DNA of 64,000 nt from an uncultured Acidobacteriota bacterium. Its GTDB lineage: Bacteria; Acidobacteriota; UBA6911; RPQK01. Where the stretch lies: contig CAYQYP010000204.1 in the NCBI GenBank assembly GCA_964421755.1, positions 9,746-73,745 of the forward strand, written 5' to 3'. Positions 1 to 64,000 of this stretch are shown here, piece by piece. The notes below the pieces were generated by a model, which was not told the origin of the DNA, searched no databases, and worked only from the letters and a program-made list of their open reading frames with translations. How positions within the stretch are numbered: the stretch's first letter is position 1; each line of letters starts with the position of its first letter. The position numbers were made by a program, and so were the translations under genes.

Positions 1-918
1 GCCTTGGCGCATCTTCCTCGTCGGCACGCTGCGGTTGACCCAGGAACCGAGCGGGATCGACTGGTGGAACCAGGCGAAGAAGAAGAAGGTCCGGTCCTTG
101 ATGATAGGGCCGCTCACTTCGCCTTCCCACTCGTGCAGGATGTAAGGTGTCTTGGTTTTTGAGAAGTATTCTCTGCCGTTCATGGCCGAGTTCTCATGCT
201 TGTAATAAGCGGCGGCGTGCCAGGTGTCGGCACCGCGCTTCGAGATCATGTTGAAATTGGCCGCCCGGGCGCTGTCGGCACCCCCGTTGACCGGCGTCAC
301 TTGTACCGTCTCAAAGAAGGCCGGGTTGTCGTTCTGGTCGCCGGCGGTGTCGTTGGCAACCCCATCCATTGCCCAAGTCTGCTTGTTACGGTCCGAGATA
401 CCCGACATGACAAGGTTCCAGCCGTTTCCCTGGATTCCGGGCATGGTTGTCATCAAGGCCAGCGGCGAGGGATAGACATCCACCAGAGGCCTGTCGAGGA
501 ACTTCTTGGCTTCCAGCTCGCCGGAGATGGTGCCGGTTTCGGTGTTGATGGCGGCCGCTCCGGTCGTCACCGTGACCGTTTCGGACTGCATACCGACCTG
601 AAGCCCTACATCGAGACGGCGGACCTGGCCGGCGTCTACTTTGACGTCCTCGGCCACAAAGGAGCGGAACCCGGTCAAGTCAACTTTAACCCGGTAAAAC
701 CCCGGCTTCAGATCAGGCACCTCGAAGTTGCCGTAGGTGTCGGTTATCAGCTTCCGAACCTCGAGACTGGTTGCCTGGTCGATTACGACGATCTCTGCCC
801 CCGGAACTACTCCTCCGGATTGATCAGTGACCGTCCCCCTCAAGACGGACCTGTCGGTTTGAGCCACGGCCAAACCGACGGTAAGCAGGACGATGAGACC
901 CAGCAAACGCATTCGCAT
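1..918 (-). CDS. N-terminal part of a TonB-dependent-receptor-like outer membrane protein with a carboxypeptidase-regulatory-like N-domain. The gene continues beyond the window start.
   Basis: Reverse translation from the ATG at 918..916 gives MRMRLLGLIVLLTVGLAVAQ (signal peptide). It continues ...VTDQSGGVVPGAEIVV...GFYRVKVDLTGF, typical of a CarbopepD_reg beta-sandwich. An AGGAGG Shine-Dalgarno sits 5 nt upstream of the start. The track ORF 196..963(+) is its antisense shadow. Confidence 0.7.
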   Translation of the reverse strand, partial: MRMRLLGLIVLLTVGLAVAQTDRSVLRGTVTDQSGGVVPGAEIVVIDQATSLEVRKLITDTYGNFEVPDLKPGFYRVKVDLTGFRSFVAEDVKVDAGQVRRLDVGLQVGMQSETVTVTTGAAAINTETGTISGELEAKKFLDRPLVDVYPSPLALMTTMPGIQGNGWNLVMSGISDRNKQTWAMDGVANDTAGDQNDNPAFFETVQVTPVNGGADSARAANFNMISKRGADTWHAAAYYKHENSAMNGREYFSKTKTPYILHEWEGEVSGPIIKDRTFFFFAWFHQSIPLGSWVNRSVPTRKMRQG

Positions 919-1300
919 AGGGGACCTCCTCTGGGATGCACCTCCGAGACGAGCGAAGTCTAGTGGAACTGGCGAAACAGGAGAAGGAGTTTTTCGAACC
1001 AAGGGCTCTATTTCGCACTTCGAAAAAGAAAAGCCGGGTGAAATGAGGTTCGCAGATGAGCAGCCAGCTCTCAATCGCAGAGTTAAAACCACTGAATTTA
1101 CGGCACTTGACGCGCAGCGAGGGGAAACCAAACACCGGCACTAGCCGTGGGGGAACGGCTATTCTCCTGTCCGGTTGCGAGCCGACCAGCAAAGACCCGG
1201 GGAAAGTTGCCGGATCCCGCATTTCGTAGTACGAAAAATCAAGCGATCGAAACCAGGCGGGATCCGACTGAAGGCCCTGCGGCCCCGCCCCACGGCATCT

Positions 1301-1873
1301 TCAACTGTGGTCCCGAGAGCGCCGGAGCTGGCCGTTAACGCCGACCCGGGGCGGCTTCTCAAGGAGTCCCTCGAGGAGCTCCACCTGCCCTTCGAGGTGA
1401 AGGAGCCGGGTCCTTTTTTCCTGCAGCAGTCGAATCAATGAAGGCACCGGCTGGCTGCCATTTCCGTTATTGCCGCCGAATCTGCTTCGGCCATTGTCCC
1501 GCGTCGAAAACGGTCCGGCAAGTCGAAGATCAAGGCGAACCGATTGCGGCGTGACGCCGAACTGTTTTTTGAAAGAGCGGTGAAAATTCGAGCGGTCCTC
1601 GAACCCGACTCGCCTGGCAATTTCTGCGACCGTGAGGTCGGAGTGTTTCAATAGACGTTCCGCCTGTATGAGCCGGAGCTCCCCCACCAGGTTCTTGACC
1701 GATCGTCCGACGTTTTTGCGGAAGAGGTGCTGCAAGTGGCTTGGGGTAAGACGAGCCTCCTGAGCGAGATCAGACAGCAGGATCTTTGAGGTCGCATTCT
1801 GGCAGATTCGGCGAATTACGTAGCTGACTCTGGGGTCAAACGTGCTGCGAGTTCTCGATGTTTGCGAATGCAT
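1301..1873 (-). CDS. Short AraC/XylS-family transcriptional regulator, HTH domain only.
   Basis: HTH_18-type helix pair: ICQNATSKILLSDLAQEARLTPSHLQHLFRK...LTVAEIARRVGFEDRSNFHRSFKKQFGVTP. The C-terminal tail is low-complexity. Confidence 0.7.
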   Translation of the reverse strand: MHSQTSRTRSTFDPRVSYVIRRICQNATSKILLSDLAQEARLTPSHLQHLFRKNVGRSVKNLVGELRLIQAERLLKHSDLTVAEIARRVGFEDRSNFHRSFKKQFGVTPQSVRLDLRLAGPFSTRDNGRSRFGGNNGNGSQPVPSLIRLLQEKRTRLLHLEGQVELLEGLLEKPPRVGVNGQLRRSRDHS

Positions 1874-2207
1874 GTCTTGAGATTAGTGCGCCCACAAATG
1901 CGTTCGCAAATTTTTTTGTATATGCCAAAAAACCGCGGGATTTCGGGAACCAGAGGCGTCGCGAGGGCAGGCTGGGAGGGCCATTGTTCGTCCCGCGAAC
2001 CAGCCTGAGGTCCCCGAAATCTGCCGGCCGGCCGCACGTCCTAATGGTAACCGGCCATTGCTTTCACTACACCGATGTTTGCACCCGGAACCGGTCAGTT
2101 GGGAGGCCCCAGGCAGCTGCAATTCGGTTGTCGGTTGGCCTTATAGACGCTATACTTCCGCATTTGTGCAGAGGCGGCTTGGGAGTTGTCTGCCCTGAAG
2201 GAAGGTT

Positions 2208-2744
2208 ATGAGTCGAATTCGCAACCGTCGATTCTGGATGACCTCTGGTGTCGGTGTCCTTATCTCTCTGGCCGGATTGACGGCGAATCGTGTTTTCGCC
2301 GACGACGCGATGCCGAACATCGTGGTGTCGGTTGGCCTGAAGGTTCTCAGCATGCAGAAGCAGTTCAGCGGGAAGCCGGAGGGCATCACAGTGTTCGTGC
2401 TCGATGACGCGAACGTCGCCAAGGCGTTCCAGGCGAGTGTTAACACGACCGTTGGTTCCATGAAAGTGGCCCGAGTTCTTTCAGGCTCGGAGCTCCCGAC
2501 GGAAAAGCCGGATGTCCTTTTCATAGGCGGCAGAGACAAGGTCGAGGCGGCTATCGCCTATACCCGCACACAGAAGGTCCTGAGCATGGCCAGGAGCGAC
2601 AGACTGATTTCCAAGGGAGTCACTCTGACGGTTTACCAGACTCCGGACGGCAAAGCGCAGATCACGATGAACATGTCGGGGGCGTTGCTCGAAGGCGTGG
2701 ACATCAACCCGGCGACTCTCAAGGTGGCGAGCGTGGCCAAGTAA
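2208..2744 (+). CDS. YfiR-like (DUF4154) periplasmic protein with a signal peptide.
   Basis: Signal peptide MTSGVGVLISLAGLTANRVFA. The C-terminal segment DVLFIGG...KGVTLTVYQ...DGKAQITMNMSGALLEGVDINPATLKVA resembles the YfiR/DUF4154 fold. A GAAGG Shine-Dalgarno precedes the ATG. Confidence 0.55.
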   Translation: MSRIRNRRFWMTSGVGVLISLAGLTANRVFADDAMPNIVVSVGLKVLSMQKQFSGKPEGITVFVLDDANVAKAFQASVNTTVGSMKVARVLSGSELPTEKPDVLFIGGRDKVEAAIAYTRTQKVLSMARSDRLISKGVTLTVYQTPDGKAQITMNMSGALLEGVDINPATLKVASVAK

Positions 2745-2787
2745 GACTTGGCGCTCCAACTGACTATGGGCCACAGGTAACAAGACA

Positions 2788-4818
2788 ATGAACCTCTCAT
2801 CTATTCGAGTCAAAATCCTCTCGATCGTAATCGGCATTGGGGTGGTCTTCAGTCTGTTGCTGGCCTTTTACACGCCCTACCAGTCAAAGGTGATGGGAAA
2901 CGCCATCCTGCTCAAAAACGCCGAGTTCATAACCAATCTGCTCGCCGATAACCTGGCCCTGGGTATGCAGACCATCATCGTCGACGATGGTGCCGCTCTC
3001 AAGCAAACGCTTTCGCTGCTAAACGGTCGGGAGAATGAAGAAGCCATCTCCACGGTGCGGATTTTCGACGACCAGATGAAATACGTCGACGGGCTGAAGG
3101 GTGAGGCGCAGAAGGCCGTTCTCGGGCCGGTCGAGAGGATGTTGCTCGAAGATCAGGGCGACCGGTTGCTGGCCTGGACGCCGATGCGGGACGCCGATCG
3201 AAAGACCGTGGGGTATCTGGAGATCGAATTTTCCAAGGGATATCTGGAGGCGGCCAGTACCCAAAACGCCAGGCGTAACCTTCTGATCGCCGTAGCTGCC
3301 TTTGGACTCACCATGCTGATCACACTTTTGACCGTCGGCAAGGTTGTCCAGGCCATTCAACGCCTATCGGTCGCGGCACGGCACGTTACCTCGGGCAAGA
3401 TCGATGTTTCGATCGATGTCAACTCCCAGGACGAGGTGGGAAATCTGGCGGAATCGCTGCGGGAAATGATTCGGATTCAACGCGAACGGGCTGTTGCGGC
3501 CAACCGTTTCTCGCAGGGAGACCTGAGTGCCGAGGTGAGGACTATGGCCGACGACGATGTTCTGGGCAACGCCATGGTCCGGATGAAAGAAAAGATACAG
3601 TCAATGGTCGGCGAGATCCGGTTGCTCGCGTCCGCCGCAGTGGAAGGACGACTCGGCTATCGCGCCGATGTATCCCGCCACGGCGGCGAGTTTGCCGAGA
3701 TCATCAGCGGTGTAAACAACACGATGAGCGCGGTCATCGGTCCCATCAACGAGGCGTCCTCCGTGCTGGAGCGTGTTGCCGCAAAGGATCTGACCGCTCG
3801 CGTAGCCGGAAGCTACAAGGGTGAGTTGGTCACGATGACAGTGGCGATGAATACCGCTGTTGACAACCTGGACAAGGCGCTCCAACTGGTGGTTGCAGGG
3901 GCCGAGCAGGTTGCGTCCGCGTCCAGCCAGATCACCGGAAGCAGTCGCTCGCTGTCGGAGGGCGCCGGGCGTCAGGCCAGCACCCTGCAGGAGGTGTCGA
4001 GCAACCTCCAGGAGATGGCAGCCACAACCACGCAGAACGAATCAAGCGCCAAAGAAGCTCACCGGCTCTCAGCCGAAGCCCAGACGAGCGTAGACCACGG
4101 AATGGCGGACATGAAACGGCTGTCGGACGCCATCGCTCGGATCAAGGCTTCCTCCGATTCAACCGCAAAGATTGTAAAAACAATCAATGAAATTGCGTTT
4201 CAGACCAACCTGCTCGCCCTGAATGCCGCCGTTGAGGCGGCCCGGGCTGGCGACGCGGGTCGCGGGTTCTCGGTCGTGGCGGAAGAAGTGCGTAACCTGG
4301 CCATGCGCAGCGCCGACGCGGCAAGGAGCACGTCGAACCTGATCGAGGAGTCGGTAAGGAACGCGGAGGCGGGCGTCACCATCAATCACGACGTGGTCGG
4401 GAGCCTCTCCCAGATCGCCGGCCAGGTGACCGCCATGCGAAACGCGCTCGCCGAGATTGCGGCCGCATCCGAACAGCAGAGCCTCGGCCTGCATCAGGTG
4501 AACACCGCGGTCGAGCAGATCAACCAGGTAACCCAGCAGACCGCGGCGAGCGCCGAGGAGTGCGCCAGCGCAGCTTTCGAGTTAAACCAGGAAGCGGACG
4601 AAATGAAGCGGATGGTCTCAATGTTCCACTTGAGCGGCGGGGAGCTACACAAAGACCGCGAAGAACAGGGACTTGACAGCCTGCAGATGGGGTCGAAGCC
4701 GCTTGTCCCGGGCAACGGCGCTCAAAAACGCCTGAATCCTAACCCTCTGCTCCCCGGGGCGGGCAGGACCATTGAGGCAGCAATCTCCCGCCGGACAGAC
4801 CGATACACCGGGATCTGA
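2788..4818 (+). CDS. Methyl-accepting chemotaxis protein with an N-terminal transmembrane helix, a periplasmic sensor region, HAMP repeats and an MCP signalling domain.
   Basis: Transmembrane helix [18 protein letters not shown]. Second transmembrane helix [23 protein letters not shown]-like segments. Conserved MCP core [43 protein letters not shown]. Confidence 0.9.
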
Positions 4819-4857
4819 GGTCGTGGAAAAGTCAGCCAAAAGCTGGGGCTTCCTTGC

Positions 4858-5271
4858 CTATCCAACCAGCGCAAAAGTGTTGGGCGCGACCCGCTTGAAG
4901 CGACGACCGAGTTGTATGTAGCGCTGCAAAGCCGTCGTCACCGCACTCGGACTGACGTAAACGCCTACCGTCTTGATCCGCTCGGCCAACTCCTTGACAT
5001 GCAGTGGCTCTCCGCTTTCCCGGAGCGTCTGTTCGACAGCATCGGGAATCGAAATCCCCGCCTTCTTTCGAGAGCGGGCTGCCCCTGCACGGGGACTCTC
5101 CGGGCTTTTCTGCTCGGTCAGGTCGGCCTCGGGCATGCCGTGGCGCAACAGAGTCTCCAGTAAATCCACCTGAGCCTGCAACCTGATCAGTTCGGTCTTC
5201 TTCTCCCGCAGCAGTTCCTGCAGCTCATTCATATAGCGAGTGTAGCACGATTTGCCACTCTCTATATACAA
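4858..5271 (-). CDS. Hypothetical protein with an N-terminal coiled coil and a C-terminal winged-helix domain (HARE-HTH/Mrr-N-like).
   Basis: Sequence ELQELLREKKTELIRLQAQVDLLETLL followed by ISIPDAVEQTLRESGEPLHVKELAERIKTVGVYVSPSAVTTALQRYI. The true start may be the internal MNELQ at ~5232. Confidence 0.45.
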   Translation of the reverse strand: MYIESGKSCYTRYMNELQELLREKKTELIRLQAQVDLLETLLRHGMPEADLTEQKSPESPRAGAARSRKKAGISIPDAVEQTLRESGEPLHVKELAERIKTVGVYVSPSAVTTALQRYIQLGRRFKRVAPNTFALVG

Positions 5272-5297
5272 ATAAACTTAACTGATTCGGCAACCTC

Positions 5298-5406
5298 GGA
5301 AGGGGCAAAGGGGCAAAGGGATAAAGGGGTAAGGCAAAATCACTTTGTTGACACTTTTGTGCGCTTTGCCCCTCTGCCCCTTTGCCCCTTTGCCCCTTTG
5401 CCCCTG
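5298..5406. repeat. Inverted repeat built from tandem GGGGCAAA-type octamers, with G-quadruplex-compatible G-runs on both strands.
   Basis: Left arm 5298-5335: GGAAGGGGCAAAGGGGCAAAGGGATAAAGGGGTAAGG. A 25-nt spacer contains TTGACA. Right arm 5361-5406: CGCTTTGCCCCTCTGCCCCTTTGCCCCTTTGCCCCTTTGCCCCTGG. The arms are imperfect reverse complements of each other. Confidence 0.8.
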
Positions 5407-5415
5407 GTCTTTCCG

Positions 5416-6483
5416 CTAGATCCCTGGGTACCAAGTCAGGGCGTTTGTGCGGTAGATCTTGTGGAGCACCGCGCCAGGCAAGGCCAAGCCTCGCACGCGC
5501 GTCTCTGTGGACCCGACGCGAGCCTCTTCGGATGTTGCGAAGTATTTCCAATCCTCTGTCCACCTGGCACGCAACCGCGCGCATACCGCCTTCGGATCCT
5601 GGCCTTCGTTCATCTCCAAGTCGGTTGCATACAGCACCCGGTCCTGGTATTTCATTAAGAACTCCTTCACTGCCTTCGGATCCAGAAGCTGCAGATCGTC
5701 CACCCGTGCGGCGAGGTCCACAGCGAGATTCGGAAACCGATCAAGCCGCTTGGCCAGTTCCGCGACGCTCCATTCAAGGCTGGCCAGGTGCGCCCCTACA
5801 TAACGGAGTTTTGGATGCCTGGAAAGCACCTGCTCAACCGCCCGAATATGGGCCTCGTAGGGGGGATATTCGGGATGCAAGTACATGTGGTACTGCGGAT
5901 GTGCGCCATAATACCGCCGGTTACTTTCCGAGAGCATCCGGTCAAGAGGCAGCCAGCAGTCCTTTGGTTCACCGATATGTGCAGTCAGCGTTTTTCCCTC
6001 GCTGGCTATGTAATCGAAAATCGGGTCAAACCGGGGATCGTCGATCATGACGAACCGGCCCGTTTTGTCGCGAAACTCCATTCCGATGTTCTTCCAGACC
6101 TTGACGCCTATGGCGCCCTCTCTGAAAGAGGTTTGCAGGAGCTTGATTGTCTTTTGTGTCCAGTCCGGCTCGTCCGATCCGCTTATCGGGAATGTCGTAA
6201 CGAAGCGGAAACGATTGGGATGAAGGCGCTGTTGCTTCCTGATGAACTCCAGTTGTGGCGGGACCGGCTGGCTGTCCACGGCAATCACGATCGCTTTAAA
6301 GCGGTCGGCTGCGACCTGGTTCAGGAACTCCGGGCCAGATGACCGGACATGCAGGTGAGCGTCGATCTTGTCGAACGTCCGAAAGTCAGGCCCGGGCCCT
6401 TTTTGCCCGAGCATCGAAGCGGTAAACAGACAAGACGAGCTGTACACGAGCCAATTTCTGCGAGTGATCTTTTCAAAACTCAT
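5416..6483 (-). CDS. Amidohydrolase-2 family metal-dependent TIM-barrel hydrolase, possibly exported.
   Basis: N-terminus RRNWLVYSSSCLFTASML is TAT/Sec-like. DAHLHV metal-binding motif. The layout fits Amidohydrolase_2, which includes decarboxylases and lactonases of sugar-acid and aromatic pathways. Confidence 0.75.
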   Translation of the reverse strand: MSFEKITRRNWLVYSSSCLFTASMLGQKGPGPDFRTFDKIDAHLHVRSSGPEFLNQVAADRFKAIVIAVDSQPVPPQLEFIRKQQRLHPNRFRFVTTFPISGSDEPDWTQKTIKLLQTSFREGAIGVKVWKNIGMEFRDKTGRFVMIDDPRFDPIFDYIASEGKTLTAHIGEPKDCWLPLDRMLSESNRRYYGAHPQYHMYLHPEYPPYEAHIRAVEQVLSRHPKLRYVGAHLASLEWSVAELAKRLDRFPNLAVDLAARVDDLQLLDPKAVKEFLMKYQDRVLYATDLEMNEGQDPKAVCARLRARWTEDWKYFATSEEARVGSTETRVRGLALPGAVLHKIYRTNALTWYPGI

Positions 6484-6649
6484 GGCAGGATGCTACAACA
6501 ACTGCCCACGCAGACGTCAGCAACTTTTAACCGGCCTCCTCGCCAACCGGTCCAAGCAAATCGCGCTCTCCTTGACTTTCCGTTCTCTGGTTCTTAACAT
6601 TTCGCGCAGCAGTGAAACGGACAATTCCACAATAAGAAATGGGGCGACT

Positions 6650-7420
6650 ATGAACGTACTCGAGCAGTTTCGTCTGGACGGGAAAGTGGCTGTGGTGACT
6701 GGTTGCGGACGCTCGAATGGGCTGGGCTTTGCGATGGCGGAGGCGCTGGCCGAAGCAGGCGCCGACATCGTCGGCGTCGACCTGGTGGATCTTACCGAAA
6801 CACGTGTCGCGATCGAAAAAAAGAAGAAGCGCTTTCTAGGCCTTCAGGTGGACCTCGGTGCGCCCGGAGTCGTGGTGGATGTCGCGAACAAGGCGCAATC
6901 GGCAATGGGACGGATCGACATCCTGGTCAACAATGCAGGCATCATCCGGCGGACACCGGCCGTTGATTTCTCGGAGAAAGACTGGGATGACATCATCCAG
7001 GTAAATTTGCGTGCGGTCTTTTTCCTTTCACAGGCGGTCGCGCGAGTCTTCCTTCAGCAGGGCAACGGCGGGAAGATCATCAATATCGCCTCCATGTTGT
7101 CTTTCCAGGGCGGAGTTCTGGTCCCCGCTTATACGGCGAGCAAGAGTGCAGTGGCTGGCGTCACCCGTGCTCTGGCCTGTGAGTGGGCCAAGTGCCGGAT
7201 CAACGTGAACGCCATCGCGCCCGGCTACATGGCGACCGACAACACGGCGCCGCTCCGGGCGGACCCGGCGCGCAGCGCCACCATACTGGACCGAATCCCG
7301 GCCGCCCGTTGGGGAGAGAATTCGGATTTGAGGGGCGCGGTGGTCTTTCTCGCCTCCGGCGCATCCGATTACGTCAATGGCCATATTTTGGCGGTCGACG
7401 GTGGCTGGCTGGCTCGTTAG
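6650..7420 (+). CDS. Short-chain dehydrogenase/reductase similar to 2-dehydro-3-deoxy-D-gluconate 5-dehydrogenase KduD.
   Basis: Starts at the ATG at 6650: MNVLEQFRLDGKVAVVTGCGRSNGLGFAMA (TGxxxGxG). NNAG motif present. YTASKSAV catalytic YxxxK. The C-terminal GHILAVDGGW is KduD-like. Confidence 0.85.
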   Translation: MNVLEQFRLDGKVAVVTGCGRSNGLGFAMAEALAEAGADIVGVDLVDLTETRVAIEKKKKRFLGLQVDLGAPGVVVDVANKAQSAMGRIDILVNNAGIIRRTPAVDFSEKDWDDIIQVNLRAVFFLSQAVARVFLQQGNGGKIINIASMLSFQGGVLVPAYTASKSAVAGVTRALACEWAKCRINVNAIAPGYMATDNTAPLRADPARSATILDRIPAARWGENSDLRGAVVFLASGASDYVNGHILAVDGGWLAR

Positions 7421-7492
7421 CTCCTGAACTGGAGTATCATGGCGCAGAGAGAAGATCCTGAACTAGTGACTTGTATCCAGAAGGAGCCAGAA

Positions 7493-8752
7493 ATGAATCG
7501 ACGTCGGTTTTTGGGACAGGTTGTGGTTGGGGCGGGCGCTGCGTCGTTGTGGACGGCGAGAAGCTACGGGGCAATTCAGGGCGCGAACGAACGGTTGCGG
7601 ATCGGTGTGATCGGCTGCGGTGGCATGGCGAACGGCCACATGGATGCCCTCCTGAAGATGAAGGCCTCCGACAACATAGATATCGTCGGTGTCTGCGACG
7701 TTTACACGAAGCGGCTGGATGCGGCAGCGGCCAAGACCGGGGGAAAGCCGTACAAGACGTATCAGGAACTCCTTGGGCAAAAGGACATCGACTACGTCCT
7801 GATTGCCACTCCCGAGCATTGGCACCATCGAATGGCACTGGATGCCCTGGATGCCGGCAAGCATGTCTACGTCGAGAAGCCGTTGACCCACACGATCGAT
7901 CAGGCAAAAGACGTCGTGGCCAAGGTGAAGGCGGGTAAGCTGAAGCTTCAGGTGGGCGTACAGGGCATGTCCGACGAATCATACGAAGTGGCCAACGACT
8001 ACATTAAGCAAGGGGCTCTGGGCAAAGTTGTCATGGCCCAGATTGACTACTCGCGCAACTACGTCGGCGATTTCTGGGCCTATGAGATGGACACGGAGGC
8101 TAAACCCGGGGTCAACCTGGATTGGGAAGCCTGGCTGGGGCCGGCACCCAAGCGTCCGTGGGATCCTCGGCGCTATTTTCAGTGGCGGCGTTACTGGGAT
8201 TACTCGGGCGGAATCGCCACGGACTTGTTCATCCACCGCGTAACGCGCATTTTGAAGGCGGCAGCGTTGACGTTTCCCGAGTATGTCGTCGGAACGGGCG
8301 GGAAGTTCAATTTCGTCGACAGCGTCGCCGAAATCCCTGACACCTTCAACATGCTGTGCGATTATCCGGGCGGGCCAACTGTTTCCCTGGTCTCGTCGAT
8401 GGCGAACGACACACCCGTGGATCACGTCATTCGCGGACACAAAGCCACCCTCGAATTCAACCGGACAGGCTTTGTCATCACGCCGCAACAGACCAGCAAA
8501 GAGGACGTCATCACACCGGCCGCCGGCGCCAAAGACGAACAGGGACGAATCACCTACCAAAAGAAGGGCGCCGAGGACGTGACCCTGCACCATCGCAACC
8601 TCCAGGCAGCCATTCGCAAAGACGAGAAGCTGCGTTGCGACGCTGACCTCGGGTACTACGGAGTCGTGGTCACAATGATGGGGGTCGAGTCGTACCGAAA
8701 GCGCGCCTACCTGAAATGGGACCGGGCGCGGCAGAAAGCAGTTGTCGCCTGA
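7493..8752 (+). CDS. Gfo/Idh/MocA-family NAD-binding oxidoreductase with a twin-arginine signal, possibly GH109-like.
   Basis: AAGGAG Shine-Dalgarno 7 nt before the ATG at 7493. TAT motif [20 protein letters not shown]. Rossmann segment [17 protein letters not shown] motif present. Confidence 0.85.
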
Positions 8753-8884
8753 TTTCGGAATGCGGATTGCGGATTGCGGAATAAGAGGCAAGAGCGATAG
8801 GGCAACGGAGTGCCTGGCACTCCGAACTTTCGGCTGTCGCAGGTTTTCTATTACGCAATCGTGTTCCCCGTGTCTTCGTGATCA

Positions 8885-10237
8885 ATGCCTTTCCTACAGC
8901 AGGAATCAACCATGTCCGATAACAAAACAGTCTCACCGGAATCGAGCCTGGCCATCGACGGAGGCCAGCCCGTCCGCACCGCGCCGTTACCTCTCGAGTT
9001 CCCTGGGGTGCACCACATGGACGAAGAGGAGGTCGAGGCCGTTGTGCAAGTGCTTCGGTCGCGGTCGCTCTTTCGCTACTACGGCATAGAGCCGCAGAAG
9101 CAGGTTGAGCAGTTTGAGGCGGATTTCGCGAAATTCATCGGGGTCAGGCACGCCCTCGCCGTCAGCAGCGGCACAGGAGCGCTGCACGTAGCCCTGGGCG
9201 CGCTGGGGGTCGGCCCGGGTAAGGAAGTGATCATCCCGGCTTATCTCTGGGTGGCCGTTGCTTCTGCCGTCGTCAACAACGGCGGGATCCCGGTGCTTGC
9301 TGACATCGACAGCTCATTTTGCCTCGATCCCTCGAAGCTCGGTCAGTACATCACGGACAAGACTGCCGGCGTCGTCCTGATCCATATGAGTGGTGCTCCG
9401 GGTAACGCGTCGGCTGTGCGGGATATCACCCGGGACAAAGGCGTCTTCCTGCTCGAAGACTGTGCGCAGTGTGCGGGGGGAAGAATTAATGGCCAGAGCG
9501 TGGGCACCTTCGGGAACATGGCGATCTTCAGCTTTCAGATGAACAAGAACATGACGGCCGGTGAAGGCGGTTGCGTGGTCACGAACGACGTTCGTCTGTA
9601 CCGTCGGGCATTTGCATGCCATGACTTGGGATACGCGCGGGATGAGAACGGGCGCCTCCAGTTCGAGGACCCGGAGTTGTGTCTTTGGGGCAGGGGGTAC
9701 CGCCTGGACGAGCTGCGAGCCGCGGTGCTGCGGGTTCAGCTGCGGAAGCTTCCGGCCATCATCGGGCGCATGCGGGCCAGCAAGTACAGGATACGTGCCG
9801 CCTTAGCAGAATTCCCTCAGGTTCAACTGCGCACCATTGTCGATCCGGCTGGAGATACGGGCTGCTTCCTGATAACAACTTACCGTGATCAGGCGACGGC
9901 CGCCCGGGTCAATGCCGCCTTGCGGGCTGAAGGCCTGGTCACGTGGCCCCAGGGGATCTCGAACGTCCTCATGACCCAGTGGGGACTTCACCTGTACTAC
10001 AACATCCCCAGCCTTGTCGGCCGAACGAGCGTGGATGGCCGTGGATTTCCCTGGAGCCTGCCAGCAAACACGGGGTTGGGCGGTCAGTACGCCAAGGGAA
10101 GCTGTCCGGTCGCAGATGACCTGTTCTCGAGAAGCGTCTTGCTGGCGATTCCGTCTTGCCTTACCGAGAAGGACGAGGACGACATCATCGCGGGGTTCCG
10201 AAAAGTGCTGCGGGAACCACGGACGAACACGGACTAA
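8885..10237 (+). CDS. DegT/DnrJ/EryC1/StrS-family PLP-dependent aminotransferase or dehydratase.
   Basis: N-terminal segment EEEVEAVVQVLRSRSLFRY...VSSGTGALHVALGALGV. FQMNKNMTAGEGG is the PLP-lysine region. The C-terminal extension is longer than usual. The start could alternatively be 8912. Confidence 0.85.
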   Translation: MPFLQQESTMSDNKTVSPESSLAIDGGQPVRTAPLPLEFPGVHHMDEEEVEAVVQVLRSRSLFRYYGIEPQKQVEQFEADFAKFIGVRHALAVSSGTGALHVALGALGVGPGKEVIIPAYLWVAVASAVVNNGGIPVLADIDSSFCLDPSKLGQYITDKTAGVVLIHMSGAPGNASAVRDITRDKGVFLLEDCAQCAGGRINGQSVGTFGNMAIFSFQMNKNMTAGEGGCVVTNDVRLYRRAFACHDLGYARDENGRLQFEDPELCLWGRGYRLDELRAAVLRVQLRKLPAIIGRMRASKYRIRAALAEFPQVQLRTIVDPAGDTGCFLITTYRDQATAARVNAALRAEGLVTWPQGISNVLMTQWGLHLYYNIPSLVGRTSVDGRGFPWSLPANTGLGGQYAKGSCPVADDLFSRSVLLAIPSCLTEKDEDDIIAGFRKVLREPRTNTD

Positions 10238-10330
10238 AACGCGGACCAACACGGACGAACGCGGACCGACGCACGGTGGCGGAAGCTTCGTCCGTGTCAG
10301 TCGGTTCGGTCGTCCGTGCTTTCCGTGTAC
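10225..10330. terminator. Candidate bidirectional terminator and repeat cluster between convergent genes.
   Basis: Several ACGGAC(G/T)AAC direct copies. Inverted partners are CACGGACGAAC...TTCGTCCGTG and GGTCGTCCGTGCTTTCCGTG. No clean U-tract. Confidence 0.3.
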
Positions 10331-10332
10331 CC

Positions 10333-11433
10333 CTACCGGTCCACCCGGGCGGTACCGCCCTTCATGACTTTCTCAACTTCCTTCAGGCCCGCGGTCGTCG
10401 TATCGCCCGGCGTTGTCATCGCCAATGCGCCGTGCGCGGCACCGTAGTTCGCGGCCTCCGCCACCGACTTACCTTCCATCAGTGCATAGACGACCCCCGA
10501 GGCGAAGCTGTCGCCGCCTCCGACGCGGTCATAGATTTCGAGATTCTCTCGGAGAATGGCGTCGCCGAACTCTCCGCCGGCGTACACGATCGCACCCCAG
10601 TCGTTGATCGATGCGGTTTTGGCGTTACGCAGCGTGGTCGCCACCGCCTTGAAGTTCGGGTATGTCTTGACCGCCTCGGAAATCATCTTCTTGAAGTTGG
10701 ATGGATCAAGCTTGGAGCATCCCTCGTCGAGACCCTCCACCTTGAAGCCGAGCGCGGCTGTGAAGTCCTCCTCGTTGCCGAACATCACGTCCACGTGTGA
10801 GGCAATTTCGCGATTCACCTGGACCGCCCTTTCAGTTCCGCCAAAGTCCTTCCACAACGACGGGCGGAAGTTCAGGTCATAGGAGACGACTGTCCCGTGT
10901 CTCTTCGCCGCGGTCATGGCCTCGATGATGACTTCGGGCGTCGTGGCGGAAAGCGCCGCGTAGATGCCTCCGCAGTGAAACCACCGGATCCCGTCCTGCC
11001 CGAAGATTCTCTCCCAATCGATATCGCCCTCCTTGAGCTGAGAGGCAGCTGAATGCCCGCGATCCGAACAGCCGACCGCCGCCCGAACACCGAACCCGCG
11101 CTCGGTAAAATTGAGTCCGACCCTCGCCTTACGTCCGATCCCATCGTAGGGAACCCACTTCACGTATTCCATGCTGACGCCCCCTTGCAGGATCAGGTCT
11201 TCGAGGAGCCGACCCACAGGGTTGTCAACGATAGCTGTGACAACAGCCGCGTTCTTGCCGAAACAACGGCGCAGGCCGCGTGCAACGTTGTACTCTCCGC
11301 CTCCCTCCCAGACACGGAAGGTCCGGGTGGTGTGAATCCGGTTGTCACCCGGATCGAGTCGGATCATGATTTCTCCGAGCGACAGGATGTCGTACTTGCA
11401 CTCCGATTTAGGCTTTACATTGAGAACGGGCAT
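10333..11433 (-). CDS. PfkB/ribokinase-family sugar kinase similar to 2-dehydro-3-deoxygluconokinase KdgK.
   Basis: Start moved to the internal ATG at 11433, which has a GGAGGAG Shine-Dalgarno 6 nt upstream. Reads MPVLNVKPK...ILSLGEIMIRLDP. The C-terminal GGGDSFASG...AAHGALAMT is the pfkB signature 2. Confidence 0.8.
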   Translation of the reverse strand: MPVLNVKPKSECKYDILSLGEIMIRLDPGDNRIHTTRTFRVWEGGGEYNVARGLRRCFGKNAAVVTAIVDNPVGRLLEDLILQGGVSMEYVKWVPYDGIGRKARVGLNFTERGFGVRAAVGCSDRGHSAASQLKEGDIDWERIFGQDGIRWFHCGGIYAALSATTPEVIIEAMTAAKRHGTVVSYDLNFRPSLWKDFGGTERAVQVNREIASHVDVMFGNEEDFTAALGFKVEGLDEGCSKLDPSNFKKMISEAVKTYPNFKAVATTLRNAKTASINDWGAIVYAGGEFGDAILRENLEIYDRVGGGDSFASGVVYALMEGKSVAEAANYGAAHGALAMTTPGDTTTAGLKEVEKVMKGGTARVDR

Positions 11434-11566
11434 GACTCTCTCCTCCGCATTTTGAATCCGTTTCGATGATCGACCGAGTGTAAAAGCGGGGGACGAGTGC
11501 GTCAAGAGTGGTAACATCTCGTGTCATATCGCCTCAGGGGTGGACGGGCAAGGCAGGAGAACAAGC

Positions 11567-11998
11567 ATGAGCAAAGGACAGGCGGTCGCCGGATGGGGTC
11601 CCTCCTGGATCGCGCTAGCCATCGCGCTGGGGCTGCACGTGTGGGATGAGGCGGCCCATGATTTCCTGTCGTTTTACAATCCAATGGTTGCCGGCATCCG
11701 GGAGAGAGTCCCGTTTCTCCCTGTACCGACGTTCAGCTACCGCATGTGGCTGACGGGGCTCATTGTGGGCGTCGGGATCTTGCTTTTGACCTCGGTTTTC
11801 GCCTTCCGGGGGGCTCGGTGGTTGCGACCGCTCGCTTACGCATTAGCTGTCCTGATGATCGCTAACGGCCTTCTGCACGCGGCGGGTTCGATTTACTATG
11901 GCAGGCTCATGCCGGGCCTTTATAGCTCGCCCGTTCTTATAGCATCGTCCATTTGGCTGCTGGTACAATTGCGACAAACCAGACTATCAGGGACTTGA
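11567..11998 (+). CDS. Hypothetical integral membrane protein with about four transmembrane helices.
   Basis: AGGAGA Shine-Dalgarno 7 nt before the ATG at 11567. Hydrophobic helices WIALAIALGLHVW, LTGLIVGVGILLLTSVFAF, LAYALAVLMIANGLLHA. Confidence 0.5.
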   Translation: MSKGQAVAGWGPSWIALAIALGLHVWDEAAHDFLSFYNPMVAGIRERVPFLPVPTFSYRMWLTGLIVGVGILLLTSVFAFRGARWLRPLAYALAVLMIANGLLHAAGSIYYGRLMPGLYSSPVLIASSIWLLVQLRQTRLSGT

Positions 11999-12025
11999 CG
12001 CTGCACGGGGCTCAAGGAGGCTCTC

Positions 12026-12445
12026 ATGGATCGAGACGATGCCGAACATGTGCGATTGCTGTCGATCTTCCACTACGTAGTGGCCGGGCTGGCCGGGTTG
12101 TTTGCCTGCTTCCCGCTGCTTCACCTCGGGTTTGGCGTTTTGATGCTCACCGGTGCGTTTCCCGAAAAGGACCCCGGTCCCCAGCACATGTTGACCGTCA
12201 TGGGGATTTTCTTCGTCGTCTTTTCCACGGTGGCAATACTTCTCGGATTGGCCTTTTCTATCCTGCTCGCGCTGAGCGGTTTCTATCTGAACAAGCGGAT
12301 CCACTACACTTTTTGTCTTGTCATGGCGGGCATTGCCTGCATTTTCATGCCGTTTGGAACGGTCCTTGGCGTCCTTACGATCATCGTGCTGATGAGGCCT
12401 CCGGTGAAGGCGGCCTTTGAGGGATCGCCCCCGGACGCTGAATGA
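12026..12445 (+). CDS. Hypothetical small integral membrane protein.
   Basis: AAGGAGG Shine-Dalgarno 5 nt before the ATG. Three to four transmembrane helices ([72 protein letters not shown]). Confidence 0.5.
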
Positions 12446-12469
12446 GCGAAGCGGCCCGACGGGCAAGGT

Positions 12470-12554
12470 TGGTGCGAAAGGGGGGACTCGAACCCCCACG
12501 GGTTTCCCCACTGGATCCTAAGTCCAGCGCGTCTGCCAATTCCGCCACTTTCGC
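12470..12554 (-). tRNA. tRNA-Leu: tRNA-Leu with anticodon UAG, class II with a long variable arm and an encoded CCA.
   Basis: Reverse-complement reading gives GCGAAAG-TG-GCGG-AATTGGCAG-ACGC-G-CTGGA-CTTAGGA-TCCAG-TGGGGAAACCCGT-GGGGG-TTCGAGT-CCCCC-CTTTCGC-A-CCA. Perfect 7-bp acceptor stem, TTCGAGT T-loop, anticodon loop CTTAGGA. Confidence 0.85.
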
Positions 12555-12591
12555 GAGTCAACTACATTCTAAGCCAACCTTTGTCTTCCCG

Positions 12592-15261
12592 TCACTCCTC
12601 CCGCAGCGCGGCGATCGGATCGACCCGTGTGGCGCGATGGGCGGGCACGAGGCAGGCGATGATCGCTACCAGCGTGATCACGGCCGCAACGCTCACCATC
12701 GTGGCCGGATCAGTCGGCCGGACCTCGAAGAGCAGCGTCTCCATCAACCGCGTCAGCGCGAGTGCACCGGCCAGCCCAGCCGCCAGGCCGATAAACGTGA
12801 GCTTCAGGCCATGCGCCATGATGCTGCGCAGCACGGCCTCACGCTTCGCGCCGAGCGCCATCCGGATGCCGATTTCACGGCGCCGCTCCGTCACCAGATA
12901 CGAGAGCACGCCGTAGGTCCCGATTGCGGCGAGCAGGAGGGCGAGGGCAGCGAAGCCGGCGAACAGGTGCATCAGCATGCGGGGCCGGCCGAGGGAACCG
13001 CTGATCACTTCATCCATGAGCTGCAGCCGGATAATCGGCAGCGAGGGATCGGCCTCACGTACGGCGGCGGCAATCGGTGGCTGCAGCGTGGCCATCGGCA
13101 GCGCACTCCGCAGCACGATATTCATGTTTCCGTCATGCCCCCAGTCACCGAGGTTAGGACCGGAAATGGTCGGGAAGATTTGCGGCAGCTGCTCGAGCAG
13201 GAAGTACAACTCGGTGCCGGTTGCCTGGTCGACGCCACCCTGCTTGACATCCTTCGCCACGCCAACGACCGTGACCCAGGGCGTCCCGTCGCCGAAGCGC
13301 GGCCTGACCCGACGACCGATCGGGTCGAGATCCTTCCAGAACCGGCGAGCGAACGTCTCGTTCACGACCGCCACAAGAGCGCCGATGCGATCAGTCTCCT
13401 CGAACGGACGGCCCTCCACGATCGGTATCCCCATCGCCTGGAAATAGCCCGTGGTGACCGTCTGGTAATAGTCCACCCAGTTGCGTGGCGTCTCCGGTGG
13501 CGGTGTGTAACCTTCGATGTCCGTGCCCAGGCCGTTGACCTCCCGCTGTGGAGGCAGCCCGGACACGGCCGACACACGTTCGACGCCGGGCATGGCGGCG
13601 AACCGATCGATCAAGCGTTGATACAGCCGCAGCCTCTCGTCGAAGTTGGGGTACGTGGAGGCGGGGAGCGCGACCCCGAACGTGACCAGCCGCGATCGAT
13701 CGAATCCGGGGTCGACCTTCATTAGATTCATTACCGTCCGGAGCATCAGCCCCGCGCCCACCACGAGCACAACCGCGAGTGCCACTTCAGCGGCGACAAG
13801 AGCACGGCGCACTGCATGACGGGTACTGGTCGAGCCGCGCGTCGCACGCTCGTTCAGCAGACCGCTCGGGCCTTGGTGGAGGGAATGCAGCAGTGGCGCC
13901 AGCCCGAACGCGACGCCGGTGGCGACTGATACGAGCAGTGTGAAGCCGAGCACCGCTGGATCGATGGCAATGTCGGCGACACGCGGAAGACTATTGGGAT
14001 ACGCAACGATCAACGCCCGCACACCAGCCCAGGCCAGGGCCAGGCCGATGGTGCCGCCGACGAGCGACAACACGACGCCTTCAGCCGTAAACTGGGCGAG
14101 CAGCCGCCGCCGGCCGGCTCCCAGTGCCGCGCGCATGGCGAGCTCGCGCCGTCGGGTCTCGGCGCGCGCCAGCAGGAGGTTGGCCAGGTTGGCGCAGGCG
14201 ATGAGCAGCACCAACGCTACCGCCGCCTGCAGCATCCAGAGGGCACGCCGTGCCGAGCCGACAATCTCGTCCTGCACGGGCTCCATCTGCATGACGTGGT
14301 CGCCACGCTTGAAGACGTGCCCGTTCACGCCGGCGCGTTCACCCCAGTTCGCAACGAGCGACGCAAGCTCCGCCTCGGCCTGCTGTGCGGTCACTTCATC
14401 TTTCAGACGGCCCAACACATTGAGAAAGTGACTCTCTCGAAACTGGCGAAAAGCAGGAGCGAGCTGGAGCGGCAGCCACACATCGACCCGGTTGTCCATC
14501 AGGTCGAAGCGGGCCGGCATGATGCCAATGACCTCGCGCGTGAGACCGTCGATCTCGATCGTGCGGCCGACGATGTTCTCACGTGCGCCGAAGGCCGACC
14601 GCCACAGCTCGTGCGACAGGATGACAAGTGCGGGCCCGTTCGCGCGCGTCTCGTCCCGACGGAACCACCGGCCGCGCTCTGGCTGGACGGCGAGCACCTC
14701 GAGCAATTCTGCATTCACCGTGGCCCTCGTGACGCGCCGCGGACGATCGAGGGCGGCGAGATTCACCTCGCCGATCGTGAACGCGCCGACGACCGAGAAG
14801 GACCGATTGATTTCAGTGAGCTCGAAATATTCCGGCGCCGACACCGAGCTCTGCTCCACCCCCTGGCGCTCGAACCGCGTTGTCAGGAACCGGAGCTGCT
14901 CAGGGTGTGGATACCCGAGTGGCTTCAGGATCACGGCGTTGACGACCGAGAACATCGCGGTATTCGCACCGATTCCGAGGGCCAGTGTCAGAACCGCGAC
15001 GGTTGTGAATCCCGGAGCTTTCCGGAGCGTGCGGAGCGCGTACCGAACGTCCTGGACGATCTCGTCGATCCAGCGGCGGGTCCACACTTCCCGGACGTCT
15101 TCCTGTGTGCGCGTCACGTTGCCGAACGCGCGGCGTGCGGCGTACTGCGCATCCGCCTCGGACATACCGTCAGCGACACGCTCCTCGGCCTCCAATTCGA
15201 GGTGCGTCTGGATCTCGCGTTTCAGCTCGTCATCGTGATCTCTCGGCATAGCGTTTCTCAC
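12592..15261 (-). CDS. ADOP-family duplicated FtsX permease (MacB-like, two FtsX domains).
   Basis: 889 aa. N-terminal prefix [51 protein letters not shown] is characteristic of ADOP permeases. Two four-helix FtsX modules. The many antisense ORFs in the track are shadows of this gene. Confidence 0.9.
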
Positions 15262-15276
15262 AGACCCCGACGAATC

Positions 15277-15603
15277 TCAAACACGCTTCAGCACCCGAGC
15301 CATCGCACGAACCAGCTCGTCCCACTTGCTCTCCTCGACCGACAGCTGCTTCCGGCCTTTCGGTGTCAGCCGGTACATGCGCATTTCGCGTCCGCTTTCC
15401 GTCTGCTCCCAGTTCGACGTGATGCAGCCGCTCTTCTCCAGGCGGTGCAAGGCCGGGTAGAGCGACCCGTGCTCCACCTGCAGGACGTCTTCGGACGTGC
15501 GCTGGATATGCTTGGCGATGCCGTGGCCGTGAAGGGGACCAAAGAGCAGGGTCCGGAGGATCAGCAGTTCGAGGGTGCCCTGGACGAGCTTCCGTTCTGG
15601 CAT
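15277..15603 (-). CDS. PadR-family transcriptional regulator, the partner of the ADOP permease.
   Basis: Start taken at the internal ATG 15603. Reads [34 protein letters not shown], a canonical PadR N-terminus. The longer track ORF extends across the operator palindrome. Confidence 0.85.
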
Positions 15604-15641
15604 AGTAGGTATTCTACCATCATTGGTAGAATACCTACTAT
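15602..15641. promoter_or_regulatory. Perfect 18-bp inverted repeat overlapping the PadR start codon, a putative autoregulatory PadR operator.
   Basis: ATAGTAGGTATTCTACCA-TCAT-TGGTAGAATACCTACTAT, with 18/18 complementarity. It lies immediately upstream of and overlapping the ATG of padR. Confidence 0.6.
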
Positions 15642-15655
15642 CCACTTTCTTCCTT

Positions 15656-17284
15656 TCAAAACCTGAAGCCCGCGCCGACACTGATCCTCGGAGTGTGCCG
15701 GGTTTCGAACTGGCCTTGAAAAAATGGCGGCTCAGAGGCGGAGTAGCGCCACATACCCATCGGTTGAGAAACAACCGTGTCCGTTACATCCAGTCGGAAG
15801 AAGAATCGATCGGATCGATAGACACCGAAATCGTAGACTTCCAGTACTCCTCCAAAGTCCAGGGCAAACCGGTTTGCATTGACGATTAGATGCGTGACGT
15901 TTAAGGAACCCAAGTGCTTGCGTTCGGTTAGGAATCCCGGCCGGACGACCCCGAACACGCCCCAGCCCGGCCTTCTGACCCCTGCCTTGACTCCAAACAA
16001 TGTAAGAAATCTTTCTTCAAAATTGCCCGGCCAGTAGTTGGTTTGCCCCTCGAGCGCCAGGTGGTTATTCAGATTGTAGGCGAACCTCGCACCACCGCCC
16101 CGCTCCCCGAACTGTCCCGGTGCAGCAGCCACAGAAAGGAAGTGACTAAACGAGGAGTAGTGTCCTCCAATTTCGAATCTCTTCACCGCCGGCGGCGCAG
16201 GTTTGTCGCCCTGGTAAATAGAGGGGCCGCGGAGAATGCTCGGTTCCTTTTTGGTTAAGGTGAAACGGCCACTGTCCAGGACTATGGTTTGCTTTTCAGT
16301 CAGCCGGATCGAAGCTGCGCGGAAGTCGCTGCCTGAATCGATGTAGATCGAGTAACTCCCGTCTTGCATTCCAAGCGCGATTTGGCGGCCTTCCGTTTTG
16401 AGCAATTCGGTCACCAACTGCCTGTCTGCATTCAGAATGTAAACCCGGCCACTTAGGGCTTCGGGGAGCACGAGTATCGAGGACACCCCGCGAACGTCGG
16501 TCAAGACCAACTCGCCAGTGCCCGACATCTGGATATCGTAAGCAGGATGCTGGGGCCCGCCCTGAGTTTTTGCAGTCCGGCCGAGTGTCTCGTTGTATGA
16601 GAAGTCATAGGCCTCGTTCAAGCTGACCTTGCCGTCTGTGTTTGAGTCGGCCGCGCCCCTCAGCGCTGAGATGAGATAGTAGGTAAAGAAAGATGCCCGA
16701 ATCCGGTCTGATTCCTGGGCGGTTTCATTCTCCGAGCTGGAGGTGAGGAAGGCATAGCCTTTCATATCGGCGGGCGATGTAGCCAGAAAGGCTGGTTCCC
16801 GAATGACTCCCTTCTGCCTGGTTATGGCGCCGGACGCACACGCGTCGAGCACCGCCACGTTTACATCCGCCTTAAGAAGGGCCATCTCTTCCCTGATCTT
16901 CGGGTAGGGAAACCGGGTTCCCCCGAGCAGAAGACCCTGGTCATCTGCGTGGCCGGAGTAGTAGAAGAGGACCTCCACACGTTCATTGGCCGCCCGGCTT
17001 TCCTTGATCTCAACCCTCAACGCTTCAAGCGCCTTGCCGAAGTCAATCAAGGAAGGCTCCCGGAGAATCCGGCAATCCTCCCTTCGCACGCCGCCAAGCT
17101 GTTGCATCAGTCGGGCAAACGCTTCGGCATCGGAGACCGCATAGCTCAAGGTCGGGCGACTGGGGCCACCCCGGTTGGCACCCGAAACGATCGCATAGCG
17201 GCGAACGGCAGCCGCCGAGGAGAGCGAGTGCGCCAGGATAAAGACGATCAACAGGGCGAAGAGGGTCAAAATAGGTTTTTTCAT
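15656..17284 (-). CDS. Secreted caspase-family (peptidase C14) protein fused to a C-terminal beta-barrel, outer-membrane-like domain.
   Basis: Signal peptide [26 protein letters not shown]. Catalytic His in [13 protein letters not shown]. Catalytic Cys in [11 protein letters not shown]. The C-terminal ~250 aa has alternating amphipathic beta-strands and ends ...ISVGAGFRF (terminal Phe, the OMP signature). The start overlaps the anti-sigma stop (ATGA). Confidence 0.75.
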
Positions 17285-18075
17285 CGTGTTTCTTCCTTTT
17301 GGAGCAGTACCGTCGACTGTTGATAGCCGGCAGGCAGCGACAGGCCCCCGCTTCGGTGATCCCAACTCGTCTTCGGTGTCCGTATTGCGTCCTTAACCAG
17401 CTGGACCGGGAACGGATGATTGGATGTAACAAAGAAAAAGATCTCTCCTTTCGGCGCTTGATCCAGGCGGAAGGCCGAAGGTAAAGGAGTTGCTCGTCCC
17501 TTGGAAATCTCAACCGCTTGAACCCCCTGCTCGGGGAGATGCTGAGTGATGCTTCCTTGCCCGTCCACCGAGAGAATGGCTCCGTAACTGTGTCCGGCGG
17601 AGTAGTAGGACAACTGAATGAGGTCATTACTTCCCACTTTGCCGCCGTCGCTGAGCTGCCGAATCCCTTCGGCTGTCTTTAGGAAGACGAGTAAGCGTGT
17701 TTGATCTCCCTTCGCACGCACTCCTTCTACTGGGGGCTGGGTGGCTTGGTTGGCCTGCCAGAAAAACGGCAAGCTGAGTCCGGCGATCAGCATGGCCGAC
17801 AACAACGCGAGACTGAACGGGGAGAAGAACAGGCTTCGAACAGGTCCGCGTTTCTGCTCGGCCGGGGACACCATCCGATCGCGGATCTTGGCGCTGAACC
17901 GGTCAGGCGGGTACCGACTGAGAAGCGCTTCACCAGATTGCCGAAGCTGGTTTAGCTTCTGGGCAACGGCTGGGTCCGAGGCGACAGCCCGTCTCACCTG
18001 CTCGGCCTCGTTGGGTTCCAACTCATCAAGCAGGAAGCGTTCTAGCCAAATCTCCGGGATCTTCTGGCTGCTCAT
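17281..18075 (-). CDS. Membrane-spanning anti-sigma factor without a zinc finger, with a periplasmic C-terminal domain.
   Basis: Start at the internal ATG 18075, with a GGAG Shine-Dalgarno and ATGA overlap with the sigma stop. N-terminus MSSQKIPEIWLERFLLDELEPNEAEQVRRAVASDPAVAQKL is an anti-sigma N-terminal domain. Transmembrane helix SLFFSPFSLALLSAMLIAGLSL. About 150 aa periplasmic region. Confidence 0.7.
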   Translation of the reverse strand: MSSQKIPEIWLERFLLDELEPNEAEQVRRAVASDPAVAQKLNQLRQSGEALLSRYPPDRFSAKIRDRMVSPAEQKRGPVRSLFFSPFSLALLSAMLIAGLSLPFFWQANQATQPPVEGVRAKGDQTRLLVFLKTAEGIRQLSDGGKVGSNDLIQLSYYSAGHSYGAILSVDGQGSITQHLPEQGVQAVEISKGRATPLPSAFRLDQAPKGEIFFFVTSNHPFPVQLVKDAIRTPKTSWDHRSGGLSLPAGYQQSTVLLQKEETR

Positions 18076-18584
18076 AGTTTCTCCAGTTCTCGCAGGCTTT
18101 TTCTCAAGCGCTCGAGTCTCTTTCGCACTCCCGAAACCGACATCCGGAATTCGACAGCCACCTGCTCCAATGTCATTCCGTCCAGGAAATGCATAACCGC
18201 CATGACCCGGGAGGAGACAGGATGTCGTCTGAACAACTTCTCGAGGAGCATGGACGAGTCCCAATCCGGAACCGCCGCTATGCAGCGCAGAAGCTCTTCC
18301 TCGCTGTTCATCTCTCTTGCCCGATGCTTGCTTCGGATCCGGTTCAGGCAAACGTTTGTCGCAATCCGATAGAGGAGGCTGGACGGGTAATCGGGAGTCA
18401 GTTTGGTGCGATGCTGAATGACTTGGACGAAAACATCCTGCATGGCATCCTCCGCTTCCCGTTCGTCGCACAGTAGTTTCAGGCATCGCCTGAAGACCAT
18501 AGGACCGTAGCGTTGATAGAGGTCCGCAATATCCATAGCCGCGCTCGTCTCGAACGACCACCGGTTGTCGTGTGTTTCCCGCAT
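18072..18584 (-). CDS. ECF-subfamily RNA polymerase sigma-70 factor.
   Basis: Region 2 DIADLYQRYGPMVFRRCLKLL...AEDAMQDVFVQV. Region 4 LEQVAVEFRMSVSGVRKRLERLRKSL. The track ORF begins at a GTG at 18605. The ATG at 18584 (MRETHD) is proposed as the start. Confidence 0.85.
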   Translation of the reverse strand: MRETHDNRWSFETSAAMDIADLYQRYGPMVFRRCLKLLCDEREAEDAMQDVFVQVIQHRTKLTPDYPSSLLYRIATNVCLNRIRSKHRAREMNSEEELLRCIAAVPDWDSSMLLEKLFRRHPVSSRVMAVMHFLDGMTLEQVAVEFRMSVSGVRKRLERLRKSLRELEKL

Positions 18585-18777
18585 CTCTATCGTCTTGTTC
18601 CGCACCCTTAAACACCGGGAGAATTGCGATCTGTCACCTCGTGGGAACTTTTCTTATCTCCCATCTCGCTTGCGAACCGCTTGAAAATGGAAAACGAAAC
18701 ACCGGTTCCCAGAATCGAGGCAGTCAATTAGATGCAGCAAACCCGCTGGATGGTCGCAAGACAAGGAGCGACGACGG

Positions 18778-18981
18778 TTGTGGGGGCCGAGTCGCTTTAC
18801 CTTGTCGCTGAAGTGGTGTGCTCGTTACTTCTTTGCGACCGAGGAACACAAGAAACTGTTCGAGCAGAATCCGCATCAATACCTAACACAGTATTGCGGT
18901 TACTACGCCTGCGGCGTCGCTCCCGGCGCGTTGTTCCCGGTGGACATCAGCACCTGGCAGATGCGTAACGGCAACCTGTAG
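18778..18981 (+). pseudogene. Remnant or truncated YHS-domain-like protein ORF.
   Basis: KWCARYFFATEEHKKLFEQNPHQYLTQYCGYYACGVA resembles the periplasmic YHS-type family (…YYFASxxNKxxFExNPxxYxPQYGGYCAYGVA). It lacks a signal peptide and N-terminal half and begins at TTG. Confidence 0.35.
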
Positions 18982-19001
18982 CGCGTTCCATAAGGAGAAT
19001 T

Positions 19002-20171
19002 ATGAGAAGTGTGTTATTTGTAATTCTGTCCGGCCTCCTCTTCACTATCGTCATAGCGCTCAGCCTCCGCACCAGCGCAGAAGCTGTGGCGGCCGAAAAG
19101 GCGACCTCCTCCGCAAAGATGGAAGCCGCTTACTTCGCGGGCGGCTGCTTCTGGTGTGTGGAAGCGGACTTCGAAAAAGTGGACGGAATCACCGAAGTGA
19201 TATCGGGTTTTGCCGGAGGAGAAAAGGAAAACCCTGCGTACCAGGAAGTATCCGCGGGGCGAACCGGACACACGGAATCGGTGAAGGTGATCTATGATCC
19301 CGCGAAGATCAGCTACTCCGAGCTGCTCCAAGTGTTCTGGACGCACATCGATCCGACGGACAAAAACGGCCAGTTTGTCGACCGGGGAAGGCAGTATCGC
19401 AGTGCGATCTTTTACAGCAATGAGGCAGAGCACCGGCTTGCGGAGGCTTCAAAGAAGCTACTGGAAAATTCCGGGGTGTTCAAGAAACCGATCGTGACCG
19501 AAATCGTTCCGCTCACCAAGTTCTACGAGGCGGAGAAGTACCACCAGGATTTCTACAAGAACCATGCGGACCGATACCGGAGCTACCGGTCCGGCTCCGG
19601 GCGGGATCAATTCCTCGCCAAGACTTGGAAAGCCCGTACCTTTGATTTATCCAAGAACTTAAAGGAGAGCCAGATGGAAGCGACGAGCAAGACAGTATCC
19701 AACCGACAATATAGCAAGCCCGACGACAAGGAGCTGCGCGAGAGGTTAACGCCGATTCAATACAAGGTCACGCAGAAAGAAGGAACCGAGCCGCCGTTCA
19801 AAAATGAATATTGGAACAACAAAAAAGAAGGCATTTACGTGGATGTCGTGACCGGAGAGCCCCTCTTCAGCTCGCTGGACAAATACGATTCGGGGACCGG
19901 CTGGCCGAGCTTCACGAAACCGCTGGAAAGGACCAACATAGTCGAAAGAGAAGACCGGAGCTTGTTCGCGTCACGGACCGAGGTCCGAAGCAAGCACGGG
20001 GGTTCCCACCTCGGTCACGTTTTTCCGGACGGCCCCAGACCAACCGGCCTGCGCTATTGCATGAATTCCGCCGCGCTCAGGTTCATACCCAAGGAGGACC
20101 TCGCCAAGGAAGGCTACGGCGAGTACGCACGGCTGTTCGAAAAAGCCGAAACGCACGCCGAGGCGGAATGA
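19002..20171 (+). CDS. msrAB: Membrane-anchored or secreted bifunctional peptide-methionine sulfoxide reductase, an MsrA-MsrB fusion.
   Basis: AAGGAG Shine-Dalgarno 6 nt upstream. Signal/anchor [19 protein letters not shown]. MsrA motif [12 protein letters not shown]. MsrB motif in the C-terminal half (GTGWPSF...[11 protein letters not shown]). Confidence 0.9.
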
Positions 20172-20253
20172 GGCGGGCAAGGGTGGCTTTGCCCCCTAGG
20201 GGGCGCAAAAAAGCACGACTGGACGTAGGAAAAAAGGAAAGTACCGATTCGAC

Positions 20254-21234
20254 ATGAAATCGCAAATTCAGACAGACCTCAACGTGTTCGACCAAGCGGT
20301 GTTGAACCATGAAGGCACACCGTTGCACGGTTTGGATCTCACCACCATCCAGGTCAATATCGGTCTGACCTGCAATCTGAAGTGCGTGCACTGCCATGTA
20401 TCCTCCGGTCCGACCCGTAAGGAACAGATGAGCTGGGAGACCATGGAACTCGTTCTCATTGCCGCGCGAAAAGTGCACGCGCGTCTGGTCGATATCACTG
20501 GCGGAGCTCCCGAGATGAACCCTCATTTCCGACGGTTTGTGGCAACACTACGGGATGAGGGTTTCGAGACTCAGGTCAGGACAAACCTTACGATTCTACT
20601 CGAGTCCGGCTATGAGGACCTGATCCCTTTCATGGCAGACCGAAAAGTCAGGCTGGTGGCCTCCCTTCCCTGTTACCTCGAGCAGAATGTCGACAGCCAG
20701 CGCGGCGAGGGCGTGTACGAAGGGAGCATCCGGGCCATTCAGCTGCTGAACACTCACGGCTACGGCCTGAAGGAGGACCTGCCGCTCGATCTGGTTTACA
20801 ACCCGCTGGGCCCGGTGCTTCCACCGAACCAGGAGCGCCTGGAGGAGGATTACCGCCAGGAGCTTGGCCGGCGATTCGGCATCCATTTCACCCGGCTGCA
20901 TGCCCTCGCCAACATGCCGATCGGACGCTTCCGGGTCATCCTTCGACACGAGAGAAAAGACGGTGACTATCAGTCGCTTCTCGAGCGCACATTCAATCCG
21001 CGAACACTGGAGGGGCTGATGTGCCGTCATCAAATCAGCGTGGATTGGACCGGCGCTCTTTATGACTGTGACTTTAATCTGGCCACGCGTCTGCCTCTAA
21101 ATCACGGGGCGCCGACGCATATCAGGGATTTCGATCCCGACACGCTGGTCCGACGCCGGATCGCGACAGCCCCCTATTGCTTCGGGTGTACAGCCGGCTG
21201 CGGCTCGTCCTGCGCAGGCGCGCTGGTGAAGTAA
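20254..21234 (+). CDS. Radical-SAM protein with a C-terminal Cys-rich domain (rSAM/Cys-rich family, ArsS-like).
   Basis: CX3CX2C motif in GLTCNLKCVHCH. C-terminal cluster APYCFGCTAGCGSSCAGA. Confidence 0.75.
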   Translation: MKSQIQTDLNVFDQAVLNHEGTPLHGLDLTTIQVNIGLTCNLKCVHCHVSSGPTRKEQMSWETMELVLIAARKVHARLVDITGGAPEMNPHFRRFVATLRDEGFETQVRTNLTILLESGYEDLIPFMADRKVRLVASLPCYLEQNVDSQRGEGVYEGSIRAIQLLNTHGYGLKEDLPLDLVYNPLGPVLPPNQERLEEDYRQELGRRFGIHFTRLHALANMPIGRFRVILRHERKDGDYQSLLERTFNPRTLEGLMCRHQISVDWTGALYDCDFNLATRLPLNHGAPTHIRDFDPDTLVRRRIATAPYCFGCTAGCGSSCAGALVK

Positions 21235-21271
21235 TCCTGTGAATCCGGTTAATCCTGTCTAAAGGCTTTTT

Positions 21272-21307
21272 GACAAGATTGACAAGACTAACAAGATTAA
21301 CGAGATC
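21272..21307. repeat. Four tandem imperfect 9-mers (GACAAGATT type) in the promoter region of the DUF547 gene.
   Basis: GACAAGATT GACAAGACT AACAAGATT AACGAGATC. They embed two TTGACA hexamers. A TAATCCTGT direct repeat lies just upstream at 21232-21258. Confidence 0.7.
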
Positions 21308-21328
21308 ACTGGCAACCGTGAGGACATC

Positions 21329-22207
21329 ATGATTCGAAAAGCGCCTCGCTCGACTCTTCTCCTGCTGGTGCTCGTCGCTGCGTCCGCGTGTACCGGAGAT
21401 GAGCCAACCGTTTCGGCTGTCGATTCCATTCCCACAAATCTCAGCGCGACAGCGGATGACGCTTTCCGCACGGTGCTTTCAGAGCGAGTCAAAGGACAAG
21501 GTCTGGTCGACTACAAAGCGCTAAAAGCCAACCACCAGGCACTCGACAGTTACGTCAGGTCACTCGCGGGACTGGACCCGAAATCATACGAAGCATGGAA
21601 CGACGGCAGGAAGATTGCCTTCTGGATCAACGCTTATAACGCTCTGACACTCAAGTCGATCGTCGATCACTATCCGATTAGAAAAGGCGGGTTGATTAGC
21701 GGCGTCCGGTTTCCAGAGAACAGCATTCGCCAGATCCCCGGCGTCTGGGACAAGGTCAGCCACTCGATCAAGGGAAAGCCGATGACCCTCGATCAGATCG
21801 AGCACGATGTACTGCGAAAGCAGTTCGACGAGCCCCGCATCCACATGGCGCTCGTTTGTGCGGCAATGGGCTGCCCGCCCCTGCGAAATGAGCCGTACAC
21901 CGGCGATCGCCTTGATGCCCAGTTGACCGACCAGGCGCGAAGGCTCTTCTCGGATTCGGGCAAGTTCCGAATCGACCGGGAGAACGAGACAGTGTACCTG
22001 TCGAGCATCTTCAAGTGGTTCGGCGCGGACTTCGCGCGAAAGTACTCAACCAAAGAATTCCAGCAGGTCAGCGCGGGCTTGCGTCCGGTCATGAATTTCG
22101 CGGCGCAACATCTTAGCCCGGCGGATGCCGAGTACCTGAAGACCCAGCGATATACTGTCGCCTACCTGGACTATGACTGGTCGCTCAACGAGAAAAAAGC
22201 ACGATGA
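21329..22207 (+). CDS. DUF547-domain lipoprotein.
   Basis: Signal and lipobox LLLLVLVAASACTG. The DUF547 core reads FWINAYNALTLKSIVDHYP...HMALVCAAMGCPPL. Confidence 0.75.
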   Translation: MIRKAPRSTLLLLVLVAASACTGDEPTVSAVDSIPTNLSATADDAFRTVLSERVKGQGLVDYKALKANHQALDSYVRSLAGLDPKSYEAWNDGRKIAFWINAYNALTLKSIVDHYPIRKGGLISGVRFPENSIRQIPGVWDKVSHSIKGKPMTLDQIEHDVLRKQFDEPRIHMALVCAAMGCPPLRNEPYTGDRLDAQLTDQARRLFSDSGKFRIDRENETVYLSSIFKWFGADFARKYSTKEFQQVSAGLRPVMNFAAQHLSPADAEYLKTQRYTVAYLDYDWSLNEKKAR

Positions 22208-22225
22208 TTGAAGAGAGGTTGCCTC

Positions 22226-24391
22226 TCACCGGGACGCTGGACGGGCGCTCGGATCCCCCGTGGGTGGCGGGGCAAGGTCGCTTGCGGCAGGCGGTCCAAG
22301 AAGCTCGGTGAAAATCGGTTTGAGCGCGTCCGACCAGACCTGGTAACCCTTCACGGTCGGGTGCAACCCGTCCATCATCATGCCCTGAAAAAGCTTGCCG
22401 TTCTGGTCGGCCAGCTTGTCATTCACATTGATGTAGCGAACACTCTTCCCGTCGGCAAACCCGGCGATGTTAGCGTTGAGCTGGTTGATCTCCGGCACGA
22501 CCGCGATATTGTCGTTGCGCGGGAAAATAGCCGTCAGGAGGATGGTCGCGTCGGGGGCTTTCGCACGGCAAGTGTCGAGGATGGCTTTGATCCCGCGAGT
22601 AATGGCTGCGATTTTCGCTCCGTCACCCGGAGTTGCGCCCACGTTGTTGGTTCCTGCCTGAACGACGATGATCCGCGGATTGATGCCGTCCAGCTCGCCG
22701 TTTTGAAGCCGCCAGAGGATGTTCTGGGTCTGGTCTCCGCCCCACCCGAAATTGGCAGCGTTCCATCCGAAGAAGTTGGCCCGCCAGTTCGCCAGGAACT
22801 CCGGATAGTCCAGGGCGCCCCAGCGGCGGGTGATCGAATCGCCAACGAAGTAGATGTCGATCCTGCCGGATTTCACCTTTTCCAGCAATTGAGCGTGAGC
22901 AGTCTGGGAATTCGGGTCGGACCGAGGTGTCGGATGATCGGCTGGCGCGTTGGCACTGGTATTCAGCCGCGGGGTTCGAACAAACATCTTGTCTGCCCAT
23001 GCGATGAAGTACTTCCAGTTCGGACCATCCGTGTGCCCGCCATCGTGCTGGCGCCAGGCCAGCTGACCATCGAGAAGTCCGGTGTTAACCGGGGGCATTT
23101 TCTCCTTCATGTAGTCATCCGAGGTGCCGAGATCCTTTGCGCCGAGCAACCTGAACACCGGTCCGGCCGCAACGGCAGCCATGTAACTGCCCTGCTGGTC
23201 CAGCCATTTTGCGTCGCCCCGCTCGGGTACGCCATAGCTGATGAAGGTCGGTCGCGGTGCACAAAGCGCTATCAACTGGTGGGCGTCCACAGGGAGGTCT
23301 CCGGCATTCCGGCTGCCGAAACTCGCCTCGGCGGCGCCATATTTGAGGAAGTTACCGGCCATCCAGTGGTATTCGCCCGAGCCGGTCAGGTTCTCCACCG
23401 CTTCGCCGAAATTGCGCCGATGCAGCTTCGCGCCGCCTTCGCCCGAAGAGCCGACCAGGACAACTGCGAACCGGGTCTCGAATGCCATCGTAACGAGAGC
23501 GGCCTTGCCGAATCGGGAGACACCCTCGATGCCCACGCGCTTCCCGTCCACGCTTGGATCGGTTTCAAGGTAGTCCAGAGCGCGTGCGGCGCCCCATGAC
23601 CAGGCGCGCAAAGAACCCCAGTCATCGGGCTTTCGTGGCTGCCCGCAGTTGACCAGGCCGATGACACCCTTGGTCAAACCGCCGCCGTTATCGGCTTGGA
23701 TACTCGCCGGGTTGAGAAAGGCGTAGCCCCAGCCATCGGCGATAAGCTGCTCCGTCCCAGGCGGATCGCCAGCGGGAGGAGCCTGTCCGGGAGGAGCGCC
23801 GGGACGCGTGGGCATCTGCGCGGTGCCCAGAGCCTGGGCCAGGTTCCCTCTGCGGAACATAATCATGAGCGGGACGGGGCCGGTTGCATCCGCAGGCGTC
23901 ACGACCGTCAGCTCAATCTCGACGCTAATGCTCGGGCACGACGCATTGTCGACCTTGCCGACGAGTCGCTTGCCTATAGCGGGATGACCGCCAATCGTTG
24001 CCGTCCCTGTTTCGGCCACCGACCATGTGACTTTCGGGACGTTCGGGGGGATTCGACCGTAAACCTCGCGCTCGAAATCTTCCATGATTTCCGGCCGGCG
24101 GAGGTTCAACCACATTTCCGGCGTGGTCACCTTCCGTCCGTCTCTGAGCGTCAGCACCGGAGGGAGACTCGGGCAAGGATTCGCCAACGCCTCGTCGTAG
24201 TTGGCGGGATTCGGCGCTCCCTCCCTGCCGCTGGGGCCGGGACGTAACGCGACGATGCCAAGCTGCTCCATCATGTTTCGGTGGTCATCCGCCGTCGTCC
24301 AGTTCCGCGGTTCGGGTTGTGTGACCGATTGAAGGGCGCGCGCGTCCGCTCCTGAGAGACAGATGGCCAGCACCAGGACCGGTAACCTCAT
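22226..24391 (-). CDS. Secreted two-domain carbohydrate esterase: a CE15 glucuronoyl esterase fused to a C-terminal SGNH/GDSL hydrolase.
   Basis: Start at the internal ATG 24391 (GGAGG Shine-Dalgarno, signal MRLPVLVLAICLSGADARA). CE15 catalytic-serine motif GVSRFGKAAL. C-terminal domain with the SGNH block I, YFVGDSITRRWG. GTNN (block III). DGLHP (block V). Confidence 0.8.
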   Translation of the reverse strand: MRLPVLVLAICLSGADARALQSVTQPEPRNWTTADDHRNMMEQLGIVALRPGPSGREGAPNPANYDEALANPCPSLPPVLTLRDGRKVTTPEMWLNLRRPEIMEDFEREVYGRIPPNVPKVTWSVAETGTATIGGHPAIGKRLVGKVDNASCPSISVEIELTVVTPADATGPVPLMIMFRRGNLAQALGTAQMPTRPGAPPGQAPPAGDPPGTEQLIADGWGYAFLNPASIQADNGGGLTKGVIGLVNCGQPRKPDDWGSLRAWSWGAARALDYLETDPSVDGKRVGIEGVSRFGKAALVTMAFETRFAVVLVGSSGEGGAKLHRRNFGEAVENLTGSGEYHWMAGNFLKYGAAEASFGSRNAGDLPVDAHQLIALCAPRPTFISYGVPERGDAKWLDQQGSYMAAVAAGPVFRLLGAKDLGTSDDYMKEKMPPVNTGLLDGQLAWRQHDGGHTDGPNWKYFIAWADKMFVRTPRLNTSANAPADHPTPRSDPNSQTAHAQLLEKVKSGRIDIYFVGDSITRRWGALDYPEFLANWRANFFGWNAANFGWGGDQTQNILWRLQNGELDGINPRIIVVQAGTNNVGATPGDGAKIAAITRGIKAILDTCRAKAPDATILLTAIFPRNDNIAVVPEINQLNANIAGFADGKSVRYINVNDKLADQNGKLFQGMMMDGLHPTVKGYQVWSDALKPIFTELLGPPAASDLAPPPTGDPSARPASR

Positions 24392-24558
24392 ACCACCTCC
24401 TTCCAGAATCCGAGAATCTCGCCAACGTAAGGTTACCACTCGGGCTGGCGCAGGAGGGAGCCAAAGAGTCAGGCGAATCAGACTTGAACCCTGCTAATCG
24501 CTTGTTATAACTTTTGATCTATAACTTTGATCAGGTTCTTTTTATAGGTTTTGTCGAA

Positions 24559-25239
24559 ATGAATAGGCACAAGGGGAGGGGCGCTACAAGGCAAGAGCTG
24601 GATTACGAGATTACGATACAGCGGGAGAACAGCTGTATTCAGGGTGCCCGGGTTGTAAGAGTCAGGGCTGGTGCGATGTGTTTGCACTGCCGCTCTGGTC
24701 TCCACCCGGGGGAAACCGTACGGGTAACTTTGGCCTCCAGCCTTCGCTTCCGGGCTTACGTCTCTCGCGTCATGGGACCGGACGAGCATCCTTCCGACGG
24801 CCACATCGCGTTTCTTAATCTTGCAACTCAACACCAGGCGGAGACCGCTCGCGCCAGTCCGACGGCATCCTGGGCCTTTTTTGACGAGACTCTGGACCGG
24901 GTCGATTTTGGAGTCGATCTTCGGCTTGCCCACTTGAACTCCTACATCCTCCGTCACTACACGGACCCCGAGGTGTTGGTGGTGGCCGCCCGCAGGCTGG
25001 GAGTCACCAAACGTTACCTGGTCGCTCTCTTCAAAAGCAAGCTCGGCTGCCGCTGTTCCGATTGGCTGGTTTACGTCCGGATGCGACAGGCGCTCTGGTT
25101 TTTCGCGAGAGAGGACCGGTCGGTGAATGAAGTCGCTCACCGGGTCGGATACCGGACTCTAAGAGCTTTTGAAAGAACATTTAAGCAGCGAATTGGGCTA
25201 ACGCCAAGACAATTCAAGATCTTGGTGCGGCCGCTGTAA
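24559..25239 (+). CDS. AraC-family regulator with an uncharacterised ~110 aa N-terminal domain. The start is uncertain.
   Basis: C-terminal HTH_18: VTKRYLVALFKSKLGCRCSDWLVYVRMRQALWF...VNEVAHRVGYRTLRAFERTFKQRIGLTPRQF. The track ORF begins at a TTG at 24514 inside a TATAACTTT(T)GATC direct repeat. Confidence 0.55.
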   Translation: MNRHKGRGATRQELDYEITIQRENSCIQGARVVRVRAGAMCLHCRSGLHPGETVRVTLASSLRFRAYVSRVMGPDEHPSDGHIAFLNLATQHQAETARASPTASWAFFDETLDRVDFGVDLRLAHLNSYILRHYTDPEVLVVAARRLGVTKRYLVALFKSKLGCRCSDWLVYVRMRQALWFFAREDRSVNEVAHRVGYRTLRAFERTFKQRIGLTPRQFKILVRPL

Positions 25240-25377
25240 TTGTTGATATTGGCCGGCAGGTCATTGTTGGTGAATTATGCGACGAATTTGCCGCGTGGCC
25301 TGTACAACCCTCGGTAAGTTGGCTATCTTCCAGTCAGGACATCACACAACAACTTGATCGATGAGGGGGCTTGCATT

Positions 25378-25929
25378 ATGTTGCCTTCCGATTCACCTGT
25401 ACCCGCCAGACCGGACTTCGCTAACGAGCGTCTCTTCTCTTACTACCCCGCTTTAGGAAGAGTGAGAAAATACGTGCAGGAAAACTGCAGCGAACCGATT
25501 ACCCTGTCGCAGGTAGCCGACGTAGCCGCTATGGAAACGACTTATTTCTCGGCTTTTTTTCACCAGAAGGTTGGGCTCACTTTCACTGATTGGTTACGCC
25601 GTTTCCGAATCGCGAACGCCATGGCCATGTTGGCGTCTGAAAACTACTCGGTATGCGAAGTAGCATTTGCCGTCGGATTCAATGATCTGAGGACTTTCGG
25701 AAGGGCCTTCAAGCGTTACACCCGGCTCACTCCTACGGAGTACAAGAGATTGACGGGCCCGTCTCCGCTGACACCGACTTCGGAAAGCCGTCAAGGCAGC
25801 GCGGCGGTACAGCCGCTAGCTGCTGCCCAGGCAAGTGCAGGGCCCTCCCGGTTTTCTGAATATACCCAGGAAACAAGGGGGGCGGATCATCGGCCCGGAT
25901 CTCTGCGTCACGCCGGCGTGAAGGTTTAA
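25378..25929 (+). CDS. AraC-family transcriptional regulator.
   Basis: GAGGGGG Shine-Dalgarno before the ATG at 25378. HTH_18 reads ITLSQVADVAAMETTYFSAFFHQKVGLTFTDWLRRFRIANAMAML...VCEVAFAVGFNDLRTFGRAFKRYTRLTPTEY. Confidence 0.65.
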   Translation: MLPSDSPVPARPDFANERLFSYYPALGRVRKYVQENCSEPITLSQVADVAAMETTYFSAFFHQKVGLTFTDWLRRFRIANAMAMLASENYSVCEVAFAVGFNDLRTFGRAFKRYTRLTPTEYKRLTGPSPLTPTSESRQGSAAVQPLAAAQASAGPSRFSEYTQETRGADHRPGSLRHAGVKV

Positions 25930-26470
25930 AAACCGCTCCTCGGAGCGCGCCCGGCTGTTGAAACCGACTTGGCCGATCGCCCTTCCTTCGCCGGAAAACT
26001 GGCAGCCCTAATCGAAGAAAGAACGCGAAAGAAGGGCGAGCTATCCCGCATCTGATCTCCGTTTTCCGTTCTGCCTCCTCTCGTATATCCATTCGGCTTA
26101 AGCGCGGGTGACTCGACGACCTCAACTCGTTGTCCGAACGGTCAACTCCAGGGAGTGGGCAAGATCTCGATAGTTGACCAGACTCCCTCATGCCATGCCG
26201 CGTTTCTCCCAAACGGTGCTGAGACTTCTCTTTCCCAGACACGTAAACTTGCGTGCAATTCTGGGCGTGGTCACGAGAACCAACACCGAACCAATCGGAT
26301 GTAAGTGACAGGCGCGAAGCGCTCTCGCTCCCCGGGTGCGAGACGCTATCCGCTTCCAGCCGCGCCGATCGTCGATTCCCTCCCTTTCTGTACTGAGTTC
26401 GCCCGAACAGGGCTAAACACTCGTACTGACCCTCTTCCTTAATTCGTTTCCGTTCCCCACAGGTGGTGCC

Positions 26471-27787
26471 ATGCGAGAAGACTATCTCCCGTTCGCTTTA
26501 CCGGATTTGGGCTCCGAGGAACTGGAGCAGGTCACCGAGACGCTCCAGTCGGGTTGGATCACAACTGGACCAAAAGTTCGCGAGTTCGAGACTAGGTTCG
26601 CCGCATACGTCGGTGCGAAGCATGCGGTGGCGGTCAATAGCTGCACTGCTGCTTTGCACCTGGCGCTCGAGGCGGCTGGTGTCAAGCGCAATGACCTGGT
26701 TATCACGACTCCCTACACGTTTGCAGCTACCGCCGAGGTTATTTACTACCTGGGGGCGATTCCAGTCTTCGTGGATGTCGACGCAGAAACCCTCAACATC
26801 GATGTGACCCGTTTGAGGGAGACGTTGCGCCAGCTGGAAATCAGCCGTATTGCACGAGTACCGGCGACGTCCGTCGCAATCCGCAAGGCTCTTCACAAGC
26901 GAAGTGGACGGACAGAGAAACCTGCGAGCAAGAGAGCGGGGAAACGGAGATTGAAAGCGGTGGTGCCGGTGCACATGGCTGGCTATCCGTGCGACATGGA
27001 CGAGATAAATCGAATGGCTTCCACGTTTGGTTTGGCGGTCGTCGAAGACGCGGCGCACGCATTCCCCACGTCCTATCGCGGCCGCCGAATCGGCGGGTTT
27101 CAGACAGAGACAAGTCGAAACGCCGCCTGTTTTTCGTTTTATGCCACGAAGCCCATTACGACCGGCGAAGGTGGAATGGTGACAACAAACGATGACCAGT
27201 TGGCGGAGCGGTATCGCGTCATGCGGCTTCACGGCATAAGCAAGGACGCCTGGAAGCGTTATTCGGTCGAGGGCAGTTGGTACTACGAGATTCAGGCACC
27301 AGGTTTCAAGTACAACATGCCCGATCTCGCCGCTGCGGTCGGCCTCGCTCAGCTGTCCAAAGCGGAGCGCATCTGGACGCGAAGAGCGGAGATGGCGGCG
27401 GCTTACAACGACGCCTTTGCGAATTATGAGGAACTGCAGGTGCCGACAGCGGCCCCCGAGATCCAACACTCCTGGCACTTGTATGTTTTGCGATTGAACC
27501 TTGATTTGCTCTCTATAGACCGGGATGCGTTCATTACGGAATTGAAGCGGCGCCGAATCTGTACCAGCGTTCATTTCATCCCCCTTCACCTGCATCCTTT
27601 CTATCGCTCCGAATACGGATACGAACCCGAGGATTTCCCGGTCGCCTACGCCGAATTCAAACGAGAAGTGTCGCTGCCGATCTACACAAAGATGACGGGC
27701 CGGGATGTAAACGACGTCGTGACGGCGGTTACCGAAGTCGTCCGGCGATTCAGCAGAAAGGCTGTTTATGCGGTGGCTGGATTTTAG
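26471..27787 (+). CDS. DegT/DnrJ/EryC1 aminotransferase (PglE/WbpE-like sugar aminotransferase) carrying an unusual ~40 aa basic insertion.
   Basis: AGGTGG Shine-Dalgarno. N-terminus MREDYLPFALPDLGSEELEQVTETLQSGWITTGPKVREFE. FYATKPITTGEGG (PLP-lysine). An insertion ARVPATSVAIRKALHKRSGRTEKPASKRAGKRRLKA lies between conserved blocks. Confidence 0.9.
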   Translation: MREDYLPFALPDLGSEELEQVTETLQSGWITTGPKVREFETRFAAYVGAKHAVAVNSCTAALHLALEAAGVKRNDLVITTPYTFAATAEVIYYLGAIPVFVDVDAETLNIDVTRLRETLRQLEISRIARVPATSVAIRKALHKRSGRTEKPASKRAGKRRLKAVVPVHMAGYPCDMDEINRMASTFGLAVVEDAAHAFPTSYRGRRIGGFQTETSRNAACFSFYATKPITTGEGGMVTTNDDQLAERYRVMRLHGISKDAWKRYSVEGSWYYEIQAPGFKYNMPDLAAAVGLAQLSKAERIWTRRAEMAAAYNDAFANYEELQVPTAAPEIQHSWHLYVLRLNLDLLSIDRDAFITELKRRRICTSVHFIPLHLHPFYRSEYGYEPEDFPVAYAEFKREVSLPIYTKMTGRDVNDVVTAVTEVVRRFSRKAVYAVAGF

Positions 27788-28442
27788 CGTTGCTGTTTTG
27801 GGCCTGCTTTTTTTGAGTCCGCTTCTGCTGGTTTTGGCATGCCTCGTTAAGTTGACCTCTCCCGGTCCGGTGTTTTACAGGCCTCTGCGAGTCGGTCAAG
27901 GCGGGCGGCTGTTCAGACTCAACAAGTTCCGAACCATGGTTCCGGATGCTGAGCGTCTGGGCCCCGGGATCACCGGTCATCGTGACGCGCGAGTCACAGG
28001 GGTGGGCAGGTGGCTTCGCAGGTGGAAGTTGGACGAGCTCCCGCAACTTCTTAATGTCCTGGCCGGAGAAATGGCGCTTGTAGGCCCCAGACCCGAAGAC
28101 CCTAGATACGTTGAATATTACCGGCCGGAGCACGCTGCTGTCCTGTCCGTACGGCCCGGGATAACCGGGGCGGCGAGTCTCGTCTACAGGAATGAGGAAG
28201 AAGCCCTCACGACCCGTAATTGGGAGCAGGAATACATAGCGCGTCTTCTTCCCGCAAAGCTTTTGATCGAGCTGGAGTACCTCGGTCGACGGAACGCTTG
28301 GACGGACCTGAAGCTGGTCTTTGAAACGCTGGGAGCAATTCAAGCTGCCCCCGGCTCTACGAGGAAGAAAGCGCAACCAGTCCACCCCCGTCTGGCGCCG
28401 TCCGACCGGGAGAAAAGGGCGTCATTGGCCGACCGGATATAA
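27768..28442 (+). CDS. Small PglC/WbaP-C-like phosphoglycosyl (sugar-1-phosphate) transferase, the initiating enzyme.
   Basis: Single N-terminal transmembrane helix VAVLGLLFLSPLLLVLACLV. Followed by PGPVFYRPLRVGQGGRLFRLNKFRTM...DELPQLLNVLAGEMALVGPRP, the bacterial sugar transferase signature. It overlaps the upstream gene by 20 nt. Confidence 0.85.
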   Translation: MRWLDFSVAVLGLLFLSPLLLVLACLVKLTSPGPVFYRPLRVGQGGRLFRLNKFRTMVPDAERLGPGITGHRDARVTGVGRWLRRWKLDELPQLLNVLAGEMALVGPRPEDPRYVEYYRPEHAAVLSVRPGITGAASLVYRNEEEALTTRNWEQEYIARLLPAKLLIELEYLGRRNAWTDLKLVFETLGAIQAAPGSTRKKAQPVHPRLAPSDREKRASLADRI

Positions 28443-28467
28443 GCATCAAACAACGCGAGGAGTCACT

Positions 28468-30582
28468 ATGTCGGGCCTGATGAGGCGTCAGGATTCAGTT
28501 CAGGATCAATCGGACGACTCGATCTGGATCGATCAGTTCCTGGAGGAGAAGGACGTCGATTTACTCCGCTACCTGCGGATCATGTGGAAGAGAAAGTGGC
28601 TCGTATCGGCGGTCCTTGCGACAGTAGTGGGAATCGCTGCGCTCTGGACTTTCAGCGCGACGCCGCTTTACCGATCAAGCGTGAAGATTCAGATTGATCC
28701 GGAGGAGAAAGTTCTCCCCTATCAGCAGGTTCTTGACCTCGTCACTAATCCGCGTCATCTGCAGACCCAGACCGAAATTCTGACCAGCCGGATGCTAAGT
28801 GAGCGCGTCAGCCGCGCTCTTCAAAGCAAGGATGGGGTCACTCGGCCCCCGTTCATCGGTTCCTATTTGAAGGTTGATGTCGTCCCAAACACCCAAGTTG
28901 TAAAGGTCAGCTACACGTCAGAGGACCCGACATTTTCGGCGGATGCGGCCAACCTCGTGGCTGAGGAGTACATCCGCTACAACTTCGAGAGCAGGTACAA
29001 CGCGACACTCGAGGCTCGCAACTTTCTTCAACGCGAGCTGTTTGAGGTGAAAAAGAAACTGGAAAAGTCAGAGGAGGAGCTCGCGCGCTATTCCGAATCA
29101 CACGACCTCCACACTGTTTCCGAAGAGGACAATGCTGTAGTTCAGAAGCTGTTTGCGCTTAATAAGGAGCTGACCGAAGTCGAGCAGCGGTTACGGGCCA
29201 ACCGTTACGACGACATTCGGAATTCGACTTCCGCGACCTTCCCGGACAGCTTGAAGAGAGAGACTGTCAAGCAATTGGAGATGCGCCTGTCCGATGCCCG
29301 GCAAAAGCTTGCGGCCTTGTCCGTTGAATTTGGCCCAAATTGGCCCGAGGTAAAGCAGTTGCGGCAGGATATCGCCAACCTGGAGCGCGATCTGGAGGCG
29401 GAGGTGGAGAAGACAGTGGACCAGCAACGCCTGGAATACCAGCTCGACGAAGAACATCGGCGACGCGTCAACGCTTCGATTGCCGCTCACGAACGTCTCG
29501 TGAACCGACTCCGCTCTGACTTGATCCAGTACAACATCATCAAGCGGGAAGTGGACACCGACAAGGAACTTTATGAGGGCTTGCTCCAAAGACTCAAGGA
29601 AGCCGGAGTCTCCGCAGGGCTGAAATCGAACAACATACGTGTCATCGAACAAGCCAGAATTCCCCAGGTCCCATATTCCCCAAACAAGCTGCTCAATCTC
29701 ATCCTGGCAGTTGTTGCGGGGCTGGTTCTCGGTTTCGGATTGGCGCTGTTCGCCGAGCACGTAGATGCGAGTCTGAATAGTCTGGAAGACGTGGAGCAGT
29801 ACGTTGGTTTGCCCTCCCTGGCTTCGATACCGGTCCTGCGACTAGCGCCGGACAACGACCCACGGTTTATGACGATGGAAGCACTGGAGGCAGTGAGCGC
29901 GAATTCGTTCATCGGCGAGGACGCTGGACAGCAGGAGAGCTATCGAGCCCTGAGGACTTCTATTCTCCTTTCCTGCGCCGGAAGGCCGCCTCAGACGATA
30001 TTGGTCACGTCCTCACTTCCCGGGGAAGGCAAGACAACTACAGCCTTGAATCTGAGCGCTTCGCTTGCGCAGACCGGCCGAAGCGCGGTGCTGGTCGAGC
30101 TCGATCTCCGGAGAGGATCCGCCAGCAGGATCCTGAAGCCGGATGGCACCTGCGGTATGAGCGGCTACTTGTCCGGCCACTGCGAACTGGCGGACGTGGT
30201 GGAAAACACTGGAGTGCCGAACCTCTATCTTATGCCGGCCGGCGCCCCACCGCCCAATCCGGCCGAACTTGTCGGTTCAAAAAGGATGGAGCTGGCATTG
30301 GAAACGCTGGCTCGATCCTTTGATTACGTAGTTTTGGATTCTCCGCCGGTACTCAGCTTCACGGATGCGGTCGTGGTATCTACGTTGGTCGACGGCGTCG
30401 TCTTCGTTGTCCAAGGTGGAAAGACCTCCCGAAGCGCCGCGCAGCAGGCCAAGAAGCAGCTGGCCATTGTGGGGGCCCACGTTCTCGGAACGGTCATGAA
30501 CCGAGTGAAAGGCCTTAGTTCGGGCTGCTACGCTTACTACCCGGAACCCGACGCCTACCAGAAAAGGACCTGGCACGGCTAG
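28468..30582 (+). CDS. Wzc-like polysaccharide co-polymerase (PCP-2a) with a C-terminal BY-kinase domain and a Tyr-rich tail.
   Basis: GAGGAG Shine-Dalgarno before the ATG at 28468. Transmembrane helix, Wzz/GumC region, long coiled coil, second transmembrane helix. Walker A SSLPGEGKTTTALNLSASLA. Walker B VVLDSPPV. C-terminal CYAYYPEPDAY. Confidence 0.85.
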   Translation: MSGLMRRQDSVQDQSDDSIWIDQFLEEKDVDLLRYLRIMWKRKWLVSAVLATVVGIAALWTFSATPLYRSSVKIQIDPEEKVLPYQQVLDLVTNPRHLQTQTEILTSRMLSERVSRALQSKDGVTRPPFIGSYLKVDVVPNTQVVKVSYTSEDPTFSADAANLVAEEYIRYNFESRYNATLEARNFLQRELFEVKKKLEKSEEELARYSESHDLHTVSEEDNAVVQKLFALNKELTEVEQRLRANRYDDIRNSTSATFPDSLKRETVKQLEMRLSDARQKLAALSVEFGPNWPEVKQLRQDIANLERDLEAEVEKTVDQQRLEYQLDEEHRRRVNASIAAHERLVNRLRSDLIQYNIIKREVDTDKELYEGLLQRLKEAGVSAGLKSNNIRVIEQARIPQVPYSPNKLLNLILAVVAGLVLGFGLALFAEHVDASLNSLEDVEQYVGLPSLASIPVLRLAPDNDPRFMTMEALEAVSANSFIGEDAGQQESYRALRTSILLSCAGRPPQTILVTSSLPGEGKTTTALNLSASLAQTGRSAVLVELDLRRGSASRILKPDGTCGMSGYLSGHCELADVVENTGVPNLYLMPAGAPPPNPAELVGSKRMELALETLARSFDYVVLDSPPVLSFTDAVVVSTLVDGVVFVVQGGKTSRSAAQQAKKQLAIVGAHVLGTVMNRVKGLSSGCYAYYPEPDAYQKRTWHG

Positions 30583-30629
30583 GCGATCTCTCCCCGACAT
30601 CCCAGCGCGCAATTGAAAGGAGCACGGTT

Positions 30630-32588
30630 ATGAGTCAGGCAGACGGTACCGCACTCCAGCATCTCGCCACTGAAACAACTTTCGATCGGCTCATCAAGGT
30701 GAGCCAGAAACTGCTGTTCCGGCGTGTCAGTCAGGTGGCGTTGGATGCCCTCGTCGTCGCCAGCGCTCTTTTTACTGCTTACCTGGTCCGATTTGACGGT
30801 GAGATCCCTGCGGACCACTACTCGCAGGTTCTGAGGCTGCTTGCCGTAACCCCGGTCCTGTACTTGGCAACGAGCTCCGTCGTGGGAGTTTACGGTCAGG
30901 TGTGGAGATACACCTGCTTGAGAGATATCCAATGCCTCGTTCTGTCAGTCGGCTGCAGTTCCCTGGTGGTTCTGGTCGTCCGAATAGCTGAACATCCGAT
31001 TGGTGGAACAGGTCTGCCGTTGGGCGTTGTGCTCCTCCAACCGATCCTGACGTGCGGAGGTTGGGTGGGCTGCAGGCTGTTACGACGGGTCATGTATCAC
31101 CGGACGGTTCCTAGTGATGTCGGACGGCGGGGTCTTATGGCCCGGCGACGGATGGTCCTTGTTGGGGCCGGGCAGGCAGGAGTGTACCTGGTTCGGGAGT
31201 TCCTGAAAGCGAAGCAGTCCGATCTTGTAGGGTTCCTGGATGACAATCCCGAGCTCCACGGCAGGAGGATCGAAGGACTGAAGGTACTGGGCAGCACTCG
31301 TGATTTGGAGAAGGTCGTCGCCCGGGAGAGGATAGGTGAAGTGGTCCTCAGCATGCCGAGCACCGCCCGCTCCGTCACTCTTTCCCTTGCTGACCGGTGC
31401 CGAAAGGCGGGAGTAAGAGTTTCGACGGTTCCATCCGTTACCGAAATACTTTCAGGCGAACTCGGCATAACCGAGATCCGCCCCGTCCAGATGGAGGATC
31501 TACTCGGACGATGCAGCGTCGACTGTTACGCCCCCCCTGAGTTCCTCAAGACCTATCGGGGCAAACGCATTATGGTGACCGGCGCGGGGGGATCGATCGG
31601 ATCGGAGCTGGTCAGACAACTGAGGAGGCTGGAACCCTCGTCATTGATCTTGCTCGACAAGGACGAAAACAGCCTCTACGAAACTGTCTTGGAGATTCAA
31701 GAAGATTTCGACAATGTGGCCGAGATCATCGCGGACATCAAGGATCAGGCGCGACTCAACAAGCTGTTTGGCGAGCTGATGCCACAGATCGTCTTTCACG
31801 CCGCCGCCTACAAGCATGTTCCACTCATGGAAACATGCCCGGCGCAGGCGGTTCAAAACAATGTCATCGGGACGCGCAACGTGGTGGCTGCAGCCGATCG
31901 CTTTGGCGTCGAGCGCTTCGTTCTGATCTCAACGGATAAGGCCGTGAACCCGTCGAGTGTCATGGGGGCGTCCAAACGAGTTGCTGAAATGATTGTCCAA
32001 GGCAGCGCCGCCCGCGACCGGCGTTACTGCAGCGTCCGGTTCGGCAACGTTCTGGGTAGTCGAGCGAGCGTTGTGCCTCTTTTTCAGAAGCGGATCAGAC
32101 AAGGCAAGACCATCCCGGTCACGCATCCCGATGTGGAGCGTTACTTCATGACGATTCCGGAAGCTGTCCACCTCGTCATCCAGGCCGGCTCTATAGGGCA
32201 AGGGGGCGAGATCTTCATGCTGGACATGGGAAAACCGGTCAAGATTATGGAGCTCGCCCGGAATCTGATCCGTCTGTCCGGCCTGGAGCCCGAAAAGGAC
32301 GTCCAGATCCAGATAACCGGAATGAGGGCGGGGGAGAAGCTCTATGAGCAGTTGATGGTCGACGGACAGGACACCATCTCCTCGACCAGACATCCGAAGA
32401 TTTTTGTGGTGCACGCGGCGTCTCCGGATCCCTTCCTGGTTCAGCAGCACTTGCGCCGGCTCGAAAAAGCTGCCGCCGACGACGACGATGCAGAGATCAG
32501 GAGACTCTTCGGCGGCCTCCGGATTGGGTACAAACCGCCCTCTCGCAGGGCTTACGGCAAGACGGCAGCATCTCTCCGGTTTAACTGA
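30630..32588 (+). CDS. CapD/WbpM/PglF-like membrane-anchored NDP-sugar 4,6-dehydratase (polysaccharide biosynthesis protein CapD).
   Basis: Four N-terminal transmembrane helices. Rossmann motif VTGAGGSIGSEL. Further motifs ISTDKAVNPSSVMGASKRVAE, RFGNVLGSRASVVPLF. Confidence 0.9.
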   Translation: MSQADGTALQHLATETTFDRLIKVSQKLLFRRVSQVALDALVVASALFTAYLVRFDGEIPADHYSQVLRLLAVTPVLYLATSSVVGVYGQVWRYTCLRDIQCLVLSVGCSSLVVLVVRIAEHPIGGTGLPLGVVLLQPILTCGGWVGCRLLRRVMYHRTVPSDVGRRGLMARRRMVLVGAGQAGVYLVREFLKAKQSDLVGFLDDNPELHGRRIEGLKVLGSTRDLEKVVARERIGEVVLSMPSTARSVTLSLADRCRKAGVRVSTVPSVTEILSGELGITEIRPVQMEDLLGRCSVDCYAPPEFLKTYRGKRIMVTGAGGSIGSELVRQLRRLEPSSLILLDKDENSLYETVLEIQEDFDNVAEIIADIKDQARLNKLFGELMPQIVFHAAAYKHVPLMETCPAQAVQNNVIGTRNVVAAADRFGVERFVLISTDKAVNPSSVMGASKRVAEMIVQGSAARDRRYCSVRFGNVLGSRASVVPLFQKRIRQGKTIPVTHPDVERYFMTIPEAVHLVIQAGSIGQGGEIFMLDMGKPVKIMELARNLIRLSGLEPEKDVQIQITGMRAGEKLYEQLMVDGQDTISSTRHPKIFVVHAASPDPFLVQQHLRRLEKAAADDDDAEIRRLFGGLRIGYKPPSRRAYGKTAASLRFN

Positions 32589-32606
32589 TACAAGCTCGGG
32601 TCCATT

Positions 32607-33902
32607 ATGTCCATAGCAATTGATGCCAGGAACATCTCGAAAATATACCGGATCGGTCGCGCCGAGCAGAAGCGCGACACGTTGGTTGGAGCCTGCATGA
32701 ACCTGGCTTCGATTCCTATCCGCAACTTGCGCCGACTTCGCAGTCTTTCGGTCTTCGGCGGGAACCAGGATGAAGAGGACACGATCTGGGCGCTCAAGGA
32801 TGTTACTTTCCAAGTCCACACTGGCGATGTTATCGGAATCGTAGGCCGCAACGGCTCCGGAAAATCCACTCTTCTGAAGGTCCTGTCCAGAATAACTCCG
32901 CCAACACGCGGTGAAGCGCGTATCTACGGGCGAATGAGCTCGCTTCTGGAGGTGGGAACAGGCTTTCATCCGGAGCTGAGCGGGCGCGAAAACCTCTACT
33001 TGAACGGTACGATTCTCGGCATGACCAAGGCTGAGATAGTCAAGAAATTCGACGAGATTGTCGACTTTGCGGGGGTTGAGAAGTTCATCGACACGCCCGT
33101 GAAACGGTACTCAAGCGGCATGAGGGTCCGCCTGGCCTTTGCGGTGGCCGCCCATCTGGAACCGGAAATCATGGTGGTTGATGAAGTGCTGGCCGTCGGC
33201 GACCTGGCATTTCAGAGGAAATGCCTTGGAAAGATGAACGAAGTGGGCGAATCCGGGCGGACTGTCCTTCTGGTTAGCCATCAAATGAGCCAGCTCCGTC
33301 GGCTCTGCAAGCGGGCCATTTGGATCGATGGGGGCGCGATTCAGAAGTTCGGCCCGACCGCAGAGGTTCTTGGGGCGTACGAGAAATCGATGAGCGGCGA
33401 CGAGAACCAGTCGTTGTGGACCGTCCGAGAATCGAGGCGCAAAGCCTCCTTTCTAGGCTGGGACATTGCAGAGCCCCAACCCAGGCAGCCGAACGTAGTC
33501 GAGACCCACGGCGCCGTTGTTGTCAGATTCCACCTGCAGGTAATGCAACCTATCCACGACGGCCACCACGACCTGTTTCTCTATGATGCTGAGGGACGGC
33601 TGGTCTGGGGAACGGTGGCGAGTGATCTCGAACTGGAGCCGGGAAAGCACGCATTTGTGTACACTCTCTCGAGTCTGCCACTTCGGCCTGGTTCTTACAG
33701 TTGGAGAGTCACCCTCTACGACAGGGCCACGGGCCTGATTGACCGCCAGAACTGTGTCCCGGAGCTGCTGATAGCCACCGAGCCCCTGGGCCACCCTCGG
33801 GATGAATGGGCAGGATTTCTAAACTTCCCACACACGTTTCGCGCGGTTCGCGACAACCATACTGCGCGGGCGGACAGGCCCGCCGTTTCAGTCACCCGAT
33901 AG
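32607..33902 (+). CDS. ABC transporter ATP-binding protein of the polysaccharide-export type (Wzt/TagH-like) with a ~170 aa C-terminal extension.
   Basis: Walker A GRNGSGKSTLLK. Signature YSSGMRVRLAF. Walker B MVVDEVLAVGD. An extra C-terminal domain (residues ~260-431) is predicted beta-rich (VVVRFHLQV...YSWRVTLYD). Confidence 0.85.
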   Translation: MSIAIDARNISKIYRIGRAEQKRDTLVGACMNLASIPIRNLRRLRSLSVFGGNQDEEDTIWALKDVTFQVHTGDVIGIVGRNGSGKSTLLKVLSRITPPTRGEARIYGRMSSLLEVGTGFHPELSGRENLYLNGTILGMTKAEIVKKFDEIVDFAGVEKFIDTPVKRYSSGMRVRLAFAVAAHLEPEIMVVDEVLAVGDLAFQRKCLGKMNEVGESGRTVLLVSHQMSQLRRLCKRAIWIDGGAIQKFGPTAEVLGAYEKSMSGDENQSLWTVRESRRKASFLGWDIAEPQPRQPNVVETHGAVVVRFHLQVMQPIHDGHHDLFLYDAEGRLVWGTVASDLELEPGKHAFVYTLSSLPLRPGSYSWRVTLYDRATGLIDRQNCVPELLIATEPLGHPRDEWAGFLNFPHTFRAVRDNHTARADRPAVSVTR

Positions 33903-33911
33903 TAAAAGCAA

Positions 33912-34784
33912 ATGAACATTAGTTCCCGGACTCTAATCGAACATGGCGGGCCGACTACATCGCGGCAACAGCCGGTGGCCGTCCTGACTCCGAGAGTCTC
34001 AGTGTTGCCCGACCGCAAGGAGCTTTGGCGCTATCGCGACCTTCTCTTCTTCCTGGTATGGCGGGATGTGAAAGCGCGGTATGCGCAGTCTGTGCTCGGC
34101 GTCGGCTGGGCAATAATACAGCCGCTCTTCTCGATGATCGTATTCACAGTGGTGTTCGGGTCACTTGCAAAGATTGACTCGGAGGGTCGCCCGTACGCGA
34201 TCTTCAGCTATACGGCGCTTGTCCCCTGGACTTACTTCTCAAACGCCGTCTCGACGAGCACAGGAAGCCTGATCACCAGTTCCGGCATGTTGAGCAAGGT
34301 CTACTTCCCGCGACTGATTATTCCGCTGACTCCGCTTCTCAGCAAGCTGATCGATTTCGGCGTGGGATTCTCAATCCTTTTCGTCTTGATGCTTTGGTTC
34401 CAGGTTACGCCCACATTGAACGCCCTTTACATACCCCTGCTGTTGATGGTTTTGATGCTGGCGGCTGGCGGGATGGGAATGTGGCTCACCTCTCTGGCAG
34501 TCCAATACCGGGATGTCAATTACGGGATTTCCTTTGGAATGCAACTCCTGATGTATGCGGCCCCAGTGGTCTATCCGGCCAGCCTCGTGCCAGACGCTTA
34601 TCGCAGCTTCTACGCGCTCAACCCCATGGTCGGGGTCATCGAAGGATTCCGCGCCGGCCTGCTTGGAACCACTCCAATGCCTTGGGATCTTATTGCTATC
34701 GGCAGTTGCACGGCCCTCCTTCTTTTTGTCACTGGCGCTCTCTTCTTTCGTCATAAGGAAGCTGCTTTCGCAGATGTCGTTTAG
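33912..34784 (+). CDS. ABC-2 type polysaccharide export permease (Wzm-like).
   Basis: Six transmembrane helices. Conserved N-terminal LWRYRDLLFFLVWRDVKARYAQSVLGVGWAIIQPL, typical of Wzm/KpsM/TagG. Confidence 0.85.
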   Translation: MNISSRTLIEHGGPTTSRQQPVAVLTPRVSVLPDRKELWRYRDLLFFLVWRDVKARYAQSVLGVGWAIIQPLFSMIVFTVVFGSLAKIDSEGRPYAIFSYTALVPWTYFSNAVSTSTGSLITSSGMLSKVYFPRLIIPLTPLLSKLIDFGVGFSILFVLMLWFQVTPTLNALYIPLLLMVLMLAAGGMGMWLTSLAVQYRDVNYGISFGMQLLMYAAPVVYPASLVPDAYRSFYALNPMVGVIEGFRAGLLGTTPMPWDLIAIGSCTALLLFVTGALFFRHKEAAFADVV

Positions 34785-34900
34785 CCCCCCGTCTAGCCCA
34801 CGTCTAGCCCGGATTCGCGCGTTGAACCCCCGGGTATGCCCGCCCGAGCTGCGCACGCAGCGAGGGCGCTGAAAATGCTGAAAATGATGCGGACCCGATC

Positions 34901-35716
34901 ATGGATATAGTGGCAGTCGTACCGGCAGGCGGGATGGGGACAAGAATTGCGCCGTCGCCCGTCAGTAAGGAGATCTTTCCCCTGGGCTTCTCGGTTCTTG
35001 ACGCTCAGTCGGCGCCCCGGCCGAAAGTCGCCCTTGAACACCTCTTCGAGAAGATGACCCGGGCTGGCATCCGGAAGGTGTACCTGGTGATTGGCAAGGG
35101 GAAGTGGGATATTCCTGCTTATACTGGGGATGGGTCGGCGTTCGGATTGGAAATCGCTTACCTGGTTCTTCGTGTCCCGTGGGGAGTTCCTTTCACAGTT
35201 GATCAGGCGTATCCGTTCGTCAGTAATTCCCTGGTCGCAATGGGCTTCGCGGATATCCTCTTTTCCCCAGATGACGCTTTTGTCCAGCTGATGGCGCTGT
35301 GCGAGGAAACCGCGGCCGATGTTGTTCTGGGCGTTGTCCCTGCGCCACGGGGCCGGAGGGTGGAACGTCTGGCGCTGGGCCCGGCCGGCCGTGTACAGGA
35401 GTTCGACATCAAGTCAGACCAGTCGCGCCTGGAGCACAGCTGGACGTGCTCCATCTGGAGGCCGCGGTTCTCCGATTTTCTGCACACTCACCTGAAGGGA
35501 AGACTTGAAGCCGGCGCCTCTCAACTTTTCGCCGAGGAGAGGGAACTCTGTCTGGGAGACGTTTTTCAGGCTGCTTCCGAAGGCGGGTTGGAAATCTGCG
35601 GTAAGGTCCTGTCTTCCGAACCGTACCTGGATATAGGCACGCCCGAGGATTTGCGGACCGCGATTCGACTCTGCACCGACTCGCAAACCCGTCCGGGCAA
35701 TCTCACCACTCAATAA
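34901..35716 (+). CDS. Sugar-phosphate nucleotidyltransferase family protein.
   Basis: N-terminal IVAVVPAGGMGTRIAP (the GxGxR NTP_transferase motif). Confidence 0.65.
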   Translation: MDIVAVVPAGGMGTRIAPSPVSKEIFPLGFSVLDAQSAPRPKVALEHLFEKMTRAGIRKVYLVIGKGKWDIPAYTGDGSAFGLEIAYLVLRVPWGVPFTVDQAYPFVSNSLVAMGFADILFSPDDAFVQLMALCEETAADVVLGVVPAPRGRRVERLALGPAGRVQEFDIKSDQSRLEHSWTCSIWRPRFSDFLHTHLKGRLEAGASQLFAEERELCLGDVFQAASEGGLEICGKVLSSEPYLDIGTPEDLRTAIRLCTDSQTRPGNLTTQ

Positions 35717-35734
35717 CAGGTTGGAGGTGGTCTC

Positions 35735-36577
35735 ATGGAGAGAGCCGACAATAAGATGAAGGTAATCATCTTAGCCGGGGGATTTGGATCACGGTTGTCT
35801 GAAGAAACCGTACTTCGACCCAAACCCATGGTCGAAATAGGTGGCAAGCCAATCCTCTGGCACATTCTGAACATCTACTCCGCTCACGGGTTCGACGAAT
35901 TCATAGTGGCGCTGGGCTACAAGGCGGAGGTGGTCAAGGAGTACTTCCTCAAGTTCTACGCCCTGAACAACGACATTTCCGTGGACCTGTCGACTGGAAA
36001 GACGGTAATCCACGATGGGAGACAACCCAGCTGGAAAGTGCATCTCGTGGATACCGGACTTCACACGCAGACCGGTGGTCGGCTGAAGCGGCTCAAATCT
36101 TGGCTCAAACCGGGGGAAGACTTCATGTTCACCTACGGAGACGGAGTCACCGATCTCGATATCCCCGCCTTGACCGCTTTTCACCGATCGCACGGCAAGT
36201 TGGGCACGGTGACGACGGTTCGATCACCCGAGCGATTCGGCAGGCTAGCTTTCCAGGGTGATCAGGTGACGGAATTCTACGAAAAGTCGGAGGCGAGCGA
36301 GGGGTGGATCAATGGTGGTTACTTCGTCCTCAATTACGACGCCATCGACTACATCGACGGGGACGACACCGCTTGGGAACGCACCCCTGTTGAAAGACTG
36401 GCCCACGACGGGCAGCTGGTCGGATATCGGCATTACGGTTTCTGGTCCTGCATGGACACGCTGCGCGAGAGGAATTCCCTTGAAGACCTCTGGAATTCGG
36501 GCAACGCGCCCTGGAGGATCTGGGACAAAAAGCAGCCAGGCGAACGGGAAATTCCGAAAATCATGGCGGTAGGATGA
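35735..36577 (+). CDS. rfbF: Glucose-1-phosphate cytidylyltransferase.
   Basis: MKVIILAGGFGSRLSEETVLRPKPMVEIGGKPILWHI...FTYGDGVTDLDI...GWINGGYFVL are the characteristic RfbF/DdhA blocks. GGAGGTGG Shine-Dalgarno before 35735. Confidence 0.9.
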   Translation: MERADNKMKVIILAGGFGSRLSEETVLRPKPMVEIGGKPILWHILNIYSAHGFDEFIVALGYKAEVVKEYFLKFYALNNDISVDLSTGKTVIHDGRQPSWKVHLVDTGLHTQTGGRLKRLKSWLKPGEDFMFTYGDGVTDLDIPALTAFHRSHGKLGTVTTVRSPERFGRLAFQGDQVTEFYEKSEASEGWINGGYFVLNYDAIDYIDGDDTAWERTPVERLAHDGQLVGYRHYGFWSCMDTLRERNSLEDLWNSGNAPWRIWDKKQPGEREIPKIMAVG

Positions 36578-37674
36578 TGAAGATACTAGTCACCGGCTCT
36601 GAAGGTTACATTGGCAGCGTTCTGACGGAAAAGTTGATGGCGCGTGGCCATCAGGTTCAGGGATTGGATACGGGCTATTACTCGGAAGTCTGCCTGTATC
36701 CGGTCGGACAGCCCAGCCGATTGCTAAGGAAAGATGTCCGGGAAGTCGTCACCAACGACCTCGAGGGTTTTGACGCCGTCGTGCATCTCGCCGAGCTTTC
36801 GAACGACCCCTTGGGGCAACATAACCCCGAAACGACCTACGAAATCAATCACCTCGGTTCGGTAGGGCTCGCTCGCAAGTGCAAAGAGGCGGGCGTAAGA
36901 CGTTTCGTGTACAGCTCCTCCTGTAGCGTCTATGGCGCAGGCTCCGATGAGCTCAAGACCGAAGAGTCCACCACCGCGCCGCAGACCGCCTACGCGCACT
37001 GCAAACTGCTGGTCGAACGGGATGTTTCCGCGCTCGCGGATAGCCGCTTCTGTCCCACATTCCTTCGAAACGCTACGGCCTATGGGCCGTCCCCCCGAAT
37101 CCGCTTCGACCTGGTCCTGAACAATCTGGCAGGGCTTGCATGGACGGCAGGGGAGATCAGGATGACCAGCGATGGGAGCCCACTCAGGCCCCTCGTTCAT
37201 GTCGAGGACATCTCCGAAGCGTTTTGCTGTGTGCTGGAAGCGCCCGAGGATGTAATTCATTGCCAGGTGTTCAACGTGGGAGACAACCGGCAGAATTATC
37301 GAGTCCGGGAGATAGCAGACATCGTTGGAGGGGTTTTCACCGGCTGCAACGTGACTTTCGGTCAGAATAATGGAGACAAGCGCAGCTACCGCGTTTGTTT
37401 CGACAAAATCAATTCCTCATTGCCGGGATTTCGGTGCCGCCTCGATGCTCGGCAGGGCGCCGCCCAACTGCTTCTGGTGTTTCGGCAGCTGAAGATGAGC
37501 CGAGAAGTTTTCGAGTTCCGCACCTTCACTCGTCTCAAGCAACTGGAGTACCTGCTTGGCTTGTCGCAGATAGACAGCCACTTCCTCTGGAAGAACAGGT
37601 CGCCCGAACCTACGGCTGGCGAAGGACTTTCTGTTCTGTTCGCGGCGACTGCAGCTGCTCGGGGATCGCTATGA
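36574..37674 (+). CDS. NAD-dependent epimerase/dehydratase (extended SDR) acting on an NDP-sugar.
   Basis: ILVTGSEGYIGSVL Rossmann motif. YAHCKLLVE (YxxxK). ATGA overlap with rfbF. Confidence 0.8.
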   Translation: MMKILVTGSEGYIGSVLTEKLMARGHQVQGLDTGYYSEVCLYPVGQPSRLLRKDVREVVTNDLEGFDAVVHLAELSNDPLGQHNPETTYEINHLGSVGLARKCKEAGVRRFVYSSSCSVYGAGSDELKTEESTTAPQTAYAHCKLLVERDVSALADSRFCPTFLRNATAYGPSPRIRFDLVLNNLAGLAWTAGEIRMTSDGSPLRPLVHVEDISEAFCCVLEAPEDVIHCQVFNVGDNRQNYRVREIADIVGGVFTGCNVTFGQNNGDKRSYRVCFDKINSSLPGFRCRLDARQGAAQLLLVFRQLKMSREVFEFRTFTRLKQLEYLLGLSQIDSHFLWKNRSPEPTAGEGLSVLFAATAAARGSL

Positions 37675-38927
37675 AGCTCGATTGTCGGTTTTGCGGCGCC
37701 TCCCTACGACATGTTTTCCTTGATCTGGGAATGTCGCCGCTAGCGAATTCTTATGTCAAGGCTGAGGACCTGAACAAACCGGAGAAGTTCTACCCGCTCT
37801 GTGTCTATATCTGTGAGGCCTGTTTCCTCGTTCAGCTTCCTGAATGTGAAAGCCCCGACCAGATCTTCTCAGATTATGCCTATTTCTCGTCCTTTTCGGC
37901 TTCGTGGCTTCAGCACGCGCGCGACTATACGGGGATGGTAATTGACCGACTCAAGTTGGACAAATTCAGCCGGGTCGTCGAAATAGCCAGTAATGATGGC
38001 TACCTGCTCCAGTATTTCGTCGAAAAAGGAATCCCGTGTTACGGAGTCGAGCCCGCCAGGAATGTTGCCTCTGCTGCCATAGACCGAGGCGTTCCAACCG
38101 TTGTGGAGTTCTTCTCGACTCAGAAGGCCGAAGAGCTCAAGAGTCAGGGGAAAGAGGCGGATCTTGTGATCGGTAACAACGTGCTTGCGCATGTTCCGCG
38201 TCTGAATGACTTCGTTGAAGGATTGAAGGTTCTGCTGAAGCCCTCGGGGACGATTACGATGGAGTTTCCCCATCTGCTCCGCCTGATGGAGGAGAACCAG
38301 TTCGACACCATCTACCACGAGCACTACTCCTACTTCTCCCTTTTCACTGTTCGCCGAATCTTCGCCAGTCATGGTTTGACCCTCTATGACGTTGAGCGAC
38401 TCTCTACACATGGCGGGTCGTTGCGCATCTACGGTTGTCATACCGGGCAGGAACCAGCGAAAGTCAGCGCACAAGTTTCCGAGCTTCTCTCCCTGGAGGA
38501 AGAGGCCGGACTGACACAGTTAAATACGTACGTGCAATTTCGACAAAAGGTCCTGGATACGAAAATAGGACTGGTCGAGTTCCTCATTTCCGCGAAGCGG
38601 CGCGGTAAGAAAGTTGCAGCGTACGGCGCCCCGGCAAAAGGCAACACCTTGCTCAATGTGTGCGGCATCCGGTCGGATTTGATCGACTACACGGTCGACC
38701 TATCGCCTCACAAGCAGGGTTTGTATCTGCCTGGCACTCACATTCCCATCTATGCTCCGAACGAGGTAGGACGGACCAGGCCCGACTACCTCTTGATATT
38801 GCCCTGGAACCTCAGAAGGGAAATAACCGAGCAGATGAGCTTCATACGGGAGTGGGGAGGCCAGTTCGTGGTACCGGTTCCCCAACTGGAAATCATTGCG
38901 GATGCTTCCGCGAGGGCAACCGGGTGA
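37671..38927 (+). CDS. SAM-dependent sugar C-methyltransferase family protein (Zn-ribbon plus Methyltransf_13/14 architecture, TylC3/EvaC-like).
   Basis: Start at ATG 37671 (ATGA overlap). N-terminal Zn ribbon CRFCGASL...CVYICEACFLVQ. SAM motif VVEIASNDGYLL. C-terminal domain typical of NDP-hexose C-methyltransferases. Confidence 0.7.
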   Translation: MKLDCRFCGASLRHVFLDLGMSPLANSYVKAEDLNKPEKFYPLCVYICEACFLVQLPECESPDQIFSDYAYFSSFSASWLQHARDYTGMVIDRLKLDKFSRVVEIASNDGYLLQYFVEKGIPCYGVEPARNVASAAIDRGVPTVVEFFSTQKAEELKSQGKEADLVIGNNVLAHVPRLNDFVEGLKVLLKPSGTITMEFPHLLRLMEENQFDTIYHEHYSYFSLFTVRRIFASHGLTLYDVERLSTHGGSLRIYGCHTGQEPAKVSAQVSELLSLEEEAGLTQLNTYVQFRQKVLDTKIGLVEFLISAKRRGKKVAAYGAPAKGNTLLNVCGIRSDLIDYTVDLSPHKQGLYLPGTHIPIYAPNEVGRTRPDYLLILPWNLRREITEQMSFIREWGGQFVVPVPQLEIIADASARATG

Positions 38928-39490
38928 AGTTCGAGGAAACCAGGCTCAAAGGCGCTTTTCTCATCCGTGCGACACCGTTCGAGGATGAACGGGGCTTCTT
39001 CGCCCGGACGTATTGTGAAAAGGAATTCGCGAGCCACGGGTTGAATCCCCGCGTGGTGCAGTGCAGTGTCTCCTACAGCAGAAAAAGAGGCACCCTGCGA
39101 GGTCTTCACTTTCAGAAGGCCCCGCACCGGGAGGCGAAGCTGATTCGCTGTGCTAGAGGAGCGATTTACGACGTCATCGTGGACCTGAGGCCGGAATCAT
39201 CCACGTTCTGCCAATGGCTTTCCGTGAATCTGTCCGCTGCCGAAGCGCACCCCCTGATGCTCTATGTCCCCGAGGGTTTCGCCCACGGTTTTCAGACCTT
39301 GGAGGACCACACCGAAGTTCACTACCAGATGTCCGAGTTCTATCAGGCGGAAAGCGCCAGCGGCGTTCGCTGGAACGATCCGGCCTTTAGCATCGACTGG
39401 CCGATCTCTGAAGTCACCATGTCAAACAGAGACGCCAATTACCCGGATTTCCGGGCTTTAATCGAGACAGGAGTCAATGGCGTCAGTTGA
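38923..39490 (+). CDS. dTDP-4-dehydrorhamnose 3,5-epimerase family (RmlC-like cupin) NDP-sugar epimerase.
   Basis: GTG start overlapping the upstream stop (GTGA). FEDERGFFARTY...LRGLHFQ...EAKLIRCARGAIYDVIVDLR...YVPEGFAHGF are the RmlC catalytic blocks. Confidence 0.8.
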
Positions 39491-40790
39491 AGTAGCGACC
39501 GAGTTGGATCGGGCAAATACGACCGGGGAGGAGATGATGAGCTTCATCTCCGGTCTATATCCCATTTGCCGCAGTATCACCGGCGAAGGCGTCCGGGAAA
39601 CGCTTCGGCGTATTGCAGCCCATATCCCCTTGACGGTTACCGAGGTCCCGAGCGGCACCGAAGTTTTTGACTGGGTTGTCCCTCAAGAATGGAACATCAA
39701 CGACGCTTACATAAAGGACAGTTCGGGACGGAGAGTCGTGGACTTCAAAGCGTCAAACCTCCATGTCGTAGGTTATAGCATTCCGGTCCGAACACGGGTG
39801 ACCCTTGAGAAGCTCAGGTCGCATCTTTTCAGCCTCCCGGAACATCCAGACTGGGTTCCCTACCGTACCTCCTACTACAATCAGACGTGGGGCTTCTGCC
39901 TGAGCGACCGAACGCTCGGTCAGTTGAAGGAGGAGGAGTACGAAGTCTGCATCGACTCCTCGCTGAAGGACGGATCACTGACCTACGCGGAATTCCTGAT
40001 CCCTGGACAGGCGCCCGAGGAAGTGCTCATCTCCTGTCACACCTGTCACCCCTCCCTCTGCAATGACAATCTGTCGGGCATCGCCGTCGCGACTTTTCTT
40101 GCCAAGGCGCTGAACAGCATGTCCGGATTGCGATTCTCTTACCGGTTCCTGTTCATACCCGGGACGATTGGGTCCATAACCTGGCTGGCTCGAAATCTAG
40201 AAAACCTTGGCAAGATCAAGCATGGCTTGGTTCTTGCGAACATGGGGGACCCGGGTGGCTTCGTCTACAAAAAGAGCCGACGGGGGAACGCCGAGATCGA
40301 TCGGGCCATGGCTCACCTCTTGAGTGGCTGTGGTGAGGTCCGGGAATTCGAGCCTTACGGGTATGACGAAAGGCAGTTTTGCTCCCCGGGTATCAATTTG
40401 CCCGTCGGCTGTCTATCCAGGACGCCTTTCGGCGAATTCGAGGAGTACCACACGTCTGCCGATAACTTGGATTTCGTCAGACCGGAGGCCCTCGACTCTT
40501 CGCTGCTGCTCTGTCTTTCTCTGGTGGAAGTACTCGAGGGCAACACACGCTTTGTCAACCTGAACCCCATGTGTGAGCCGCAGCTTGGTCGACGGGGGCT
40601 TTACCGGACGACCGGCGGGCAGAGGAGCCGAGAGGACGATCTGGCCCTGCTCTGGGTCCTGAACCTTTCCGATGGCCTGCACGACCTACTCGATGTCGCC
40701 GTGCGCTCCGGGTTGCCTTTCGAGTTGATCCGGCGCGCTGCCGATCGCCTGACAGGCTGCGGTCTGCTGTCGCCTGCTCTCCAGTCATAG
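39477..40790 (+). CDS. DUF4910/DUF2172 aminopeptidase-like (M28-fold) protein, common in NDP-aminosugar operons.
   Basis: N-terminus MMSFISGLYPICRSITGEGVRETLRRIAAHIPLTVTEVPSGTEVFDWVVPQEWN. C-terminal winged-helix-like tail. Confidence 0.55.
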   Translation: MASVEVATELDRANTTGEEMMSFISGLYPICRSITGEGVRETLRRIAAHIPLTVTEVPSGTEVFDWVVPQEWNINDAYIKDSSGRRVVDFKASNLHVVGYSIPVRTRVTLEKLRSHLFSLPEHPDWVPYRTSYYNQTWGFCLSDRTLGQLKEEEYEVCIDSSLKDGSLTYAEFLIPGQAPEEVLISCHTCHPSLCNDNLSGIAVATFLAKALNSMSGLRFSYRFLFIPGTIGSITWLARNLENLGKIKHGLVLANMGDPGGFVYKKSRRGNAEIDRAMAHLLSGCGEVREFEPYGYDERQFCSPGINLPVGCLSRTPFGEFEEYHTSADNLDFVRPEALDSSLLLCLSLVEVLEGNTRFVNLNPMCEPQLGRRGLYRTTGGQRSREDDLALLWVLNLSDGLHDLLDVAVRSGLPFELIRRAADRLTGCGLLSPALQS

Positions 40791-40816
40791 AAGGGCTTTT
40801 CCCGACCTTACCGATA

Positions 40817-42034
40817 ATGAAAAAGAGCGAAACTGTGAGACTTCTCCTTCTGCCTCAGCGAGTCGCTGGGCGGATCCGCCGTCTCGCTTACAACCGTCTG
40901 TACCGACCCTCTGGAGTGGGCCGCCTTCCGGAGGTGTCCGCCGAGCCGGCAAGAGGTGACTACAGGATTACGGTAAGACCGGATGCCAGTGCCGAGCACG
41001 CGATTTATGTTGTCCGGAACGGCCGGCTGCTGACCGACTGCCTCAACAGCATTGCCGTTATCAATGAAAGAAACAAGCTGGTATCGGGCGCCTCCTGGCA
41101 GTGGGGGGGGCTGGAAAGCGGCATCCTGAAGGATGAAGAGAACGCCGTCTTCGCGGCCCAGTTCTCGGCCCGGCCGAAACCTTACACAGAGACTGTTTTT
41201 TCCCTTTGGACGGGAGGCGGGGGCGACGGCAACCTCTTCCACTGGCTGTTTGACGCCTTGCCGAGGCTACATCTCCTCCAGCTATCGGGACTCCGTGACC
41301 AACCCGACCTTTTCGCAGTCCCTTGGCTGAAGTTTCCTTTTCAGAGGCAATCGCTTTCTCTGCTTGGCTTGAGTGACGACCGGTTTATAGAAAGCCGGTC
41401 GGTCCCGCACGTCAAAGCAAAGAAGATTCTCGCCACCGACCACCCGAGGGGTAACACCTCTTTGGTTCCAGCCTGGATATGCAAGTTCTTACGGCAGACC
41501 TTTCTGGCCTTACTCCCTCCTCCGCCGGTAAAGACCCGGAGGATTTATCTCTCGCGTAACGATTCCCTAAGTTCCCGGCGAATAGTGAATGAGCCTGATC
41601 TGGTCCGACGCCTTTCACACGAGGGTTTCACAAGCGTGACGGCGACGGATTTTTCGTTCGCCGAACAGGCGAGTCTTTTTCACAACGCGGAGATCATCGT
41701 GTCACCTCACGGCGCTGGTCTCTCCAATCTGGTCTTCTGCAGGCCCGGAACGAGGGTGATAGAGATCTTCTCGTCAGCATGGTGGCTCCCGATGTTCGAA
41801 GCTATTTCCAGCCACTTGAATCTAGCGTACAGCAGGTTTGCAGGGTCACCGAGTACAGAGGGTTCCGAGGTTCCCCGGAAGGCGCTCAAGACCGACATCC
41901 GTGTGGATGTCGACAAGCTGTTCGCCACTGTCGAAGCCTTGGACAAGGGTTTTCCCGTCCATTCAGGTGCGAGCAATTCTGAAACGATAGACACGCCGGG
42001 AAACCTTGCCGGCCTTGAACAAAAAGGAAACTGA
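40817..42034 (+). CDS. DUF563/GT61-like glycosyltransferase.
   Basis: C-terminal half RIYLSRNDSLSSRRIVNEPDLVRRLSHEGFTSVTATDFSFAEQASLFHNAEIIVSPHGAGLSNLVFCRPGTRVIEIF is the GT61/DUF563 signature region. Confidence 0.6.
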   Translation: MKKSETVRLLLLPQRVAGRIRRLAYNRLYRPSGVGRLPEVSAEPARGDYRITVRPDASAEHAIYVVRNGRLLTDCLNSIAVINERNKLVSGASWQWGGLESGILKDEENAVFAAQFSARPKPYTETVFSLWTGGGGDGNLFHWLFDALPRLHLLQLSGLRDQPDLFAVPWLKFPFQRQSLSLLGLSDDRFIESRSVPHVKAKKILATDHPRGNTSLVPAWICKFLRQTFLALLPPPPVKTRRIYLSRNDSLSSRRIVNEPDLVRRLSHEGFTSVTATDFSFAEQASLFHNAEIIVSPHGAGLSNLVFCRPGTRVIEIFSSAWWLPMFEAISSHLNLAYSRFAGSPSTEGSEVPRKALKTDIRVDVDKLFATVEALDKGFPVHSGASNSETIDTPGNLAGLEQKGN

Positions 42035-43345
42035 GTGAGACAAGCAACAATCCTCGGAGCGGGTATATCCGGACTGACCACTTCCTTTTTCATGGGGCAC
42101 GAGAATTGTTTGATTTACGAGTCGAAACCCTATTACGGCGGCCATATTTACAGCGAGATTCGAGACGGCTTCACCTGGGACGACGGCCCCCATGTCTCGT
42201 TCACCGAAAGCGAATTCGTACAGGAATTATTCGCCGAAAGTGTCGGTGGTGCATTCGAGGAATTCGAAACGATCGTTGGGAACTACCACCAGGGGCACTG
42301 GCTCGATCATCCGGCTCAATCCAACCTGTACCAGGTGCCCGAACCCCTACGAACGAAGTGTCTCGAGAGCTTCCTCGAAGCCAGGAAGAGCGAGCCTTTC
42401 ACGGACTTGCCGGGTGACTACCGCGAATGGCTGCACCGCGCGTTTGGCCCCGTCTTTGCCGACACCTTCCCCGCAGCGTACACGAGGAAATACTGGACGA
42501 CGGAACCGGAGAACCTGGGAGTGGACTGGATTGGGAAGAGGATCTTCTATCCCGAGGTGGAGGATGTGCGGGCCGGGTATTTCGGGCCGCTTCAACGGAA
42601 GACTTACTGGGTGAAGAAGTTCCGTTACCCCTCGAACGGTGGATTTCTAGCCTATGCGCACCGGTTTGCCAAGGGGGCTCAAATCAACTACTGCAAGACA
42701 GTCCAACGCATCCATTTCGGGCGCCGTGAACTTCGCTTCCACGACGGGTCGGAAGCCAGCTACGAAGCATTGATATCGACGCTGCCGCTTCCCGTCCTGA
42801 TCAAAGCCGCCGAGGACGTCCCGGACGACGTCAGGGATGCGGCTGCGGCTCTCCGATGCACGAACTTCCTCCAGGTTGAGGTTGCCGTAAGACACCCCTG
42901 TCCGCGGCCGGAACAGTGGATTTATGTTTACGACGAGGACAAGCTGAGTACCCGGATCAGCGTGACGGAGCATTTCTCCCCCAACAACGCGCCGAAAGGT
43001 ATGTCCGGGTTGGCCGTGGAGGTGTACGGCTCGGATTACCGCCCGCTTCCCGCGCAGCCCGGTTGGGGCTCGGTCGGGGAAAGAGTGAAGACCGAGTTGA
43101 TCCAGATGGGACTGATCGAGAACGCCGCCGCGATAGCTTCCAGTCACGTGCGCTATTCGCCCTGGGGAAACGTGATTTTCGATCATCAGCGACGTGGGGC
43201 GCTGAAGACAATCAATGACTTTCTGGACGGGGTGGGGGTCACGAGAATCGGTCGGTTCGCCGAATGGAAGTACCTCATGACCCACGACTGCGCCTTGCAC
43301 AGCAGACGGGTCGCTGAAGGACTGAAAACGATGGTCAACGCCTAG
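42035..43345 (+). CDS. FAD/NAD(P)-binding oxidoreductase of the amine-oxidase / UDP-galactopyranose-mutase-like superfamily.
   Basis: GTG start directly after the upstream stop. Dinucleotide-binding ATILGAGISGLTTSF...YESKPYYGGHIYS. Confidence 0.6.
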   Translation: MRQATILGAGISGLTTSFFMGHENCLIYESKPYYGGHIYSEIRDGFTWDDGPHVSFTESEFVQELFAESVGGAFEEFETIVGNYHQGHWLDHPAQSNLYQVPEPLRTKCLESFLEARKSEPFTDLPGDYREWLHRAFGPVFADTFPAAYTRKYWTTEPENLGVDWIGKRIFYPEVEDVRAGYFGPLQRKTYWVKKFRYPSNGGFLAYAHRFAKGAQINYCKTVQRIHFGRRELRFHDGSEASYEALISTLPLPVLIKAAEDVPDDVRDAAAALRCTNFLQVEVAVRHPCPRPEQWIYVYDEDKLSTRISVTEHFSPNNAPKGMSGLAVEVYGSDYRPLPAQPGWGSVGERVKTELIQMGLIENAAAIASSHVRYSPWGNVIFDHQRRGALKTINDFLDGVGVTRIGRFAEWKYLMTHDCALHSRRVAEGLKTMVNA

Positions 43346-43363
43346 TCGCACAAAGGGAGTACC

Positions 43364-44650
43364 ATGCAGCCTCTCATAAGTGTCGTGATTCCGACTTTTA
43401 ATCGAAGCGAGCTCCTGAAGCTGGCGATTCAGTCCGTTCTCAGGCAGACCTTTGATGACTTTGAAATTGTCATATCGGACAATTGCTCGACAGACAACAC
43501 CCCGGACATGGTCAAGGCTTTCTCTGATCCCCGTGTCTCGTACTTCAGAACGCCGTCCCACTGCGTTATAGCGGACAACTGGGAATTTGCCAGAAAAAAG
43601 GCTTCCGGCAAGCTGATTATGATGCTGGGCGACGACGATGCTCTGGTGGCGTCCGCACTCGGCCTTTTTGCCGATGCTGTTTCCGAACACAGCTCGGATT
43701 TCCTTTTCTGCAGGCTTTGCGAGTATCGCGACAGCAGTTTCCCGGGTGTTGGCCGCAACACCGTCTCCTGTCCAGGTTTCTCCGGAATGACTCGCGTGGT
43801 TTCAGCGCGCGAGTTCATCCAACCGCTGTTCGACCTCGCTCCGAAACTGCCGACCCATCCGAGCGCCTTCCTGTTCTCTAAGGAACTGGCAGAGCAAGTT
43901 GCGGCTCAGTGCGGGCGCTTCTTTCAGACCAATGGGGTGGAGTTTTTTGCCTGGCCGATATCCGCCGCGTTCGCTAAGAATATCGTCTTTATCGAATCCC
44001 CCGTGGTAATCCTCGGGAGAACCGGGAAGTCCTGGGGCGCCAACCTCGTGCTCGCCAACCCGGGACAAGAGAGAATCCTGCAATTGACGTCGGATGCGTC
44101 TCAAAAACGGGTCTCTGTGCCTTTGACCAATTTCCTCATGTGCAACCTTCTCGCAGAAGGGGTGCTGACCGCTCAAAAGTTACTCCCTGAGCGGCTTTCT
44201 CCCTATGTTTTCGACGAGGAGAACTACCTTCGAACGACAATGAGAGAGCTTCAGAAGAGGGCTCGCCTTGCTGTCGACGTCGAAAGGGACCTGACCGAAC
44301 TGAGAAGTTACGCTTCCAGGTTCCCGCAGTTACAGGCGGAGTTTCAGGTCAGCCTTCACCGCCCCAAGAGCAGGGGCCGGGTCCGCCGGGCGGCCGAGAG
44401 GCTTGGGCTCAGACCCAGGCAAACGGTGGACAGGATCATGCAGAACAATCGAGTCAGACGAGGGAACGTAAGCGCAGGCTTCAAAGTGAGCGGGGAAGAC
44501 TTCGGTTTCCACGACATCCTCGGCTGTGCCGGCTTCCTTGAACGGGTACTGCCGCGACCTGGAGCGCCTGTCCAAACAGGAGCCCAGCTCTCAACTGCGG
44601 AAGGCGCCACACGTCATTCTGAAGGCGCCAGGGGTGAGTATGCCGGGTGA
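43364..44650 (+). CDS. Family 2 glycosyltransferase.
   Basis: ISVVIPTFNRSELLKLAIQSVLRQTFDDFEIVISDNCSTDNT and a DDD motif (LGDDDAL). Confidence 0.8.
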   Translation: MQPLISVVIPTFNRSELLKLAIQSVLRQTFDDFEIVISDNCSTDNTPDMVKAFSDPRVSYFRTPSHCVIADNWEFARKKASGKLIMMLGDDDALVASALGLFADAVSEHSSDFLFCRLCEYRDSSFPGVGRNTVSCPGFSGMTRVVSAREFIQPLFDLAPKLPTHPSAFLFSKELAEQVAAQCGRFFQTNGVEFFAWPISAAFAKNIVFIESPVVILGRTGKSWGANLVLANPGQERILQLTSDASQKRVSVPLTNFLMCNLLAEGVLTAQKLLPERLSPYVFDEENYLRTTMRELQKRARLAVDVERDLTELRSYASRFPQLQAEFQVSLHRPKSRGRVRRAAERLGLRPRQTVDRIMQNNRVRRGNVSAGFKVSGEDFGFHDILGCAGFLERVLPRPGAPVQTGAQLSTAEGATRHSEGARGEYAG

Positions 44651-45437
44651 GCTCATCCCGTTGGGGACCAACGGGTACATCCCCTCGTTTGGGCGGCACA
44701 CCATGAGTTTCCTGCTTCTTACAGGAGAGACCGCTCTCCTGCTCGATGCCGGGTCCGGTATCGCGCGGCTGCTGGAGCCGGGCCTGCAAGAGGTTTTACT
44801 TCCTTACAGCCGGCTCAACATTGTCCTGACGCATTACCATCTGGACCACGTCATAGGCCTCTCTTACCTCCCCGGCGTCTGGACGAAGCCTGTGCGGATT
44901 TTCGCTCCGCAGAGGCCCTATGTCGACACTGAAGCCGGTGAAGCAATCGGTCGACTGTTGCAGCCGCCGCTGTTTTCTCTGGCGCTTGATCGTTTTCCGA
45001 TGGAAGTGGAGTTGTTCGGCTACGGTAAGGACAGGCTGGAGGTCGGGGAACTGTCCCTGCGATGCAGACGACAGGAGCACCCCGGTGGCTCGGTCGGGAT
45101 GAGAGTCAACGACGATCTCGCTTACATCACGGATACGGTTGTCGACGATCAGTCCGAGCGGTTCATCCGGGGGGTCGAGCTCCTGCTGCACGAGGTCTGG
45201 CTGACCGACGCCGAAGCGAGCGCGAACCCAGGAGGTCTGGCCGGGCATTCCTGTGAGAGCGACGTCCTCAGGCTGGCTGCGGATTCAGGTGTTCGCTACC
45301 TGCTGCCGGTCCATCACCACCCCAAACGCACGAACGAAGAGCTGAACCTATTCCTCGGCTCGCTGCGACGGGGAAAGGCAGAAATTATCTTGCCGCACGA
45401 AGGAATCAGGGTGGCGACCAGACAGGGTTCGCTATGA
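44640..45437 (+). CDS. MBL-fold metallo-hydrolase (RNase Z / beta-lactamase superfamily).
   Basis: TALLLDAGSG...VLTHYHLDHVIGL is the HxHxDH zinc motif. The start ATG at 44640 overlaps the upstream gene. Confidence 0.7.
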   Translation: MPGELIPLGTNGYIPSFGRHTMSFLLLTGETALLLDAGSGIARLLEPGLQEVLLPYSRLNIVLTHYHLDHVIGLSYLPGVWTKPVRIFAPQRPYVDTEAGEAIGRLLQPPLFSLALDRFPMEVELFGYGKDRLEVGELSLRCRRQEHPGGSVGMRVNDDLAYITDTVVDDQSERFIRGVELLLHEVWLTDAEASANPGGLAGHSCESDVLRLAADSGVRYLLPVHHHPKRTNEELNLFLGSLRRGKAEIILPHEGIRVATRQGSL

Positions 45438-46534
45438 CAATGACGGGCTTAATCAGACTGCATTCGAAGGCGGACTTGTTCCTTATCCGCCTGATAATTG
45501 CCCTCACCGATACTCCGAGGGTGAACAGAGGTAAAGAAACTGTCAGTCGGTTATGGCGGCTCGCTCGGAAGATCGTTCCCGGAAAAAGAGTGAGCCATGC
45601 GAGCCCGCGTAACAAAAACCCCGCAGTCAAGGTTGAGGTGGTCGGCGACAGGGGTGGGCAGCCCTCGGCGGTTGAGACAGCGTCAGTTCGACCGGCCGCC
45701 CAGTCAAACGGATCCGATGTTCCGATCATACTCATTCATGCGGGCGACCCGGATTACCTTCAGTACAGCCTGTCGTGCGCCCGTAAATACAATCGTGAGT
45801 CGCGGATATGTCTTTTGGGAGACCACTCCAATTCGCATTATGAATTCCTCGAACACTATCCTTTTTCTGCCTATTCCGGCCGGGCGGATCAGTTCGCAAG
45901 GTTCTATACCAACCACAGCACCAACGGGCGAGGCTTCGAATTGTTCTGCTTTCAGAGGTGGTTCATCCTGTGCGAGTTTCTCAAAGAACAAGGGATCGAC
46001 AAATGCCTGTACCTTGACTCCGATGTGATGCTTTTCGCCGACGCCAAAGATGAGCAGAAAAAATTCGACGAGTTTGATTTTGCCTTGGCGACAACGATGA
46101 TGGCTTGTGTGTTGTATCTCAATGACCCGCAGGTCCTGGAAAACTTCTGTGCCTTTTTAGAAGACATCTACACAAAGAAGGACCGTTACCACTACGACAA
46201 GATGCTTGCGCACTACGCCGTGCGCCGCAAGAACGGGCTGAAGGGTGGCGCCTGCGACATGACAGCTTTTGAGCTTTTCAACCTGGACTACTTTGCCTTC
46301 GTCGGCAATGTGGTCCAGATCATTGACGGTTCCGTCTATGACCCGGCGATGACGACGCCATATCCCGGCTTTGAAACCGAACAGCAGATCAAGAGAGTCT
46401 ACTGGAGAGAAGGCCAACCTTTCGGCAAACACCTGAAGACGGACCGGTATATACGGTTCAATTCGATGCATTTCCAGGGAAGGTCCAAGTCTTTGATGAA
46501 GCAAGTCTATGACCGGATCTCCCAGACTCCTTAG
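45434..46534 (+). CDS. Hypothetical protein, possibly a GT-A-fold glycosyltransferase (DXD motif).
   Basis: ATGA overlap with the MBL gene. N-terminal ~100 aa are low complexity. The conserved core has LYLDSDVMLF (DxD). Confidence 0.4.
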   Translation: MTMTGLIRLHSKADLFLIRLIIALTDTPRVNRGKETVSRLWRLARKIVPGKRVSHASPRNKNPAVKVEVVGDRGGQPSAVETASVRPAAQSNGSDVPIILIHAGDPDYLQYSLSCARKYNRESRICLLGDHSNSHYEFLEHYPFSAYSGRADQFARFYTNHSTNGRGFELFCFQRWFILCEFLKEQGIDKCLYLDSDVMLFADAKDEQKKFDEFDFALATTMMACVLYLNDPQVLENFCAFLEDIYTKKDRYHYDKMLAHYAVRRKNGLKGGACDMTAFELFNLDYFAFVGNVVQIIDGSVYDPAMTTPYPGFETEQQIKRVYWREGQPFGKHLKTDRYIRFNSMHFQGRSKSLMKQVYDRISQTP

Positions 46535-46569
46535 TGATTCCAATTCACGCCTTTTCCCCATACTCACAT

Positions 46570-47559
46570 ATGAACACTCCCATCGCTTTTCTGATTTTCA
46601 ACCGGCCGGAAGTCACTCGGGTCGTGTTCGCCGCCATCGCGAGGGCGAAACCTGAGAAATTGCTGGTTGTGGCCGACGGACCGAGGACTGATCGACCGGG
46701 CGAGGCCGAGAAATGCACTCTGACGAGGGCAATCATAGACCAGGTCAACTGGGAATGTGACGTCCAGACCAACTACTCGCCCGTGAACCTGGGATGCGGT
46801 CGGAGAGTGTCGACCGGAATCAGTTGGGTCTTTGAACAAGTGCAGGAAGCGATCATTTTGGAGGACGACTGCGTCCCCCACCCCAGTTTCTTTCCTTTCT
46901 GTGAAGAACTGCTCGCCAGGTACCGAGACAACAAGCGGGTGACGATGATTAGCGGCGACTGTTTCCTCCCCAGCGATTACCGCACTGTCTATAGCTACTT
47001 CTTCAACAGAAACATGGGTATGTGGGGTTGGGCCACCTGGTGTCGTGCCTGGCAGCACCATGATGTCTTCTTGCGCAGATGGCCTGAGCTGCGAGAAACG
47101 GACTGGCTGCGGGACGTGCTCAAGGATCCTGTCGCCGCTCGTGCCTGGAAGCCGATTTTTGACAAAGCTCACGCAGGGCGGGTAGACACCTGGGATTTTC
47201 ACTGGACATTCTCCATGTGGTCGCATGATGGGCTCTGTGCGTCTCCCGGTGTGAATCTCGTTTCCAACATTGGCTTTGGCCCGGACGCGACGCACACCAA
47301 GATGGACAAGAGCTCACTGTCGGCTCTTCCTGTTGAAGAAATGGTATTTCCCTTAAGACATCCCCCCTCGGTCTCCCATGATCACGAGGCGGACAGGGCG
47401 GTATTCAGAAGGGCTTTCGGGCCGCAGATGCCTGCAACTCCGTCGCCTTTACTCCACAGAATTCAAAGAAGATTTTGGGCGGGACTACCCAGGCCAGTCA
47501 GGCAGCTCTTAGAGAGGGTAGGTATCGTCAACGGCGCGGGTGGCCTGCATTCCAGGTAA
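46570..47559 (+). CDS. GT-A-like nucleotide-diphospho-sugar transferase of the HlpA-like family.
   Basis: MNTPIAFLIFNRPEVTRVVFAAI...AIILEDDCVPHPSFF (EDD motif). Confidence 0.5.
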   Translation: MNTPIAFLIFNRPEVTRVVFAAIARAKPEKLLVVADGPRTDRPGEAEKCTLTRAIIDQVNWECDVQTNYSPVNLGCGRRVSTGISWVFEQVQEAIILEDDCVPHPSFFPFCEELLARYRDNKRVTMISGDCFLPSDYRTVYSYFFNRNMGMWGWATWCRAWQHHDVFLRRWPELRETDWLRDVLKDPVAARAWKPIFDKAHAGRVDTWDFHWTFSMWSHDGLCASPGVNLVSNIGFGPDATHTKMDKSSLSALPVEEMVFPLRHPPSVSHDHEADRAVFRRAFGPQMPATPSPLLHRIQRRFWAGLPRPVRQLLERVGIVNGAGGLHSR

Positions 47560-47579
47560 CCCTCAAGGATCTGACAGAC

Positions 47580-49427
47580 ATGCATATTCTTGGAGTATCA
47601 GCCTTCTATCACGATTCGGCCGCAGCACTGGTGTCAGATGGCAAGATCATCGCTGCCGCTCAGGAGGAACGTTTCTCCCGGCGAAAACACGATGCACGAT
47701 TTCCAGTGAACGCTGTTAATTACTGCCTGGAAGAGGCTCGGGTTTCGATCGGAGACATCGGTTATCTCGTCTTTTATGAACGGCCCTATCTGAAGTTCGA
47801 ACGGCTGCTGGATACCTATTTGGCATTTTCGCCTCGGGGGTTTCGTTCGTTTCGGCAGGCCCTGCCTTTTTGGGCCGGCCATAGACTCCACCTCCCAGAG
47901 ATCATCCGAAAACAAGTGGGTCCGGACTTCGACGGTGAAATCTGCGTGGTCGGCCACCATGAAGCCCACGCCGCCAGCGCTTTCTTCCCCTCACCTTTCG
48001 AGGAAGCGGCCATTCTCACGCTCGATGCGGTCGGTGAATGGAGCACCAGTTCGATCGGGGTTGGGCGGGGCAACCGGATCTCGTTGATCAAGGAACTGAG
48101 ATTCCCGCATTCCCTGGGGATGCTTTATTCCGCCTTCACTTACTATACCGGGTTCAAAGTAAATTCCGGCGAATACAAGCTGATGGGATTGGCGCCCTAC
48201 GGCGCCCCCACTTTCGCCGAAACCATCCGGCGCAAGATTGTGGACATCCGTGACGACGGGTCAATCTGGCTCGACATGTCCTACTTCAATTACTGCCAGG
48301 GCCTGACGATGACTTCCGCGAAATTCCATGAGTTGTTCGGTGGTCCTCCACGCCGGCCGGAGAGCCTCATCACGCAGAAGGAGATGGATCTGGCCGCTTC
48401 TATCCAGCAAATCTGCGAAGAGGTAGTCCTCAAGGCGGCGAATTACGCCAGGCGGATAACCGGCCTCAACCGGCTAGTGATGGCTGGAGGCGTGGCGCTC
48501 AACTGCGTGGCAAACGGGCGCCTTCTCAGAGAAGGACAGTTCGAGAACATCTGGATTCAGCCCGCCGCCGGAGACGCTGGAGGTGCACTGGGAGCCGCTC
48601 TCCTGTGTTGGCATCACAAGCTCGGAAGACCGCGAGTCCTTGAAACGGCGGACAGTCAGAGAGGATCCCTGCTCGGTCCCGCCTACAATAACTCGGAAAT
48701 TGCCCTGTTTCTAGACTCCCAGGGAGCAGTGTATGACTACATCCCGCAGGAGCAGGCTCTTCTAGACCGCGTTGCCCGCCTGATGGAACAGGGTAACGTT
48801 GTGGGATGGTTTCATGGCCGGATGGAGTATGGCCCGCGTGCACTCGGAGCTCGCAGCATCATCGGGGACGCGCGTTCCCCCGAAATGCAGCAGCTTATGA
48901 ACCTGAAGATCAAGTTCCGCGAGTCATTCCGCCCATTCGCCCCCTGCGTGCTGAAGGACTATGCGAACAGCATCTTCGACCTGCGGCCGGCCGAAGAGAG
49001 CCCTTACATGCTCCTGGTTGGCCCGGTGCGGGAAGAGTGGCGTCTGGAACTTTCGCCTGAAGAACAGGAGAAGATGGGCGGCTCCGATCTCTGTCTCTGG
49101 GTGTCTGTACCGCGGTCAAAGTTCCCGGCCATCACCCATGTCGATTACTCAGCTCGGGTTCAGACGGTTGACGAGGAGAGGCACGGGCGTTTCTGCCGCC
49201 TCATGAAACGCTTCTATGACCTGACAGGGTGTCCGACGATTGTCAATACGAGCTTCAACATCCGTGGAGAACCGATCGTCTGCACCCCAGAGCATGCTTT
49301 TCACTGCTTCATGGGCACGGATATGGACGTCCTTGTCCTTGAAAACCATCTCCTCGAGAAAACGGCTCAGCCGTCACATCTGGATCGCGAGTCGGACGCC
49401 TACCGAGCGCAATATGAGCCAGATTAG
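47580..49427 (+). CDS. Carbamoyltransferase of the NodU/CmcH/NovN family (polysaccharide O-carbamoylation).
   Basis: MHILGVSAFYHDSAAALVSDGKIIAAAQEERFSRRKHD...GHHEAHAASAFF N-terminal ASKHA domain. C-terminal YrdC-like carbamoyl-adenylate domain. Confidence 0.85.
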   Translation: MHILGVSAFYHDSAAALVSDGKIIAAAQEERFSRRKHDARFPVNAVNYCLEEARVSIGDIGYLVFYERPYLKFERLLDTYLAFSPRGFRSFRQALPFWAGHRLHLPEIIRKQVGPDFDGEICVVGHHEAHAASAFFPSPFEEAAILTLDAVGEWSTSSIGVGRGNRISLIKELRFPHSLGMLYSAFTYYTGFKVNSGEYKLMGLAPYGAPTFAETIRRKIVDIRDDGSIWLDMSYFNYCQGLTMTSAKFHELFGGPPRRPESLITQKEMDLAASIQQICEEVVLKAANYARRITGLNRLVMAGGVALNCVANGRLLREGQFENIWIQPAAGDAGGALGAALLCWHHKLGRPRVLETADSQRGSLLGPAYNNSEIALFLDSQGAVYDYIPQEQALLDRVARLMEQGNVVGWFHGRMEYGPRALGARSIIGDARSPEMQQLMNLKIKFRESFRPFAPCVLKDYANSIFDLRPAEESPYMLLVGPVREEWRLELSPEEQEKMGGSDLCLWVSVPRSKFPAITHVDYSARVQTVDEERHGRFCRLMKRFYDLTGCPTIVNTSFNIRGEPIVCTPEHAFHCFMGTDMDVLVLENHLLEKTAQPSHLDRESDAYRAQYEPD

Positions 49428-49435
49428 GAGTCAAA

Positions 49436-49981
49436 ATGTCCTTGCCTAACCCCCCGAGACGAGCAGCCCTCCGGGCCTTTTGGCTTACGTCGGTTTGCCT
49501 CTTTGGCCTTCCCGCCGGCGTTGTGATCTCGGCAGTGGCGGGGGTCAGCCCGGCTGGATTCCTGGCGGTCTGCTTCGGCATCCTGTGTCTGGGCGTGGCC
49601 TGGCCTCATTATGTCATGCCCATTTACAGCGTCTGGCTCAGGCTCAGCCGGCAAGTGTTGCGACTGAGCAACCTTGCCCTGACCGCCGTCTGCTTCTACC
49701 TGGTTTTCGCGGTAGTCGGCGTTGCGGGTTCGCGCCTGCCTCTCAAGCGCGCAGCAGCGGACGAGTCGTTGTGGGAAGCGGCCGATAGACCGGCCCGTGG
49801 CGCCCTGGACGAGGCAGACGCAACCGCGGGCTCAACCCGAGGATGGGTGTTCCGGTACCTTAACAGGGCTGTGGAGTCCGGGAACCTGTGGACGATCTGC
49901 CTGTTACCCTTCCTGGTGATGCTAAGGTTCAATGACCAGGAAGGGAATTCCTATCCTTCTCAAATCTACACGCTCTTCTAG
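49436..49981 (+). CDS. Small four-transmembrane-helix membrane protein of unknown function.
   Basis: Four hydrophobic helices. Flanked by the carbamoyltransferase and the SGNH protein. Confidence 0.45.
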   Translation: MSLPNPPRRAALRAFWLTSVCLFGLPAGVVISAVAGVSPAGFLAVCFGILCLGVAWPHYVMPIYSVWLRLSRQVLRLSNLALTAVCFYLVFAVVGVAGSRLPLKRAAADESLWEAADRPARGALDEADATAGSTRGWVFRYLNRAVESGNLWTICLLPFLVMLRFNDQEGNSYPSQIYTLF

Positions 49982-50028
49982 AACCGCCGGTTTTTAGTGT
50001 CAAACCGCCGTCAGGAGGAATTAACCAG

Positions 50029-51147
50029 ATGCAAATTTTCAGAATGACTCTTGGCATCATCGCCACCGCTGCGGGGCTTATTCTCTTGGCGCCCGTGATT
50101 ATCCTCAGTCTACCTTTCTGGCTGGTCGCGTTTGGCACCCGGATTGGAAGCCGACTCCTGGAGCCTCGCTGTATAGCCTGGAACGAGGTTTTCGCCTTCG
50201 ATGATCAGTTCGGGTGGAAACCGAAGCCGAACCTCAAAGTGCATCACCTGGCTGACGATGTATTCCAACTGACGACAGATTCCGAGGGATGGAGAGGAAG
50301 AATCAGCCTGGCGCAAAGCCGTGTGGTTGTCCTGGGGGATTCCTTCGCCTTCGGATATGGAATTGATGATGACGATTTTTTTGCCAATTGCACACCCGAA
50401 TTGCAGGTGAAGGCGATCGGCTCGAACGGCTACAACATGGTGCAGGAGCTCATGTGGCTCGAGCACCTGGCGCCACACCTCAAGGACAAACTGGTCGTCT
50501 GGTTCATCTACCTTGGCAATGACCTCCACGAGAACCTGGTTCCTGACATGCACGGTTACAGGATGCCCTTCCTCCGATCGCGCGACGGGAATTGGGAAAT
50601 TACTAATCGACATCTTCGTCCGGAAAAGTGGCCTTTTACTTTCACGCTCGGAGGCGGACGCACCGATTATTACGAGCAGCTGGCCCGGCTCTGCGTACCG
50701 GGTGCGAGATCGTCCCGCGCCTACCGGGCTTGCGAATACTTGATTCAAAGAGCAAAGCAGTGCTGTGAACGAGCCGACGCACGTCTTATCGTCATCTCAA
50801 TCCCTGAAAGGCATCAGCTGAATTCGGCCGGCGTCGCATTTCTCCAATCACTTTCAGGCAACTCTTCCTTGTTTGACCCGGATCTGCCCGACAGCCAGTT
50901 GGGCGCCATTTGTCGCAGCCTGGCGATCCAATTTGTTGCTTTGAAAGGGAGGCTGAACGCCAGCCATTACAAGACCCACGACTGGCACTGGAACAGGAAG
51001 GGACACCGGGCCGTGGCCGGCATTCTGAAGGAAATCACGGCCGAACATGCCGGGCGTGCTAGAGTCCGGGATACCGAGCAGGTCCCCGTTCTCGGCAGCG
51101 GCTTGCGAATCGCGATTTCGCCGGGCCGGATGAGGGCAGACAGATGA
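50029..51147 (+). CDS. Membrane-anchored SGNH/GDSL-type hydrolase, a candidate polysaccharide O-acetyl esterase or transferase (AlgJ/AlgX-like role).
   Basis: N-terminal transmembrane helix GIIATAAGLILLAPVIILSLPFWLVAF. VVVLGDSFAFGYG (block I). IYLGNDLHEN (block III). THDWHWNRKGH (block V DxxH). Confidence 0.6.
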   Translation: MQIFRMTLGIIATAAGLILLAPVIILSLPFWLVAFGTRIGSRLLEPRCIAWNEVFAFDDQFGWKPKPNLKVHHLADDVFQLTTDSEGWRGRISLAQSRVVVLGDSFAFGYGIDDDDFFANCTPELQVKAIGSNGYNMVQELMWLEHLAPHLKDKLVVWFIYLGNDLHENLVPDMHGYRMPFLRSRDGNWEITNRHLRPEKWPFTFTLGGGRTDYYEQLARLCVPGARSSRAYRACEYLIQRAKQCCERADARLIVISIPERHQLNSAGVAFLQSLSGNSSLFDPDLPDSQLGAICRSLAIQFVALKGRLNASHYKTHDWHWNRKGHRAVAGILKEITAEHAGRARVRDTEQVPVLGSGLRIAISPGRMRADR

Positions 51148-52181
51148 AATGCCCGACCCTCGCCGAGCTCCCTTCGCCCCCGAAGGGAAAGACAGGATGG
51201 CCGTGGACGGAACAGAGTGAGACTCTGCCCGATAGCTCGGCAGCAGGAGGCTGGCCGGTCGTTACGGTTGTAACTCCCTCCTACAATCAGGCCCGTTTCC
51301 TCGAAGAAACGATCCGATCAGTTTTGCTCCAGGGTCACCCGAACATCGAATACCTGGTCATGGACGGTGGAAGCACCGACGGATCGCGCGAGATCATCCA
51401 GAAATACTCCGGCTGGCTCACCTACTGGCGCAGCGAGCTCGACGGCGGTCAGAGCGAGGCGATCAACCAGGGACTTGAGCGAGGTTCCGGCGCACTGGCC
51501 TGCTGGATCAACAGTGATGACATGCTTTACAGGAACGCCCTCTTCAACCACTTTTCCCGGTTTCATTACGCGCCTCGCACACTTTCTTTCGGCGTTTGCA
51601 CTTACATGGACGAACAGAGCAGGCCGGGTCACTCCCGTTCCGCGGGGATCCGTTCTTTCGAAGAGCTCATCCAGGTCGGCAGGTTTTGGCGGCAGCGACT
51701 CCACATCGTGCAACCGGAAGTCCTTTTTCCAAGAGCCATGGCGCTCGAGGTGGGCGGGTTGAACCCGGACAATCATTACTCAATGGACTACGAACTGTGG
51801 GGACGCTTGCTGCTCGCCGGGGCACGCGTCGAGTACACGAATGTGCCTTTCGGGATGTTCAGGCAGCACCCGGATCAAAAGACCCAAAACACGATAGCCG
51901 CCACCCGATCGCTGGTTGACGCTGCCCGCCGACTCACCCAGGCCGCCGGTTCGATTCCGGAAGAGAAGAAGCAAGAGATTCTGGAAGAACTGGACGAGTA
52001 CCTTAGAGTTTATGAAGACAACGCCTGGCGCGCGTCAGGGCGGTTGGCGCAGATCGGCCTGCCGCGGTTCGTTGTGAATGGAATCCGCAAGGCAAAAAAG
52101 GCGATGCAAAAGCAGGTGCGGCCGGTTTCCGGTAACCGCCGGTTGAGTCAACATGAAGATTCTGCTCGCAACTCCCCCTGA
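51144..52181 (+). CDS. Family 2 glycosyltransferase.
   Basis: VVTVVTPSYNQARFLEETIRSVLLQGHPNIEYLVMDGGSTDGS. ATGA-type overlap with the upstream gene. Confidence 0.8.
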   Translation: MKCPTLAELPSPPKGKTGWPWTEQSETLPDSSAAGGWPVVTVVTPSYNQARFLEETIRSVLLQGHPNIEYLVMDGGSTDGSREIIQKYSGWLTYWRSELDGGQSEAINQGLERGSGALACWINSDDMLYRNALFNHFSRFHYAPRTLSFGVCTYMDEQSRPGHSRSAGIRSFEELIQVGRFWRQRLHIVQPEVLFPRAMALEVGGLNPDNHYSMDYELWGRLLLAGARVEYTNVPFGMFRQHPDQKTQNTIAATRSLVDAARRLTQAAGSIPEEKKQEILEELDEYLRVYEDNAWRASGRLAQIGLPRFVVNGIRKAKKAMQKQVRPVSGNRRLSQHEDSARNSP

Positions 52182-53307
52182 AGAAGAAGTAGGCGGGGTT
52201 CCTCACGTGGTGAGAACTGTTTCAGCTAATCTTTCTTCCAGGGGCCACGAAATTTTTCTGTTCCGAACCGGGCGCGAAACCCGGTTAAGCAGGGAGAGCT
52301 CGCCGACCGGATTCCCCCGATTTGAGATCGGATTACAGATGCCCTTTGGCGGAAGGAATCCTCTGACCAGCCTTGCCATTTTCTCGGCCAGGTTTCCCCT
52401 CGCGTTTGTTCAACTCGCTCGGCTAATAAAGACGCTCGGGATTCAGATTGTGAATGTCCACTATCCGGGCCAATCGCACTGCTACTTCGCGCTTCTGAGA
52501 AGGATTCTCCCGATCCGCCTCGTGACGTCGGTCCACGGAACGGATATTTTCCCCAACGGCCGTCGTCGGGCTCGCTATCCTACGGGACTCCGCCTTCTTC
52601 TTGACTGGTCCGACCTGGTGGTCACACCGTCCAAGGCATACCGGAAGGACCTGCTCGGGATCTTTCCGCAGTTGGCGATGAAAACCGTGGCGGTGTGGAA
52701 CGGAATAGATGCGAACGAGCTCCGAGCTCTCGCGCAGGCGGGATACGAGGAACGCGTCCTCCCCGACTCTTATCTCCTCTGCATCGCGGCCCAAAACGAG
52801 AAGAAGGCAATTGATGTATTACTGCCTGCCTTCCGGTTGGTTCGCCAGTGTTATCCCGGCTTGCAGCTGGTCTTGGTGGGAGATGGTCCCCTTCGCGAAG
52901 AGAATCAAAGACTGGCAGCCTCTCTCGGCCTCGATTCTGCGGTGTTGTTCCTGAGAAAGGTCGATCGTTCGATGGTGGCGCAGGCTTTGAGCGGATGCGA
53001 GGCGTTCGTTCTTCCGTCACGTTCCGAACCTTTCGGAATCGTCCTGATAGAGGCCTTCGCTCTCGGCAAGCCGGTGGTAGCGACACAAGTCGGAGGGATA
53101 CCGGAAATCGTTCGCGACGGTGTCAACGGACTGCTTGTCCCTCCCGATAGCCCCGAGGCTTTGAGCGCCGCAATCCTCCGAGTTTTGGGGGATAAGCTGC
53201 TGCGGGATACCCTTGTACAAAATGCGCGGGTTGCCGTCGAGGGCTTCAGTGCCGAGAAACAGGCGGAAAGCTACGAATCACACTTCCGCCGTCTTCTGAC
53301 TGTATGA
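52153..53307 (+). CDS. Family 4 (GT-B) glycosyltransferase.
   Basis: MKILLATPP...GGVPHVV N-terminus. C-terminal LVLPSRSEPFGIVLIEAFALGKPVVATQVGGIPEIV (EX7E region). Confidence 0.8.
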   Translation: MKILLATPPEEEVGGVPHVVRTVSANLSSRGHEIFLFRTGRETRLSRESSPTGFPRFEIGLQMPFGGRNPLTSLAIFSARFPLAFVQLARLIKTLGIQIVNVHYPGQSHCYFALLRRILPIRLVTSVHGTDIFPNGRRRARYPTGLRLLLDWSDLVVTPSKAYRKDLLGIFPQLAMKTVAVWNGIDANELRALAQAGYEERVLPDSYLLCIAAQNEKKAIDVLLPAFRLVRQCYPGLQLVLVGDGPLREENQRLAASLGLDSAVLFLRKVDRSMVAQALSGCEAFVLPSRSEPFGIVLIEAFALGKPVVATQVGGIPEIVRDGVNGLLVPPDSPEALSAAILRVLGDKLLRDTLVQNARVAVEGFSAEKQAESYESHFRRLLTV

Positions 53308-54800
53308 AATCCATCCTCATGCTTGCCTATCGTTTCCCGCCGGAAGGAAGCGCCGGTACCTATCGGCCATTACGTCTCGTCCGACAATTGGACCGACGCG
53401 GGTGGGCCACCTCGGTAATCACTTTGGCGACCGAGCATCGGGAACGGTACGACCCGGAGTTGCTGTCCCGGGTTCCGGAGAAGACAGAGGTGATTCGCGT
53501 TGAGAAGGCCGATCCCTGGGCTCGACTGCAGGGCTGGAGAGCAGCGCGCCGACAGGCGACCAAGCCGTCAAACGAACGGGGATTAGGCCGGACCGGGGCA
53601 CGGGACGAGAGTCGAGCCAGGCGGTGGATGCGGCTCTCGGTGCGCCGAGGAGAGGCATGGCTTTACCACCCGGATCTTGCCATGTTCTGGATTCGCCCGG
53701 CGGTTGAAGCGGGACTGCTCGCTTGTGAGACCAGGAAACCGAGCGTCGTATGGGCTACTGGCGGCCCGTGGTCCGCCTTCGTGGCCGCAGCCCGGCTCTC
53801 TTCCGCGACGGCAGTGCCATATGTGCTCGATTTTCGCGACTGCTGGACATTGACCAACAATGACTTCCGTGCGCTCAGGCCGTCTTGGGCCTCAAGCCGG
53901 GATCGACGAACGCTTTACCGTCTCTTTCAAAATGCGCAGGCGGTGATCTTCAGATACCTAAGTGAAGCCGAATGCTACTGGCGAGCTTACCCCGGTGCCC
54001 TTCGCCAGGAGCGCGTTTTCATCATCCCCAATGGATTTGAGGGAAACGTCGAGTCCTTTCCCCTACCGGACGGCGACAGGATGGTCGTGCTCCACGCCGG
54101 TACCCTTTCTTCTTACCGTTATGATTCTCTGTTGGACGGTCTGGTCCTGCTCACCCGGAAGAACCAACACTACCGGCATCAGATCGTGTTCCTTTTTGTC
54201 GGAGAAGGCGCTGATCGGGTTGAAGCAGACGCTGCCCGCCGAGGCCTTGTCGGGATGGTTTCGGCCCGTCCGGCCACTGCAAACGCCGCCCTCGCATCCC
54301 TATACCGGAGCGCTCATGTCCTCCTGGTGCTCGGAAGAGAAAACGGGATGCGGGGCCACGAGTTGCTCGCCGGCGCCAAGCTGTTCGGTTATCTGAAGAC
54401 TGGACGTCCGATCCTCGGTGTTCTTCCCGAGGACGAGACAGCCAGAATCCTCAAGCAGGTTGGCGTGACAACCATCGCTCCGGCGGACGACTCCGGGCAG
54501 ATTGCATCAGTGCTCGAGACGTTGTTGACAACCTGGTCGGCAGGGCGACTGACCTCGTTGGCGCCCGATCCGGCACTCTGTGAAGTCTTCTCGTCGCAAA
54601 ATCAGATAGAGCATTACCTGCCAGCTCTGGAGGACAGGGCTCCTGTGGTTCCTTTTGTGCCGGGTCAAGCCTCGGTTCCGCCCAGCTTAAAGAAGAAAGT
54701 GGAAGCGATGGCTTTCGAAAACTCCCGAGACTTCTTGAACGGAAAACCCGGGATGCAAAGATTGCTCCGAACCTTCGGCTTCGCGCCTGATAGGAGATGA
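53304..54800 (+). CDS. GT-B-fold (GT4-like) glycosyltransferase, 498 aa.
   Basis: MKSILMLAYRFPPEGSAGTYRPLRLVRQL is a GT4 N-terminal signature. ATGA overlap. Confidence 0.65.
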   Translation: MKSILMLAYRFPPEGSAGTYRPLRLVRQLDRRGWATSVITLATEHRERYDPELLSRVPEKTEVIRVEKADPWARLQGWRAARRQATKPSNERGLGRTGARDESRARRWMRLSVRRGEAWLYHPDLAMFWIRPAVEAGLLACETRKPSVVWATGGPWSAFVAAARLSSATAVPYVLDFRDCWTLTNNDFRALRPSWASSRDRRTLYRLFQNAQAVIFRYLSEAECYWRAYPGALRQERVFIIPNGFEGNVESFPLPDGDRMVVLHAGTLSSYRYDSLLDGLVLLTRKNQHYRHQIVFLFVGEGADRVEADAARRGLVGMVSARPATANAALASLYRSAHVLLVLGRENGMRGHELLAGAKLFGYLKTGRPILGVLPEDETARILKQVGVTTIAPADDSGQIASVLETLLTTWSAGRLTSLAPDPALCEVFSSQNQIEHYLPALEDRAPVVPFVPGQASVPPSLKKKVEAMAFENSRDFLNGKPGMQRLLRTFGFAPDRR

Positions 54801-55741
54801 GCTTGCGGTTCTGCGTCCGTGACGATGATACGAGTTACTTCACCTCACCCGAGGAACTGGAGAAAGTGTATTCGCGGTGGACGCGGCTCGGGCCTGTCTG
54901 TCTGAGTGTCGTGCCCTTTTGCTGCGCGGGCAACAGCAAGGGAGTCCCTGCTCGAAACCGCGGCAAATGGACCATTCATCCTCTTGAGGAGAACCGGGCC
55001 TTGGTTGAGTACCTGCGTACGGCTGTTGGCGAAGGGCGGTACGAAATCATGCTGCACGGTCACTATCATGACCAGGAGGGCAAATCTCCGGAATTTGTCG
55101 GTGGTCGTGAATTGGCAAACAGGGTGACTGTGGGTCGCAATTATCTCGAAGGTCTCCTCGAGACGAGGGTGCGTGTCTTTGTCCCACCTCACAATGCAAT
55201 CAGGCGCCCCGGATTGAAAGCAGTCGTCCATGCGGGAATGCACTTGGGCTGCGCCGCCGGCCTGCGATCCGGGTGGCCGCTGTTTTCCGGGTTGAGTTGG
55301 ACCGCGTGGCGACGCATGCGGCGTTGGAAGCTAGCCGGCGGCCAGGGTTTTCCTTGGATCATCGATCTCGGGGACCACCGAGAGATCGCTTGCCGTTCCG
55401 TGACCCCCGGCGCCTCGATCAGTAGAAACAAGACGAGTATAGATCAGGCCCGTAGCGTCGACGGAGTATGCTGCCTGGCTACTCATTACTGGGAGATGGA
55501 TGCGCCCAGTGTCGTCGTCGGAGATCCTTCTGTGGGCGAGCACCTTGAGCGTCTGCTCGAATATGCATCCTCGCAGCCGGGCACGGAGCGGGTCTCTTTG
55601 GGAGACCTCTTATGCAATACGCCGCGGGTTTCGCCGCAACCGCCGGCAACGACCCGAGACCCGCTTGGAATGCCGCCGGCCGGTCATAATGAAAATACCC
55701 ATCCTTCCTGCCCTATCCAAAGATCCGGAGAGGGTGCCTGA
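54797..55741 (+). CDS. DUF2334 / polysaccharide-deacetylase-like protein.
   Basis: FCVRDDDTSYF...MLHGHYHDQ motif pattern of DUF2334 (NodB-like fold). ATGA overlap. Confidence 0.55.
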   Translation: MSLRFCVRDDDTSYFTSPEELEKVYSRWTRLGPVCLSVVPFCCAGNSKGVPARNRGKWTIHPLEENRALVEYLRTAVGEGRYEIMLHGHYHDQEGKSPEFVGGRELANRVTVGRNYLEGLLETRVRVFVPPHNAIRRPGLKAVVHAGMHLGCAAGLRSGWPLFSGLSWTAWRRMRRWKLAGGQGFPWIIDLGDHREIACRSVTPGASISRNKTSIDQARSVDGVCCLATHYWEMDAPSVVVGDPSVGEHLERLLEYASSQPGTERVSLGDLLCNTPRVSPQPPATTRDPLGMPPAGHNENTHPSCPIQRSGEGA

Positions 55742-56842
55742 ATGAGCGCACGAAAAGTCATCCTGGCTAACGATAGGGCCTTTCACTACGCCACCGGGTC
55801 AGACCTGGCCGTTGGGGGCTCCGAGAAGCACCAATGGTCGCTGTCACGGGCCCTGACACAAGCGGGCTGGTCCGTGACCATTGGTACTCGGTGTTTGAAT
55901 CCTGGCGTCGAAAGGTGGATTTCGGGCGTTAGGTTTCTCGGCCTCCCGTCCTCGACCCGTATCGCTTCGCTTGGGGCGTTTGCCCGGCGAGAGCGCGCGG
56001 ACTGGTGGTATTGGTGCAACGCCAGCCATCTCCTCGGGCCGATTGTCGCGCTGGCGAAAATGTCCGGGACTCGGACGATTTTCTCCGCGCGGTTCGACAC
56101 GGACGTATTGCCTAGAACCGCTTTGACGTTGCGACAGCGCTGGTGGCCGCTGTACTCCTGGGGGCTGGCGCATGCCGACCTTATCTTTGTGCAGCACCGG
56201 GGCCAATTCGAGCAGTTGCGCCCGGAATGGCGAGCGAAAGCGCACATTATCCCGGGGTTGGTTACCCTCCCCCGCAAAGCCGATCCACATGCGCTGAGAA
56301 GCTCATATGTGGCATGGGTCGGCATGTTGCGACGGCCGAAGCGCCCCGACCTGCTTGTGGAGATCGCCTCCCGGACTCCGGAAACTCGTTATATCGTCTG
56401 CGGAGGCCCGAGCTCCCATCGATCCCCGGCGGACTACAGCCAGACTATCGTTGAGTCGTTAGGAGGCCGTGGCAACATAGACTACCTCGGTCGTGTTGAC
56501 CATTCCACGACAACGGAGATCATCGGTCACGCAGGCCTGCTGCTCTCAACCTCCGAGGCAGAGGGATTTCCTAACGTTTTTCTCGAGGCGTGGGCATCCG
56601 GAACCCCGGTCGTTAGTCTGTCGATCGACCCTGACGACCTCATCCGACGCTTCGAGCTTGGCAGAGTTTCAGGGGATGTCACAGGCGCAGTGCGGGATGT
56701 TCGCGAATTGATGACCTCCGTTGAGTTTCGACAGCGTATGGGAGACCGAGGCAGGGACTACGTCAAAACCAACCATTGCGACGCAGCAGTCGTCAGGGCC
56801 TTCGAAAGGGCTCTAGAAAGTCCGGCTTATGTGGCTGCGTGA
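55742..56842 (+). CDS. Family 4 glycosyltransferase.
   Basis: C-terminal LLLSTSEAEGFPNVFLEAWASGTPVVS. Confidence 0.75.
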   Translation: MSARKVILANDRAFHYATGSDLAVGGSEKHQWSLSRALTQAGWSVTIGTRCLNPGVERWISGVRFLGLPSSTRIASLGAFARRERADWWYWCNASHLLGPIVALAKMSGTRTIFSARFDTDVLPRTALTLRQRWWPLYSWGLAHADLIFVQHRGQFEQLRPEWRAKAHIIPGLVTLPRKADPHALRSSYVAWVGMLRRPKRPDLLVEIASRTPETRYIVCGGPSSHRSPADYSQTIVESLGGRGNIDYLGRVDHSTTTEIIGHAGLLLSTSEAEGFPNVFLEAWASGTPVVSLSIDPDDLIRRFELGRVSGDVTGAVRDVRELMTSVEFRQRMGDRGRDYVKTNHCDAAVVRAFERALESPAYVAA

Positions 56843-58142
56843 AGGTTACCAGTCTGCGGCGGTTCTGCGAAGACCACCGCTGGAGATGGGAGCGCCAGGC
56901 GACCGAAGGCGCGGGCGTTTGCGAATCGGAATCCCCCCCGCCATTGCCGAGTACGGCTTTTACCTGTCTATCGCATACGCAACTCTTGGCGAAGCCGTCG
57001 GAGTCGCCCTGGTCCCCGGTTTCGGCGCCTTGGTCATGGCGGTCATCTGCGCAGTCTGCCTCAAGAGCGTGGGATTGCGTGGTGTTCCTATTTTCCTGCC
57101 CATCACGTTTCTGGTCGCGTTCGCGTGCTGCTTCGTGATTCTGCAGGTGTTTGTGCACAACGAGGGAGTTCTCGCTTCCGGAGTCCGATCCTATATACCC
57201 TGGATCTTTACCCTCGTGACCGCACAAGCCCTGGTGTTGCGCAAAGGCTTCCTCGGTCGTTTTGCGATCTGCTGTGCGGCAGTCGGCTTCGTGGGGCTTT
57301 GCTTCATGAAGAGCTGGACAGACGAGGGCCGGATCGGGTTGGAAGAGGGGGTAGCTTTTGCGAACCCGAACGATTTGGCTCGCTGGTTTGGGTTCGTAGC
57401 GATCTACTTTGGGGTGACGGCAATCGAAACAAAGAAAAACTGGGGTCGCGTGCTCGGGTGGGGCGTCGTCGGTCTCTGTTTTCTCGTTATCGGGATGACT
57501 GTCAGCCGAGGCACCCTGGTTGCCGCCGCAATCGCCCTGCTGGTCGCCTTGCGCCGTCTGATGAAGCGCGGTTTTTCCCAGCTTTTAGCATTGCTCCTGG
57601 TCATTGGCCTGGCGTGGGGTCTTGGTCTCTTCGACTCGGCGATTTCAGCGTATACCGAAAGGGGTCTGACGTCCTCGGGCCGGCTCGAAGTGCTCCCACG
57701 TGCCTGGGAACGTTTTCAGGAACGGGCGTTCGTCGGGTATGGGATGTCCAACGTCGCGACGTTTGTACCTCTGCGCGGGGACTTCAAAACTCCACACAAC
57801 GCTTTTCTGGCGATCGGACTCGCCGGGGGGCTTGTTTCTCTCTGCCTTTTCTTTCTGCAGTTCCTGTTTACTGGATGGCAGCTGATCCGTTGGCGGGCGA
57901 CACGCGTGGCCGATGCTCCTTTCTTCCTGCCTCTCTCGGTCTATGTTTTTCTCGCTCTGTTTCTTAGCAACGGGTCATTTATGAGCCCGTACATCGCGGC
58001 AACGATTTCAGCGGTGTCATTGCCCTTCGTCTTCCACTATCTTCAGAAGAACCTACGGCGGAGGATGATCCGAGCCCGCCGGCTGCACCTTCTGTCGGAC
58101 AAGGTCAATCTCCGGGGACAACGGAGACAATGCGCAAATTAG
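56829..58142 (+). CDS. Wzy_C-family membrane protein (O-antigen ligase/polymerase-like, ~10 transmembrane helices).
   Basis: Multi-transmembrane protein with a periplasmic loop containing RG...L and HNAFLAIGLAGGLV, typical of the Wzy_C/WaaL family. The start may be the downstream ATG (~56886). Confidence 0.7.
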   Translation: MWLREGYQSAAVLRRPPLEMGAPGDRRRGRLRIGIPPAIAEYGFYLSIAYATLGEAVGVALVPGFGALVMAVICAVCLKSVGLRGVPIFLPITFLVAFACCFVILQVFVHNEGVLASGVRSYIPWIFTLVTAQALVLRKGFLGRFAICCAAVGFVGLCFMKSWTDEGRIGLEEGVAFANPNDLARWFGFVAIYFGVTAIETKKNWGRVLGWGVVGLCFLVIGMTVSRGTLVAAAIALLVALRRLMKRGFSQLLALLLVIGLAWGLGLFDSAISAYTERGLTSSGRLEVLPRAWERFQERAFVGYGMSNVATFVPLRGDFKTPHNAFLAIGLAGGLVSLCLFFLQFLFTGWQLIRWRATRVADAPFFLPLSVYVFLALFLSNGSFMSPYIAATISAVSLPFVFHYLQKNLRRRMIRARRLHLLSDKVNLRGQRRQCAN

Positions 58143-59400
58143 TCGGCGCGGTTAGCGTGTTTAGCGGCGCGTCCATCGGAGTCGCCGACGTGGAGTACTC
58201 ATGCGCCCCAACATCGTTGCTCGTTCCTTGTGGGCGAGACGTCTTGAAATGATCGTAAATGACTTCAGGGATACTGCTCACCGCGTTGATGGCGGAGCTG
58301 CCGGACGACAAGCGAAGATCGAATTTTTGAGGATCGACGAATTTAGGGTCGACGGTAATATTGCCGCTGAAGACTCCAGTCGCCGAATTCTGAATGTTGC
58401 GCGTGTTTCCGTATGCGATATTGTTTTTGATTTCCGCCGAACCCGTTTTTACCCAGATGCCGTAAGCACACTTATACGCGGTGTTATGGTAGACCTTCTG
58501 CTCGCCGTAAGTAGTGATGCCCCACTTGTCAGACCAGATGAAGTTATTGTAGGCAATGTTGCCGCCGCCGCCCGAGAGGACGATGCCACCTCCGGAGCCA
58601 CCGAGCCTGGCGTTGCTGTAGAACCTGTTATTCCTGACCGTGTTGCCCGTTGCGAACTGTCCAGTCTTCGAGTTATACACCTGGATCCCGTACGCGGCGT
58701 TGCTGTAGAACCTGTTGCCTTCGATCAGATTGTAGCTGGTCTCGACGTACAACCCATGATCAAGGTCCTTCCTTTGCCCATTGCCATAGATCATGCAGTC
58801 AACGACTTCGTTGTAATCCGCCGATCCGGTGGTCGTTCCACTCCAAGTCAGGTGGATGCCCTGGTGACCCGCCGTCCTGATGACGAGCCGCTGAAGGCGG
58901 ATGCGACTGGCGCCTCCCCCGATCCGAACGTTCGCGTCGGTTGCACCCTCGCACGTCAAATCCTTGATAATGACGTACTTGATTCTGTTGACTTTCAAAT
59001 TCCAGACGTTGGGCGCGTTGACCGGTTTCATAATAACGGTTTCGCCCGCGTAGCCGCTGATCGTGACAGGACTAGACCAGCTTGTGCCGGCAGGGAATGA
59101 GATCTGATCGCTACTGACGTACTCGGCGTATGTGCCCCCTCTGATGAATAAGGTATCTCCGGCTCTAAGAACGCTGACACCCTTCTTGATTGTTTTGAAC
59201 GGCAGCGACGATGTCCCTGGGTTCGCGTCGTTTCCGTTCGATTTGGCGGTGTAGTAAGTCGTCCCCAGAAGTGCTGTGGAAGACAGACATACAAACACGG
59301 CCGCGGAGCTCAGGCAGTTAAAAATCCATTTCAATTCAAACACCTCCAGACGCGGCGTATTCTCCTGTGCCTCATCGATTGCACCTGTGACACTCATCAC
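58105..59400 (-). CDS. Secreted right-handed parallel beta-helix (pectate-lyase fold, PbH1 repeats) protein, a candidate EPS lyase, hydrolase or C5-epimerase. It is the only minus-strand gene inside the cluster.
   Basis: Signal/transmembrane WIFNCLSSAAVFVCLSSTALLG. Repeated beta-helix turns ...IEGNRFYSNAAYGIQVYN...VRNNRFYSNARLGG...IAYNNFIWSDKWGIT... Confidence 0.7.
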   Translation of the reverse strand: MMSVTGAIDEAQENTPRLEVFELKWIFNCLSSAAVFVCLSSTALLGTTYYTAKSNGNDANPGTSSLPFKTIKKGVSVLRAGDTLFIRGGTYAEYVSSDQISFPAGTSWSSPVTISGYAGETVIMKPVNAPNVWNLKVNRIKYVIIKDLTCEGATDANVRIGGGASRIRLQRLVIRTAGHQGIHLTWSGTTTGSADYNEVVDCMIYGNGQRKDLDHGLYVETSYNLIEGNRFYSNAAYGIQVYNSKTGQFATGNTVRNNRFYSNARLGGSGGGIVLSGGGGNIAYNNFIWSDKWGITTYGEQKVYHNTAYKCAYGIWVKTGSAEIKNNIAYGNTRNIQNSATGVFSGNITVDPKFVDPQKFDLRLSSGSSAINAVSSIPEVIYDHFKTSRPQGTSNDVGAHEYSTSATPMDAPLNTLTAPTNLRIVSVVPGD

Positions 59401-59445
59401 CCTAACTGGAGAAAACGCTGATTGCGGGCCAGTAAGGAGACCTCA

Positions 59446-61545
59446 ATGCGTGTTCTTGCCGTCACGAATCTATACCCCTCTGCTCGCAATCCAGTTTCGG
59501 GAACATTCGTTTTTGAACAAGTCCGCGGTCTTTGTCAAGCAGCAGTTGAAATCACGACGCTTGAGGTGGACCGACTCGGCGAAGGGATATCGGCCTATTT
59601 AGGGGTGGGGCGCAAAGTCAAGGACGCCGTGCGGGATCACCGCCCGGATCTGGTTCACGTCATGTACGGGGGGGTCCTTGCGGACCTGGTCACCCGGGCG
59701 GTCCGTGATCGCCCCGTGGTGGTCACTTTTCGCGGGTCGGACCTCTACGGCGAACCTTTTTCGCCTATCAGGGAGAGAATCATGGCCGCCTACGGAGTCA
59801 TTGCTTCACGTCAGGCCGCCCGGCGCGCAACTGGGGTCATAACCGTTTCACGAAGGCTCTCAGAAAAACTGCCGAAGGATGTTCCGAGGAGCAAGGTACG
59901 GGTCATCCCTTCCGGAGTGGACCTGAAGGTATTCCAACCTATGCCGAAGTCCGAGTGTCAGACCACGCTCGGCTGGAACTCTCGGCACTTCAACGTCCTC
60001 TTCCCCGCCAACGGCGAAAGACCCGTCAAGCGTTCGCATCTGACGGCTGCCGCAGTCGAACTGACGAGGGAAACAGGGATACCGGCGGAACTGCATCGCC
60101 TGACCGGAGTTTCCTTTTCCGAAGTTCCCGTCTGGATGAATGCGTCGGACGTGTTGATCCTCACCTCGTGGCATGAAGGATCGCCCAATGTTGTAAAAGA
60201 AGCGCTCGCCTGCAATCTCCCGATCGTATCGGTGGATGTCGGGGATGTCGAAGAGCGGATACACGGCGTTTCCGGTTGCTACATTGCTGAACCGGTCGCG
60301 AAGGATCTGGCGGCTAAACTATCCCTGGTCTTTAGGGGACAGAGAGTTATCGCAGGGCGCGAGAAAGTCGGAGCTTTGTCCCTTGAAACGACCGCCGAAG
60401 AGTTGAAAAGCTTCTACGCGCAACTTCTCGACTCCTTCAGCCGGTCAACGACGCCCGCCAGACGAATCGAAGTTCAGAGCTTCCGCGCCACGGATGAACG
60501 TGAGTCAAATTGCGCAAACGGGAACGGCCTCTTACTCTCGGTTCTGGTCCCGTGCTATCGGGAAGCACAGACGATCGAGAGGTGCATCCGCTCGATTCTG
60601 GCGCAAGAAATCCCCAACGGGTCCTTGGAAATCATCGTTGCAGATGGAATGTCGGACGATGGAACCCGGGGGGTGCTCCAGCGATTAGCCGCTGAGGATC
60701 CCCGGGTTCGAGTCGTCGACAATCCTCAAGGCATCGTGTCAACCGGCCTGAACCTGGCGCTGGCAGTTGCGCGAGGCAGGTTCATTGCCCGGATGGACGC
60801 ACACACGCGCTATGCGCCGGATTACCTTGCCCAGTGCCTCGCCACCATGGAGAAGACTGGGGCCGACAACGTAGGGGGACCGGTCCGCGCGGAAGCGGAG
60901 GGGTACCTGGCCAGGGCAATCGCCGCATCTTTTCATTCTCCTGTGGCTGTGGGCGGCTCAAAGTCCCACGACCTGAACTACGAGGGACCACTCGACAGCG
61001 TCTGGTACGGCTGCTGGCGGCGCGAGGTTTTTGAGAGGGTCGGTCTCTTCGACGAAAGACTCGTCCGCAATCAGGACGACGAGTTCAACCTCCGGCTGAG
61101 AGACGCGGGGGGAGTCGTGTGGCAATCACCGCGCATCAAGGCCTGGTACAGCTCGCGGGCGTCTCTGGGCGCCCTCTTCCGCCAGTACAGTCAATATGGC
61201 TACTGGAAAGTCAAGGTAATCCAAAAGCACAGGAAAGTGGCGTCATGGAGGCACCTGATACCTGGCGCCTTCGTCCTCTCGCTCATTTCGCTGCTTCCGC
61301 TCGCGCCGTTTTTCCCCCGAGTTCTCGAGTTCCTGATTTTCGAGCTCGTCCTTTACTTCTTCGCGTGCCTTCTCGGCGGTTTCATCGCTGCGCGGCAGAA
61401 AGGGATAACTCTCCTCCCGATCCTGCCCGGGGTGATCTGCACTTGCCACGTTGCCTACGGCCTCGGCTTCCTTTTTGGCGTGTGGGACTTCCTGCTTGCA
61501 GGCGCCAGCCAGCCAACCCGAAGTTTCACGGCCGTGTCCAGGTAG
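59446..61545 (+). CDS. Dual-domain glycosyltransferase: N-terminal GT4 (GT-B) fused to C-terminal GT2 (GT-A) plus C-terminal transmembrane helices.
   Basis: AAGGAG Shine-Dalgarno 6 nt before the ATG at 59446. MRVLAVTNLYPS...GT4 with ILTSWHEGSPNVVKEALACNLPIVS. Then LLSVLVPCYREAQTIERCIRSILAQEIPNGSLEIIVADGMSDDGT (GT2). Three to four C-terminal transmembrane helices. Confidence 0.8.
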   Translation: MRVLAVTNLYPSARNPVSGTFVFEQVRGLCQAAVEITTLEVDRLGEGISAYLGVGRKVKDAVRDHRPDLVHVMYGGVLADLVTRAVRDRPVVVTFRGSDLYGEPFSPIRERIMAAYGVIASRQAARRATGVITVSRRLSEKLPKDVPRSKVRVIPSGVDLKVFQPMPKSECQTTLGWNSRHFNVLFPANGERPVKRSHLTAAAVELTRETGIPAELHRLTGVSFSEVPVWMNASDVLILTSWHEGSPNVVKEALACNLPIVSVDVGDVEERIHGVSGCYIAEPVAKDLAAKLSLVFRGQRVIAGREKVGALSLETTAEELKSFYAQLLDSFSRSTTPARRIEVQSFRATDERESNCANGNGLLLSVLVPCYREAQTIERCIRSILAQEIPNGSLEIIVADGMSDDGTRGVLQRLAAEDPRVRVVDNPQGIVSTGLNLALAVARGRFIARMDAHTRYAPDYLAQCLATMEKTGADNVGGPVRAEAEGYLARAIAASFHSPVAVGGSKSHDLNYEGPLDSVWYGCWRREVFERVGLFDERLVRNQDDEFNLRLRDAGGVVWQSPRIKAWYSSRASLGALFRQYSQYGYWKVKVIQKHRKVASWRHLIPGAFVLSLISLLPLAPFFPRVLEFLIFELVLYFFACLLGGFIAARQKGITLLPILPGVICTCHVAYGLGFLFGVWDFLLAGASQPTRSFTAVSR

Positions 61546-61560
61546 CCGTAAGGATAACTG

Positions 61561-62703
61561 ATGAGCACGAACAAACCCTCGCTTCTTTACGTCGTGGGAC
61601 AGTTGGCCGGTGGCGGAATGGAACGGCAACTATACTATCTGTTGTCTCGCCTTGCTGCTAACCGCTACCGAACAGCTGTGTTGGTCTGGAGCACGTTTCC
61701 CAGGGATGCCTACCTTCAGAGAATCCGAAGGCTGGGAGTACCGGTCGAAATCCTGCCACCCGGATTACGACGAGCGGAGAAGTTAAGGGCGTCGCGTACC
61801 CTGGTCGACGTGCTCCAGCCTGATGTCGTCCATTCCTTTTCTTTCTACACCAACTTTGCTGCGTGGTGGGCTTCTTTGAACACTCGAACCCTGCCGATCG
61901 GCTCAATCCGAAGCGAGCAGGCTTACGCGCGAAGACGGGCAGGCCGGTTTCTGGGGATTGTGAACTCTTACCTCCCTCGTTTTCAAATTACAAACAGCCG
62001 TGCTGGCGAAAAACAGACTCGTGGAAGCCGGTCGGTATTCCTTCCCAGGCGCGTCGTCCTGGTGCCGAACGCACTCGACGTCACACAATTCAGTCTGCCG
62101 ACCGCGGACGGTTATCCTTTTCATATAGTCGGAATAGGCTCCCTCTATCGGGTGAAAAGGTGGGACAGGCTCCTCCGGTTAGCTTCCGAGCTGAAAGGGA
62201 GGGGGTATTCCTTCTTCGTCACAGTGGCCGGTGAAGGGCCGCTCAGAGATCAGCTCGTTGCCCAAGCCAGGAGTCTTGGTGTCGGGCACTTGGTCCAATT
62301 TCCCGGATATGTGGAAGACATCGCTGGCCTGCTGGCTCGCGCGACCCTCGTGGTCCACACCTCCGAGAGCGAAGGCTGTCCGAACGCTCTAATGGAGGCT
62401 ATGGCGGCCGGCCGGGCAGTGGTGGCGACTGACGTTGGTGACGTGCGCAACCTGATTGAAGACGGAGAAAGCGGCTTTGTGGTCGAAAACACTGAGGTGA
62501 GCGGGCTGGTGGACCGAGTCTCAAAGCTGCTGAGCGATTCCCGCTTGCGCACATCAATGGGACACAGGGCCAGGCAGAAAGCAGAAGCCTGTTTCGGCGT
62601 CGACCGTCTCGCTGATGACATGCTGGCCGCCTACCGGCTGGCTGGTCTGGGAAACCGGAATTCAAAACCAGAAGTGGACAATTTGTGCGTGGTCGAGAAG
62701 TGA
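61561..62703 (+). CDS. Family 4 glycosyltransferase.
   Basis: C-terminal LVVHTSESEGCPNALMEAMAAGRAVVATDVGD. Confidence 0.8.
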   Translation: MSTNKPSLLYVVGQLAGGGMERQLYYLLSRLAANRYRTAVLVWSTFPRDAYLQRIRRLGVPVEILPPGLRRAEKLRASRTLVDVLQPDVVHSFSFYTNFAAWWASLNTRTLPIGSIRSEQAYARRRAGRFLGIVNSYLPRFQITNSRAGEKQTRGSRSVFLPRRVVLVPNALDVTQFSLPTADGYPFHIVGIGSLYRVKRWDRLLRLASELKGRGYSFFVTVAGEGPLRDQLVAQARSLGVGHLVQFPGYVEDIAGLLARATLVVHTSESEGCPNALMEAMAAGRAVVATDVGDVRNLIEDGESGFVVENTEVSGLVDRVSKLLSDSRLRTSMGHRARQKAEACFGVDRLADDMLAAYRLAGLGNRNSKPEVDNLCVVEK

Positions 62704-64000
62704 GACCCGGGTTGCTGGTGTGGCTGCTCGGTGTTTCCGCCTGGCTATCGTGGGCGCCTTTCGAATGGAACGAGGCGAAGCTCCGATTTCAGCTGCTCCC
62801 GGCACTGAATCAAGAGCTCATCGCCCACTTCTTCTTGCTGGTTCCATTTGCGGTCGGCTTGTCTGCAATGAGGGCGGTTCGCGTCCAGCCGCTGTCTCGT
62901 CCTCTGCTTCAATCGAGCGAAAGACGGGATCGCACCCTGGGTCAAGACGCAGCAGTACTAGCCCTCATGGCCACCTTTCTCGAAGTCGGTCAACTCTTTG
63001 TCCACAGTCGCTCGGTGTCGCCGGTTGACTGGCTTGCCACTTTGGGGGGAGCCGTCGTTGCGGCAGCGGTCACCCGAAAGATTTTGAAAGAAGCGCCTCG
63101 AGACCTCCCCGCACTGCTCGTTGTGGTTCTCATGACGGGACTGGCTTGTACAAGTTTTTTCTGGGCGATTCTTCCGAGCCGGGGGCTTCAGCTGGAATCC
63201 TGGAACCCCGATTTTTCGGTGGTGACAGGCGACGAACTCGGCGGGGGACGTCGTTACCTGGGAACCGTGTCAAGTCCCGCCATTCGAGTGGGACACGAAT
63301 CGAACAACGTGGTTCTGGTGCCTGGCGCATCCCGGGAAGACCGCTATCGCGCGGTTGGCCTCGCGGAGCGAACTCAGTCTGTCACCCTGCAGGCTCACTT
63401 GCTGTCCTTCTCGGATACACAGCGGGGACCAGCCCGGATCGTCACTTTCTCGCAGGGGCATTTTGTCAGAAACGCAACGCTGGCCCAGGAAAAAAGAGAC
63501 CTCGTACTTCGACTGCGCACCAGCAGAGGGGGCAAGAATGGAGCCAGCTTTGAATTCATTCTGCGCGAAGCCGTTCAGGCCGGAAAGCCTACTTGGGTCT
63601 CCGCCGAATTCCGCCGAGGCGTGGTGACTATGCGTTCCGAGAGCGCGGCCGGTATCGTGTCGGGGACCTTTCGCCCGGATTTCCTGCGCGTTTCTCTCAA
63701 GATCCGCGGAGAGAACTTTCCGAAGCTGCACCCGGCCTTTTCGGGGAGAGGGACTCTGGTTCAGATCTTGCTGGCTCTGGCCGGTGTCGGGTACCTGCTC
63801 GGCTGCAAATGGCCTCGCCGCGCAGTCCCGGCGCTGCTCGGCGCCCTCGCTCTGACAGTCGGGCTGACCGGTCTCGTGGACGTCATTCTGTTGCGGATCC
63901 CGCTTCCCGGTGCGTCTGATCTTGCCCTCCTGTCGACTGCAACGGTGGTGGGGGTGGCGCTCACACGAATCGATCGTGCATGGGCAGTAAGAGTCCCGCA
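62699..64000 (+). CDS. VanZ-like membrane domain protein with an extended C-terminal region. The gene is partial and runs off the window end.
   Basis: GTG start overlapping the upstream stop. Hand-translated frame VRPGLLVWLLGVSAWLSWAPF...LIAHFFLLVPFAVGL...LEVGQLFVHSRSVSPVDWLATLGGAVVAAAV has a VanZ-like helix pattern. No in-frame stop was seen to 64000. Absent from the ORF track, presumably because it is incomplete. Confidence 0.45.

What the first reader, a model, noticed from the sequence alone, without database searches (positions are those of the whole stretch)
2208..4818. YfiR-like periplasmic protein paired with a chemoreceptor (MCP) instead of a diguanylate cyclase
YfiR/DUF4154 proteins are best known as periplasmic repressors of the YfiN/TpbB diguanylate cyclase. 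Here a DUF4154-like secreted protein is encoded 44 nt upstream of, and co-oriented with, a transmembrane MCP that has a ~150 aa periplasmic sensor and HAMP repeats. No che genes are adjacent. This suggests a YfiR-type periplasmic modulator coupled to a chemotaxis-type transducer, a less-described wiring.
Basis: inference. Interest (0 to 1): 0.55.

Follow-up and report, generated by a model that had tools for sequence, protein, structure and literature searches.

The report
YfiR-like protein paired with chemoreceptor
A small secreted protein related to YfiR, which switches off a biofilm enzyme in other bacteria, is here encoded in an operon with a chemotaxis-type receptor whose outer sensor domain is a distant relative of YfiR's usual target, and the pairing is conserved across many uncultured bacterial phyla but has never been studied.

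Summary
ORF 2208..2744 (+) is a secreted DUF4154/YfiR-family protein: Pfam 33 bits against a cutoff of 24.9, and its top 14 PDB fold matches are all YfiR. ORF 2788..4818 (+), 43 nt downstream, is a transmembrane MCP with HAMP, HAMP_2 and MCPsignal domains.

- The MCP's unannotated periplasmic domain is a PDC/PAS-like fold and a distant relative of CHASE8, the YfiN/DgcN domain that YfiR binds (hhalign 30.3 vs shuffles 10.7±2.1).
- Its most conserved patch matches YfiN's YfiR-binding region.
- The DUF4154 C-terminal pocket motif is also conserved.

Both halves of the YfiR–YfiN periplasmic module are therefore present, with an MCP output. In 26 loci found through the DUF4154 gene, 20 have this MCP next door. 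All 5 testable loci found through the sensor have DUF4154 upstream. They span more than 10 phyla, all MAGs or metagenomes.

Differences from YfiBNR are no YfiB, no YfiR cysteines and no GGDEF domain. A TonB-dependent receptor lies within two genes in 17 of 31 loci, sometimes inside che operons.

Prior art is one line in a 2012 supplementary table (Polaromonas). No function has been tested.

Verdict: a new variant of a known kind, of moderate interest.

The parts
1..1131 (-). N-terminal 377 aa of a TonB-dependent-receptor-like outer-membrane protein (CarboxypepD_reg plus OMP_b-brl_4). It runs off the window start and is divergent from the pair, with one gene in between. It is a possible outer-membrane partner, but the association in this window is weak.
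   Evidence: Pfam CarboxypepD_reg 65.5 bits and OMP_b-brl_4 59.7 bits. phmmer and tblastn match the TBDR of L005. A TBDR lies within two genes of the DUF4154 gene in 17 of 31 unique loci.
1301..1873 (-). AraC-family HTH regulator (190 aa), divergent neighbour. It is not seen next to the pair in the related loci whose gene tables were examined.
   Evidence: Pfam HTH_18 85.4 bits and HTH_AraC 66.1 bits. The gene tables show no such neighbour.
2128..2156 (+). Sigma-70-like promoter candidate upstream of the DUF4154 gene (TTGTCG-17-TATACT).
   Evidence: Consensus scan. This is a weak pattern match only.
2208..2744 (+). Secreted DUF4154 (YfiR/HmsC-family) protein, 178 aa.
   Evidence: Pfam DUF4154 33 bits vs cutoff 24.9. 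AlphaFold model (pLDDT 68.5) has YfiR structures as its top 14 PDB hits (TM 0.6-0.72, 17-19% identity). There are 19 close homologs.
2208..2300 (+). Predicted signal peptide (residues 1-31, cleavage after VFA).
   Evidence: Read from the sequence. N-termini of homologs are variable but have the same character. No signal-peptide predictor was run.
2661..2729 (+). Most conserved segment of the DUF4154 protein (residues 152-174, ITMNMSGALLEGVDINPATLKVA). It corresponds to the hydrophobic docking pocket of P. aeruginosa YfiR.
   Evidence: Conservation across 26 paired loci. Alignments to E. coli and P. aeruginosa YfiR. Pocket residues are from PMC4887326.
2745..2787 (+). 43-nt intergenic spacer with no terminator-like site.
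2788..4818 (+). Transmembrane methyl-accepting chemotaxis protein, 676 aa.
   Evidence: Pfam HAMP, HAMP_2 and MCPsignal. The conserved N-terminus MNxSSIRVK in orthologs supports the start codon.
2875..3276 (+). Periplasmic sensor domain (residues about 30-163). It has a PDC/extracytoplasmic-PAS fold and is a distant CHASE8 relative.
   Evidence: AlphaFold model with pLDDT 80.4. Foldseek hits WalK, KinD and CitA sensor domains. hhalign vs DgcN periplasmic domain scores 30.3, E 4.3e-5, with 200 shuffles reaching at most 16.9. CHASE8 is the only sensor-type Pfam family hit by family members.
2926..3021 (+). Most conserved patch of the sensor (residues 47-78, [32 protein letters not shown]), at the membrane-distal end of helix 1 and the two short helices after it. 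It aligns with the YfiR-binding 'AAVVF' region of YfiN/DgcN.
   Evidence: Conservation. Alignments. YfiN genetics are from PMC3375315.
3334..3471 (+). First HAMP domain (residues 183-228).
   Evidence: Pfam HAMP.
3676..3873 (+). HAMP_2 domain (residues 297-362), part of a poly-HAMP linker.
   Evidence: Pfam HAMP_2 61.5 bits. NCBIfam's best partial match is Aer2.
4069..4533 (+). MCP signalling domain (residues 428-582), the interaction hairpin for CheA and CheW.
   Evidence: Pfam MCPsignal 142.9 bits.

Best explanation
The two genes encode a YfiR/YfiN-type periplasmic partner module whose output is a chemoreceptor instead of a diguanylate cyclase.

Proposed mechanism:
1. The DUF4154 protein is exported to the periplasm.
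2. It docks through its conserved C-terminal hydrophobic pocket onto the membrane-distal helical cap of the MCP's CHASE8-like sensor domain. This holds the receptor in one signalling state.
3. An envelope-side event removes or alters the DUF4154 protein. In relatives this probably involves the neighbouring TonB-dependent receptor rather than a YfiB lipoprotein.
4. The change passes through TM2, the HAMP array and the MCP hairpin to a CheA/CheW complex encoded elsewhere in the genome.

Shown here: homology of both partners to YfiR and to the YfiN sensor domain, conservation of the two predicted contact regions, and strict gene pairing. Inferred: physical binding, the sign of the effect on kinase activity, the releasing cue, and the downstream Che pathway in this organism.
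For: - DUF4154 membership by Pfam and by fold, with the top 14 PDB hits all YfiR.
- The sensor domain has a PDC/PAS-like fold and is related to CHASE8 of DgcN/YfiN. The periplasm-only profile vs DgcN gives hhalign score 30.3, E 4.3e-5 and probability 69%, against 200 shuffles at 10.7±2.1 with a maximum of 16.9. CHASE8 is the only sensor-type Pfam family hit among 92 members, with 3 hits and a best E of 1.9e-4, in register over the whole domain for P0086. DgcN aligns from TM1 to TM2 with P0086 and P0069.
- Conservation in the sensor peaks at residues 47-78 and 132-153, while the central beta-sheet (87-131), where PDC domains bind small ligands, is variable. Residues 55-75 align with the YfiN 'AAVVF...DG...TL' patch that genetics identified as the YfiR site.
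- The DUF4154 C-terminus is its most conserved part. It maps onto YfiR pocket residues L166/I169/V176/P178/L181 as M156/A159/I166/P168/L171.
- Pairing: 20 of 26 DUF4154-ascertained loci have the CHASE8-like MCP adjacent. All 5 sensor-ascertained loci that could be tested have DUF4154 directly upstream, including a hybrid histidine kinase (L012), which shows the module is portable.
- Of 126 proteins carrying the sensor, 101 have MCPsignal.
- In L008, L019, L025 and L031 the pair sits among cheW, cheR and cheA.
- Malone et al. showed that YfiR represses YfiN by binding its periplasmic domain and proposed that the module is modular.
Against: - No binding or functional data exist for any MCP-coupled member.
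- The CHASE8 relationship is remote. A family HMM against the DgcN sequence finds nothing, the window protein itself has no CHASE8 hit, and all member hits fall below Pfam's cutoff of 27 bits.
- The 'AAVVF' motif is not literally conserved. There is an 8-residue deletion, and the central Phe is Val or Leu here.
- The C-terminal 22 residues of the DUF4154 model have pLDDT below 50, so the pocket is inferred from alignment only.
- A mirror-tree test gave no specific co-evolution signal: DUF4154 vs sensor r=0.54, lower than DUF4154 vs the cytoplasmic domain at r=0.69.
- Four DUF4154 loci have no adjacent sensor (L021, L030, L032, L036), so the protein can have another partner.
- The window has no che genes, so the output pathway is unverified here.
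Confidence: 0.6

Rival explanations
1. Binding-protein-dependent chemoreceptor. The DUF4154 protein acts as a small periplasmic ligand-binding protein. It captures a compound, possibly one imported by the neighbouring TonB-dependent receptor, and only the liganded form docks on or leaves the MCP sensor. This would resemble MBP-Tar, LuxP-LuxQ or TorT-TorS.
For: The YfiR fold resembles one lobe of ABC-type substrate-binding proteins; the Rhodothermus SBP entries 6k1y and 5z6v, plus 3lft and 3lkv, appear among the fold hits. YfiR crystals bind vitamin B6 and L-Trp in the same C-terminal pocket (PMC4887326). TBDR genes are adjacent in 17 of 31 loci, and TonB-like, ExbB and ExbD genes are adjacent in L030. 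The variable central sheet of the sensor argues against direct small-ligand sensing by the MCP itself.
Against: YfiR's affinities for VB6 and L-Trp are 35-77 mM, which is not physiological. The protein is a single-lobe domain of about 145 aa with no hinge. No conserved polar pocket residues beyond the hydrophobic ones were identified. Canonical YfiR acts without any known ligand.
Confidence: 0.2
2. The primary partner of the DUF4154 protein is the TonB-dependent receptor or the TonB machinery, for example a plug- or TonB-box-binding factor. The MCP is co-encoded only for co-regulation and does not bind DUF4154 directly.
For: TBDR-DUF4154 pairs occur without an adjacent sensor in L021, L030 and L032, and in L030 they sit next to TonB-like, ExbD and ExbB genes. 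The associated TBDRs share one plug type, with TOL_0244 as best NCBIfam match over the plug only.
Against: 14 of 31 loci, including L001-L004, have the DUF4154-MCP pair with no TBDR nearby. The DUF4154 and sensor genes are almost always immediately adjacent and co-oriented, with gaps of 10-100 nt. The sensor is homologous to YfiR's known target. L021 and L032 are truncated soon after the DUF4154 gene, so their lack of a sensor is uncertain.
Confidence: 0.12
3. Functionally unrelated neighbours: the adjacency is a chance or purely syntenic feature of this lineage.
For: In this window there are no che genes, and the flanks (an AraC regulator, a HARE-HTH protein, an amidohydrolase) suggest no pathway.
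Against: The pair is retained while the flanks change completely, across Acidobacteriota, Zixibacteria, KSB1, Poribacteria, Marinimicrobia, GN15, Calditrichota, Fibrobacteria, Ignavibacteria and Desulfobacterales. Both proteins are homologous to a proven interacting pair.
Confidence: 0.03

Closest known systems
YfiBNR / TpbB / AwsXRO / HmsCDE system (P. aeruginosa, E. coli, Y. pestis)
   Same: Both have a secreted DUF4154 protein encoded immediately upstream of, and co-oriented with, a membrane sensor of architecture TM-periplasmic PAS/PDC-like domain-TM-HAMP. The periplasmic domain is homologous, distantly, to CHASE8. The C-terminal pocket motif (N..., xNPxxLKxA) and the membrane-distal patch on the sensor are conserved.
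   Different: The output is an MCP signalling hairpin behind a poly-HAMP linker, not GGDEF. There is no YfiB/Pal-like lipoprotein in the window or in any of about 35 related loci. None of YfiR's four conserved cysteines is present, so the DsbA/redox control cannot apply. The protein is not a YfiR equivalog (21.6 vs 85 bits). The literal AAVVF motif is absent. A TonB-dependent receptor is frequently a neighbour.
Divergent YfiR-'YfiN' pairs with other outputs (Malone et al. 2012, Table S4)
   Same: The principle is the same: a YfiR plus periplasmic sensor core with a swapped cytoplasmic output. One Polaromonas example with an MCP output is listed, and Acidobacteria, Opitutus and Rhodothermus examples with histidine kinase outputs.
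   Different: Those were single genome observations in a supplementary table, with no analysis. The family here is large (111 clusters at 50% identity), overwhelmingly MCP-coupled, found outside Proteobacteria, and linked to TBDR and che genes. I did not compare the Polaromonas protein directly, so it may or may not belong to this subfamily.
Binding-protein-dependent chemoreceptors and sensors (MBP-Tar, RBP/GBP-Trg, LuxP-LuxQ, TorT-TorS)
   Same: A soluble periplasmic protein encoded with, or acting on, a transmembrane receptor and controlling it by docking on the periplasmic domain.
   Different: Those partners are two-lobe Venus-flytrap binding proteins with known ligands. DUF4154 is a single-lobe domain of about 145 aa whose canonical member acts as a ligand-independent repressor.
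WalK-YycH/YycI (Firmicutes)
   Same: The best structural match of the sensor domain is the extracytoplasmic PAS/PDC domain of WalK. That domain is controlled by accessory extracytoplasmic proteins rather than by a known small ligand.
   Different: There is no sequence homology of the accessory proteins. YycH and YycI are membrane-anchored, and the output is a histidine kinase.
Cell-surface signalling (FecA-FecR-FecI)
   Same: Relevant only to the novel reading: an outer-membrane TonB-dependent receptor passes information to an inner-membrane signalling protein through a periplasmic contact.
   Different: The TBDRs here have no N-terminal STN signalling extension (Plug plus barrel only). The intermediary would be a soluble DUF4154 protein, and the output would be a Che pathway rather than an ECF sigma factor.

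Membership tests
DUF4154 / YfiR-HmsC family (Pfam PF13689) | Score at or above the Pfam gathering threshold over most of the domain | tested here: met
   33 bits vs 24.9, E 7.7e-8, profile positions 25-142 of 143. Partner-linked homologs from other phyla score 26-40 bits.
DUF4154 / YfiR-HmsC family (Pfam PF13689) | YfiR three-dimensional fold | tested here: met
   The AlphaFold model (pLDDT 68.5) has YfiR chains as its top 14 Foldseek PDB hits (E 2e-5 to 1e-3, TM 0.6-0.72). The C-terminal 22 residues are low-confidence.
YfiR proper (NCBIfam NF053586 equivalog; repressor of the YfiBNR system) | Equivalog-level sequence score | tested here: not met
   21.6 bits vs cutoff 85. The clade profile does not reach PDB YfiR sequences at E<=1. 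Identity to E. coli YfiR is 14%.
YfiR proper (NCBIfam NF053586 equivalog; repressor of the YfiBNR system) | Two conserved cysteine pairs (C71-C110 and C145-C152 in PAO1) that give DsbA/redox dependence | tested here: not met
   The window protein has no cysteine. Homologs have 0-2 non-conserved Cys. The feature is defined in PMC4655355.
YfiR proper (NCBIfam NF053586 equivalog; repressor of the YfiBNR system) | Conserved C-terminal hydrophobic docking surface (PAO1 F162, L166, I169, V176, P178, L181, L183) | tested here: met
   By alignment these are I152, M156, A159, I166, P168, L171 and V173. N155, P168 and K172 are invariant or nearly so across 26 loci. This is an alignment-level test only.
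YfiR proper (NCBIfam NF053586 equivalog; repressor of the YfiBNR system) | Export to the periplasm | not tested
   A signal-peptide-like N-terminus is visible in the sequence. No predictor or experiment was run.
YfiBNR tripartite system | Partner is a CHASE8-HAMP-GGDEF diguanylate cyclase (YfiN/DgcN) | tested here: not met
   The partner has HAMP, HAMP_2 and MCPsignal and no GGDEF domain.
YfiBNR tripartite system | Partner's periplasmic domain is CHASE8 (Pfam PF17152) | tested here: inconclusive
   The window protein has no Pfam hit. Three of 92 family members hit CHASE8 below cutoff, best E 1.9e-4. The profile-profile link to DgcN is significant against shuffles. It is a distant relative, not a Pfam-level member.
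YfiBNR tripartite system | 'AAVVF' YfiR-binding motif on the sensor | tested here: not met
   The aligned segment is MQTIIVDDG in the window and MQTxxLDDG in the consensus. The hydrophobic character and the following DG...TL are kept, but the AAVVF sequence and the central Phe are not.
YfiBNR tripartite system | YfiB OmpA/Pal-like outer-membrane lipoprotein encoded in the operon | tested here: not met
   tblastn with E. coli YfiB finds nothing at E<=0.01 in the window or in any fetched locus.
Methyl-accepting chemotaxis proteins | MCP signalling domain (PF00015) with the conserved hairpin tip | tested here: met
   142.9 bits vs cutoff 34.6. The tip sequence [30 protein letters not shown] is present.
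Methyl-accepting chemotaxis proteins | Works with CheA and CheW (and CheR/CheB) in a chemosensory pathway | not testable with these tools
   The 64-kb window has no che genes, and the rest of the genome is not available. Orthologous pairs lie within che clusters in L008, L019, L025 and L031.

The most novel reading that the evidence does not exclude
The TonB-dependent receptor, DUF4154 protein and CHASE8-like MCP form an outer-membrane-to-chemoreceptor relay. The soluble YfiR-like protein reports the occupancy or transport state of a specific TonB-dependent receptor to an inner-membrane chemoreceptor, so the TBDR takes the place of YfiB. Cells could then perform chemotaxis, or another Che-controlled response, toward large or scarce substrates that cannot diffuse through porins to reach a conventional chemoreceptor.

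The support is genomic only. A TBDR lies within two genes in 17 of 31 loci. The operon order is cheW-TBDR-DUF4154-MCP-MCP-cheR-cheA in L019 and L031, with a similar arrangement in L008. TBDR-DUF4154 sits next to TonB-like, ExbB and ExbD genes in L030. The TBDRs share a plug type (TOL_0244-like).
Probability: 0.2. Interest if true: 0.8.

Novelty: new variant of a known kind. Interest (0 to 1): 0.52.

Why it matters
Chemoreceptors are usually thought to sense small molecules directly or through classical two-lobe binding proteins. This is a sizeable family of MCPs (111 clusters at 50% identity, more than 10 phyla, almost all uncultured). Their sensor domain looks built to bind a dedicated YfiR-type protein rather than a ligand.

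If that is confirmed, three things follow:
- The YfiR-YfiN 'protein-sensing PAS domain' mechanism would be a general, portable input module feeding c-di-GMP, two-component and chemotaxis outputs.
- A clear function would be assigned to many DUF4154 genes and to an unannotated MCP sensor domain.
- Through the recurrent TonB-dependent receptor neighbour, it would suggest a testable route by which events at the outer membrane reach the chemotaxis machinery.

For this particular window the finding is one more member of that family in an Acidobacteriota-like genome, with no che genes nearby.

Tried and rejected
- **Family HMM vs DgcN:** a plain profile-to-sequence search with the sensor-family HMM found only a TM2 overlap of 5.6 bits. 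The link appeared only with profile-profile comparison and through bridging members.
- **Clade profile vs PDB:** the DUF4154 clade profile found no YfiR at E<=1. hhalign of the clade against E. coli YfiR aligned only the C-terminal 30 residues, with 5% probability. Membership therefore rests on the Pfam model and the fold.
- **AFDB fold search:** a Foldseek search of the sensor model against afdb50, to see whether YfiN-type cyclases rank first, was not possible because the library was unavailable.
- **Mirror-tree co-evolution:** the test across 24 MCP-type pairs gave no specific signal and is treated as uninformative.
- **Word-index search:** with the sensor alone it found only 2 hits. The alignment query and the exhaustive search were needed.
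- **L011:** this hybrid kinase with the same sensor starts 306 nt from a contig end, so the presence of DUF4154 could not be judged.
- **Considered and rejected:** 4HB, sCache or dCache annotation for the sensor (no Pfam support); a FecA-type signalling TBDR (no STN extension); a redox-sensing role like YfiR's (no cysteines).
- **Literature:** searches for DUF4154, CHASE8, YfiR with chemoreceptor or methyl-accepting, YfiR with TonB, and TOL_0244 found no study of this wiring beyond Malone 2012. The last search was swamped by 'hMSC' papers.
Full report
**1. What is in the sequence**

The ORF listing gives ORFs at exactly the reported coordinates: 2208..2744 (+), 178 aa, and 2788..4818 (+), 676 aa. 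A 43-nt spacer separates them.

The first ORF hits only Pfam DUF4154 'YfiR/HmsC-like' (E 7.7e-8, 33 bits against a gathering cutoff of 24.9). It begins with a basic then hydrophobic N-terminus that ends in VFA|DD, which reads as a signal peptide by inspection.

The second ORF has HAMP, HAMP_2 and MCPsignal domains (142.9 bits). Two hydrophobic segments flank a periplasmic stretch of about 135 residues that matches no Pfam family even at E=10.

A promoter-like site (2128-2156) and a GGAAGG ribosome-binding site precede the first gene. No terminator-like site lies in the spacer.

tblastn with CheA, CheW, CheR and CheD queries finds no che genes in the whole window.

**2. Is the small protein really YfiR-like?**

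It is a family member but not an ortholog. The evidence against orthology:
- NCBIfam's YfiR equivalog model gives 21.6 bits against a cutoff of 85.
- A profile of its 19 close homologs (52-100% identity; alignment A3) does not reach YfiR sequences in the PDB.

The fold does match. An AlphaFold model built on that alignment (pLDDT 68.5, with the C-terminal 22 residues poor) has YfiR crystal structures as its top 14 Foldseek hits in the PDB (TM 0.6-0.72, 17-19% identity).

None of YfiR's four conserved cysteines is present (the feature is described in PMC4655355).

The most conserved part of the protein across 26 paired loci is the C-terminus...NMSGALLEGVxxNPAxLKVA. I aligned it through E. coli YfiR to P. 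aeruginosa YfiR. It covers the hydrophobic pocket L166/I169/V176/P178/L181, which binds YfiB F57 and overlaps the proposed YfiN-binding surface (PMC4887326; PMC4655355). The equivalents here are M156/A159/I166/P168/L171, with N155, P168 and K172 essentially invariant.

**3. What is the MCP's periplasmic domain?**

An AlphaFold model of residues 1-190 (pLDDT 80.4) shows:
- a long helix continuing from TM1;
- two short helices;
- a five-stranded sheet;
- a return helix into TM2.

Foldseek's best PDB matches are the extracytoplasmic PAS/PDC domains of WalK, KinD and CitA.

An exhaustive phmmer search of 1.84 billion representatives found 111 clusters with this domain. Together with the earlier hits this made 126 proteins:
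- 101 carry an MCP signalling domain;
- 3 are (hybrid) histidine kinases;
- the rest are fragments.

The test for CHASE8, the periplasmic domain of YfiN/DgcN (115.7 bits in E. coli DgcN), gave a remote but consistent link:
- The family HMM did not find DgcN.
- When 92 members were scanned individually against Pfam, CHASE8 was the only sensor-type family hit. There were 3 hits, best E 1.9e-4, all below cutoff; all other families were coiled-coil noise.
- P0086 matches CHASE8 positions 2-101 of 102 in register.
- DgcN aligns from TM1 to TM2 with P0086 and P0069.
- A periplasm-only profile of 101 members against DgcN residues 43-152 gives hhalign score 30.3, E 4.3e-5 and probability 69%. Two hundred shuffles of DgcN give 10.7±2.1 with a maximum of 16.9.

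The shared motifs are NLAL...[hydrophobic]3-x-DG-x-A-x-x-x-TL and P-x-R-x-x-G-x-x-x-G-x-V. The first contains the 'AAVVF' patch that Malone et al. identified genetically as the YfiR-binding site at the membrane-distal face of YfiN's PAS domain (PMC3375315). In the MCP family this same region (residues 47-78) is the most conserved part of the domain. The central sheet (87-131), where PDC domains usually bind small ligands, is variable. I conclude that the sensor is a divergent CHASE8 relative whose conservation pattern fits a protein-docking surface.

**4. Is the pairing conserved?**

*Starting from DUF4154 homologs.* P0019, P0011 and P0003 each have the MCP 18-97 nt downstream, in three unrelated flanking contexts.

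*Starting from the sensor.* Four of four shorter (about 520 aa) MCPs at 37-47% identity have a DUF4154 gene 18-58 nt upstream. A hybrid histidine kinase with the same sensor (L012) does too. A sixth locus (L011) was cut by a contig end.

*Genome scan.* A scan of GTDB species genomes with the subfamily motif returned 24 loci, all MAGs:
- Acidobacteriota (the closest at 72% identity) and Holophagae
- Poribacteria, KSB1, Zixibacteria, GN15
- Desulfobacterales, Neomarinimicrobiota, Calditrichaceae
- Fibrobacteria, Ignavibacteria and unclassified bacteria

Local ORF and HMM classification of those 24 loci gave:
- 17 with DUF4154 directly followed by the CHASE8-like MCP;
- 1 with a TBDR between them;
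- 2 with kinases;
- 4 with no recognised sensor adjacent, two of which are truncated soon after the gene.

*Overall tally.* Counting unique loci including the window (31):
- 24 are MCP-coupled;
- 2 are kinases with the same sensor;
- 1 is another kinase;
- 4 have no adjacent sensor.

Among the 26 loci ascertained through DUF4154, 20 are MCP-coupled.

**5. Context seen in relatives**

Two features recur.

*TonB-dependent receptors.* A TBDR gene lies within two genes in 17 of 31 loci. It is often directly upstream on the same strand (L005, L008, L012, L019, L021, L029-L032) and once between the two genes (L023).
- These receptors have Plug plus barrel with no signalling extension.
- Most have the NCBIfam 'TOL_0244 family' model as best match, over the plug region only and far below cutoff.
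- In L030, TBDR-DUF4154 lies beside ExbB and two ExbD genes and a 371-aa ORF that I read as TonB-like from its C-terminal sequence; that ORF had no Pfam hit.
- The window has the N-terminal 377 aa of a CarboxypepD_reg/OMP_b-brl_4-type receptor at 1..1131 (-), divergent and with an AraC regulator in between. Receptors of this type are, from general knowledge, abundant in Acidobacteria, so this single instance is weak evidence.

*che genes.* In 8 of 31 loci che genes are present. The order is cheW-TBDR-DUF4154-MCP-MCP-cheR-cheA in L019 and L031, with similar arrangements in L008 and L025.

No YfiB homolog occurs in the window or in any locus.

**6. Mechanism**

The best-supported reading is a YfiR/YfiN-type partner module with a chemoreceptor output. 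The exported DUF4154 protein docks by its C-terminal pocket on the membrane-distal cap of the CHASE8-like domain and sets the signalling state of the MCP. A periplasmic or outer-membrane event changes that occupancy, and the signal passes through the poly-HAMP linker to CheA and CheW.

Shown here:
- homology of both parts;
- conservation of both predicted contact regions;
- obligate gene pairing;
- portability to kinase outputs;
- embedding in che operons in relatives.

Inferred:
- binding itself;
- the sign of the effect;
- the releasing cue;
- the output pathway in this organism.

The rivals are:
- ligand-dependent docking, as for MBP-Tar. It is supported by the SBP-like fold and by weak VB6 and L-Trp binding to YfiR.
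- a primary role with the TBDR/TonB machinery. It is supported by the sensor-less TBDR-DUF4154 loci.
- unrelated neighbours. This is effectively excluded by the conservation.

**7. Comparison with what is known, and novelty**

Malone et al. 2012 showed that YfiR represses YfiN through its periplasmic PAS domain. [quoted passage not shown] Their Table S4 also lists 'Polaromonas: YfiN has MCP output domain' and an Acidobacteria example with a kinase. The wiring was therefore foreseen and once noted, but I found no paper that analyses or tests it.

What this analysis adds:
- the MCP-coupled form is a large, phylogenetically broad family with its own unannotated sensor domain;
- it lacks YfiB and the redox cysteines;
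- it is recurrently linked to TonB-dependent receptors and che operons.

I rate it a new variant of a known kind, of moderate interest. The outer-membrane-relay reading is the high-value but unproven possibility.

**8. Limits**

- All relatives are metagenomic or MAG sequences.
- Only the DUF4154 subfamily carrying the C-terminal motif was sampled, so the share of MCP partners in the whole DUF4154 family is unknown.
- No multimer prediction could be run.
- A mirror-tree test was uninformative.

Noticed in passing
window 1..1131 (-): A partial ORF running off the window start encodes the N-terminal 377 aa of a CarboxypepD_reg plus OMP_b-brl_4 TonB-dependent-receptor-like protein. The ORF listing does not list it because it is open-ended. 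TBDRs recur beside DUF4154 genes in relatives.
   Followed up: partly
L019 4056-13730; L031 3866-13784; L008 126-11378: A TonB-dependent receptor gene is embedded inside chemotaxis operons, in the order cheW-TBDR-DUF4154-MCP-MCP-cheR-cheA. This is an unusual operon composition that suggests coupling of outer-membrane transport or sensing to a Che pathway.
   Followed up: partly
L030 4832-10321: TBDR-DUF4154 lies with no adjacent sensor, next to ExbD, ExbD and ExbB genes and a 371-aa ORF that looks TonB-like but has no Pfam hit. The same MAG (JAFGCO01) also carries a full cheW-TBDR-DUF4154-MCP cluster (L031).
   Followed up: partly
L027 6944-11002; L029 2000-5420; L036 6947-8579: Some loci carry two DUF4154 paralogs, either in tandem or flanking a TBDR. 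This echoes the two-YfiR Thauera operon noted by Malone et al.
   Followed up: no
window about 28300..62700 (+): A large exopolysaccharide or glycan biosynthesis cluster: a Wzz/GNVR tyrosine-kinase-type co-polymerase (28321-30582), Polysacc_synt_2 (30630-32588), a DUF4910/DUF2172 protein, a carbamoyltransferase (47475-49427) and several glycosyltransferases. L001-L004 also have the DUF4154-MCP pair near polysaccharide genes. This is probably coincidental, but YfiBNR controls exopolysaccharide production in Pseudomonas.
   Followed up: no
window 15656..17365 (-): A 569-aa ORF with a caspase-like Peptidase_C14 domain, followed by a 444-aa ORF (17281..18615) with no Pfam hit.
   Followed up: no
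window 4858..5271 (-): A 137-aa protein with a C-terminal HARE-HTH domain (29 bits) lies convergent with the MCP, 40 nt from its stop codon. No function is evident.
   Followed up: no
window 12470..12554 (-): A single tRNA-Leu (anticodon tag) is the only RNA gene found in the window by ARAGORN and Rfam.
   Followed up: yes
NCBIfam models NF053586 (YfiR) and NF053590 (TOL_0244 TBDR): The best NCBIfam model for the DUF4154-linked TBDRs has an accession number close to that of the YfiR model. This hints that NCBI curators may have built them together from the same neighbourhoods. The model's notes could not be read with these tools.
   Followed up: no

Follow-up and report, generated by a model that had tools for sequence, protein, structure and literature searches.

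Three overlapping genes in the window, by which we mean the whole 64,000-nucleotide stretch analysed here from an uncultured Acidobacteriota bacterium, encode an ECF sigma factor, an anti-sigma factor and a secreted caspase fused to an outer-membrane beta-barrel, and together they constitute a real, self-contained envelope signalling cassette that is probably autoregulated, the sigma factor being expected to use the operon's own promoter. Two features of the cassette are strongly supported: a zinc-free anti-sigma factor of class I tethers the sigma factor to the inner membrane, and the protease is fixed in the outer membrane through its C-terminal barrel. We tentatively propose, giving it a little under an even chance, that this periplasmic, outer-membrane-tethered protease performs site-1 cleavage of its own anti-sigma factor, a mechanism each step of which we infer. 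The operon is laid out as follows.

18611..18637, minus strand: ECF-type promoter (-35 GTGACA at 18637..18632; 15-nt spacer; -10 GGTGTT at 18616..18611)
18072..18584, minus strand: ECF sigma factor gene, 170 aa, start ATG at 18584
18072..18536, minus strand: the same gene from an alternative start, ATG at 18536, 154 aa
18072-18075, minus strand: ATGA junction of the sigma and anti-sigma genes
17281..18075, minus strand: anti-sigma factor gene, 264 aa, single-pass class I
17281-17284, minus strand: ATGA junction of the anti-sigma and caspase genes
15656..17284, minus strand: secreted caspase-barrel fusion gene, 542 aa, starting MKKPIL

The three minus-strand genes are joined by ATGA overlaps in the order sigma, anti-sigma, caspase. 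This coupled arrangement had been described in a first-pass annotation of the window and both junctions were recovered here; the end coordinate given there, 18730, is too far upstream, with the conserved promoter lying at 18637..18611. Because the promoter occupies those positions, a GTG at 18605 in the ORF-finder listing, considered as a sigma start and rejected, is not a start codon; it is within about 6 nt of the -10 element. The 170 aa and 154 aa variants of the sigma factor are both present as public gene calls. The first gene had been read as an ECF sigma-70, and profile searches agree, with matches to Pfam Sigma70_r2 (3e-14) and Sigma70_r4_2 (5e-6), and to TIGR02937 at 5e-20, above that model's cutoff; the nearest solved sigma structure to the product of 18072..18584 is SigW (1e-9). 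The combination of these three domain matches within 154–170 aa is that of the ECF (group IV) sigma-70 factors, and the context is also typical of the group, with a cognate anti-sigma gene co-transcribed through an ATGA overlap and conserved -35 and -10 elements upstream. The sigma factor may already have an ECF-group number.

The triad is far from peculiar to this genome. Caspase homologues number about 1000, relatives of the caspase are encoded at at least 562 loci in species-representative genomes, and the anti-sigma family comprises about 2200 cluster representatives at E <= 1e-30. Among 79 loci that were fetched, 75 have the sigma, anti-sigma and caspase genes in that order, usually overlapping, such that the triad is syntenic across at least six phyla (Acidobacteriota, Latescibacterota, Gemmatimonadota, Fibrobacterota, Spirochaetota and Myxococcota), as a check of the gene neighbourhood had been meant to establish. 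The sigma/anti-sigma junction is an overlap of -4 at 54 of the 75 loci, and the anti-sigma/caspase junction is -4 or -1 at 45 of them. All-against-all clustering of the flanking ORFs yielded no conserved fourth gene, with no cluster represented at more than 13 of the 79 loci; the clusters that are shared seem to result from synteny within lineages, most of the examples listed being from Latescibacterota. A chance origin is excluded because the same three genes occur in the same order at 75 of 79 related loci, and since order and overlap are kept across phyla and no other gene is conserved beyond the lineage level, the three proteins form a functional unit.

The promoter is conserved along with the genes. 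About 54 of 71 related loci, drawn from several phyla, have a sequence of the form GTRACA-N15-(G)GTGTT ahead of the sigma gene, and when metagenomes were matched to a strict form of the motif, 42 of 121 hits preceded a sigma gene of this family. A search across the 64-kb window recovered no copy beyond that at 18637 (0.3 expected in shuffles), and therefore no local regulon is visible from the window. The operon is thus probably transcribed by its own sigma factor from GTGACA-N15-GGTGTT. The same element is present in other genomes upstream of outer-membrane and TonB-system genes, the extra copies preceding TonB-dependent receptor-like proteins, small OMP-like proteins and DUF3450 proteins; in Fibrobacter-type loci and in locus L022, for example, it lies before TonB-dependent receptor-like genes and a DUF3450 protein. 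The TonB-dependent receptor-like genes of this putative regulon have CarboxypepD_reg and Plug domains only. Two further arrangements are informative. First, locus L001 has a permuted gene order with the caspase gene first, and the promoter is still upstream of the operon. Secondly, L022 has a second caspase copy with an ECF promoter of its own and without an adjoining anti-sigma gene.

These genomic contexts bear on the suggestion, made in the first-pass annotation, that the operon could be a self-destruct or defence device, in which envelope damage by a phage would free the sigma factor and the caspase would kill or arrest the cell. Caspase-family proteases and ECF sigma/anti-sigma pairs do co-occur in defence systems (PMC11506125), an argument by analogy only, the models being the defence islands under DdvS/DdvA control and the caspase-like proteases associated with CRISPR. 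However, none of the three proteins matched a PADLOC model at E <= 0.01, the triad has no conserved defence genes beside it, the additional promoter copies lie in front of genes for small OMP-like, DUF3450 and TonB-dependent receptor-like proteins, and a membrane-tethered caspase in the periplasm is not an obvious means of killing a cell. We regard a defence role as very improbable, and the suggestion finds no support in the PADLOC search, the neighbouring genes or the genes behind the extra promoter copies.

The anti-sigma protein has the following parts.

aa 8-69: anti-sigma helices
aa 86-108: transmembrane helix
aa 105-122: disordered linker
aa 127-260: Ig-like beta-sandwich

An N-terminal helical domain followed by one transmembrane helix is the arrangement of a class I anti-sigma factor (ASDI). 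The zinc-binding (ZAS) motif HxxxCxxC is absent from both the protein and the family consensus, and its absence here follows from there being no Cys or His in the cytoplasmic aa 1-85. The earlier description of a transmembrane anti-sigma factor with no zinc finger and a periplasmic domain of about 150 aa therefore fits well, the periplasmic part being about 155 residues long and including the 135-residue Ig-like sandwich. Fold searches with the periplasmic domain gave only generic and weak similarities to Ig-like, CBM and macroglobulin folds, from which no ligand prediction follows, and a profile search gave no match to a FecR domain. The window's anti-sigma factor matches DUF4384 (PF14326) weakly, with E 0.084 and 13.4 bits where the cutoff is 27, and 10 of 44 homologues match this family at E <= 0.01, the best at 4e-5. 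Several relatives, from Hyalangium, Myxococcota, Spirochaetota and Gemmatimonadota, are named "ActD-like protein" by NCBI; NCBIfam models gave no match to a protein so named.

The third gene product is organized as follows, with the catalytic residues and the barrel listed by their coordinates.

aa 1-26, signal peptide; aa 27-254, C14 fold; aa 260-335, beta-sandwich; aa 336-368, linker; aa 369-542, barrel
16949..16951, minus strand: codon of catalytic His112 (YYSGHAD)
16838..16840, minus strand: codon of catalytic Cys149 (DACASG)
15659..16180, minus strand: C-terminal 8-stranded outer-membrane beta-barrel, about 174 aa, ending GAGFRF

Peptidase_C14 (PF00656) matches aa 28-215 with an E-value of 4e-10, above cutoff, and Foldseek aligns the domain with metacaspases at 1e-6 to 1e-4, and also with caspases, such that the caspase-hemoglobinase fold and the His-Cys dyad of Peptidase C14 are both present; the nearest NCBIfam caspase model scores below its cutoff (62 bits against 140). 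The identification of a signal-peptide-bearing C14 caspase with an intact dyad (H112 of SGH, C149 of DACASG) is thus upheld, and since both residues are invariant in 40 homologues the protease looks active, as judged from sequence. The homologue alignment shows that D52, S110 and D147 are invariant as well. D147, two residues before Cys149, occupies the place of TbMC2 Asp211, and D52 aligns with the Asp of the C-x-x-D motif (C-I-N-D in the C. glabrata metacaspase). In metacaspases a basic P1 residue is bound by S1 residues that include an acidic pair, Asp95 and Asp211 in TbMC2 (PMC6426788; see also PMC8283722), and D52, S110 and D147 all stand at such S1 positions. With D52 and D147 the protein has the acidic S1 site of the metacaspase/orthocaspase branch, keeping both of the Asp residues that give metacaspases their specificity for Lys or Arg, and the same specificity is predicted here.

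The C-terminal part had been described as a single domain of about 250 aa with a barrel-like ending. The barrel stands, but it is not a single unit: the roughly 290 residues that follow the caspase fold divide into the beta-sandwich, a low-confidence linker of about 30 residues and the barrel. The AF2 model of the fusion (pLDDT 77.5) has eight strands over aa 369-541 (369-380, 393-404, 409-419, 423-438, 441-458, 466-484, 494-515 and 518-541), which Foldseek matches to the OmpA transmembrane domain, Ail, OmpX, OmpW and NspA with E-values of 1.7e-8 to 1e-5; eight antiparallel strands and a C-terminal Phe are the features of an 8-stranded OMP, and the structural check of the C-terminus thus predicts a barrel of the OMP type. 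PF13505 does not match the window protein at E <= 0.1; many homologues carry a precomputed match to it, and the protein of locus L017 scores above cutoff, so that membership of the PF13505-type barrels rests on fold and family and not on the window sequence's own score. The middle beta-sandwich was also compared with the anti-sigma periplasmic domain, and homology was rejected (hhalign probability 1%).

Barrels of the 8-stranded OmpA/OmpX type have both termini in the periplasm, and therefore a protease domain fused at the N-terminus should hang into that compartment. We thus place the metacaspase-like domain, on the strength of the barrel class, in the periplasm on a flexible linker. The signal peptide and C-terminal barrel of one protein, and the single transmembrane helix of the other, put the protease domain and the anti-sigma domain in the same compartment. 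Surface exposure of the caspase is unlikely, and "surface-anchored", as the protein had been called, is probably wrong for the same reason of barrel topology.

Proximity of this kind could also serve a non-destructive complex, in which the caspase or its beta-sandwich shields the anti-sigma factor from other proteases, in the manner of RseB with RseA, or an R-x-K-G motif of the anti-sigma factor (see below) acts as a pseudosubstrate and holds the protease inactive until a signal parts the two, and the pair would sense envelope integrity through contact between the outer and inner membranes. The overlapping genes imply stoichiometric co-expression, the partners sit on flexible tethers from opposite membranes, and a periplasmic co-regulator that is co-transcribed is already familiar from rpoE-rseA-rseB. 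Nonetheless, the invariance of the dyad and S1 residues speaks for the importance of catalysis. If the role were binding alone, some lineages could afford to lose the dyad, as the pseudo-orthocaspases have (PMC6426788), but all 40 aligned homologues keep it; we consider a purely binding complex improbable.

A further link between the two periplasmic proteins is a four-residue motif.

17707..17718, minus strand: anti-sigma R120-A-K122-G123, candidate motif for site-1 cleavage, where the juxtamembrane linker ends
16808..16819, minus strand: caspase R156-Q-K158-G159, candidate site of autoprocessing, in the loop that follows the catalytic Cys

Within the anti-sigma family K122 and G123 do not vary, and conservation of R120 is 90% or more; 76 of 78 homologues contain R.KG, whose Lys follows the transmembrane helix by a median of 18 residues. 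In the caspase R156, K158 and G159 are invariant, the loop at aa 151-161 has pLDDT below 50 in the AF2 model, and TR.KGG was found in 76 of 78 homologues in a first scan and R.KG in 77 of 79, 7–10 residues after the catalytic Cys. By comparison, R-x-K-G is present in 1 of 76 sigma factors, with a background of 0.04 per 264 aa. Its occurrence in both partners, each time in a segment predicted to be flexible, appears to be described here for the first time. The caspase segment could instead be a structural active-site loop, and the anti-sigma motif, which abuts the first strand of the folded domain, could be structural too.

We propose that an envelope signal would activate the protease, probably through self-cleavage at its own T-R-x-K-G-G loop beside the active site, and that the activated caspase would then cut the anti-sigma factor after the Lys of its corresponding R-x-K-G, some 18 residues beyond the inner membrane. 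Regulated intramembrane proteolysis would begin with this site-1 cut; a site-2 protease and cytoplasmic proteases would clear the short stub that remains, the sigma factor would be released, and fresh anti-sigma factor made from the same message would reset the switch. The earlier suggestion that the caspase cleaves the anti-sigma factor, offered only as an example, thereby gains specific but indirect support from the shared motif and the metacaspase-type acidic S1 pocket, its individual steps staying conjectural. Two further points count against it. First, a protease encoded in the operon that it turns on creates positive feedback, which needs a latch. Secondly, the orphan caspase of L022 fits a regulated effector as well as it does an amplifier.

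The caspase could instead be an output of the system, with the Ig-like domain sensing a ligand or stress, DegS/Prc-like and site-2 proteases degrading the anti-sigma factor, and the induced caspase processing or breaking down further proteins of the periplasm or outer membrane, in outer-membrane quality control or remodelling. In every arrangement seen, including the permuted L001 and the orphan L022 copy, the caspase gene is behind a sigma-dependent promoter; the promoter copies before TonB-dependent receptor-like, small OMP-like and DUF3450 genes suggest an envelope regulon that may include the caspase; and the anti-sigma domain weakly resembles ligand-binding Ig-like and CBM folds. An output role leaves unexplained, however, why the same invariant R-x-K-G is found in the anti-sigma linker and in the caspase, and why the caspase, alone of the putative regulon, is always translationally coupled to the anti-sigma gene across six phyla. 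We think it unlikely, if a serious contender. In its broadest form, which we hold tentatively and at clearly less than even odds, the site-1 proposal would make the triad a widespread and hitherto undescribed cross-envelope signalling system, with the caspase, tethered at the inner face of the outer membrane, as a dedicated site-1 protease that also uses R-x-K-G for self-activation, and with outer-membrane and TonB genes under its control; it might even be what the ActC/ActD timing module of Myxococcus development is biochemically.

Within the literature searched in full text, no paper describes a sigma/anti-sigma/caspase-barrel triad, and caspase and C14 go unmentioned in the main text of the ECF reclassification paper. 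Pairs of ECF sigma and anti-sigma factors count among the commonest signalling devices of bacteria, and the trigger is known for only a minority of groups; the triad operon itself seems to name one, in the form of a dedicated protease, and the two proteins have a four-residue motif in common. Its hosts belong to groups important in soil, sediments and the rumen, and include at least one cultivable genus, Fibrobacter. If the site-1 proposal is true, the triad would be the first case of transcription being controlled by a periplasmic switch of the caspase type, one found in six or more phyla, and would give bacterial caspase homologues a concrete function other than death.

The closest mechanistic parallels are the RpoE-RseA-RseB/DegS and SigW-RsiW/PrsW systems, which the triad resembles in its autoregulated promoter and in a site-1 cut proposed to fall beside the membrane, with a short stub remaining for a site-2 protease. 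It differs in that the candidate site-1 protease is a cysteine protease of the caspase family, where DegS is a serine protease and PrsW a metalloprotease; in that its gene belongs to the operon and is translationally coupled to that of its substrate; and in that it is anchored in the outer rather than the inner membrane. The triad is also like FecI-FecR-FecA in having three components distributed across the outer membrane, inner membrane and cytoplasm, and in a promoter that drives TonB-dependent receptor-like genes (Fibrobacter-type loci, L022), but signalling of the FecIRA type is not indicated: the anti-sigma factor is without FecR, and the outer-membrane partner is an 8-stranded barrel with a protease, not a TonB-dependent transducer with a signalling domain. 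The likeness to ActD of the Myxococcus xanthus act operon is confined to the NCBI name on anti-sigma relatives, and no actA- or actB-like genes lie beside the two Myxococcota triad loci examined. With metacaspases and orthocaspases (C14B; TbMC2, AtMC4/9, MaOC1) the caspase shares its fold, the His-Cys dyad and two acidic S1 residues; type II metacaspases and MaOC1 are activated by self-cleavage after Lys or Arg in the linker following the p20 part. Unlike them, the triad caspase is secreted, fused to a barrel and encoded in a dedicated sigma/anti-sigma operon.

Caspase-superfamily proteases have been connected to ECF sigma factors before. In the DdvS/DdvA pair of Myxococcus xanthus, DdvA has a periplasmic caspase-superfamily His-Cys module that is proposed to cut the linker between the transmembrane and periplasmic parts, followed by RseP-type proteolysis (PMC11506125). 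The triad is alike in that a periplasmic protease of this superfamily is proposed to cut an ECF anti-sigma factor between the transmembrane helix and the periplasmic domain. However, the DdvA protease is of the CHAT type with TPR repeats, in a protein of about 900 aa in which it is fused to a zinc-binding anti-sigma factor, and is narrowly distributed (Myxococcota and one Comamonas), whereas the triad has a zinc-free anti-sigma factor, whose periplasmic part is an Ig-like sandwich and not a TPR-CHAT fusion, and a separate C14 protein with its own barrel, in six or more phyla. In the type III-E craspase, Csx29 (TPR-CHAT) cleaves Csx30, one C-terminal subgroup of which is DUF4384 (bioRxiv 10.1101/2022.08.17.504292). 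There too, in a system that includes Csx31 and the ECF sigma factor RpoE, the flexible linker of an anti-sigma-like protein is cut by a caspase-like protease so as to modulate an ECF sigma factor, and DUF4384, the family of that Csx30 subgroup, is also the one to which the anti-sigma periplasmic domain here has its weak match. Craspase is nevertheless cytoplasmic, RNA-guided, CRISPR-associated and of the CHAT type, and cuts after Met or Leu; no CRISPR or defence context was seen at the triad. With the triad, caspase-superfamily proteases would have been linked to ECF sigma factors three times independently, which suggests a recurrent evolutionary solution, to which the triad adds another form of regulated anti-sigma proteolysis with a caspase as the candidate protease.

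Three genes lie together on the minus strand, and the ORF list, the raw sequence and the domain matches bear out their first-pass annotation as an ECF sigma factor, an anti-sigma factor and a C14 caspase with ATGA at both junctions, where the stop codon of one gene overlaps the start of the gene that follows it.

Ending at 18072, minus: sigma gene
17281..18075, minus: anti-sigma gene, 264 aa, beginning MSSQKIPE
15656..17284, minus: caspase-like gene, 542 aa, beginning MKKPIL

The sigma protein matches Sigma70_r2 (3e-14) and r4_2 (5e-6) in Pfam and TIGR02937 (5e-20) in NCBIfam, and is an ordinary ECF member. The N-terminal part of the anti-sigma protein matches the NCBIfam "antisigma" model at 8.5e-8, under the cutoff, and residues 151-207 give a faint Pfam match to DUF4384 (E 0.08); of 44 family members, 10 match this domain, the best at 4e-5. 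The structure predicted by AlphaFold2 with 22 sequences (pLDDT 84) has the following parts.

Anti-sigma aa 8-69: four N-terminal helices
Anti-sigma aa 86-108: one transmembrane helix
Anti-sigma aa 105-122: disordered linker, pLDDT below 50
Anti-sigma aa 127-260: confident beta-sandwich

Because the cytoplasmic part contains neither Cys nor His this is not a zinc anti-sigma, and the earlier description of a transmembrane protein without a zinc finger holds; it is an ordinary zinc-free class I member. An exhaustive profile search yields 2207 cluster representatives at E <= 1e-30, almost all of 245-315 aa, and some cluster members carry the JGI label "anti-sigma factor RsiW". Several relatives (P0130, P0218, P0294 and P0308) are named "ActD-like protein" by NCBI, a name that could connect the family with the act operon of Myxococcus xanthus, an operon that, going by the title of Gronewold and Kaiser (2001), controls the level and timing of C-signal production; P0130, the one such protein scanned, matched no NCBIfam model.

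The caspase matches Peptidase_C14 (Pfam, residues 28-215, 4e-10) and belongs, within C14, with the metacaspases and orthocaspases. AlphaFold2 with an alignment of 40 homologues (pLDDT 77.5) predicts five segments.

Caspase aa 3-22: signal helix
Caspase aa 27-254: caspase fold
Caspase aa 260-335: small beta-sandwich
Caspase about aa 340-368: low-confidence linker
Caspase aa 369-541: eight long antiparallel strands

In Foldseek searches of the PDB the N-terminal part resembles fungal and plant metacaspases and caspases (E 1e-6 to 1e-3), and the C-terminal part, which terminates in GAGFRF, resembles the OmpA transmembrane domain, Ail, OmpX, NspA and OmpW (E 1.7e-8 to 1e-5); by fold, the barrel belongs to the OmpA/OmpX class. 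H112 (YYSGHAD) and C149 (DACASG) are invariant in the 40-homologue alignment, as are D52, S110 and D147. The predicted fold and the alignment uphold the C-terminal beta-barrel and the His/Cys dyad of the first-pass annotation. Its surface anchorage probably does not stand: to our knowledge both termini are periplasmic in all solved 8-stranded barrels of this class, from which we infer a protease domain that sits in the periplasm, tethered to the outer membrane on its inner side. The protein would thus be a mirror image of OmpA, not a surface-displayed enzyme. In a profile search of PDB sequences D52 falls opposite the Asp of C-I-N-D in the Candida glabrata metacaspase, and D147 precedes the catalytic Cys by two residues; these are the positions of TbMC2 Asp95 and Asp211, the acidic pair through which Lys/Arg is accepted at P1 (PMC6426788; PMC8283722).

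About 1000 homologues of the caspase, around 555 aa long, are detectable, and many of them carry both PF13505 and PF00656. The C-terminal anchor is variable, with an 8-stranded barrel in forms of about 520-600 aa and a larger C-terminus in its place in forms of 660-800 aa (Fibrobacter, Spirochaetes, Myxococcota and Gemmatimonadota). The larger C-terminus matches the NCBIfam LA_2272 surface-repeat and VC2662-family models in the two proteins tested, from fetched loci L063 and L077.

Loci L019, L021, L024, L029, L039-L041, L046, L048, L062-L070, L075, L077, L079: caspases of 660-800 aa, C-terminal region ending WPGF.xGLRxGR(F)

A scan of one genome per species gave at least 599 pattern matches, at least 562 of them encoding a caspase relative, and 79 loci were fetched; triad members were called by searching their six-frame ORFs with the three window proteins. 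The sigma gene was found in 76/79 loci, the anti-sigma in 78/79 and all three in 75/79, the missing members being mostly attributable to contig ends. The triad is therefore syntenic in related genomes of several phyla, with hosts labelled Acidobacteriota, Latescibacterota, Gemmatimonadota, Fibrobacterota (including Fibrobacter succinogenes), Spirochaetota and Myxococcota; CP070717.1, OX638329.1 and F. succinogenes S85 are examples of complete genomes with it. The order is sigma, anti-sigma, caspase with one exception (L001), the first junction having a 4-nt overlap in 54 of the 75 loci and the second a 4- or 1-nt overlap in 45. Clustering of all flank ORFs in the 79 loci revealed no further conserved gene common to more than 13; the triad is a conserved, mobile unit. 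The same clustering shows no defence neighbours, and none of the three proteins has a PADLOC match, for which reasons a defence or self-destruct device, also suggested initially, is very improbable, and we do not regard the locus as one.

Several departures from the common arrangement were seen. L001 is rearranged (517-3765; promoter-caspase-sigma-anti-sigma), as is L022 (1368-5682): here an orphan caspase behind a promoter of its own is succeeded by a TonB-dependent receptor, likewise promoter-driven, and finally by a sigma gene where the contig ends. Since L022 and L018 belong to one MAG, that genome carries two caspase copies. A second caspase paralogue lies about 1.7 kb downstream of the first (around 9200-11000) in the Latescibacterota loci L003, L007, L009, L013, L015 and L020. 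In L002 (7435-9168), from a MAG with no label beyond 'bacterium', the caspase is directly followed by a gene for an Omp85-superfamily protein with a fused DUF4252 (Pfam), and related ORFs come after the caspase in 9 loci.

The triad is flanked in the window by the following genes, the three upstream ones assigned by eye.

12592-15603, minus: PadR-family regulator (Pfam 3e-22), then an 889-aa FtsX/MacB-like permease
19002-20171, plus: MsrA/MsrB fusion with signal peptide, divergent from the triad
20254-21234, plus: radical-SAM-like protein with CxxxCxxC
21329-22207, plus: secreted protein

The downstream pair, of regulator and large permease, resembles by eye the acidobacterial 'duplicated orphan permease' arrangement; in other genomes it is not a conserved neighbour of the triad. 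A perfect 18-bp inverted repeat (ATAGTAGGTATTCTACCA / TGGTAGAATACCTACTAT, 4-nt gap; 15602-15641) lies between the stop codon of the caspase and the PadR gene, whose start codon (ATG 15603..15601) it includes. The repeat is probably the operator of PadR and could also serve as a hairpin at the end of the caspase operon, but no T-run follows it on the minus strand.

When 5-mer/gap/4-mer pairs were counted without bias over the 200 nt preceding the sigma genes, GTGAC-N17-GTGT emerged in 33/71 loci versus 0 controls, and the aligned element, (G)GTRACA(C)TTT...(G)GTGTT-N-A, is present across phyla in about 54/71. The window contains exactly one copy (18637..18611; 0.3 expected in shuffles), and none precedes any of the three divergent genes (19002-22207, plus). 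Its -10 element ends a few bases before GTG 18605, and the real sigma start is therefore ATG 18584 or ATG 18536, both of which are present among public gene calls. The promoter is partly palindromic (GTGACAC...GTGTYAC), here at 18611-18637 and at equivalent sites in L012, L035, L065 and L068, and several loci therefore match the pattern on both strands at one site; the symmetry might conceivably serve, for example, a dimeric repressor.

Extra copies in the fetched loci precede the caspase itself (the caspase-first operon of L001 and the orphan copy of L022), TonB-dependent receptor-like proteins (L022, L070 and L075), an FMN reductase, and small secreted Spirochaetes proteins that end in Phe, have no Pfam match and look OMP-like by eye. 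A metagenome scan with a strict motif version, a variant that biases the sample towards Fibrobacter, gave 121 sites; the first downstream ORF is a triad-type sigma at 42 of them, a DUF3450 protein (Pfam 2e-22) at 10 and a Fibrobacter-type TonB-dependent receptor-like protein at 8. One further metagenome protein behind a promoter copy (L117) has the LA_2272-type repeats of the long caspases.

L070:8421-10922 and 12736-13161, L075:9899, and metagenome loci L080-L189: promoter-preceded Fibrobacter-type genes

In Fibrobacter-type DNA the promoter precedes a receptor-like protein of about 830 aa and a 278-aa DUF3450 protein, which suggests that the sigma factor controls a TonB-dependent uptake system in this lineage. 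With OMP-like genes also preceded by it, the regulon looks envelope-centred in this Fibrobacter-biased sample.

The main new argument that the anti-sigma may be the substrate of the caspase is a motif shared by the two proteins. R156, K158 and G159 of the caspase are invariant, 7-10 residues past C149 in alignment columns, and sit in a loop (151-161) not placed by AlphaFold; caspases and type II metacaspases process themselves in the loop that follows the catalytic Cys. In the anti-sigma, R120 (at least 90% conserved) and the invariant K122 and G123 stand at the end of the disordered linker, the motif Lys being a median of 18 residues past the transmembrane helix. R.KG occurs in 77/79 caspases (consensus T-R-[LIVA]-K-G-G), 76/78 anti-sigmas ([TD]-R-[ILV]-K-G) and 1/76 sigmas, compared to a background of 0.04 per 264 residues in 2592 flank ORFs, and an S1 pocket specific for Lys/Arg would fit it. 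We therefore propose a concrete, testable mechanism in which an outer-membrane-tethered periplasmic zymogen would be activated by self-cleavage and would then serve as site-1 protease for the anti-sigma, cutting it at R-x-K|G; at 18 residues from the membrane, such a cut would leave a stub small enough to be taken by a site-2 protease, and intramembrane proteolysis would free the sigma factor to transcribe its own operon and envelope genes. As either motif could instead have a structural role, we put forward the model as a whole tentatively, as plausible if a little short of probable. Its main rival, built from the same parts, takes the caspase to be a regulated effector, and we consider it rather unlikely; a non-destructive caspase/anti-sigma complex, or a pseudosubstrate, is more doubtful still.

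Full-text literature searches found no paper describing the triad, and the sigma factor possibly has an existing ECF-group number. The window locus belongs to a large family of signalling cassettes that is broadly distributed and apparently uncharacterised. The closest known cases are DdvA, with a periplasmic CHAT domain proposed to self-cleave (PMC11506125), the craspase system Csx29-Csx30-RpoE, where DUF4384 forms the C-terminal domain of one Csx30 subgroup (bioRxiv 10.1101/2022.08.17.504292), and ECF54, whose genomic context includes CHAT proteins (PMC8999054). Unlike the triad, none has a separate outer-membrane-anchored C14 protease; each part of the triad comes from a known family, and the novelty lies in their combination.

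What the first reader, a model, noticed from the sequence alone, without database searches (positions are those of the whole stretch)
26471..64000. 37-kb polysaccharide cluster mixing Wzc (PCP-2a/BY-kinase) and Wzy_C components with a Wzm/Wzt ABC exporter; no Wzx in view
Nearly all genes are co-oriented, and many junctions show ATGA/GTGA stop-start overlaps (translational coupling). The cluster has three parts. The first is a PglE/PglC/PglF-like trio (DegT, small phosphoglycosyl transferase, CapD dehydratase) implying a 4-amino-4,6-dideoxy-HexNAc-type initiating sugar. The second is a Wzc-like kinase co-polymerase and a Wzy_C membrane protein. The third is an ABC-2 exporter pair whose ATPase has a Wzt-like C-terminal extension. 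No MOP-family flippase is present in the window. This hybrid of Wzy-pathway and ABC-pathway parts suggests an ABC-dependent polymer, assembled by multidomain glycosyltransferases, that is ligated by a WaaL-like Wzy_C protein and length-controlled by the Wzc-like PCP. Alternatively it could be two interleaved polymers.
Basis: partly seen in the sequence, partly recalled or inferred. Interest (0 to 1): 0.6.

Follow-up and report, generated by a model that had tools for sequence, protein, structure and literature searches.

The report
ABC exporter wired to Wzc/Wza machinery
This is most of a ~48-kb sugar-polymer gene cluster from an uncultured Acidobacterium that has no Wzx flippase and places an O-antigen-type ABC exporter in the same operon as a capsule-type Wzc kinase. 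The same pairing recurs in many unrelated environmental bacteria, which suggests a polysaccharide export route I did not find described.

Summary
Window 26471-64000 holds 31 genes, 30 on the + strand, and 7 junctions have 4-nt start/stop overlaps. Pfam, NCBIfam and PDB searches confirm these components:
- an aminotransferase, a small phosphoglycosyl transferase (PGT) and a PglF-like dehydratase
- a full PCP-2a tyrosine-kinase Wzc
- Wzt, with a carbohydrate-binding C-terminal domain homologous to that of A. aeolicus Wzt, plus Wzm
- a Wzy_C protein
- no MOP flippase

An identical metagenome contig extends the cluster to about window-equivalent 74.2 kb. The extra stretch adds a Wza-like OPX, a second Wzy_C, a TPR/CBM protein and sulfation genes, and still no Wzx. 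A related MAG (80-87% amino-acid identity) keeps the same arrangement.

The key new result comes from Wzt-centred metagenome loci. Of 27 loci with at least 10 kb of context, 8 carry a same-strand PCP-2a. These are often contiguous Wza-Wzc-Wzm-Wzt cassettes, some with no Wzx or Wzy in view. The Wzc proteins in these cassettes are only 19-37% identical to each other.

I therefore favour one ABC-dependent polymer handed to Wzc/OPX (confidence 0.5) over two juxtaposed polymers (0.3). The WaaL role and length control by Wzc remain untested. I rate it a new variant of a known kind, of moderate to high interest.

The parts
24514..25929 (+). Two tandem AraC-family regulators (24514-25239 and 25354-25929). 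They mark the 5' edge of the cluster.
   Evidence: Pfam HTH_18/HTH_AraC. The same pair precedes the syntenic cluster in the related MAG (L003).
26471..27787 (+). Sugar 4-aminotransferase (DegT family, ArnB/PseC-like).
   Evidence: Pfam DegT 419 bits. NCBIfam PseC 381 bits, below its cutoff. Best PDB match is ArnB at 295 bits.
27768..28442 (+). Small monotopic phosphoglycosyl transferase (initiating enzyme). It overlaps DegT by 20 nt.
   Evidence: Pfam Bac_transf 181 bits. One N-terminal hydrophobic helix. PDB hits to the WbaP catalytic domain (80 bits) and PglC (72 bits).
28468..30582 (+). Wzc-like PCP-2a co-polymerase with a C-terminal BY-kinase domain.
   Evidence: Pfam Wzz+GNVR+AAA_31. NCBIfam TIGR01007 160.7 bits, above its cutoff of 108. 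Walker A/A'/B motifs and a Tyr-rich tail. ATG at 28468 with a GAGGAG ribosome-binding site.
30630..32588 (+). Membrane-anchored PglF/CapD-type UDP-GlcNAc 4,6-dehydratase.
   Evidence: Pfam CoA_binding_3+Polysacc_synt_2 372 bits. Best PDB match is C. jejuni PglF (5BJU) at 261 bits. Three N-terminal TM segments.
32607..33902 (+). Wzt ABC ATPase with a C-terminal carbohydrate-binding domain. It starts 18 nt after CapD.
   Evidence: Pfam ABC_tran plus Wzt_C at 24.7 bits. Residues 58-408 align to full-length A. aeolicus Wzt 7K2T/8DKU. The family profile scores 315.7 bits on full-length Wzt versus 277.9 bits on the NBD-only chain. The C-terminal domain is conserved in 27 homologues.
33912..34784 (+). 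Wzm ABC-2 permease. It starts 9 nt after Wzt.
   Evidence: Pfam ABC2_membrane 63.6 bits. NCBIfam Wzm/RfbD and KpsM hits, both below cutoff. Six TM segments.
34901..40790 (+). CDP-hexose / branched deoxy-sugar block. Members: NTP-transferase-like 34901-35716; glucose-1-phosphate cytidylyltransferase 35735-36577; SDR epimerase/dehydratase 36574-37674; NDP-hexose C-methyltransferase 37671-38927; RmlC-type 3,5-epimerase 38924-39490; DUF4910/DUF2172/HTH_47 protein 39477-40790.
   Evidence: Pfam. NCBIfam TIGR02623 362 bits and TIGR01221 178 bits, both above their cutoffs. 4-nt overlaps link these genes.
40817..49427 (+). GT and tailoring block. Members: GT61 40817-42034; flavin amine-oxidase-like 42035-43345; GT2 43364-44650; metallo-beta-lactamase fold 44640-45437; two proteins with no family 45434-46534 and 46534-47559; NodU-like carbamoyltransferase 47580-49427.
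   Evidence: Pfam. Relaxed Pfam finds nothing for the two unknowns. NCBIfam NodU 141 bits, far below its cutoff.
49436..56842 (+). Second GT block. Members: 181-aa membrane protein 49436-49981; 372-aa protein with a weak SGNH/GDSL hit 50029-51147; GT2 51144-52181; GT4 52153-53307; GT4-like 53304-54800; DUF2334 54797-55741; GT4 55742-56842.
   Evidence: Pfam. TM counts.
56829..58142 (+). Wzy_C-family polytopic protein #1 (ligase or polymerase). This is the variable class.
   Evidence: Pfam Wzy_C 43.3 bits, above the gathering score. 8-11 TM segments. No PDB sequence hit. 72% identical to the relative's copy, otherwise no close match.
58105..59400 (-). Right-handed beta-helix protein (candidate polysaccharide lyase/hydrolase) with an N-terminal signal-like helix. 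It is the only minus-strand gene in the cluster.
   Evidence: Pfam Beta_helix 53 bits, plus DUF1565 and Pel9A-like. Conserved in position and strand in the relative. The + ORF at 58201-59100 has no family and is a shadow ORF.
59446..61545 (+). GT4+GT2 fusion with about 3 C-terminal TM helices.
   Evidence: Pfam. TM count. The relative has a stand-alone 359-aa GT2 at this position.
61561..62703 (+). GT4 glycosyltransferase.
   Evidence: Pfam Glycos_transf_1 115 bits.
62685..64000 (+). 5' part of a 605-aa membrane protein that runs off the window end (it ends at window-equivalent 64502).

Beyond the window, read from L005 (window coordinate = L005 + 54642):
- Wza-like OPX, about 64529-65521.
- 227-aa protein.
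- Wzy_C #2, about 66260-67555.
- TPR/CBM_4_9 protein.
- Sulfotransferase.
- PAPS synthase.
- Epimerase.
- GFO/IDH oxidoreductase, ending at about 74215.
   Evidence: L001, L002 and L005 are identical or nearly identical to the window where they overlap. Gene and Pfam tables. Weak VanZ hit, 18.8 bits. Wzy_C #2 scores 68.9 bits.

Best explanation
The region is the first three quarters of a ~48-kb locus. I propose it makes one Und-PP-linked polysaccharide by an ABC-transporter-dependent route and secretes it through capsule-type Wzc/OPX machinery.

Proposed steps:
1. The PglF-like dehydratase and the 4-aminotransferase make a UDP-4-amino-4,6-dideoxy-HexNAc-type sugar. The small PGT puts it on undecaprenyl phosphate. 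(The families are shown; the sugar identity is inferred.)
2. Eight cytoplasmic glycosyltransferases extend the chain, using among other donors a CDP-activated, C-methylated deoxy-sugar. Tailoring such as carbamoylation, and sulfation by genes beyond the window, modifies the chain or caps it. (Inferred.)
3. The carbohydrate-binding domain of Wzt recognises the finished chain, and Wzm/Wzt moves it across the inner membrane. (The domain homology is shown; the function is inferred from E. coli O9a and A. aeolicus WzmWzt.)
4. Instead of the PCP-3 protein used by Kps-type capsules, the PCP-2a tyrosine-kinase Wzc and the Wza-like OPX form the periplasm and outer-membrane conduit. (Inferred from the recurrent operon linkage.)
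5. The Wzy_C-family proteins act in the periplasm on the Und-PP-linked glycan. They could transfer it to its final acceptor or join exported blocks. (Open.)
For: 1. Operon linkage in the window: DegT-PGT-Wzc-CapD-Wzt-Wzm form one tight run, with gaps of -20, 25, 47, 18 and 9 nt.
2. No MOP flippase in the whole ~48-kb cluster. None in the syntenic cluster of a MAG with 80-87% identical proteins.
3. Independent recurrence:
   - L013 has Wza-Wzc-CBM-CpsB-Wzy_C-Wzm-Wzt.
   - Among Wzt-centred metagenome loci, 8 of 27 with at least 10 kb of context (8 of 19 with at least 15 kb) carry a same-strand Wzc.
   - L025 and L092 are contiguous Wza-Wzc-Wzm-Wzt. L027 is TPR/CBM-Wzy_C-Wza-Wzc-Wzm-Wzt. L082 is Wzc-Wzm-x-Wzt.
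   - These Wzc proteins are full PCP-2a and only 19-37% identical to each other, so the linkage is old and broad.
4. In L025 and L092 no Wzx- or Wzy-like polytopic ORF lies in the 17-19 kb available. Wzt is followed by a rhamnosyl-O-methyltransferase-like gene and GTs, the classical ABC O-polysaccharide layout.
5. The Wza/Wzy_C/TPR module occurs with a Wzx in another genome (L008). This suggests that Wzx and Wzm/Wzt are alternative inner-membrane steps for the same export machinery.
6. The Wzt C-terminal domain is homologous to that of A. aeolicus Wzt.
Against: - In this locus the OPX lies about 34 kb from Wzc, and the cluster is very large (9 GT domains, two Wzy_C proteins). That would also fit two polymers.
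- Other close Wzt relatives sit in plain Wzm/Wzt loci with no PCP or OPX within 10 kb (L004 and L014). A Wzc relative sits in DegT-PGT-Wzc-Wza-CapD with no ABC genes in view (L012). The two modules can therefore work apart.
- A Wzx could be encoded elsewhere in the genome, which I could not read.
- No Wzb/CpsB phosphatase was found in the cluster.
- The metagenome sample is 80 loci out of more than 544 candidates, with no taxonomy and only +-10 kb of context.
- The canonical literature pairs PCP-2a with Wzy pathways and PCP-3 with ABC pathways (PMC12220298).
- Nothing here is experimental.
Confidence: 0.5

Rival explanations
1. Two polymers are encoded side by side. One is a Wzx/Wzy-dependent exopolysaccharide (PGT, Wzc, OPX, one Wzy_C as polymerase, with Wzx encoded elsewhere). 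The other is an ABC-dependent O-antigen-like glycan (Wzm/Wzt, capping and tailoring genes, the other Wzy_C as WaaL ligase). The two gene sets are interleaved in one co-transcribed super-locus.
For: - Wzt relatives occur in self-contained Wzm/Wzt loci (L004 and L014).
- Wzc relatives occur with Wza, and sometimes Wzx, without ABC genes (L008 and L012).
- Two divergent Wzy_C proteins are present.
- There are 9 GT domains and two sugar-precursor sets.
- Adjacency of Wzy-type capsule loci and ABC-type O-antigen loci is known in Vibrio cholerae NRT36S (PMC1847822) and, from my own knowledge, in Klebsiella and E. coli O8/O9.
Against: - No Wzx in ~48 kb in two genomes.
- Wzt/Wzm sit inside the initiation/Wzc operon, not next to a separate one.
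- There is only one initiating transferase in the cluster.
- Contiguous Wza-Wzc-Wzm-Wzt cassettes without any Wzx or Wzy occur in other organisms.
Confidence: 0.3
2. This is a Wzy-type pathway in which Wzm/Wzt has replaced Wzx. The ABC exporter flips Und-PP-linked repeat units or short blocks. A Wzy_C protein polymerises them in the periplasm, and Wzc/OPX control length and export.
For: - The Wza/Wzy_C/TPR module occurs with Wzx in L008 and with Wzm/Wzt in L013, L027 and this locus.
- A Wzy_C gene is adjacent to Wza-Wzc-Wzm-Wzt in L013, L019, L027 and L039.
- From my own knowledge, the ABC flippase PglK and Wzx are interchangeable in E. coli.
Against: - In characterised systems the Wzt carbohydrate-binding domain recognises the capped end of a finished chain (knowledge of E. 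coli O9a and K. pneumoniae O12).
- L025 and L092 have the cassette but no Wzy_C in view.
- Type V ABC exporters are known to move long polymers, not repeat units.
Confidence: 0.12
3. This is a general protein O-glycosylation system. The PglF/aminotransferase/PGT genes build a bacillosamine-like primer, and a Wzy_C protein acts as a PglL-type oligosaccharyltransferase.
For: - PglF-like dehydratase and a small PGT that hits PglC.
- The Wzy_C family includes PglL/PilO (own knowledge).
- Weak hit of Wzy_C #1 to the 'putative O-glycosylation ligase' family TIGR03097 (22.7 bits against a cutoff of 188).
Against: - The presence of PCP-2a, OPX, a Wzt carbohydrate-binding domain and 9 GT domains points to a long secreted polymer.
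- No PglD-type acetyltransferase was found.
- The TIGR03097 hit is far below its cutoff.
Confidence: 0.05

Closest known systems
ABC-transporter-dependent O-polysaccharide export by Wzm/Wzt with a carbohydrate-binding Wzt domain (E. coli O9a, K. pneumoniae O12, Aquifex aeolicus WzmWzt; PDB 7K2T and 8DKU)
   Same: - ABC-2 permease plus an ATPase with a homologous C-terminal domain.
- Cytoplasmic GTs.
- A Wzy_C-family candidate ligase.
- Methyl/carbamoyl-type tailoring genes next to the transporter, here and in relatives.
   Different: - The transporter genes sit in one operon with a PCP-2a tyrosine kinase, and an OPX belongs to the cluster. Classical O-polysaccharide systems need neither.
- Initiation is by a small PGT rather than WecA.
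- The gene order is Wzt then Wzm, unlike the Wzm-then-Wzt order seen in the other loci whose gene order I read.
Wzx/Wzy-dependent group 1 capsule / colanic acid system (E. coli Wza-Wzb-Wzc)
   Same: - PCP-2a with Walker A/A'/B motifs and a Tyr-rich tail.
- OPX with Poly_export+SLBB.
- PGT initiation.
- A Wzy_C-family membrane protein.
   Different: - No Wzx in ~48 kb.
- No Wzb/CpsB phosphatase found.
- Wzm/Wzt is present.
- The OPX has no lipobox cysteine in its signal peptide.
Group 2/3 capsule export (KpsMT-KpsE-KpsD)
   Same: The overall logic I propose is the same: an ABC exporter hands a finished polymer to a PCP/OPX envelope-spanning conduit.
   Different: - The PCP is PCP-2a with a kinase, not PCP-3.
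- The OPX is short (330 aa) with no GfcC domain detected.
- No KpsC/KpsS (Capsule_synth) genes.
- Und-PP/PGT initiation instead of a lyso-PG-poly-Kdo primer.
- The KpsM family hit is only 51.7 bits against a cutoff of 300.
Campylobacter Pgl initiation enzymes (PglF, PglE, PglC)
   Same: PglF is the best solved-structure match of the dehydratase (261 bits). A small monotopic PGT and a sugar 4-aminotransferase are adjacent to it.
   Different: - The aminotransferase is closer to ArnB/PseC.
- The PGT matches WbaP and PglC about equally well, slightly favouring WbaP.
- No PglD acetyltransferase, PglK or PglB.
XrtA/PEP-CTERM-associated and Methylobacillus Eps-type loci (EpsE/F/G, PEP_O_lig_1, TPR lipoprotein)
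   Same: A Wza-like OPX, PCP plus kinase, an O-antigen-ligase-like protein and a TPR protein occur as a module.
   Different: All NCBIfam hits to these families are below their cutoffs. No exosortase lies in this cluster, although an exosortase fragment lies next to Wzc in L095.

Membership tests
Wzx/Wzy-dependent pathway | MOP-family flippase (Wzx) in the locus | tested here: not met
   No PF01943, PF13440, PF14667 or PF03023 hit in any ORF of window 1-64000, or in the 11.5 kb beyond it, or in the relative's cluster. No unassigned polytopic ORF. The rest of the genome could not be read.
Wzx/Wzy-dependent pathway | PCP-2a with tyrosine autokinase | tested here: met
   Wzz+GNVR+AAA_31. TIGR01007 above cutoff. 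Walker motifs and a Tyr-rich tail.
Wzx/Wzy-dependent pathway | Wzy polymerase | tested here: inconclusive
   Two Wzy_C-family proteins (43.3 and 68.9 bits). The family does not separate polymerases from ligases. No PDB sequence match for #1.
Wzx/Wzy-dependent pathway | OPX outer-membrane exporter | tested here: met
   A 330-aa Poly_export+SLBB protein lies 1.8 kb beyond the window end on contigs identical to the window.
Wzx/Wzy-dependent pathway | Cognate tyrosine phosphatase (Wzb or CpsB) | tested here: not met
   No LMW-PTP or CpsB_CapC hit in the cluster. CpsB is present in L008 and L013.
ABC-dependent O-polysaccharide pathway (Wzm/Wzt) | ABC-2 permease plus Wzt-type ATPase | tested here: met
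   Pfam. Best PDB matches are A. aeolicus Wzt, TarH/TagH and mycobacterial Wzt.
ABC-dependent O-polysaccharide pathway (Wzm/Wzt) | C-terminal carbohydrate-binding domain on Wzt | tested here: met
   Pfam Wzt_C is only 24.7 bits, below the gathering score of 30.4. The alignment runs through the domain of 7K2T/8DKU. The family profile gains about 38 bits on the full-length chain over the NBD-only chain. Binding specificity was not tested.
ABC-dependent O-polysaccharide pathway (Wzm/Wzt) | Chain-terminating cap enzyme and WaaL ligation to lipid A-core | not testable with these tools
   The candidates (carbamoyltransferase 47580-49427 and the Wzy_C proteins) are family-level assignments only.
Group 2/3 capsule (Kps) system | PCP-3 (KpsE), KpsD-type OPX with GfcC domain, KpsC/KpsS linker enzymes | tested here: not met
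   The PCP carries a kinase domain. The OPX has only Poly_export+SLBB. No Capsule_synth hits in any ORF.
Pgl-type bacillosamine initiation | PglF dehydratase, PglE aminotransferase, PglD acetyltransferase, PglC transferase | tested here: inconclusive
   PglF-like: met. The aminotransferase is present but closest to ArnB/PseC. The small PGT hits both PglC and WbaP. No acetyltransferase was found in the cluster.
XrtA/PEP-CTERM-associated EPS system | Family-specific PCP, kinase, OPX and ligase models, plus an exosortase | tested here: not met
   TIGR03007, TIGR03018, TIGR03027 and TIGR03097 all score below their cutoffs. No exosortase in the cluster.

The most novel reading that the evidence does not exclude
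Wzm/Wzt(CBD)-PCP-2a-OPX is a distinct and widespread polysaccharide secretion architecture. In it an O-antigen-type ABC exporter, not Wzx/Wzy, feeds a tyrosine-kinase Wzc/Wza conduit. Wzx and Wzm/Wzt would then be interchangeable front ends for the same envelope-spanning machine. This breaks the textbook pairing of PCP-2a with Wzy pathways and PCP-3 with ABC pathways.
Probability: 0.4. Interest if true: 0.75.

Novelty: new variant of a known kind. Interest (0 to 1): 0.62.

Why it matters
Bacterial polysaccharide export is taught as three separate schemes, with Wzc-type kinase co-polymerases belonging to the Wzx/Wzy scheme (PMC12220298).

If an O-antigen-type ABC exporter really docks to Wzc/Wza, several things follow:
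- The inner-membrane step and the envelope conduit would be modular.
- The role of Wzc phosphorylation would have to be explained without a Wzy polymerase.
- Pathway-calling tools that assign loci by marker genes would mislabel a sizeable share of environmental loci. In my small sample, roughly 30% of this Wzt subfamily with enough context carried a same-strand Wzc.

It also points to a sulfated, carbamoylated, C-methyl-sugar polymer in Acidobacteria, a phylum whose exopolysaccharides matter for soil aggregation.

Tried and rejected
- Genome-contig scan with Wzc: returned a single 29%-identical locus (L010, Pseudacidobacterium MAG), so it gave no taxonomy or synteny.
- Promoter/terminator scans across 25-64 kb: at chance level (2 promoter-like sites against 6.3 expected; 22 terminator-like sites against 19-21). 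They say nothing about operon boundaries.
- Base composition: no step at the ABC block (GC 0.54-0.60 throughout), so no sign of a recent insertion.
- Wzy_C #1: no PDB sequence match. I did not fold it, because only a single-sequence model was allowed and ligase and polymerase share a fold.
It shows no ABC genes in the 14.5 kb returned.
- The 12-TM ORF between Wzc and Wzm in L019: no Pfam, NCBIfam or PDB match, so it can be called neither Wzx nor excluded as one.
- Other polytopic ORFs in cassette loci: these turned out to be Acyl_transf_3 acyltransferases, an exosortase fragment or Wzy_C.
[quoted passage not shown] None described a PCP-2a-Wzm-Wzt cassette. The library is incomplete, so this is absence of evidence only.
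- The + ORF at 58201-59100: rejected as a shadow of the beta-helix gene.

Full report
**1. What is in the window**

Six-frame ORF listing and Pfam scans give 31 genes between 26471 and 64000. Thirty are on the + strand. In order they are:
- DegT aminotransferase (26471-27787)
- a 224-aa Bac_transf phosphoglycosyl transferase, PGT (27768-28442)
- a Wzz+GNVR+P-loop protein (28468-30582)
- a CoA_binding_3+Polysacc_synt_2 dehydratase (30630-32588)
- an ABC ATPase with a C-terminal extension (32607-33902)
- an ABC-2 permease (33912-34784)
- a nucleotide-sugar block (34901-40790)
- GT61, an amine-oxidase-like protein, GT2, a metallo-beta-lactamase-fold protein, two proteins with no family, and a carbamoyltransferase (40817-49427)
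- a small membrane protein, a weak SGNH-like protein, GT2, GT4, a GT4-like protein, DUF2334 and GT4 (49436-56842)
- a Wzy_C protein (56829-58142)
- a beta-helix protein on the minus strand (58105-59400)
- a GT4+GT2 fusion (59446-61545)
- GT4 (61561-62703)
- a membrane protein that runs off the window end (from 62685)

Seven junctions have 4-nt ATGA/GTGA overlaps, and several more overlap or abut. The stretch upstream (1-26 kb) is unrelated except for two AraC regulators at 24.5-25.9 kb. GC content shows no step across the cluster.

**2. Checks on the key calls**

- Wzc-like protein. It reaches the curated cutoff of the tyrosine-autokinase domain model TIGR01007 (160.7 against 108 bits). It has Walker A (PGEGKT), A' (VELDLRR) and B (VVLDSPP) motifs and four tyrosines in its last 20 residues.
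- Dehydratase. Its best solved-structure match is C. jejuni PglF (5BJU, 261 bits).
- PGT. It matches the WbaP catalytic domain and PglC about equally well, slightly favouring WbaP.
- Aminotransferase. It is closest to ArnB and PseC rather than PglE. No PglD-type acetyltransferase was found. A 4-amino-4,6-dideoxy-HexNAc-type primer is therefore plausible but unproven.
- Wzt. The Pfam Wzt_C hit is below the gathering score (24.7 against 30.4 bits). However, residues 58-408 align in one stretch to full-length Aquifex aeolicus Wzt, including its carbohydrate-binding domain. The C-terminal domain is conserved across 27 homologues. A profile of the family scores 315.7 bits on full-length Wzt against 277.9 bits on the NBD-only chain.
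- Sugar genes. 35735-36577 is a glucose-1-phosphate cytidylyltransferase and 38924-39490 an RmlC-type epimerase, both above curated cutoffs. Together with the C-methyltransferase they suggest a CDP-activated branched deoxy-sugar.

**3. The cluster continues beyond the window**

Looking up the last complete protein gave JGI contigs L001 and L002. A Wza homologue search then gave L005. L005 is 100% identical to window 54643-64000 with no gaps, so it can be read as a continuation. After the 605-aa membrane protein come:
- a 330-aa Poly_export+SLBB OPX
- a 227-aa protein with no family
- a second Wzy_C protein (68.9 bits)
- a TPR protein with a weak CBM_4_9 region
- a sulfotransferase
- a bifunctional ATP-sulfurylase/APS kinase
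- an epimerase and a GFO/IDH oxidoreductase
- an unrelated HEAT-repeat gene, which marks the end

The cluster thus spans about 26.5-74.2 kb in window-equivalent coordinates. No gene in it hits a MOP/Wzx family. A six-frame hydropathy scan finds no unassigned polytopic ORF. A MAG with 80% (Wzt), 85% (Wza) and 87% (Wzc) identical proteins has the same order and also no Wzx.

**4. Are the ABC and Wzc parts linked only here?**

Neighbourhoods of more distant homologues gave a mixed but informative picture.
- Some Wzt relatives (52-57% identical) sit in plain Wzm-Wzt plus methyltransferase/carbamoyltransferase plus GT loci (L004 and L014).
- A Wzc relative (42% identical) sits in DegT-PGT-Wzc-Wza-CapD with no ABC genes in view (L012).
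- A Wza relative sits in Wzx-GT-Wzc-Wza-Wzy_C-TPR-CpsB (L008).
- Another Wzt relative at 57% identity sits in Wza-Wzc-CBM_4_9-CpsB-Wzy_C-Wzm-Wzt-methyltransferases...Wzy_C (L013).

I then scanned the metagenome collection with a Wzt alignment, which returned 80 loci. I searched their six-frame ORFs with HMMs built from the homologue lists.
- Of 27 loci with at least 10 kb of flanking sequence, 8 carry a Wzc on the same strand (8 of 19 with at least 15 kb).
- Gene orders: Wza-Wzc-Wzm-Wzt in L025 and L092; TPR/CBM-Wzy_C-Wza-Wzc-Wzm-Wzt in L027; Wzy_C-Wza-Wzc-x-x-12TM-Wzm-Wzt in L019; Wzc-Wza-Wzm-x-x-Wzt in L031; Wza-Wzc-x-x-x-Wzm-Wzt in L065; Wzc-Wzm-x-Wzt in L082.
- Pfam confirms that these are complete PCP-2a proteins. 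The L025 Wzt has a Wzt_C domain above the gathering score.
- The cassette Wzc proteins are only 19-37% identical to one another, so these are not one organism sampled repeatedly.
- Every other polytopic ORF in these loci is a Wzy_C, an Acyl_transf_3 acyltransferase or an exosortase fragment. The one exception is an unassigned 12-TM ORF in L019.
- In L025 and L092 nothing resembling Wzx or Wzy lies in the available 17-19 kb. Wzt is followed by a rhamnosyl-O-methyltransferase-like gene and GTs.

**5. Interpretation**

The tight DegT-PGT-Wzc-CapD-Wzt-Wzm run, the absence of Wzx, and the repeated independent operon linkage of OPX, PCP-2a, Wzm and Wzt make functional coupling the best reading. Under it, a polymer is finished in the cytoplasm on Und-PP, recognised by the Wzt domain, exported by Wzm/Wzt, and passed to Wzc/OPX. 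In this scheme Wzc/OPX take the place of the PCP-3 and KpsD-type OPX of Kps capsules. I put this at 0.5.

The Wza/Wzy_C/TPR module appears with Wzx in L008 and with Wzm/Wzt elsewhere. This hints that the two inner-membrane steps are alternative front ends. The Wzy_C next to Wza (#2) belongs to a conserved class: 42-44% identical to the L008 copy and 26-30% to one L013 copy. The window's Wzy_C (#1) is variable. Which of them, if either, is a ligase cannot be decided from sequence.

The main rival, at 0.3, is two interleaved polymers with a Wzx elsewhere in the genome. It fits the size of the locus and the existence of stand-alone versions of both modules. A Wzx-replacement model (0.12) and protein O-glycosylation (0.05) are less likely.

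**6. Comparison with what is known**

A 2025 review states the canon: PCP-2a goes with Wzy-dependent systems and PCP-3 with ABC-dependent ones (PMC12220298). Related published observations are:
- adjacency of separate capsule and O-antigen loci (PMC1847822, listed)
- OPX surveys that assign a few short OPX proteins to ABC pathways and leave many unassigned because the nearest gene is a PCP (PMC9601211)

I found no description of a PCP-2a-Wzm-Wzt cassette in six searches of an incomplete library. I therefore rate this a new variant of a known kind, not a new kind of system.

**7. Limits**

- All evidence is comparative.
- The genome outside the contig was not readable.
- The metagenome sample was capped and carries no taxonomy.
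- Context is limited to +-10 kb.
- My Wzy and Wzm HMMs were built from few seed sequences.
- The roles of the Wzy_C proteins, the cap chemistry and the sulfation are inferences.

Noticed in passing
L005:14401-17132 (window-equivalent about 69043-71774, beyond the window end): A sulfotransferase (Sulfotransfer_1/3) and a bifunctional ATP-sulfurylase/APS kinase close the cluster, which implies a sulfated polymer in an Acidobacterium. [quoted passage not shown] The related MAG has GT4 genes at this position instead.
   Followed up: partly
window 58105-59400 (- strand): This is the only opposite-strand gene in the cluster. It encodes a secreted-looking right-handed beta-helix protein (Beta_helix, DUF1565, Pel9A-like) and is conserved in place and strand in the relative. 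It is a candidate lyase, hydrolase or epimerase acting on the polymer. The + ORF at 58201-59100 is its shadow.
   Followed up: partly
window 62685-64000, continuing to L001:8249: A 605-aa protein with about 5-7 TM segments, a weak VanZ-like N-terminus (18.8 bits) and a C-terminal CxxC...CxxC stretch followed by a charged tail. It has no family and lies directly upstream of the OPX. The relative has it as two genes (451 + 144 aa).
   Followed up: partly
L005:10936-14183; L008:10001-13571; L027:2162-9027; L013:2235-9100: A recurring module of OPX, a conserved-class Wzy_C and a TPR and/or CBM_4_9 protein. It travels with Wzx in one genome and with Wzm/Wzt in others. In this organism a 227-aa lysine/aspartate-rich secreted protein is inserted after the OPX.
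   Followed up: partly
window 32607-34784: The gene order is Wzt then Wzm here and in the close relative. In the other loci whose gene order I read (L004, L013, L014 and the cassette loci), the permease comes first.
   Followed up: no
window 39477-42034: A DUF4910/DUF2172/HTH_47 aminopeptidase-like protein and a GT61-family glycosyltransferase (from my own knowledge a family best known from eukaryotes) sit inside the sugar block and are conserved in the relative.
   Followed up: no
window 7439-10237: A second sugar-modifying pair (GFO/IDH/MocA oxidoreductase plus a DegT aminotransferase) lies 16 kb upstream of the cluster, next to a PfkB kinase on the opposite strand.
   Followed up: no
window 12592-18615 and 22226-24439 (- strand): A MacB-like permease (889 aa), a caspase-domain protein (Peptidase_C14, 569 aa), a 444-aa protein with no family, and a fusion of a glucuronoyl-esterase-like domain with a GDSL lipase (737 aa).
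   Followed up: no
L019:7390-8886: A 499-aa ORF with 12 TM segments lies between Wzc and Wzm in one cassette locus. It has no Pfam, NCBIfam or PDB match. It could be a very divergent flippase or polymerase.
   Followed up: partly
L095:13855-17307: Exosortase (EpsH) fragments lie directly after the Wzc in one Wzm/Wzt locus, hinting at a link to PEP-CTERM systems in some carriers.
   Followed up: no
L009 (GCA_040961035.1, second contig): The related MAG has a second Wzc-Wza pair next to a radical-SAM/PqqD/Peptidase_C25 set. On the other side lies a minus-strand sugar cluster with its own small PGT, and again no Wzx within 10 kb.
   Followed up: no
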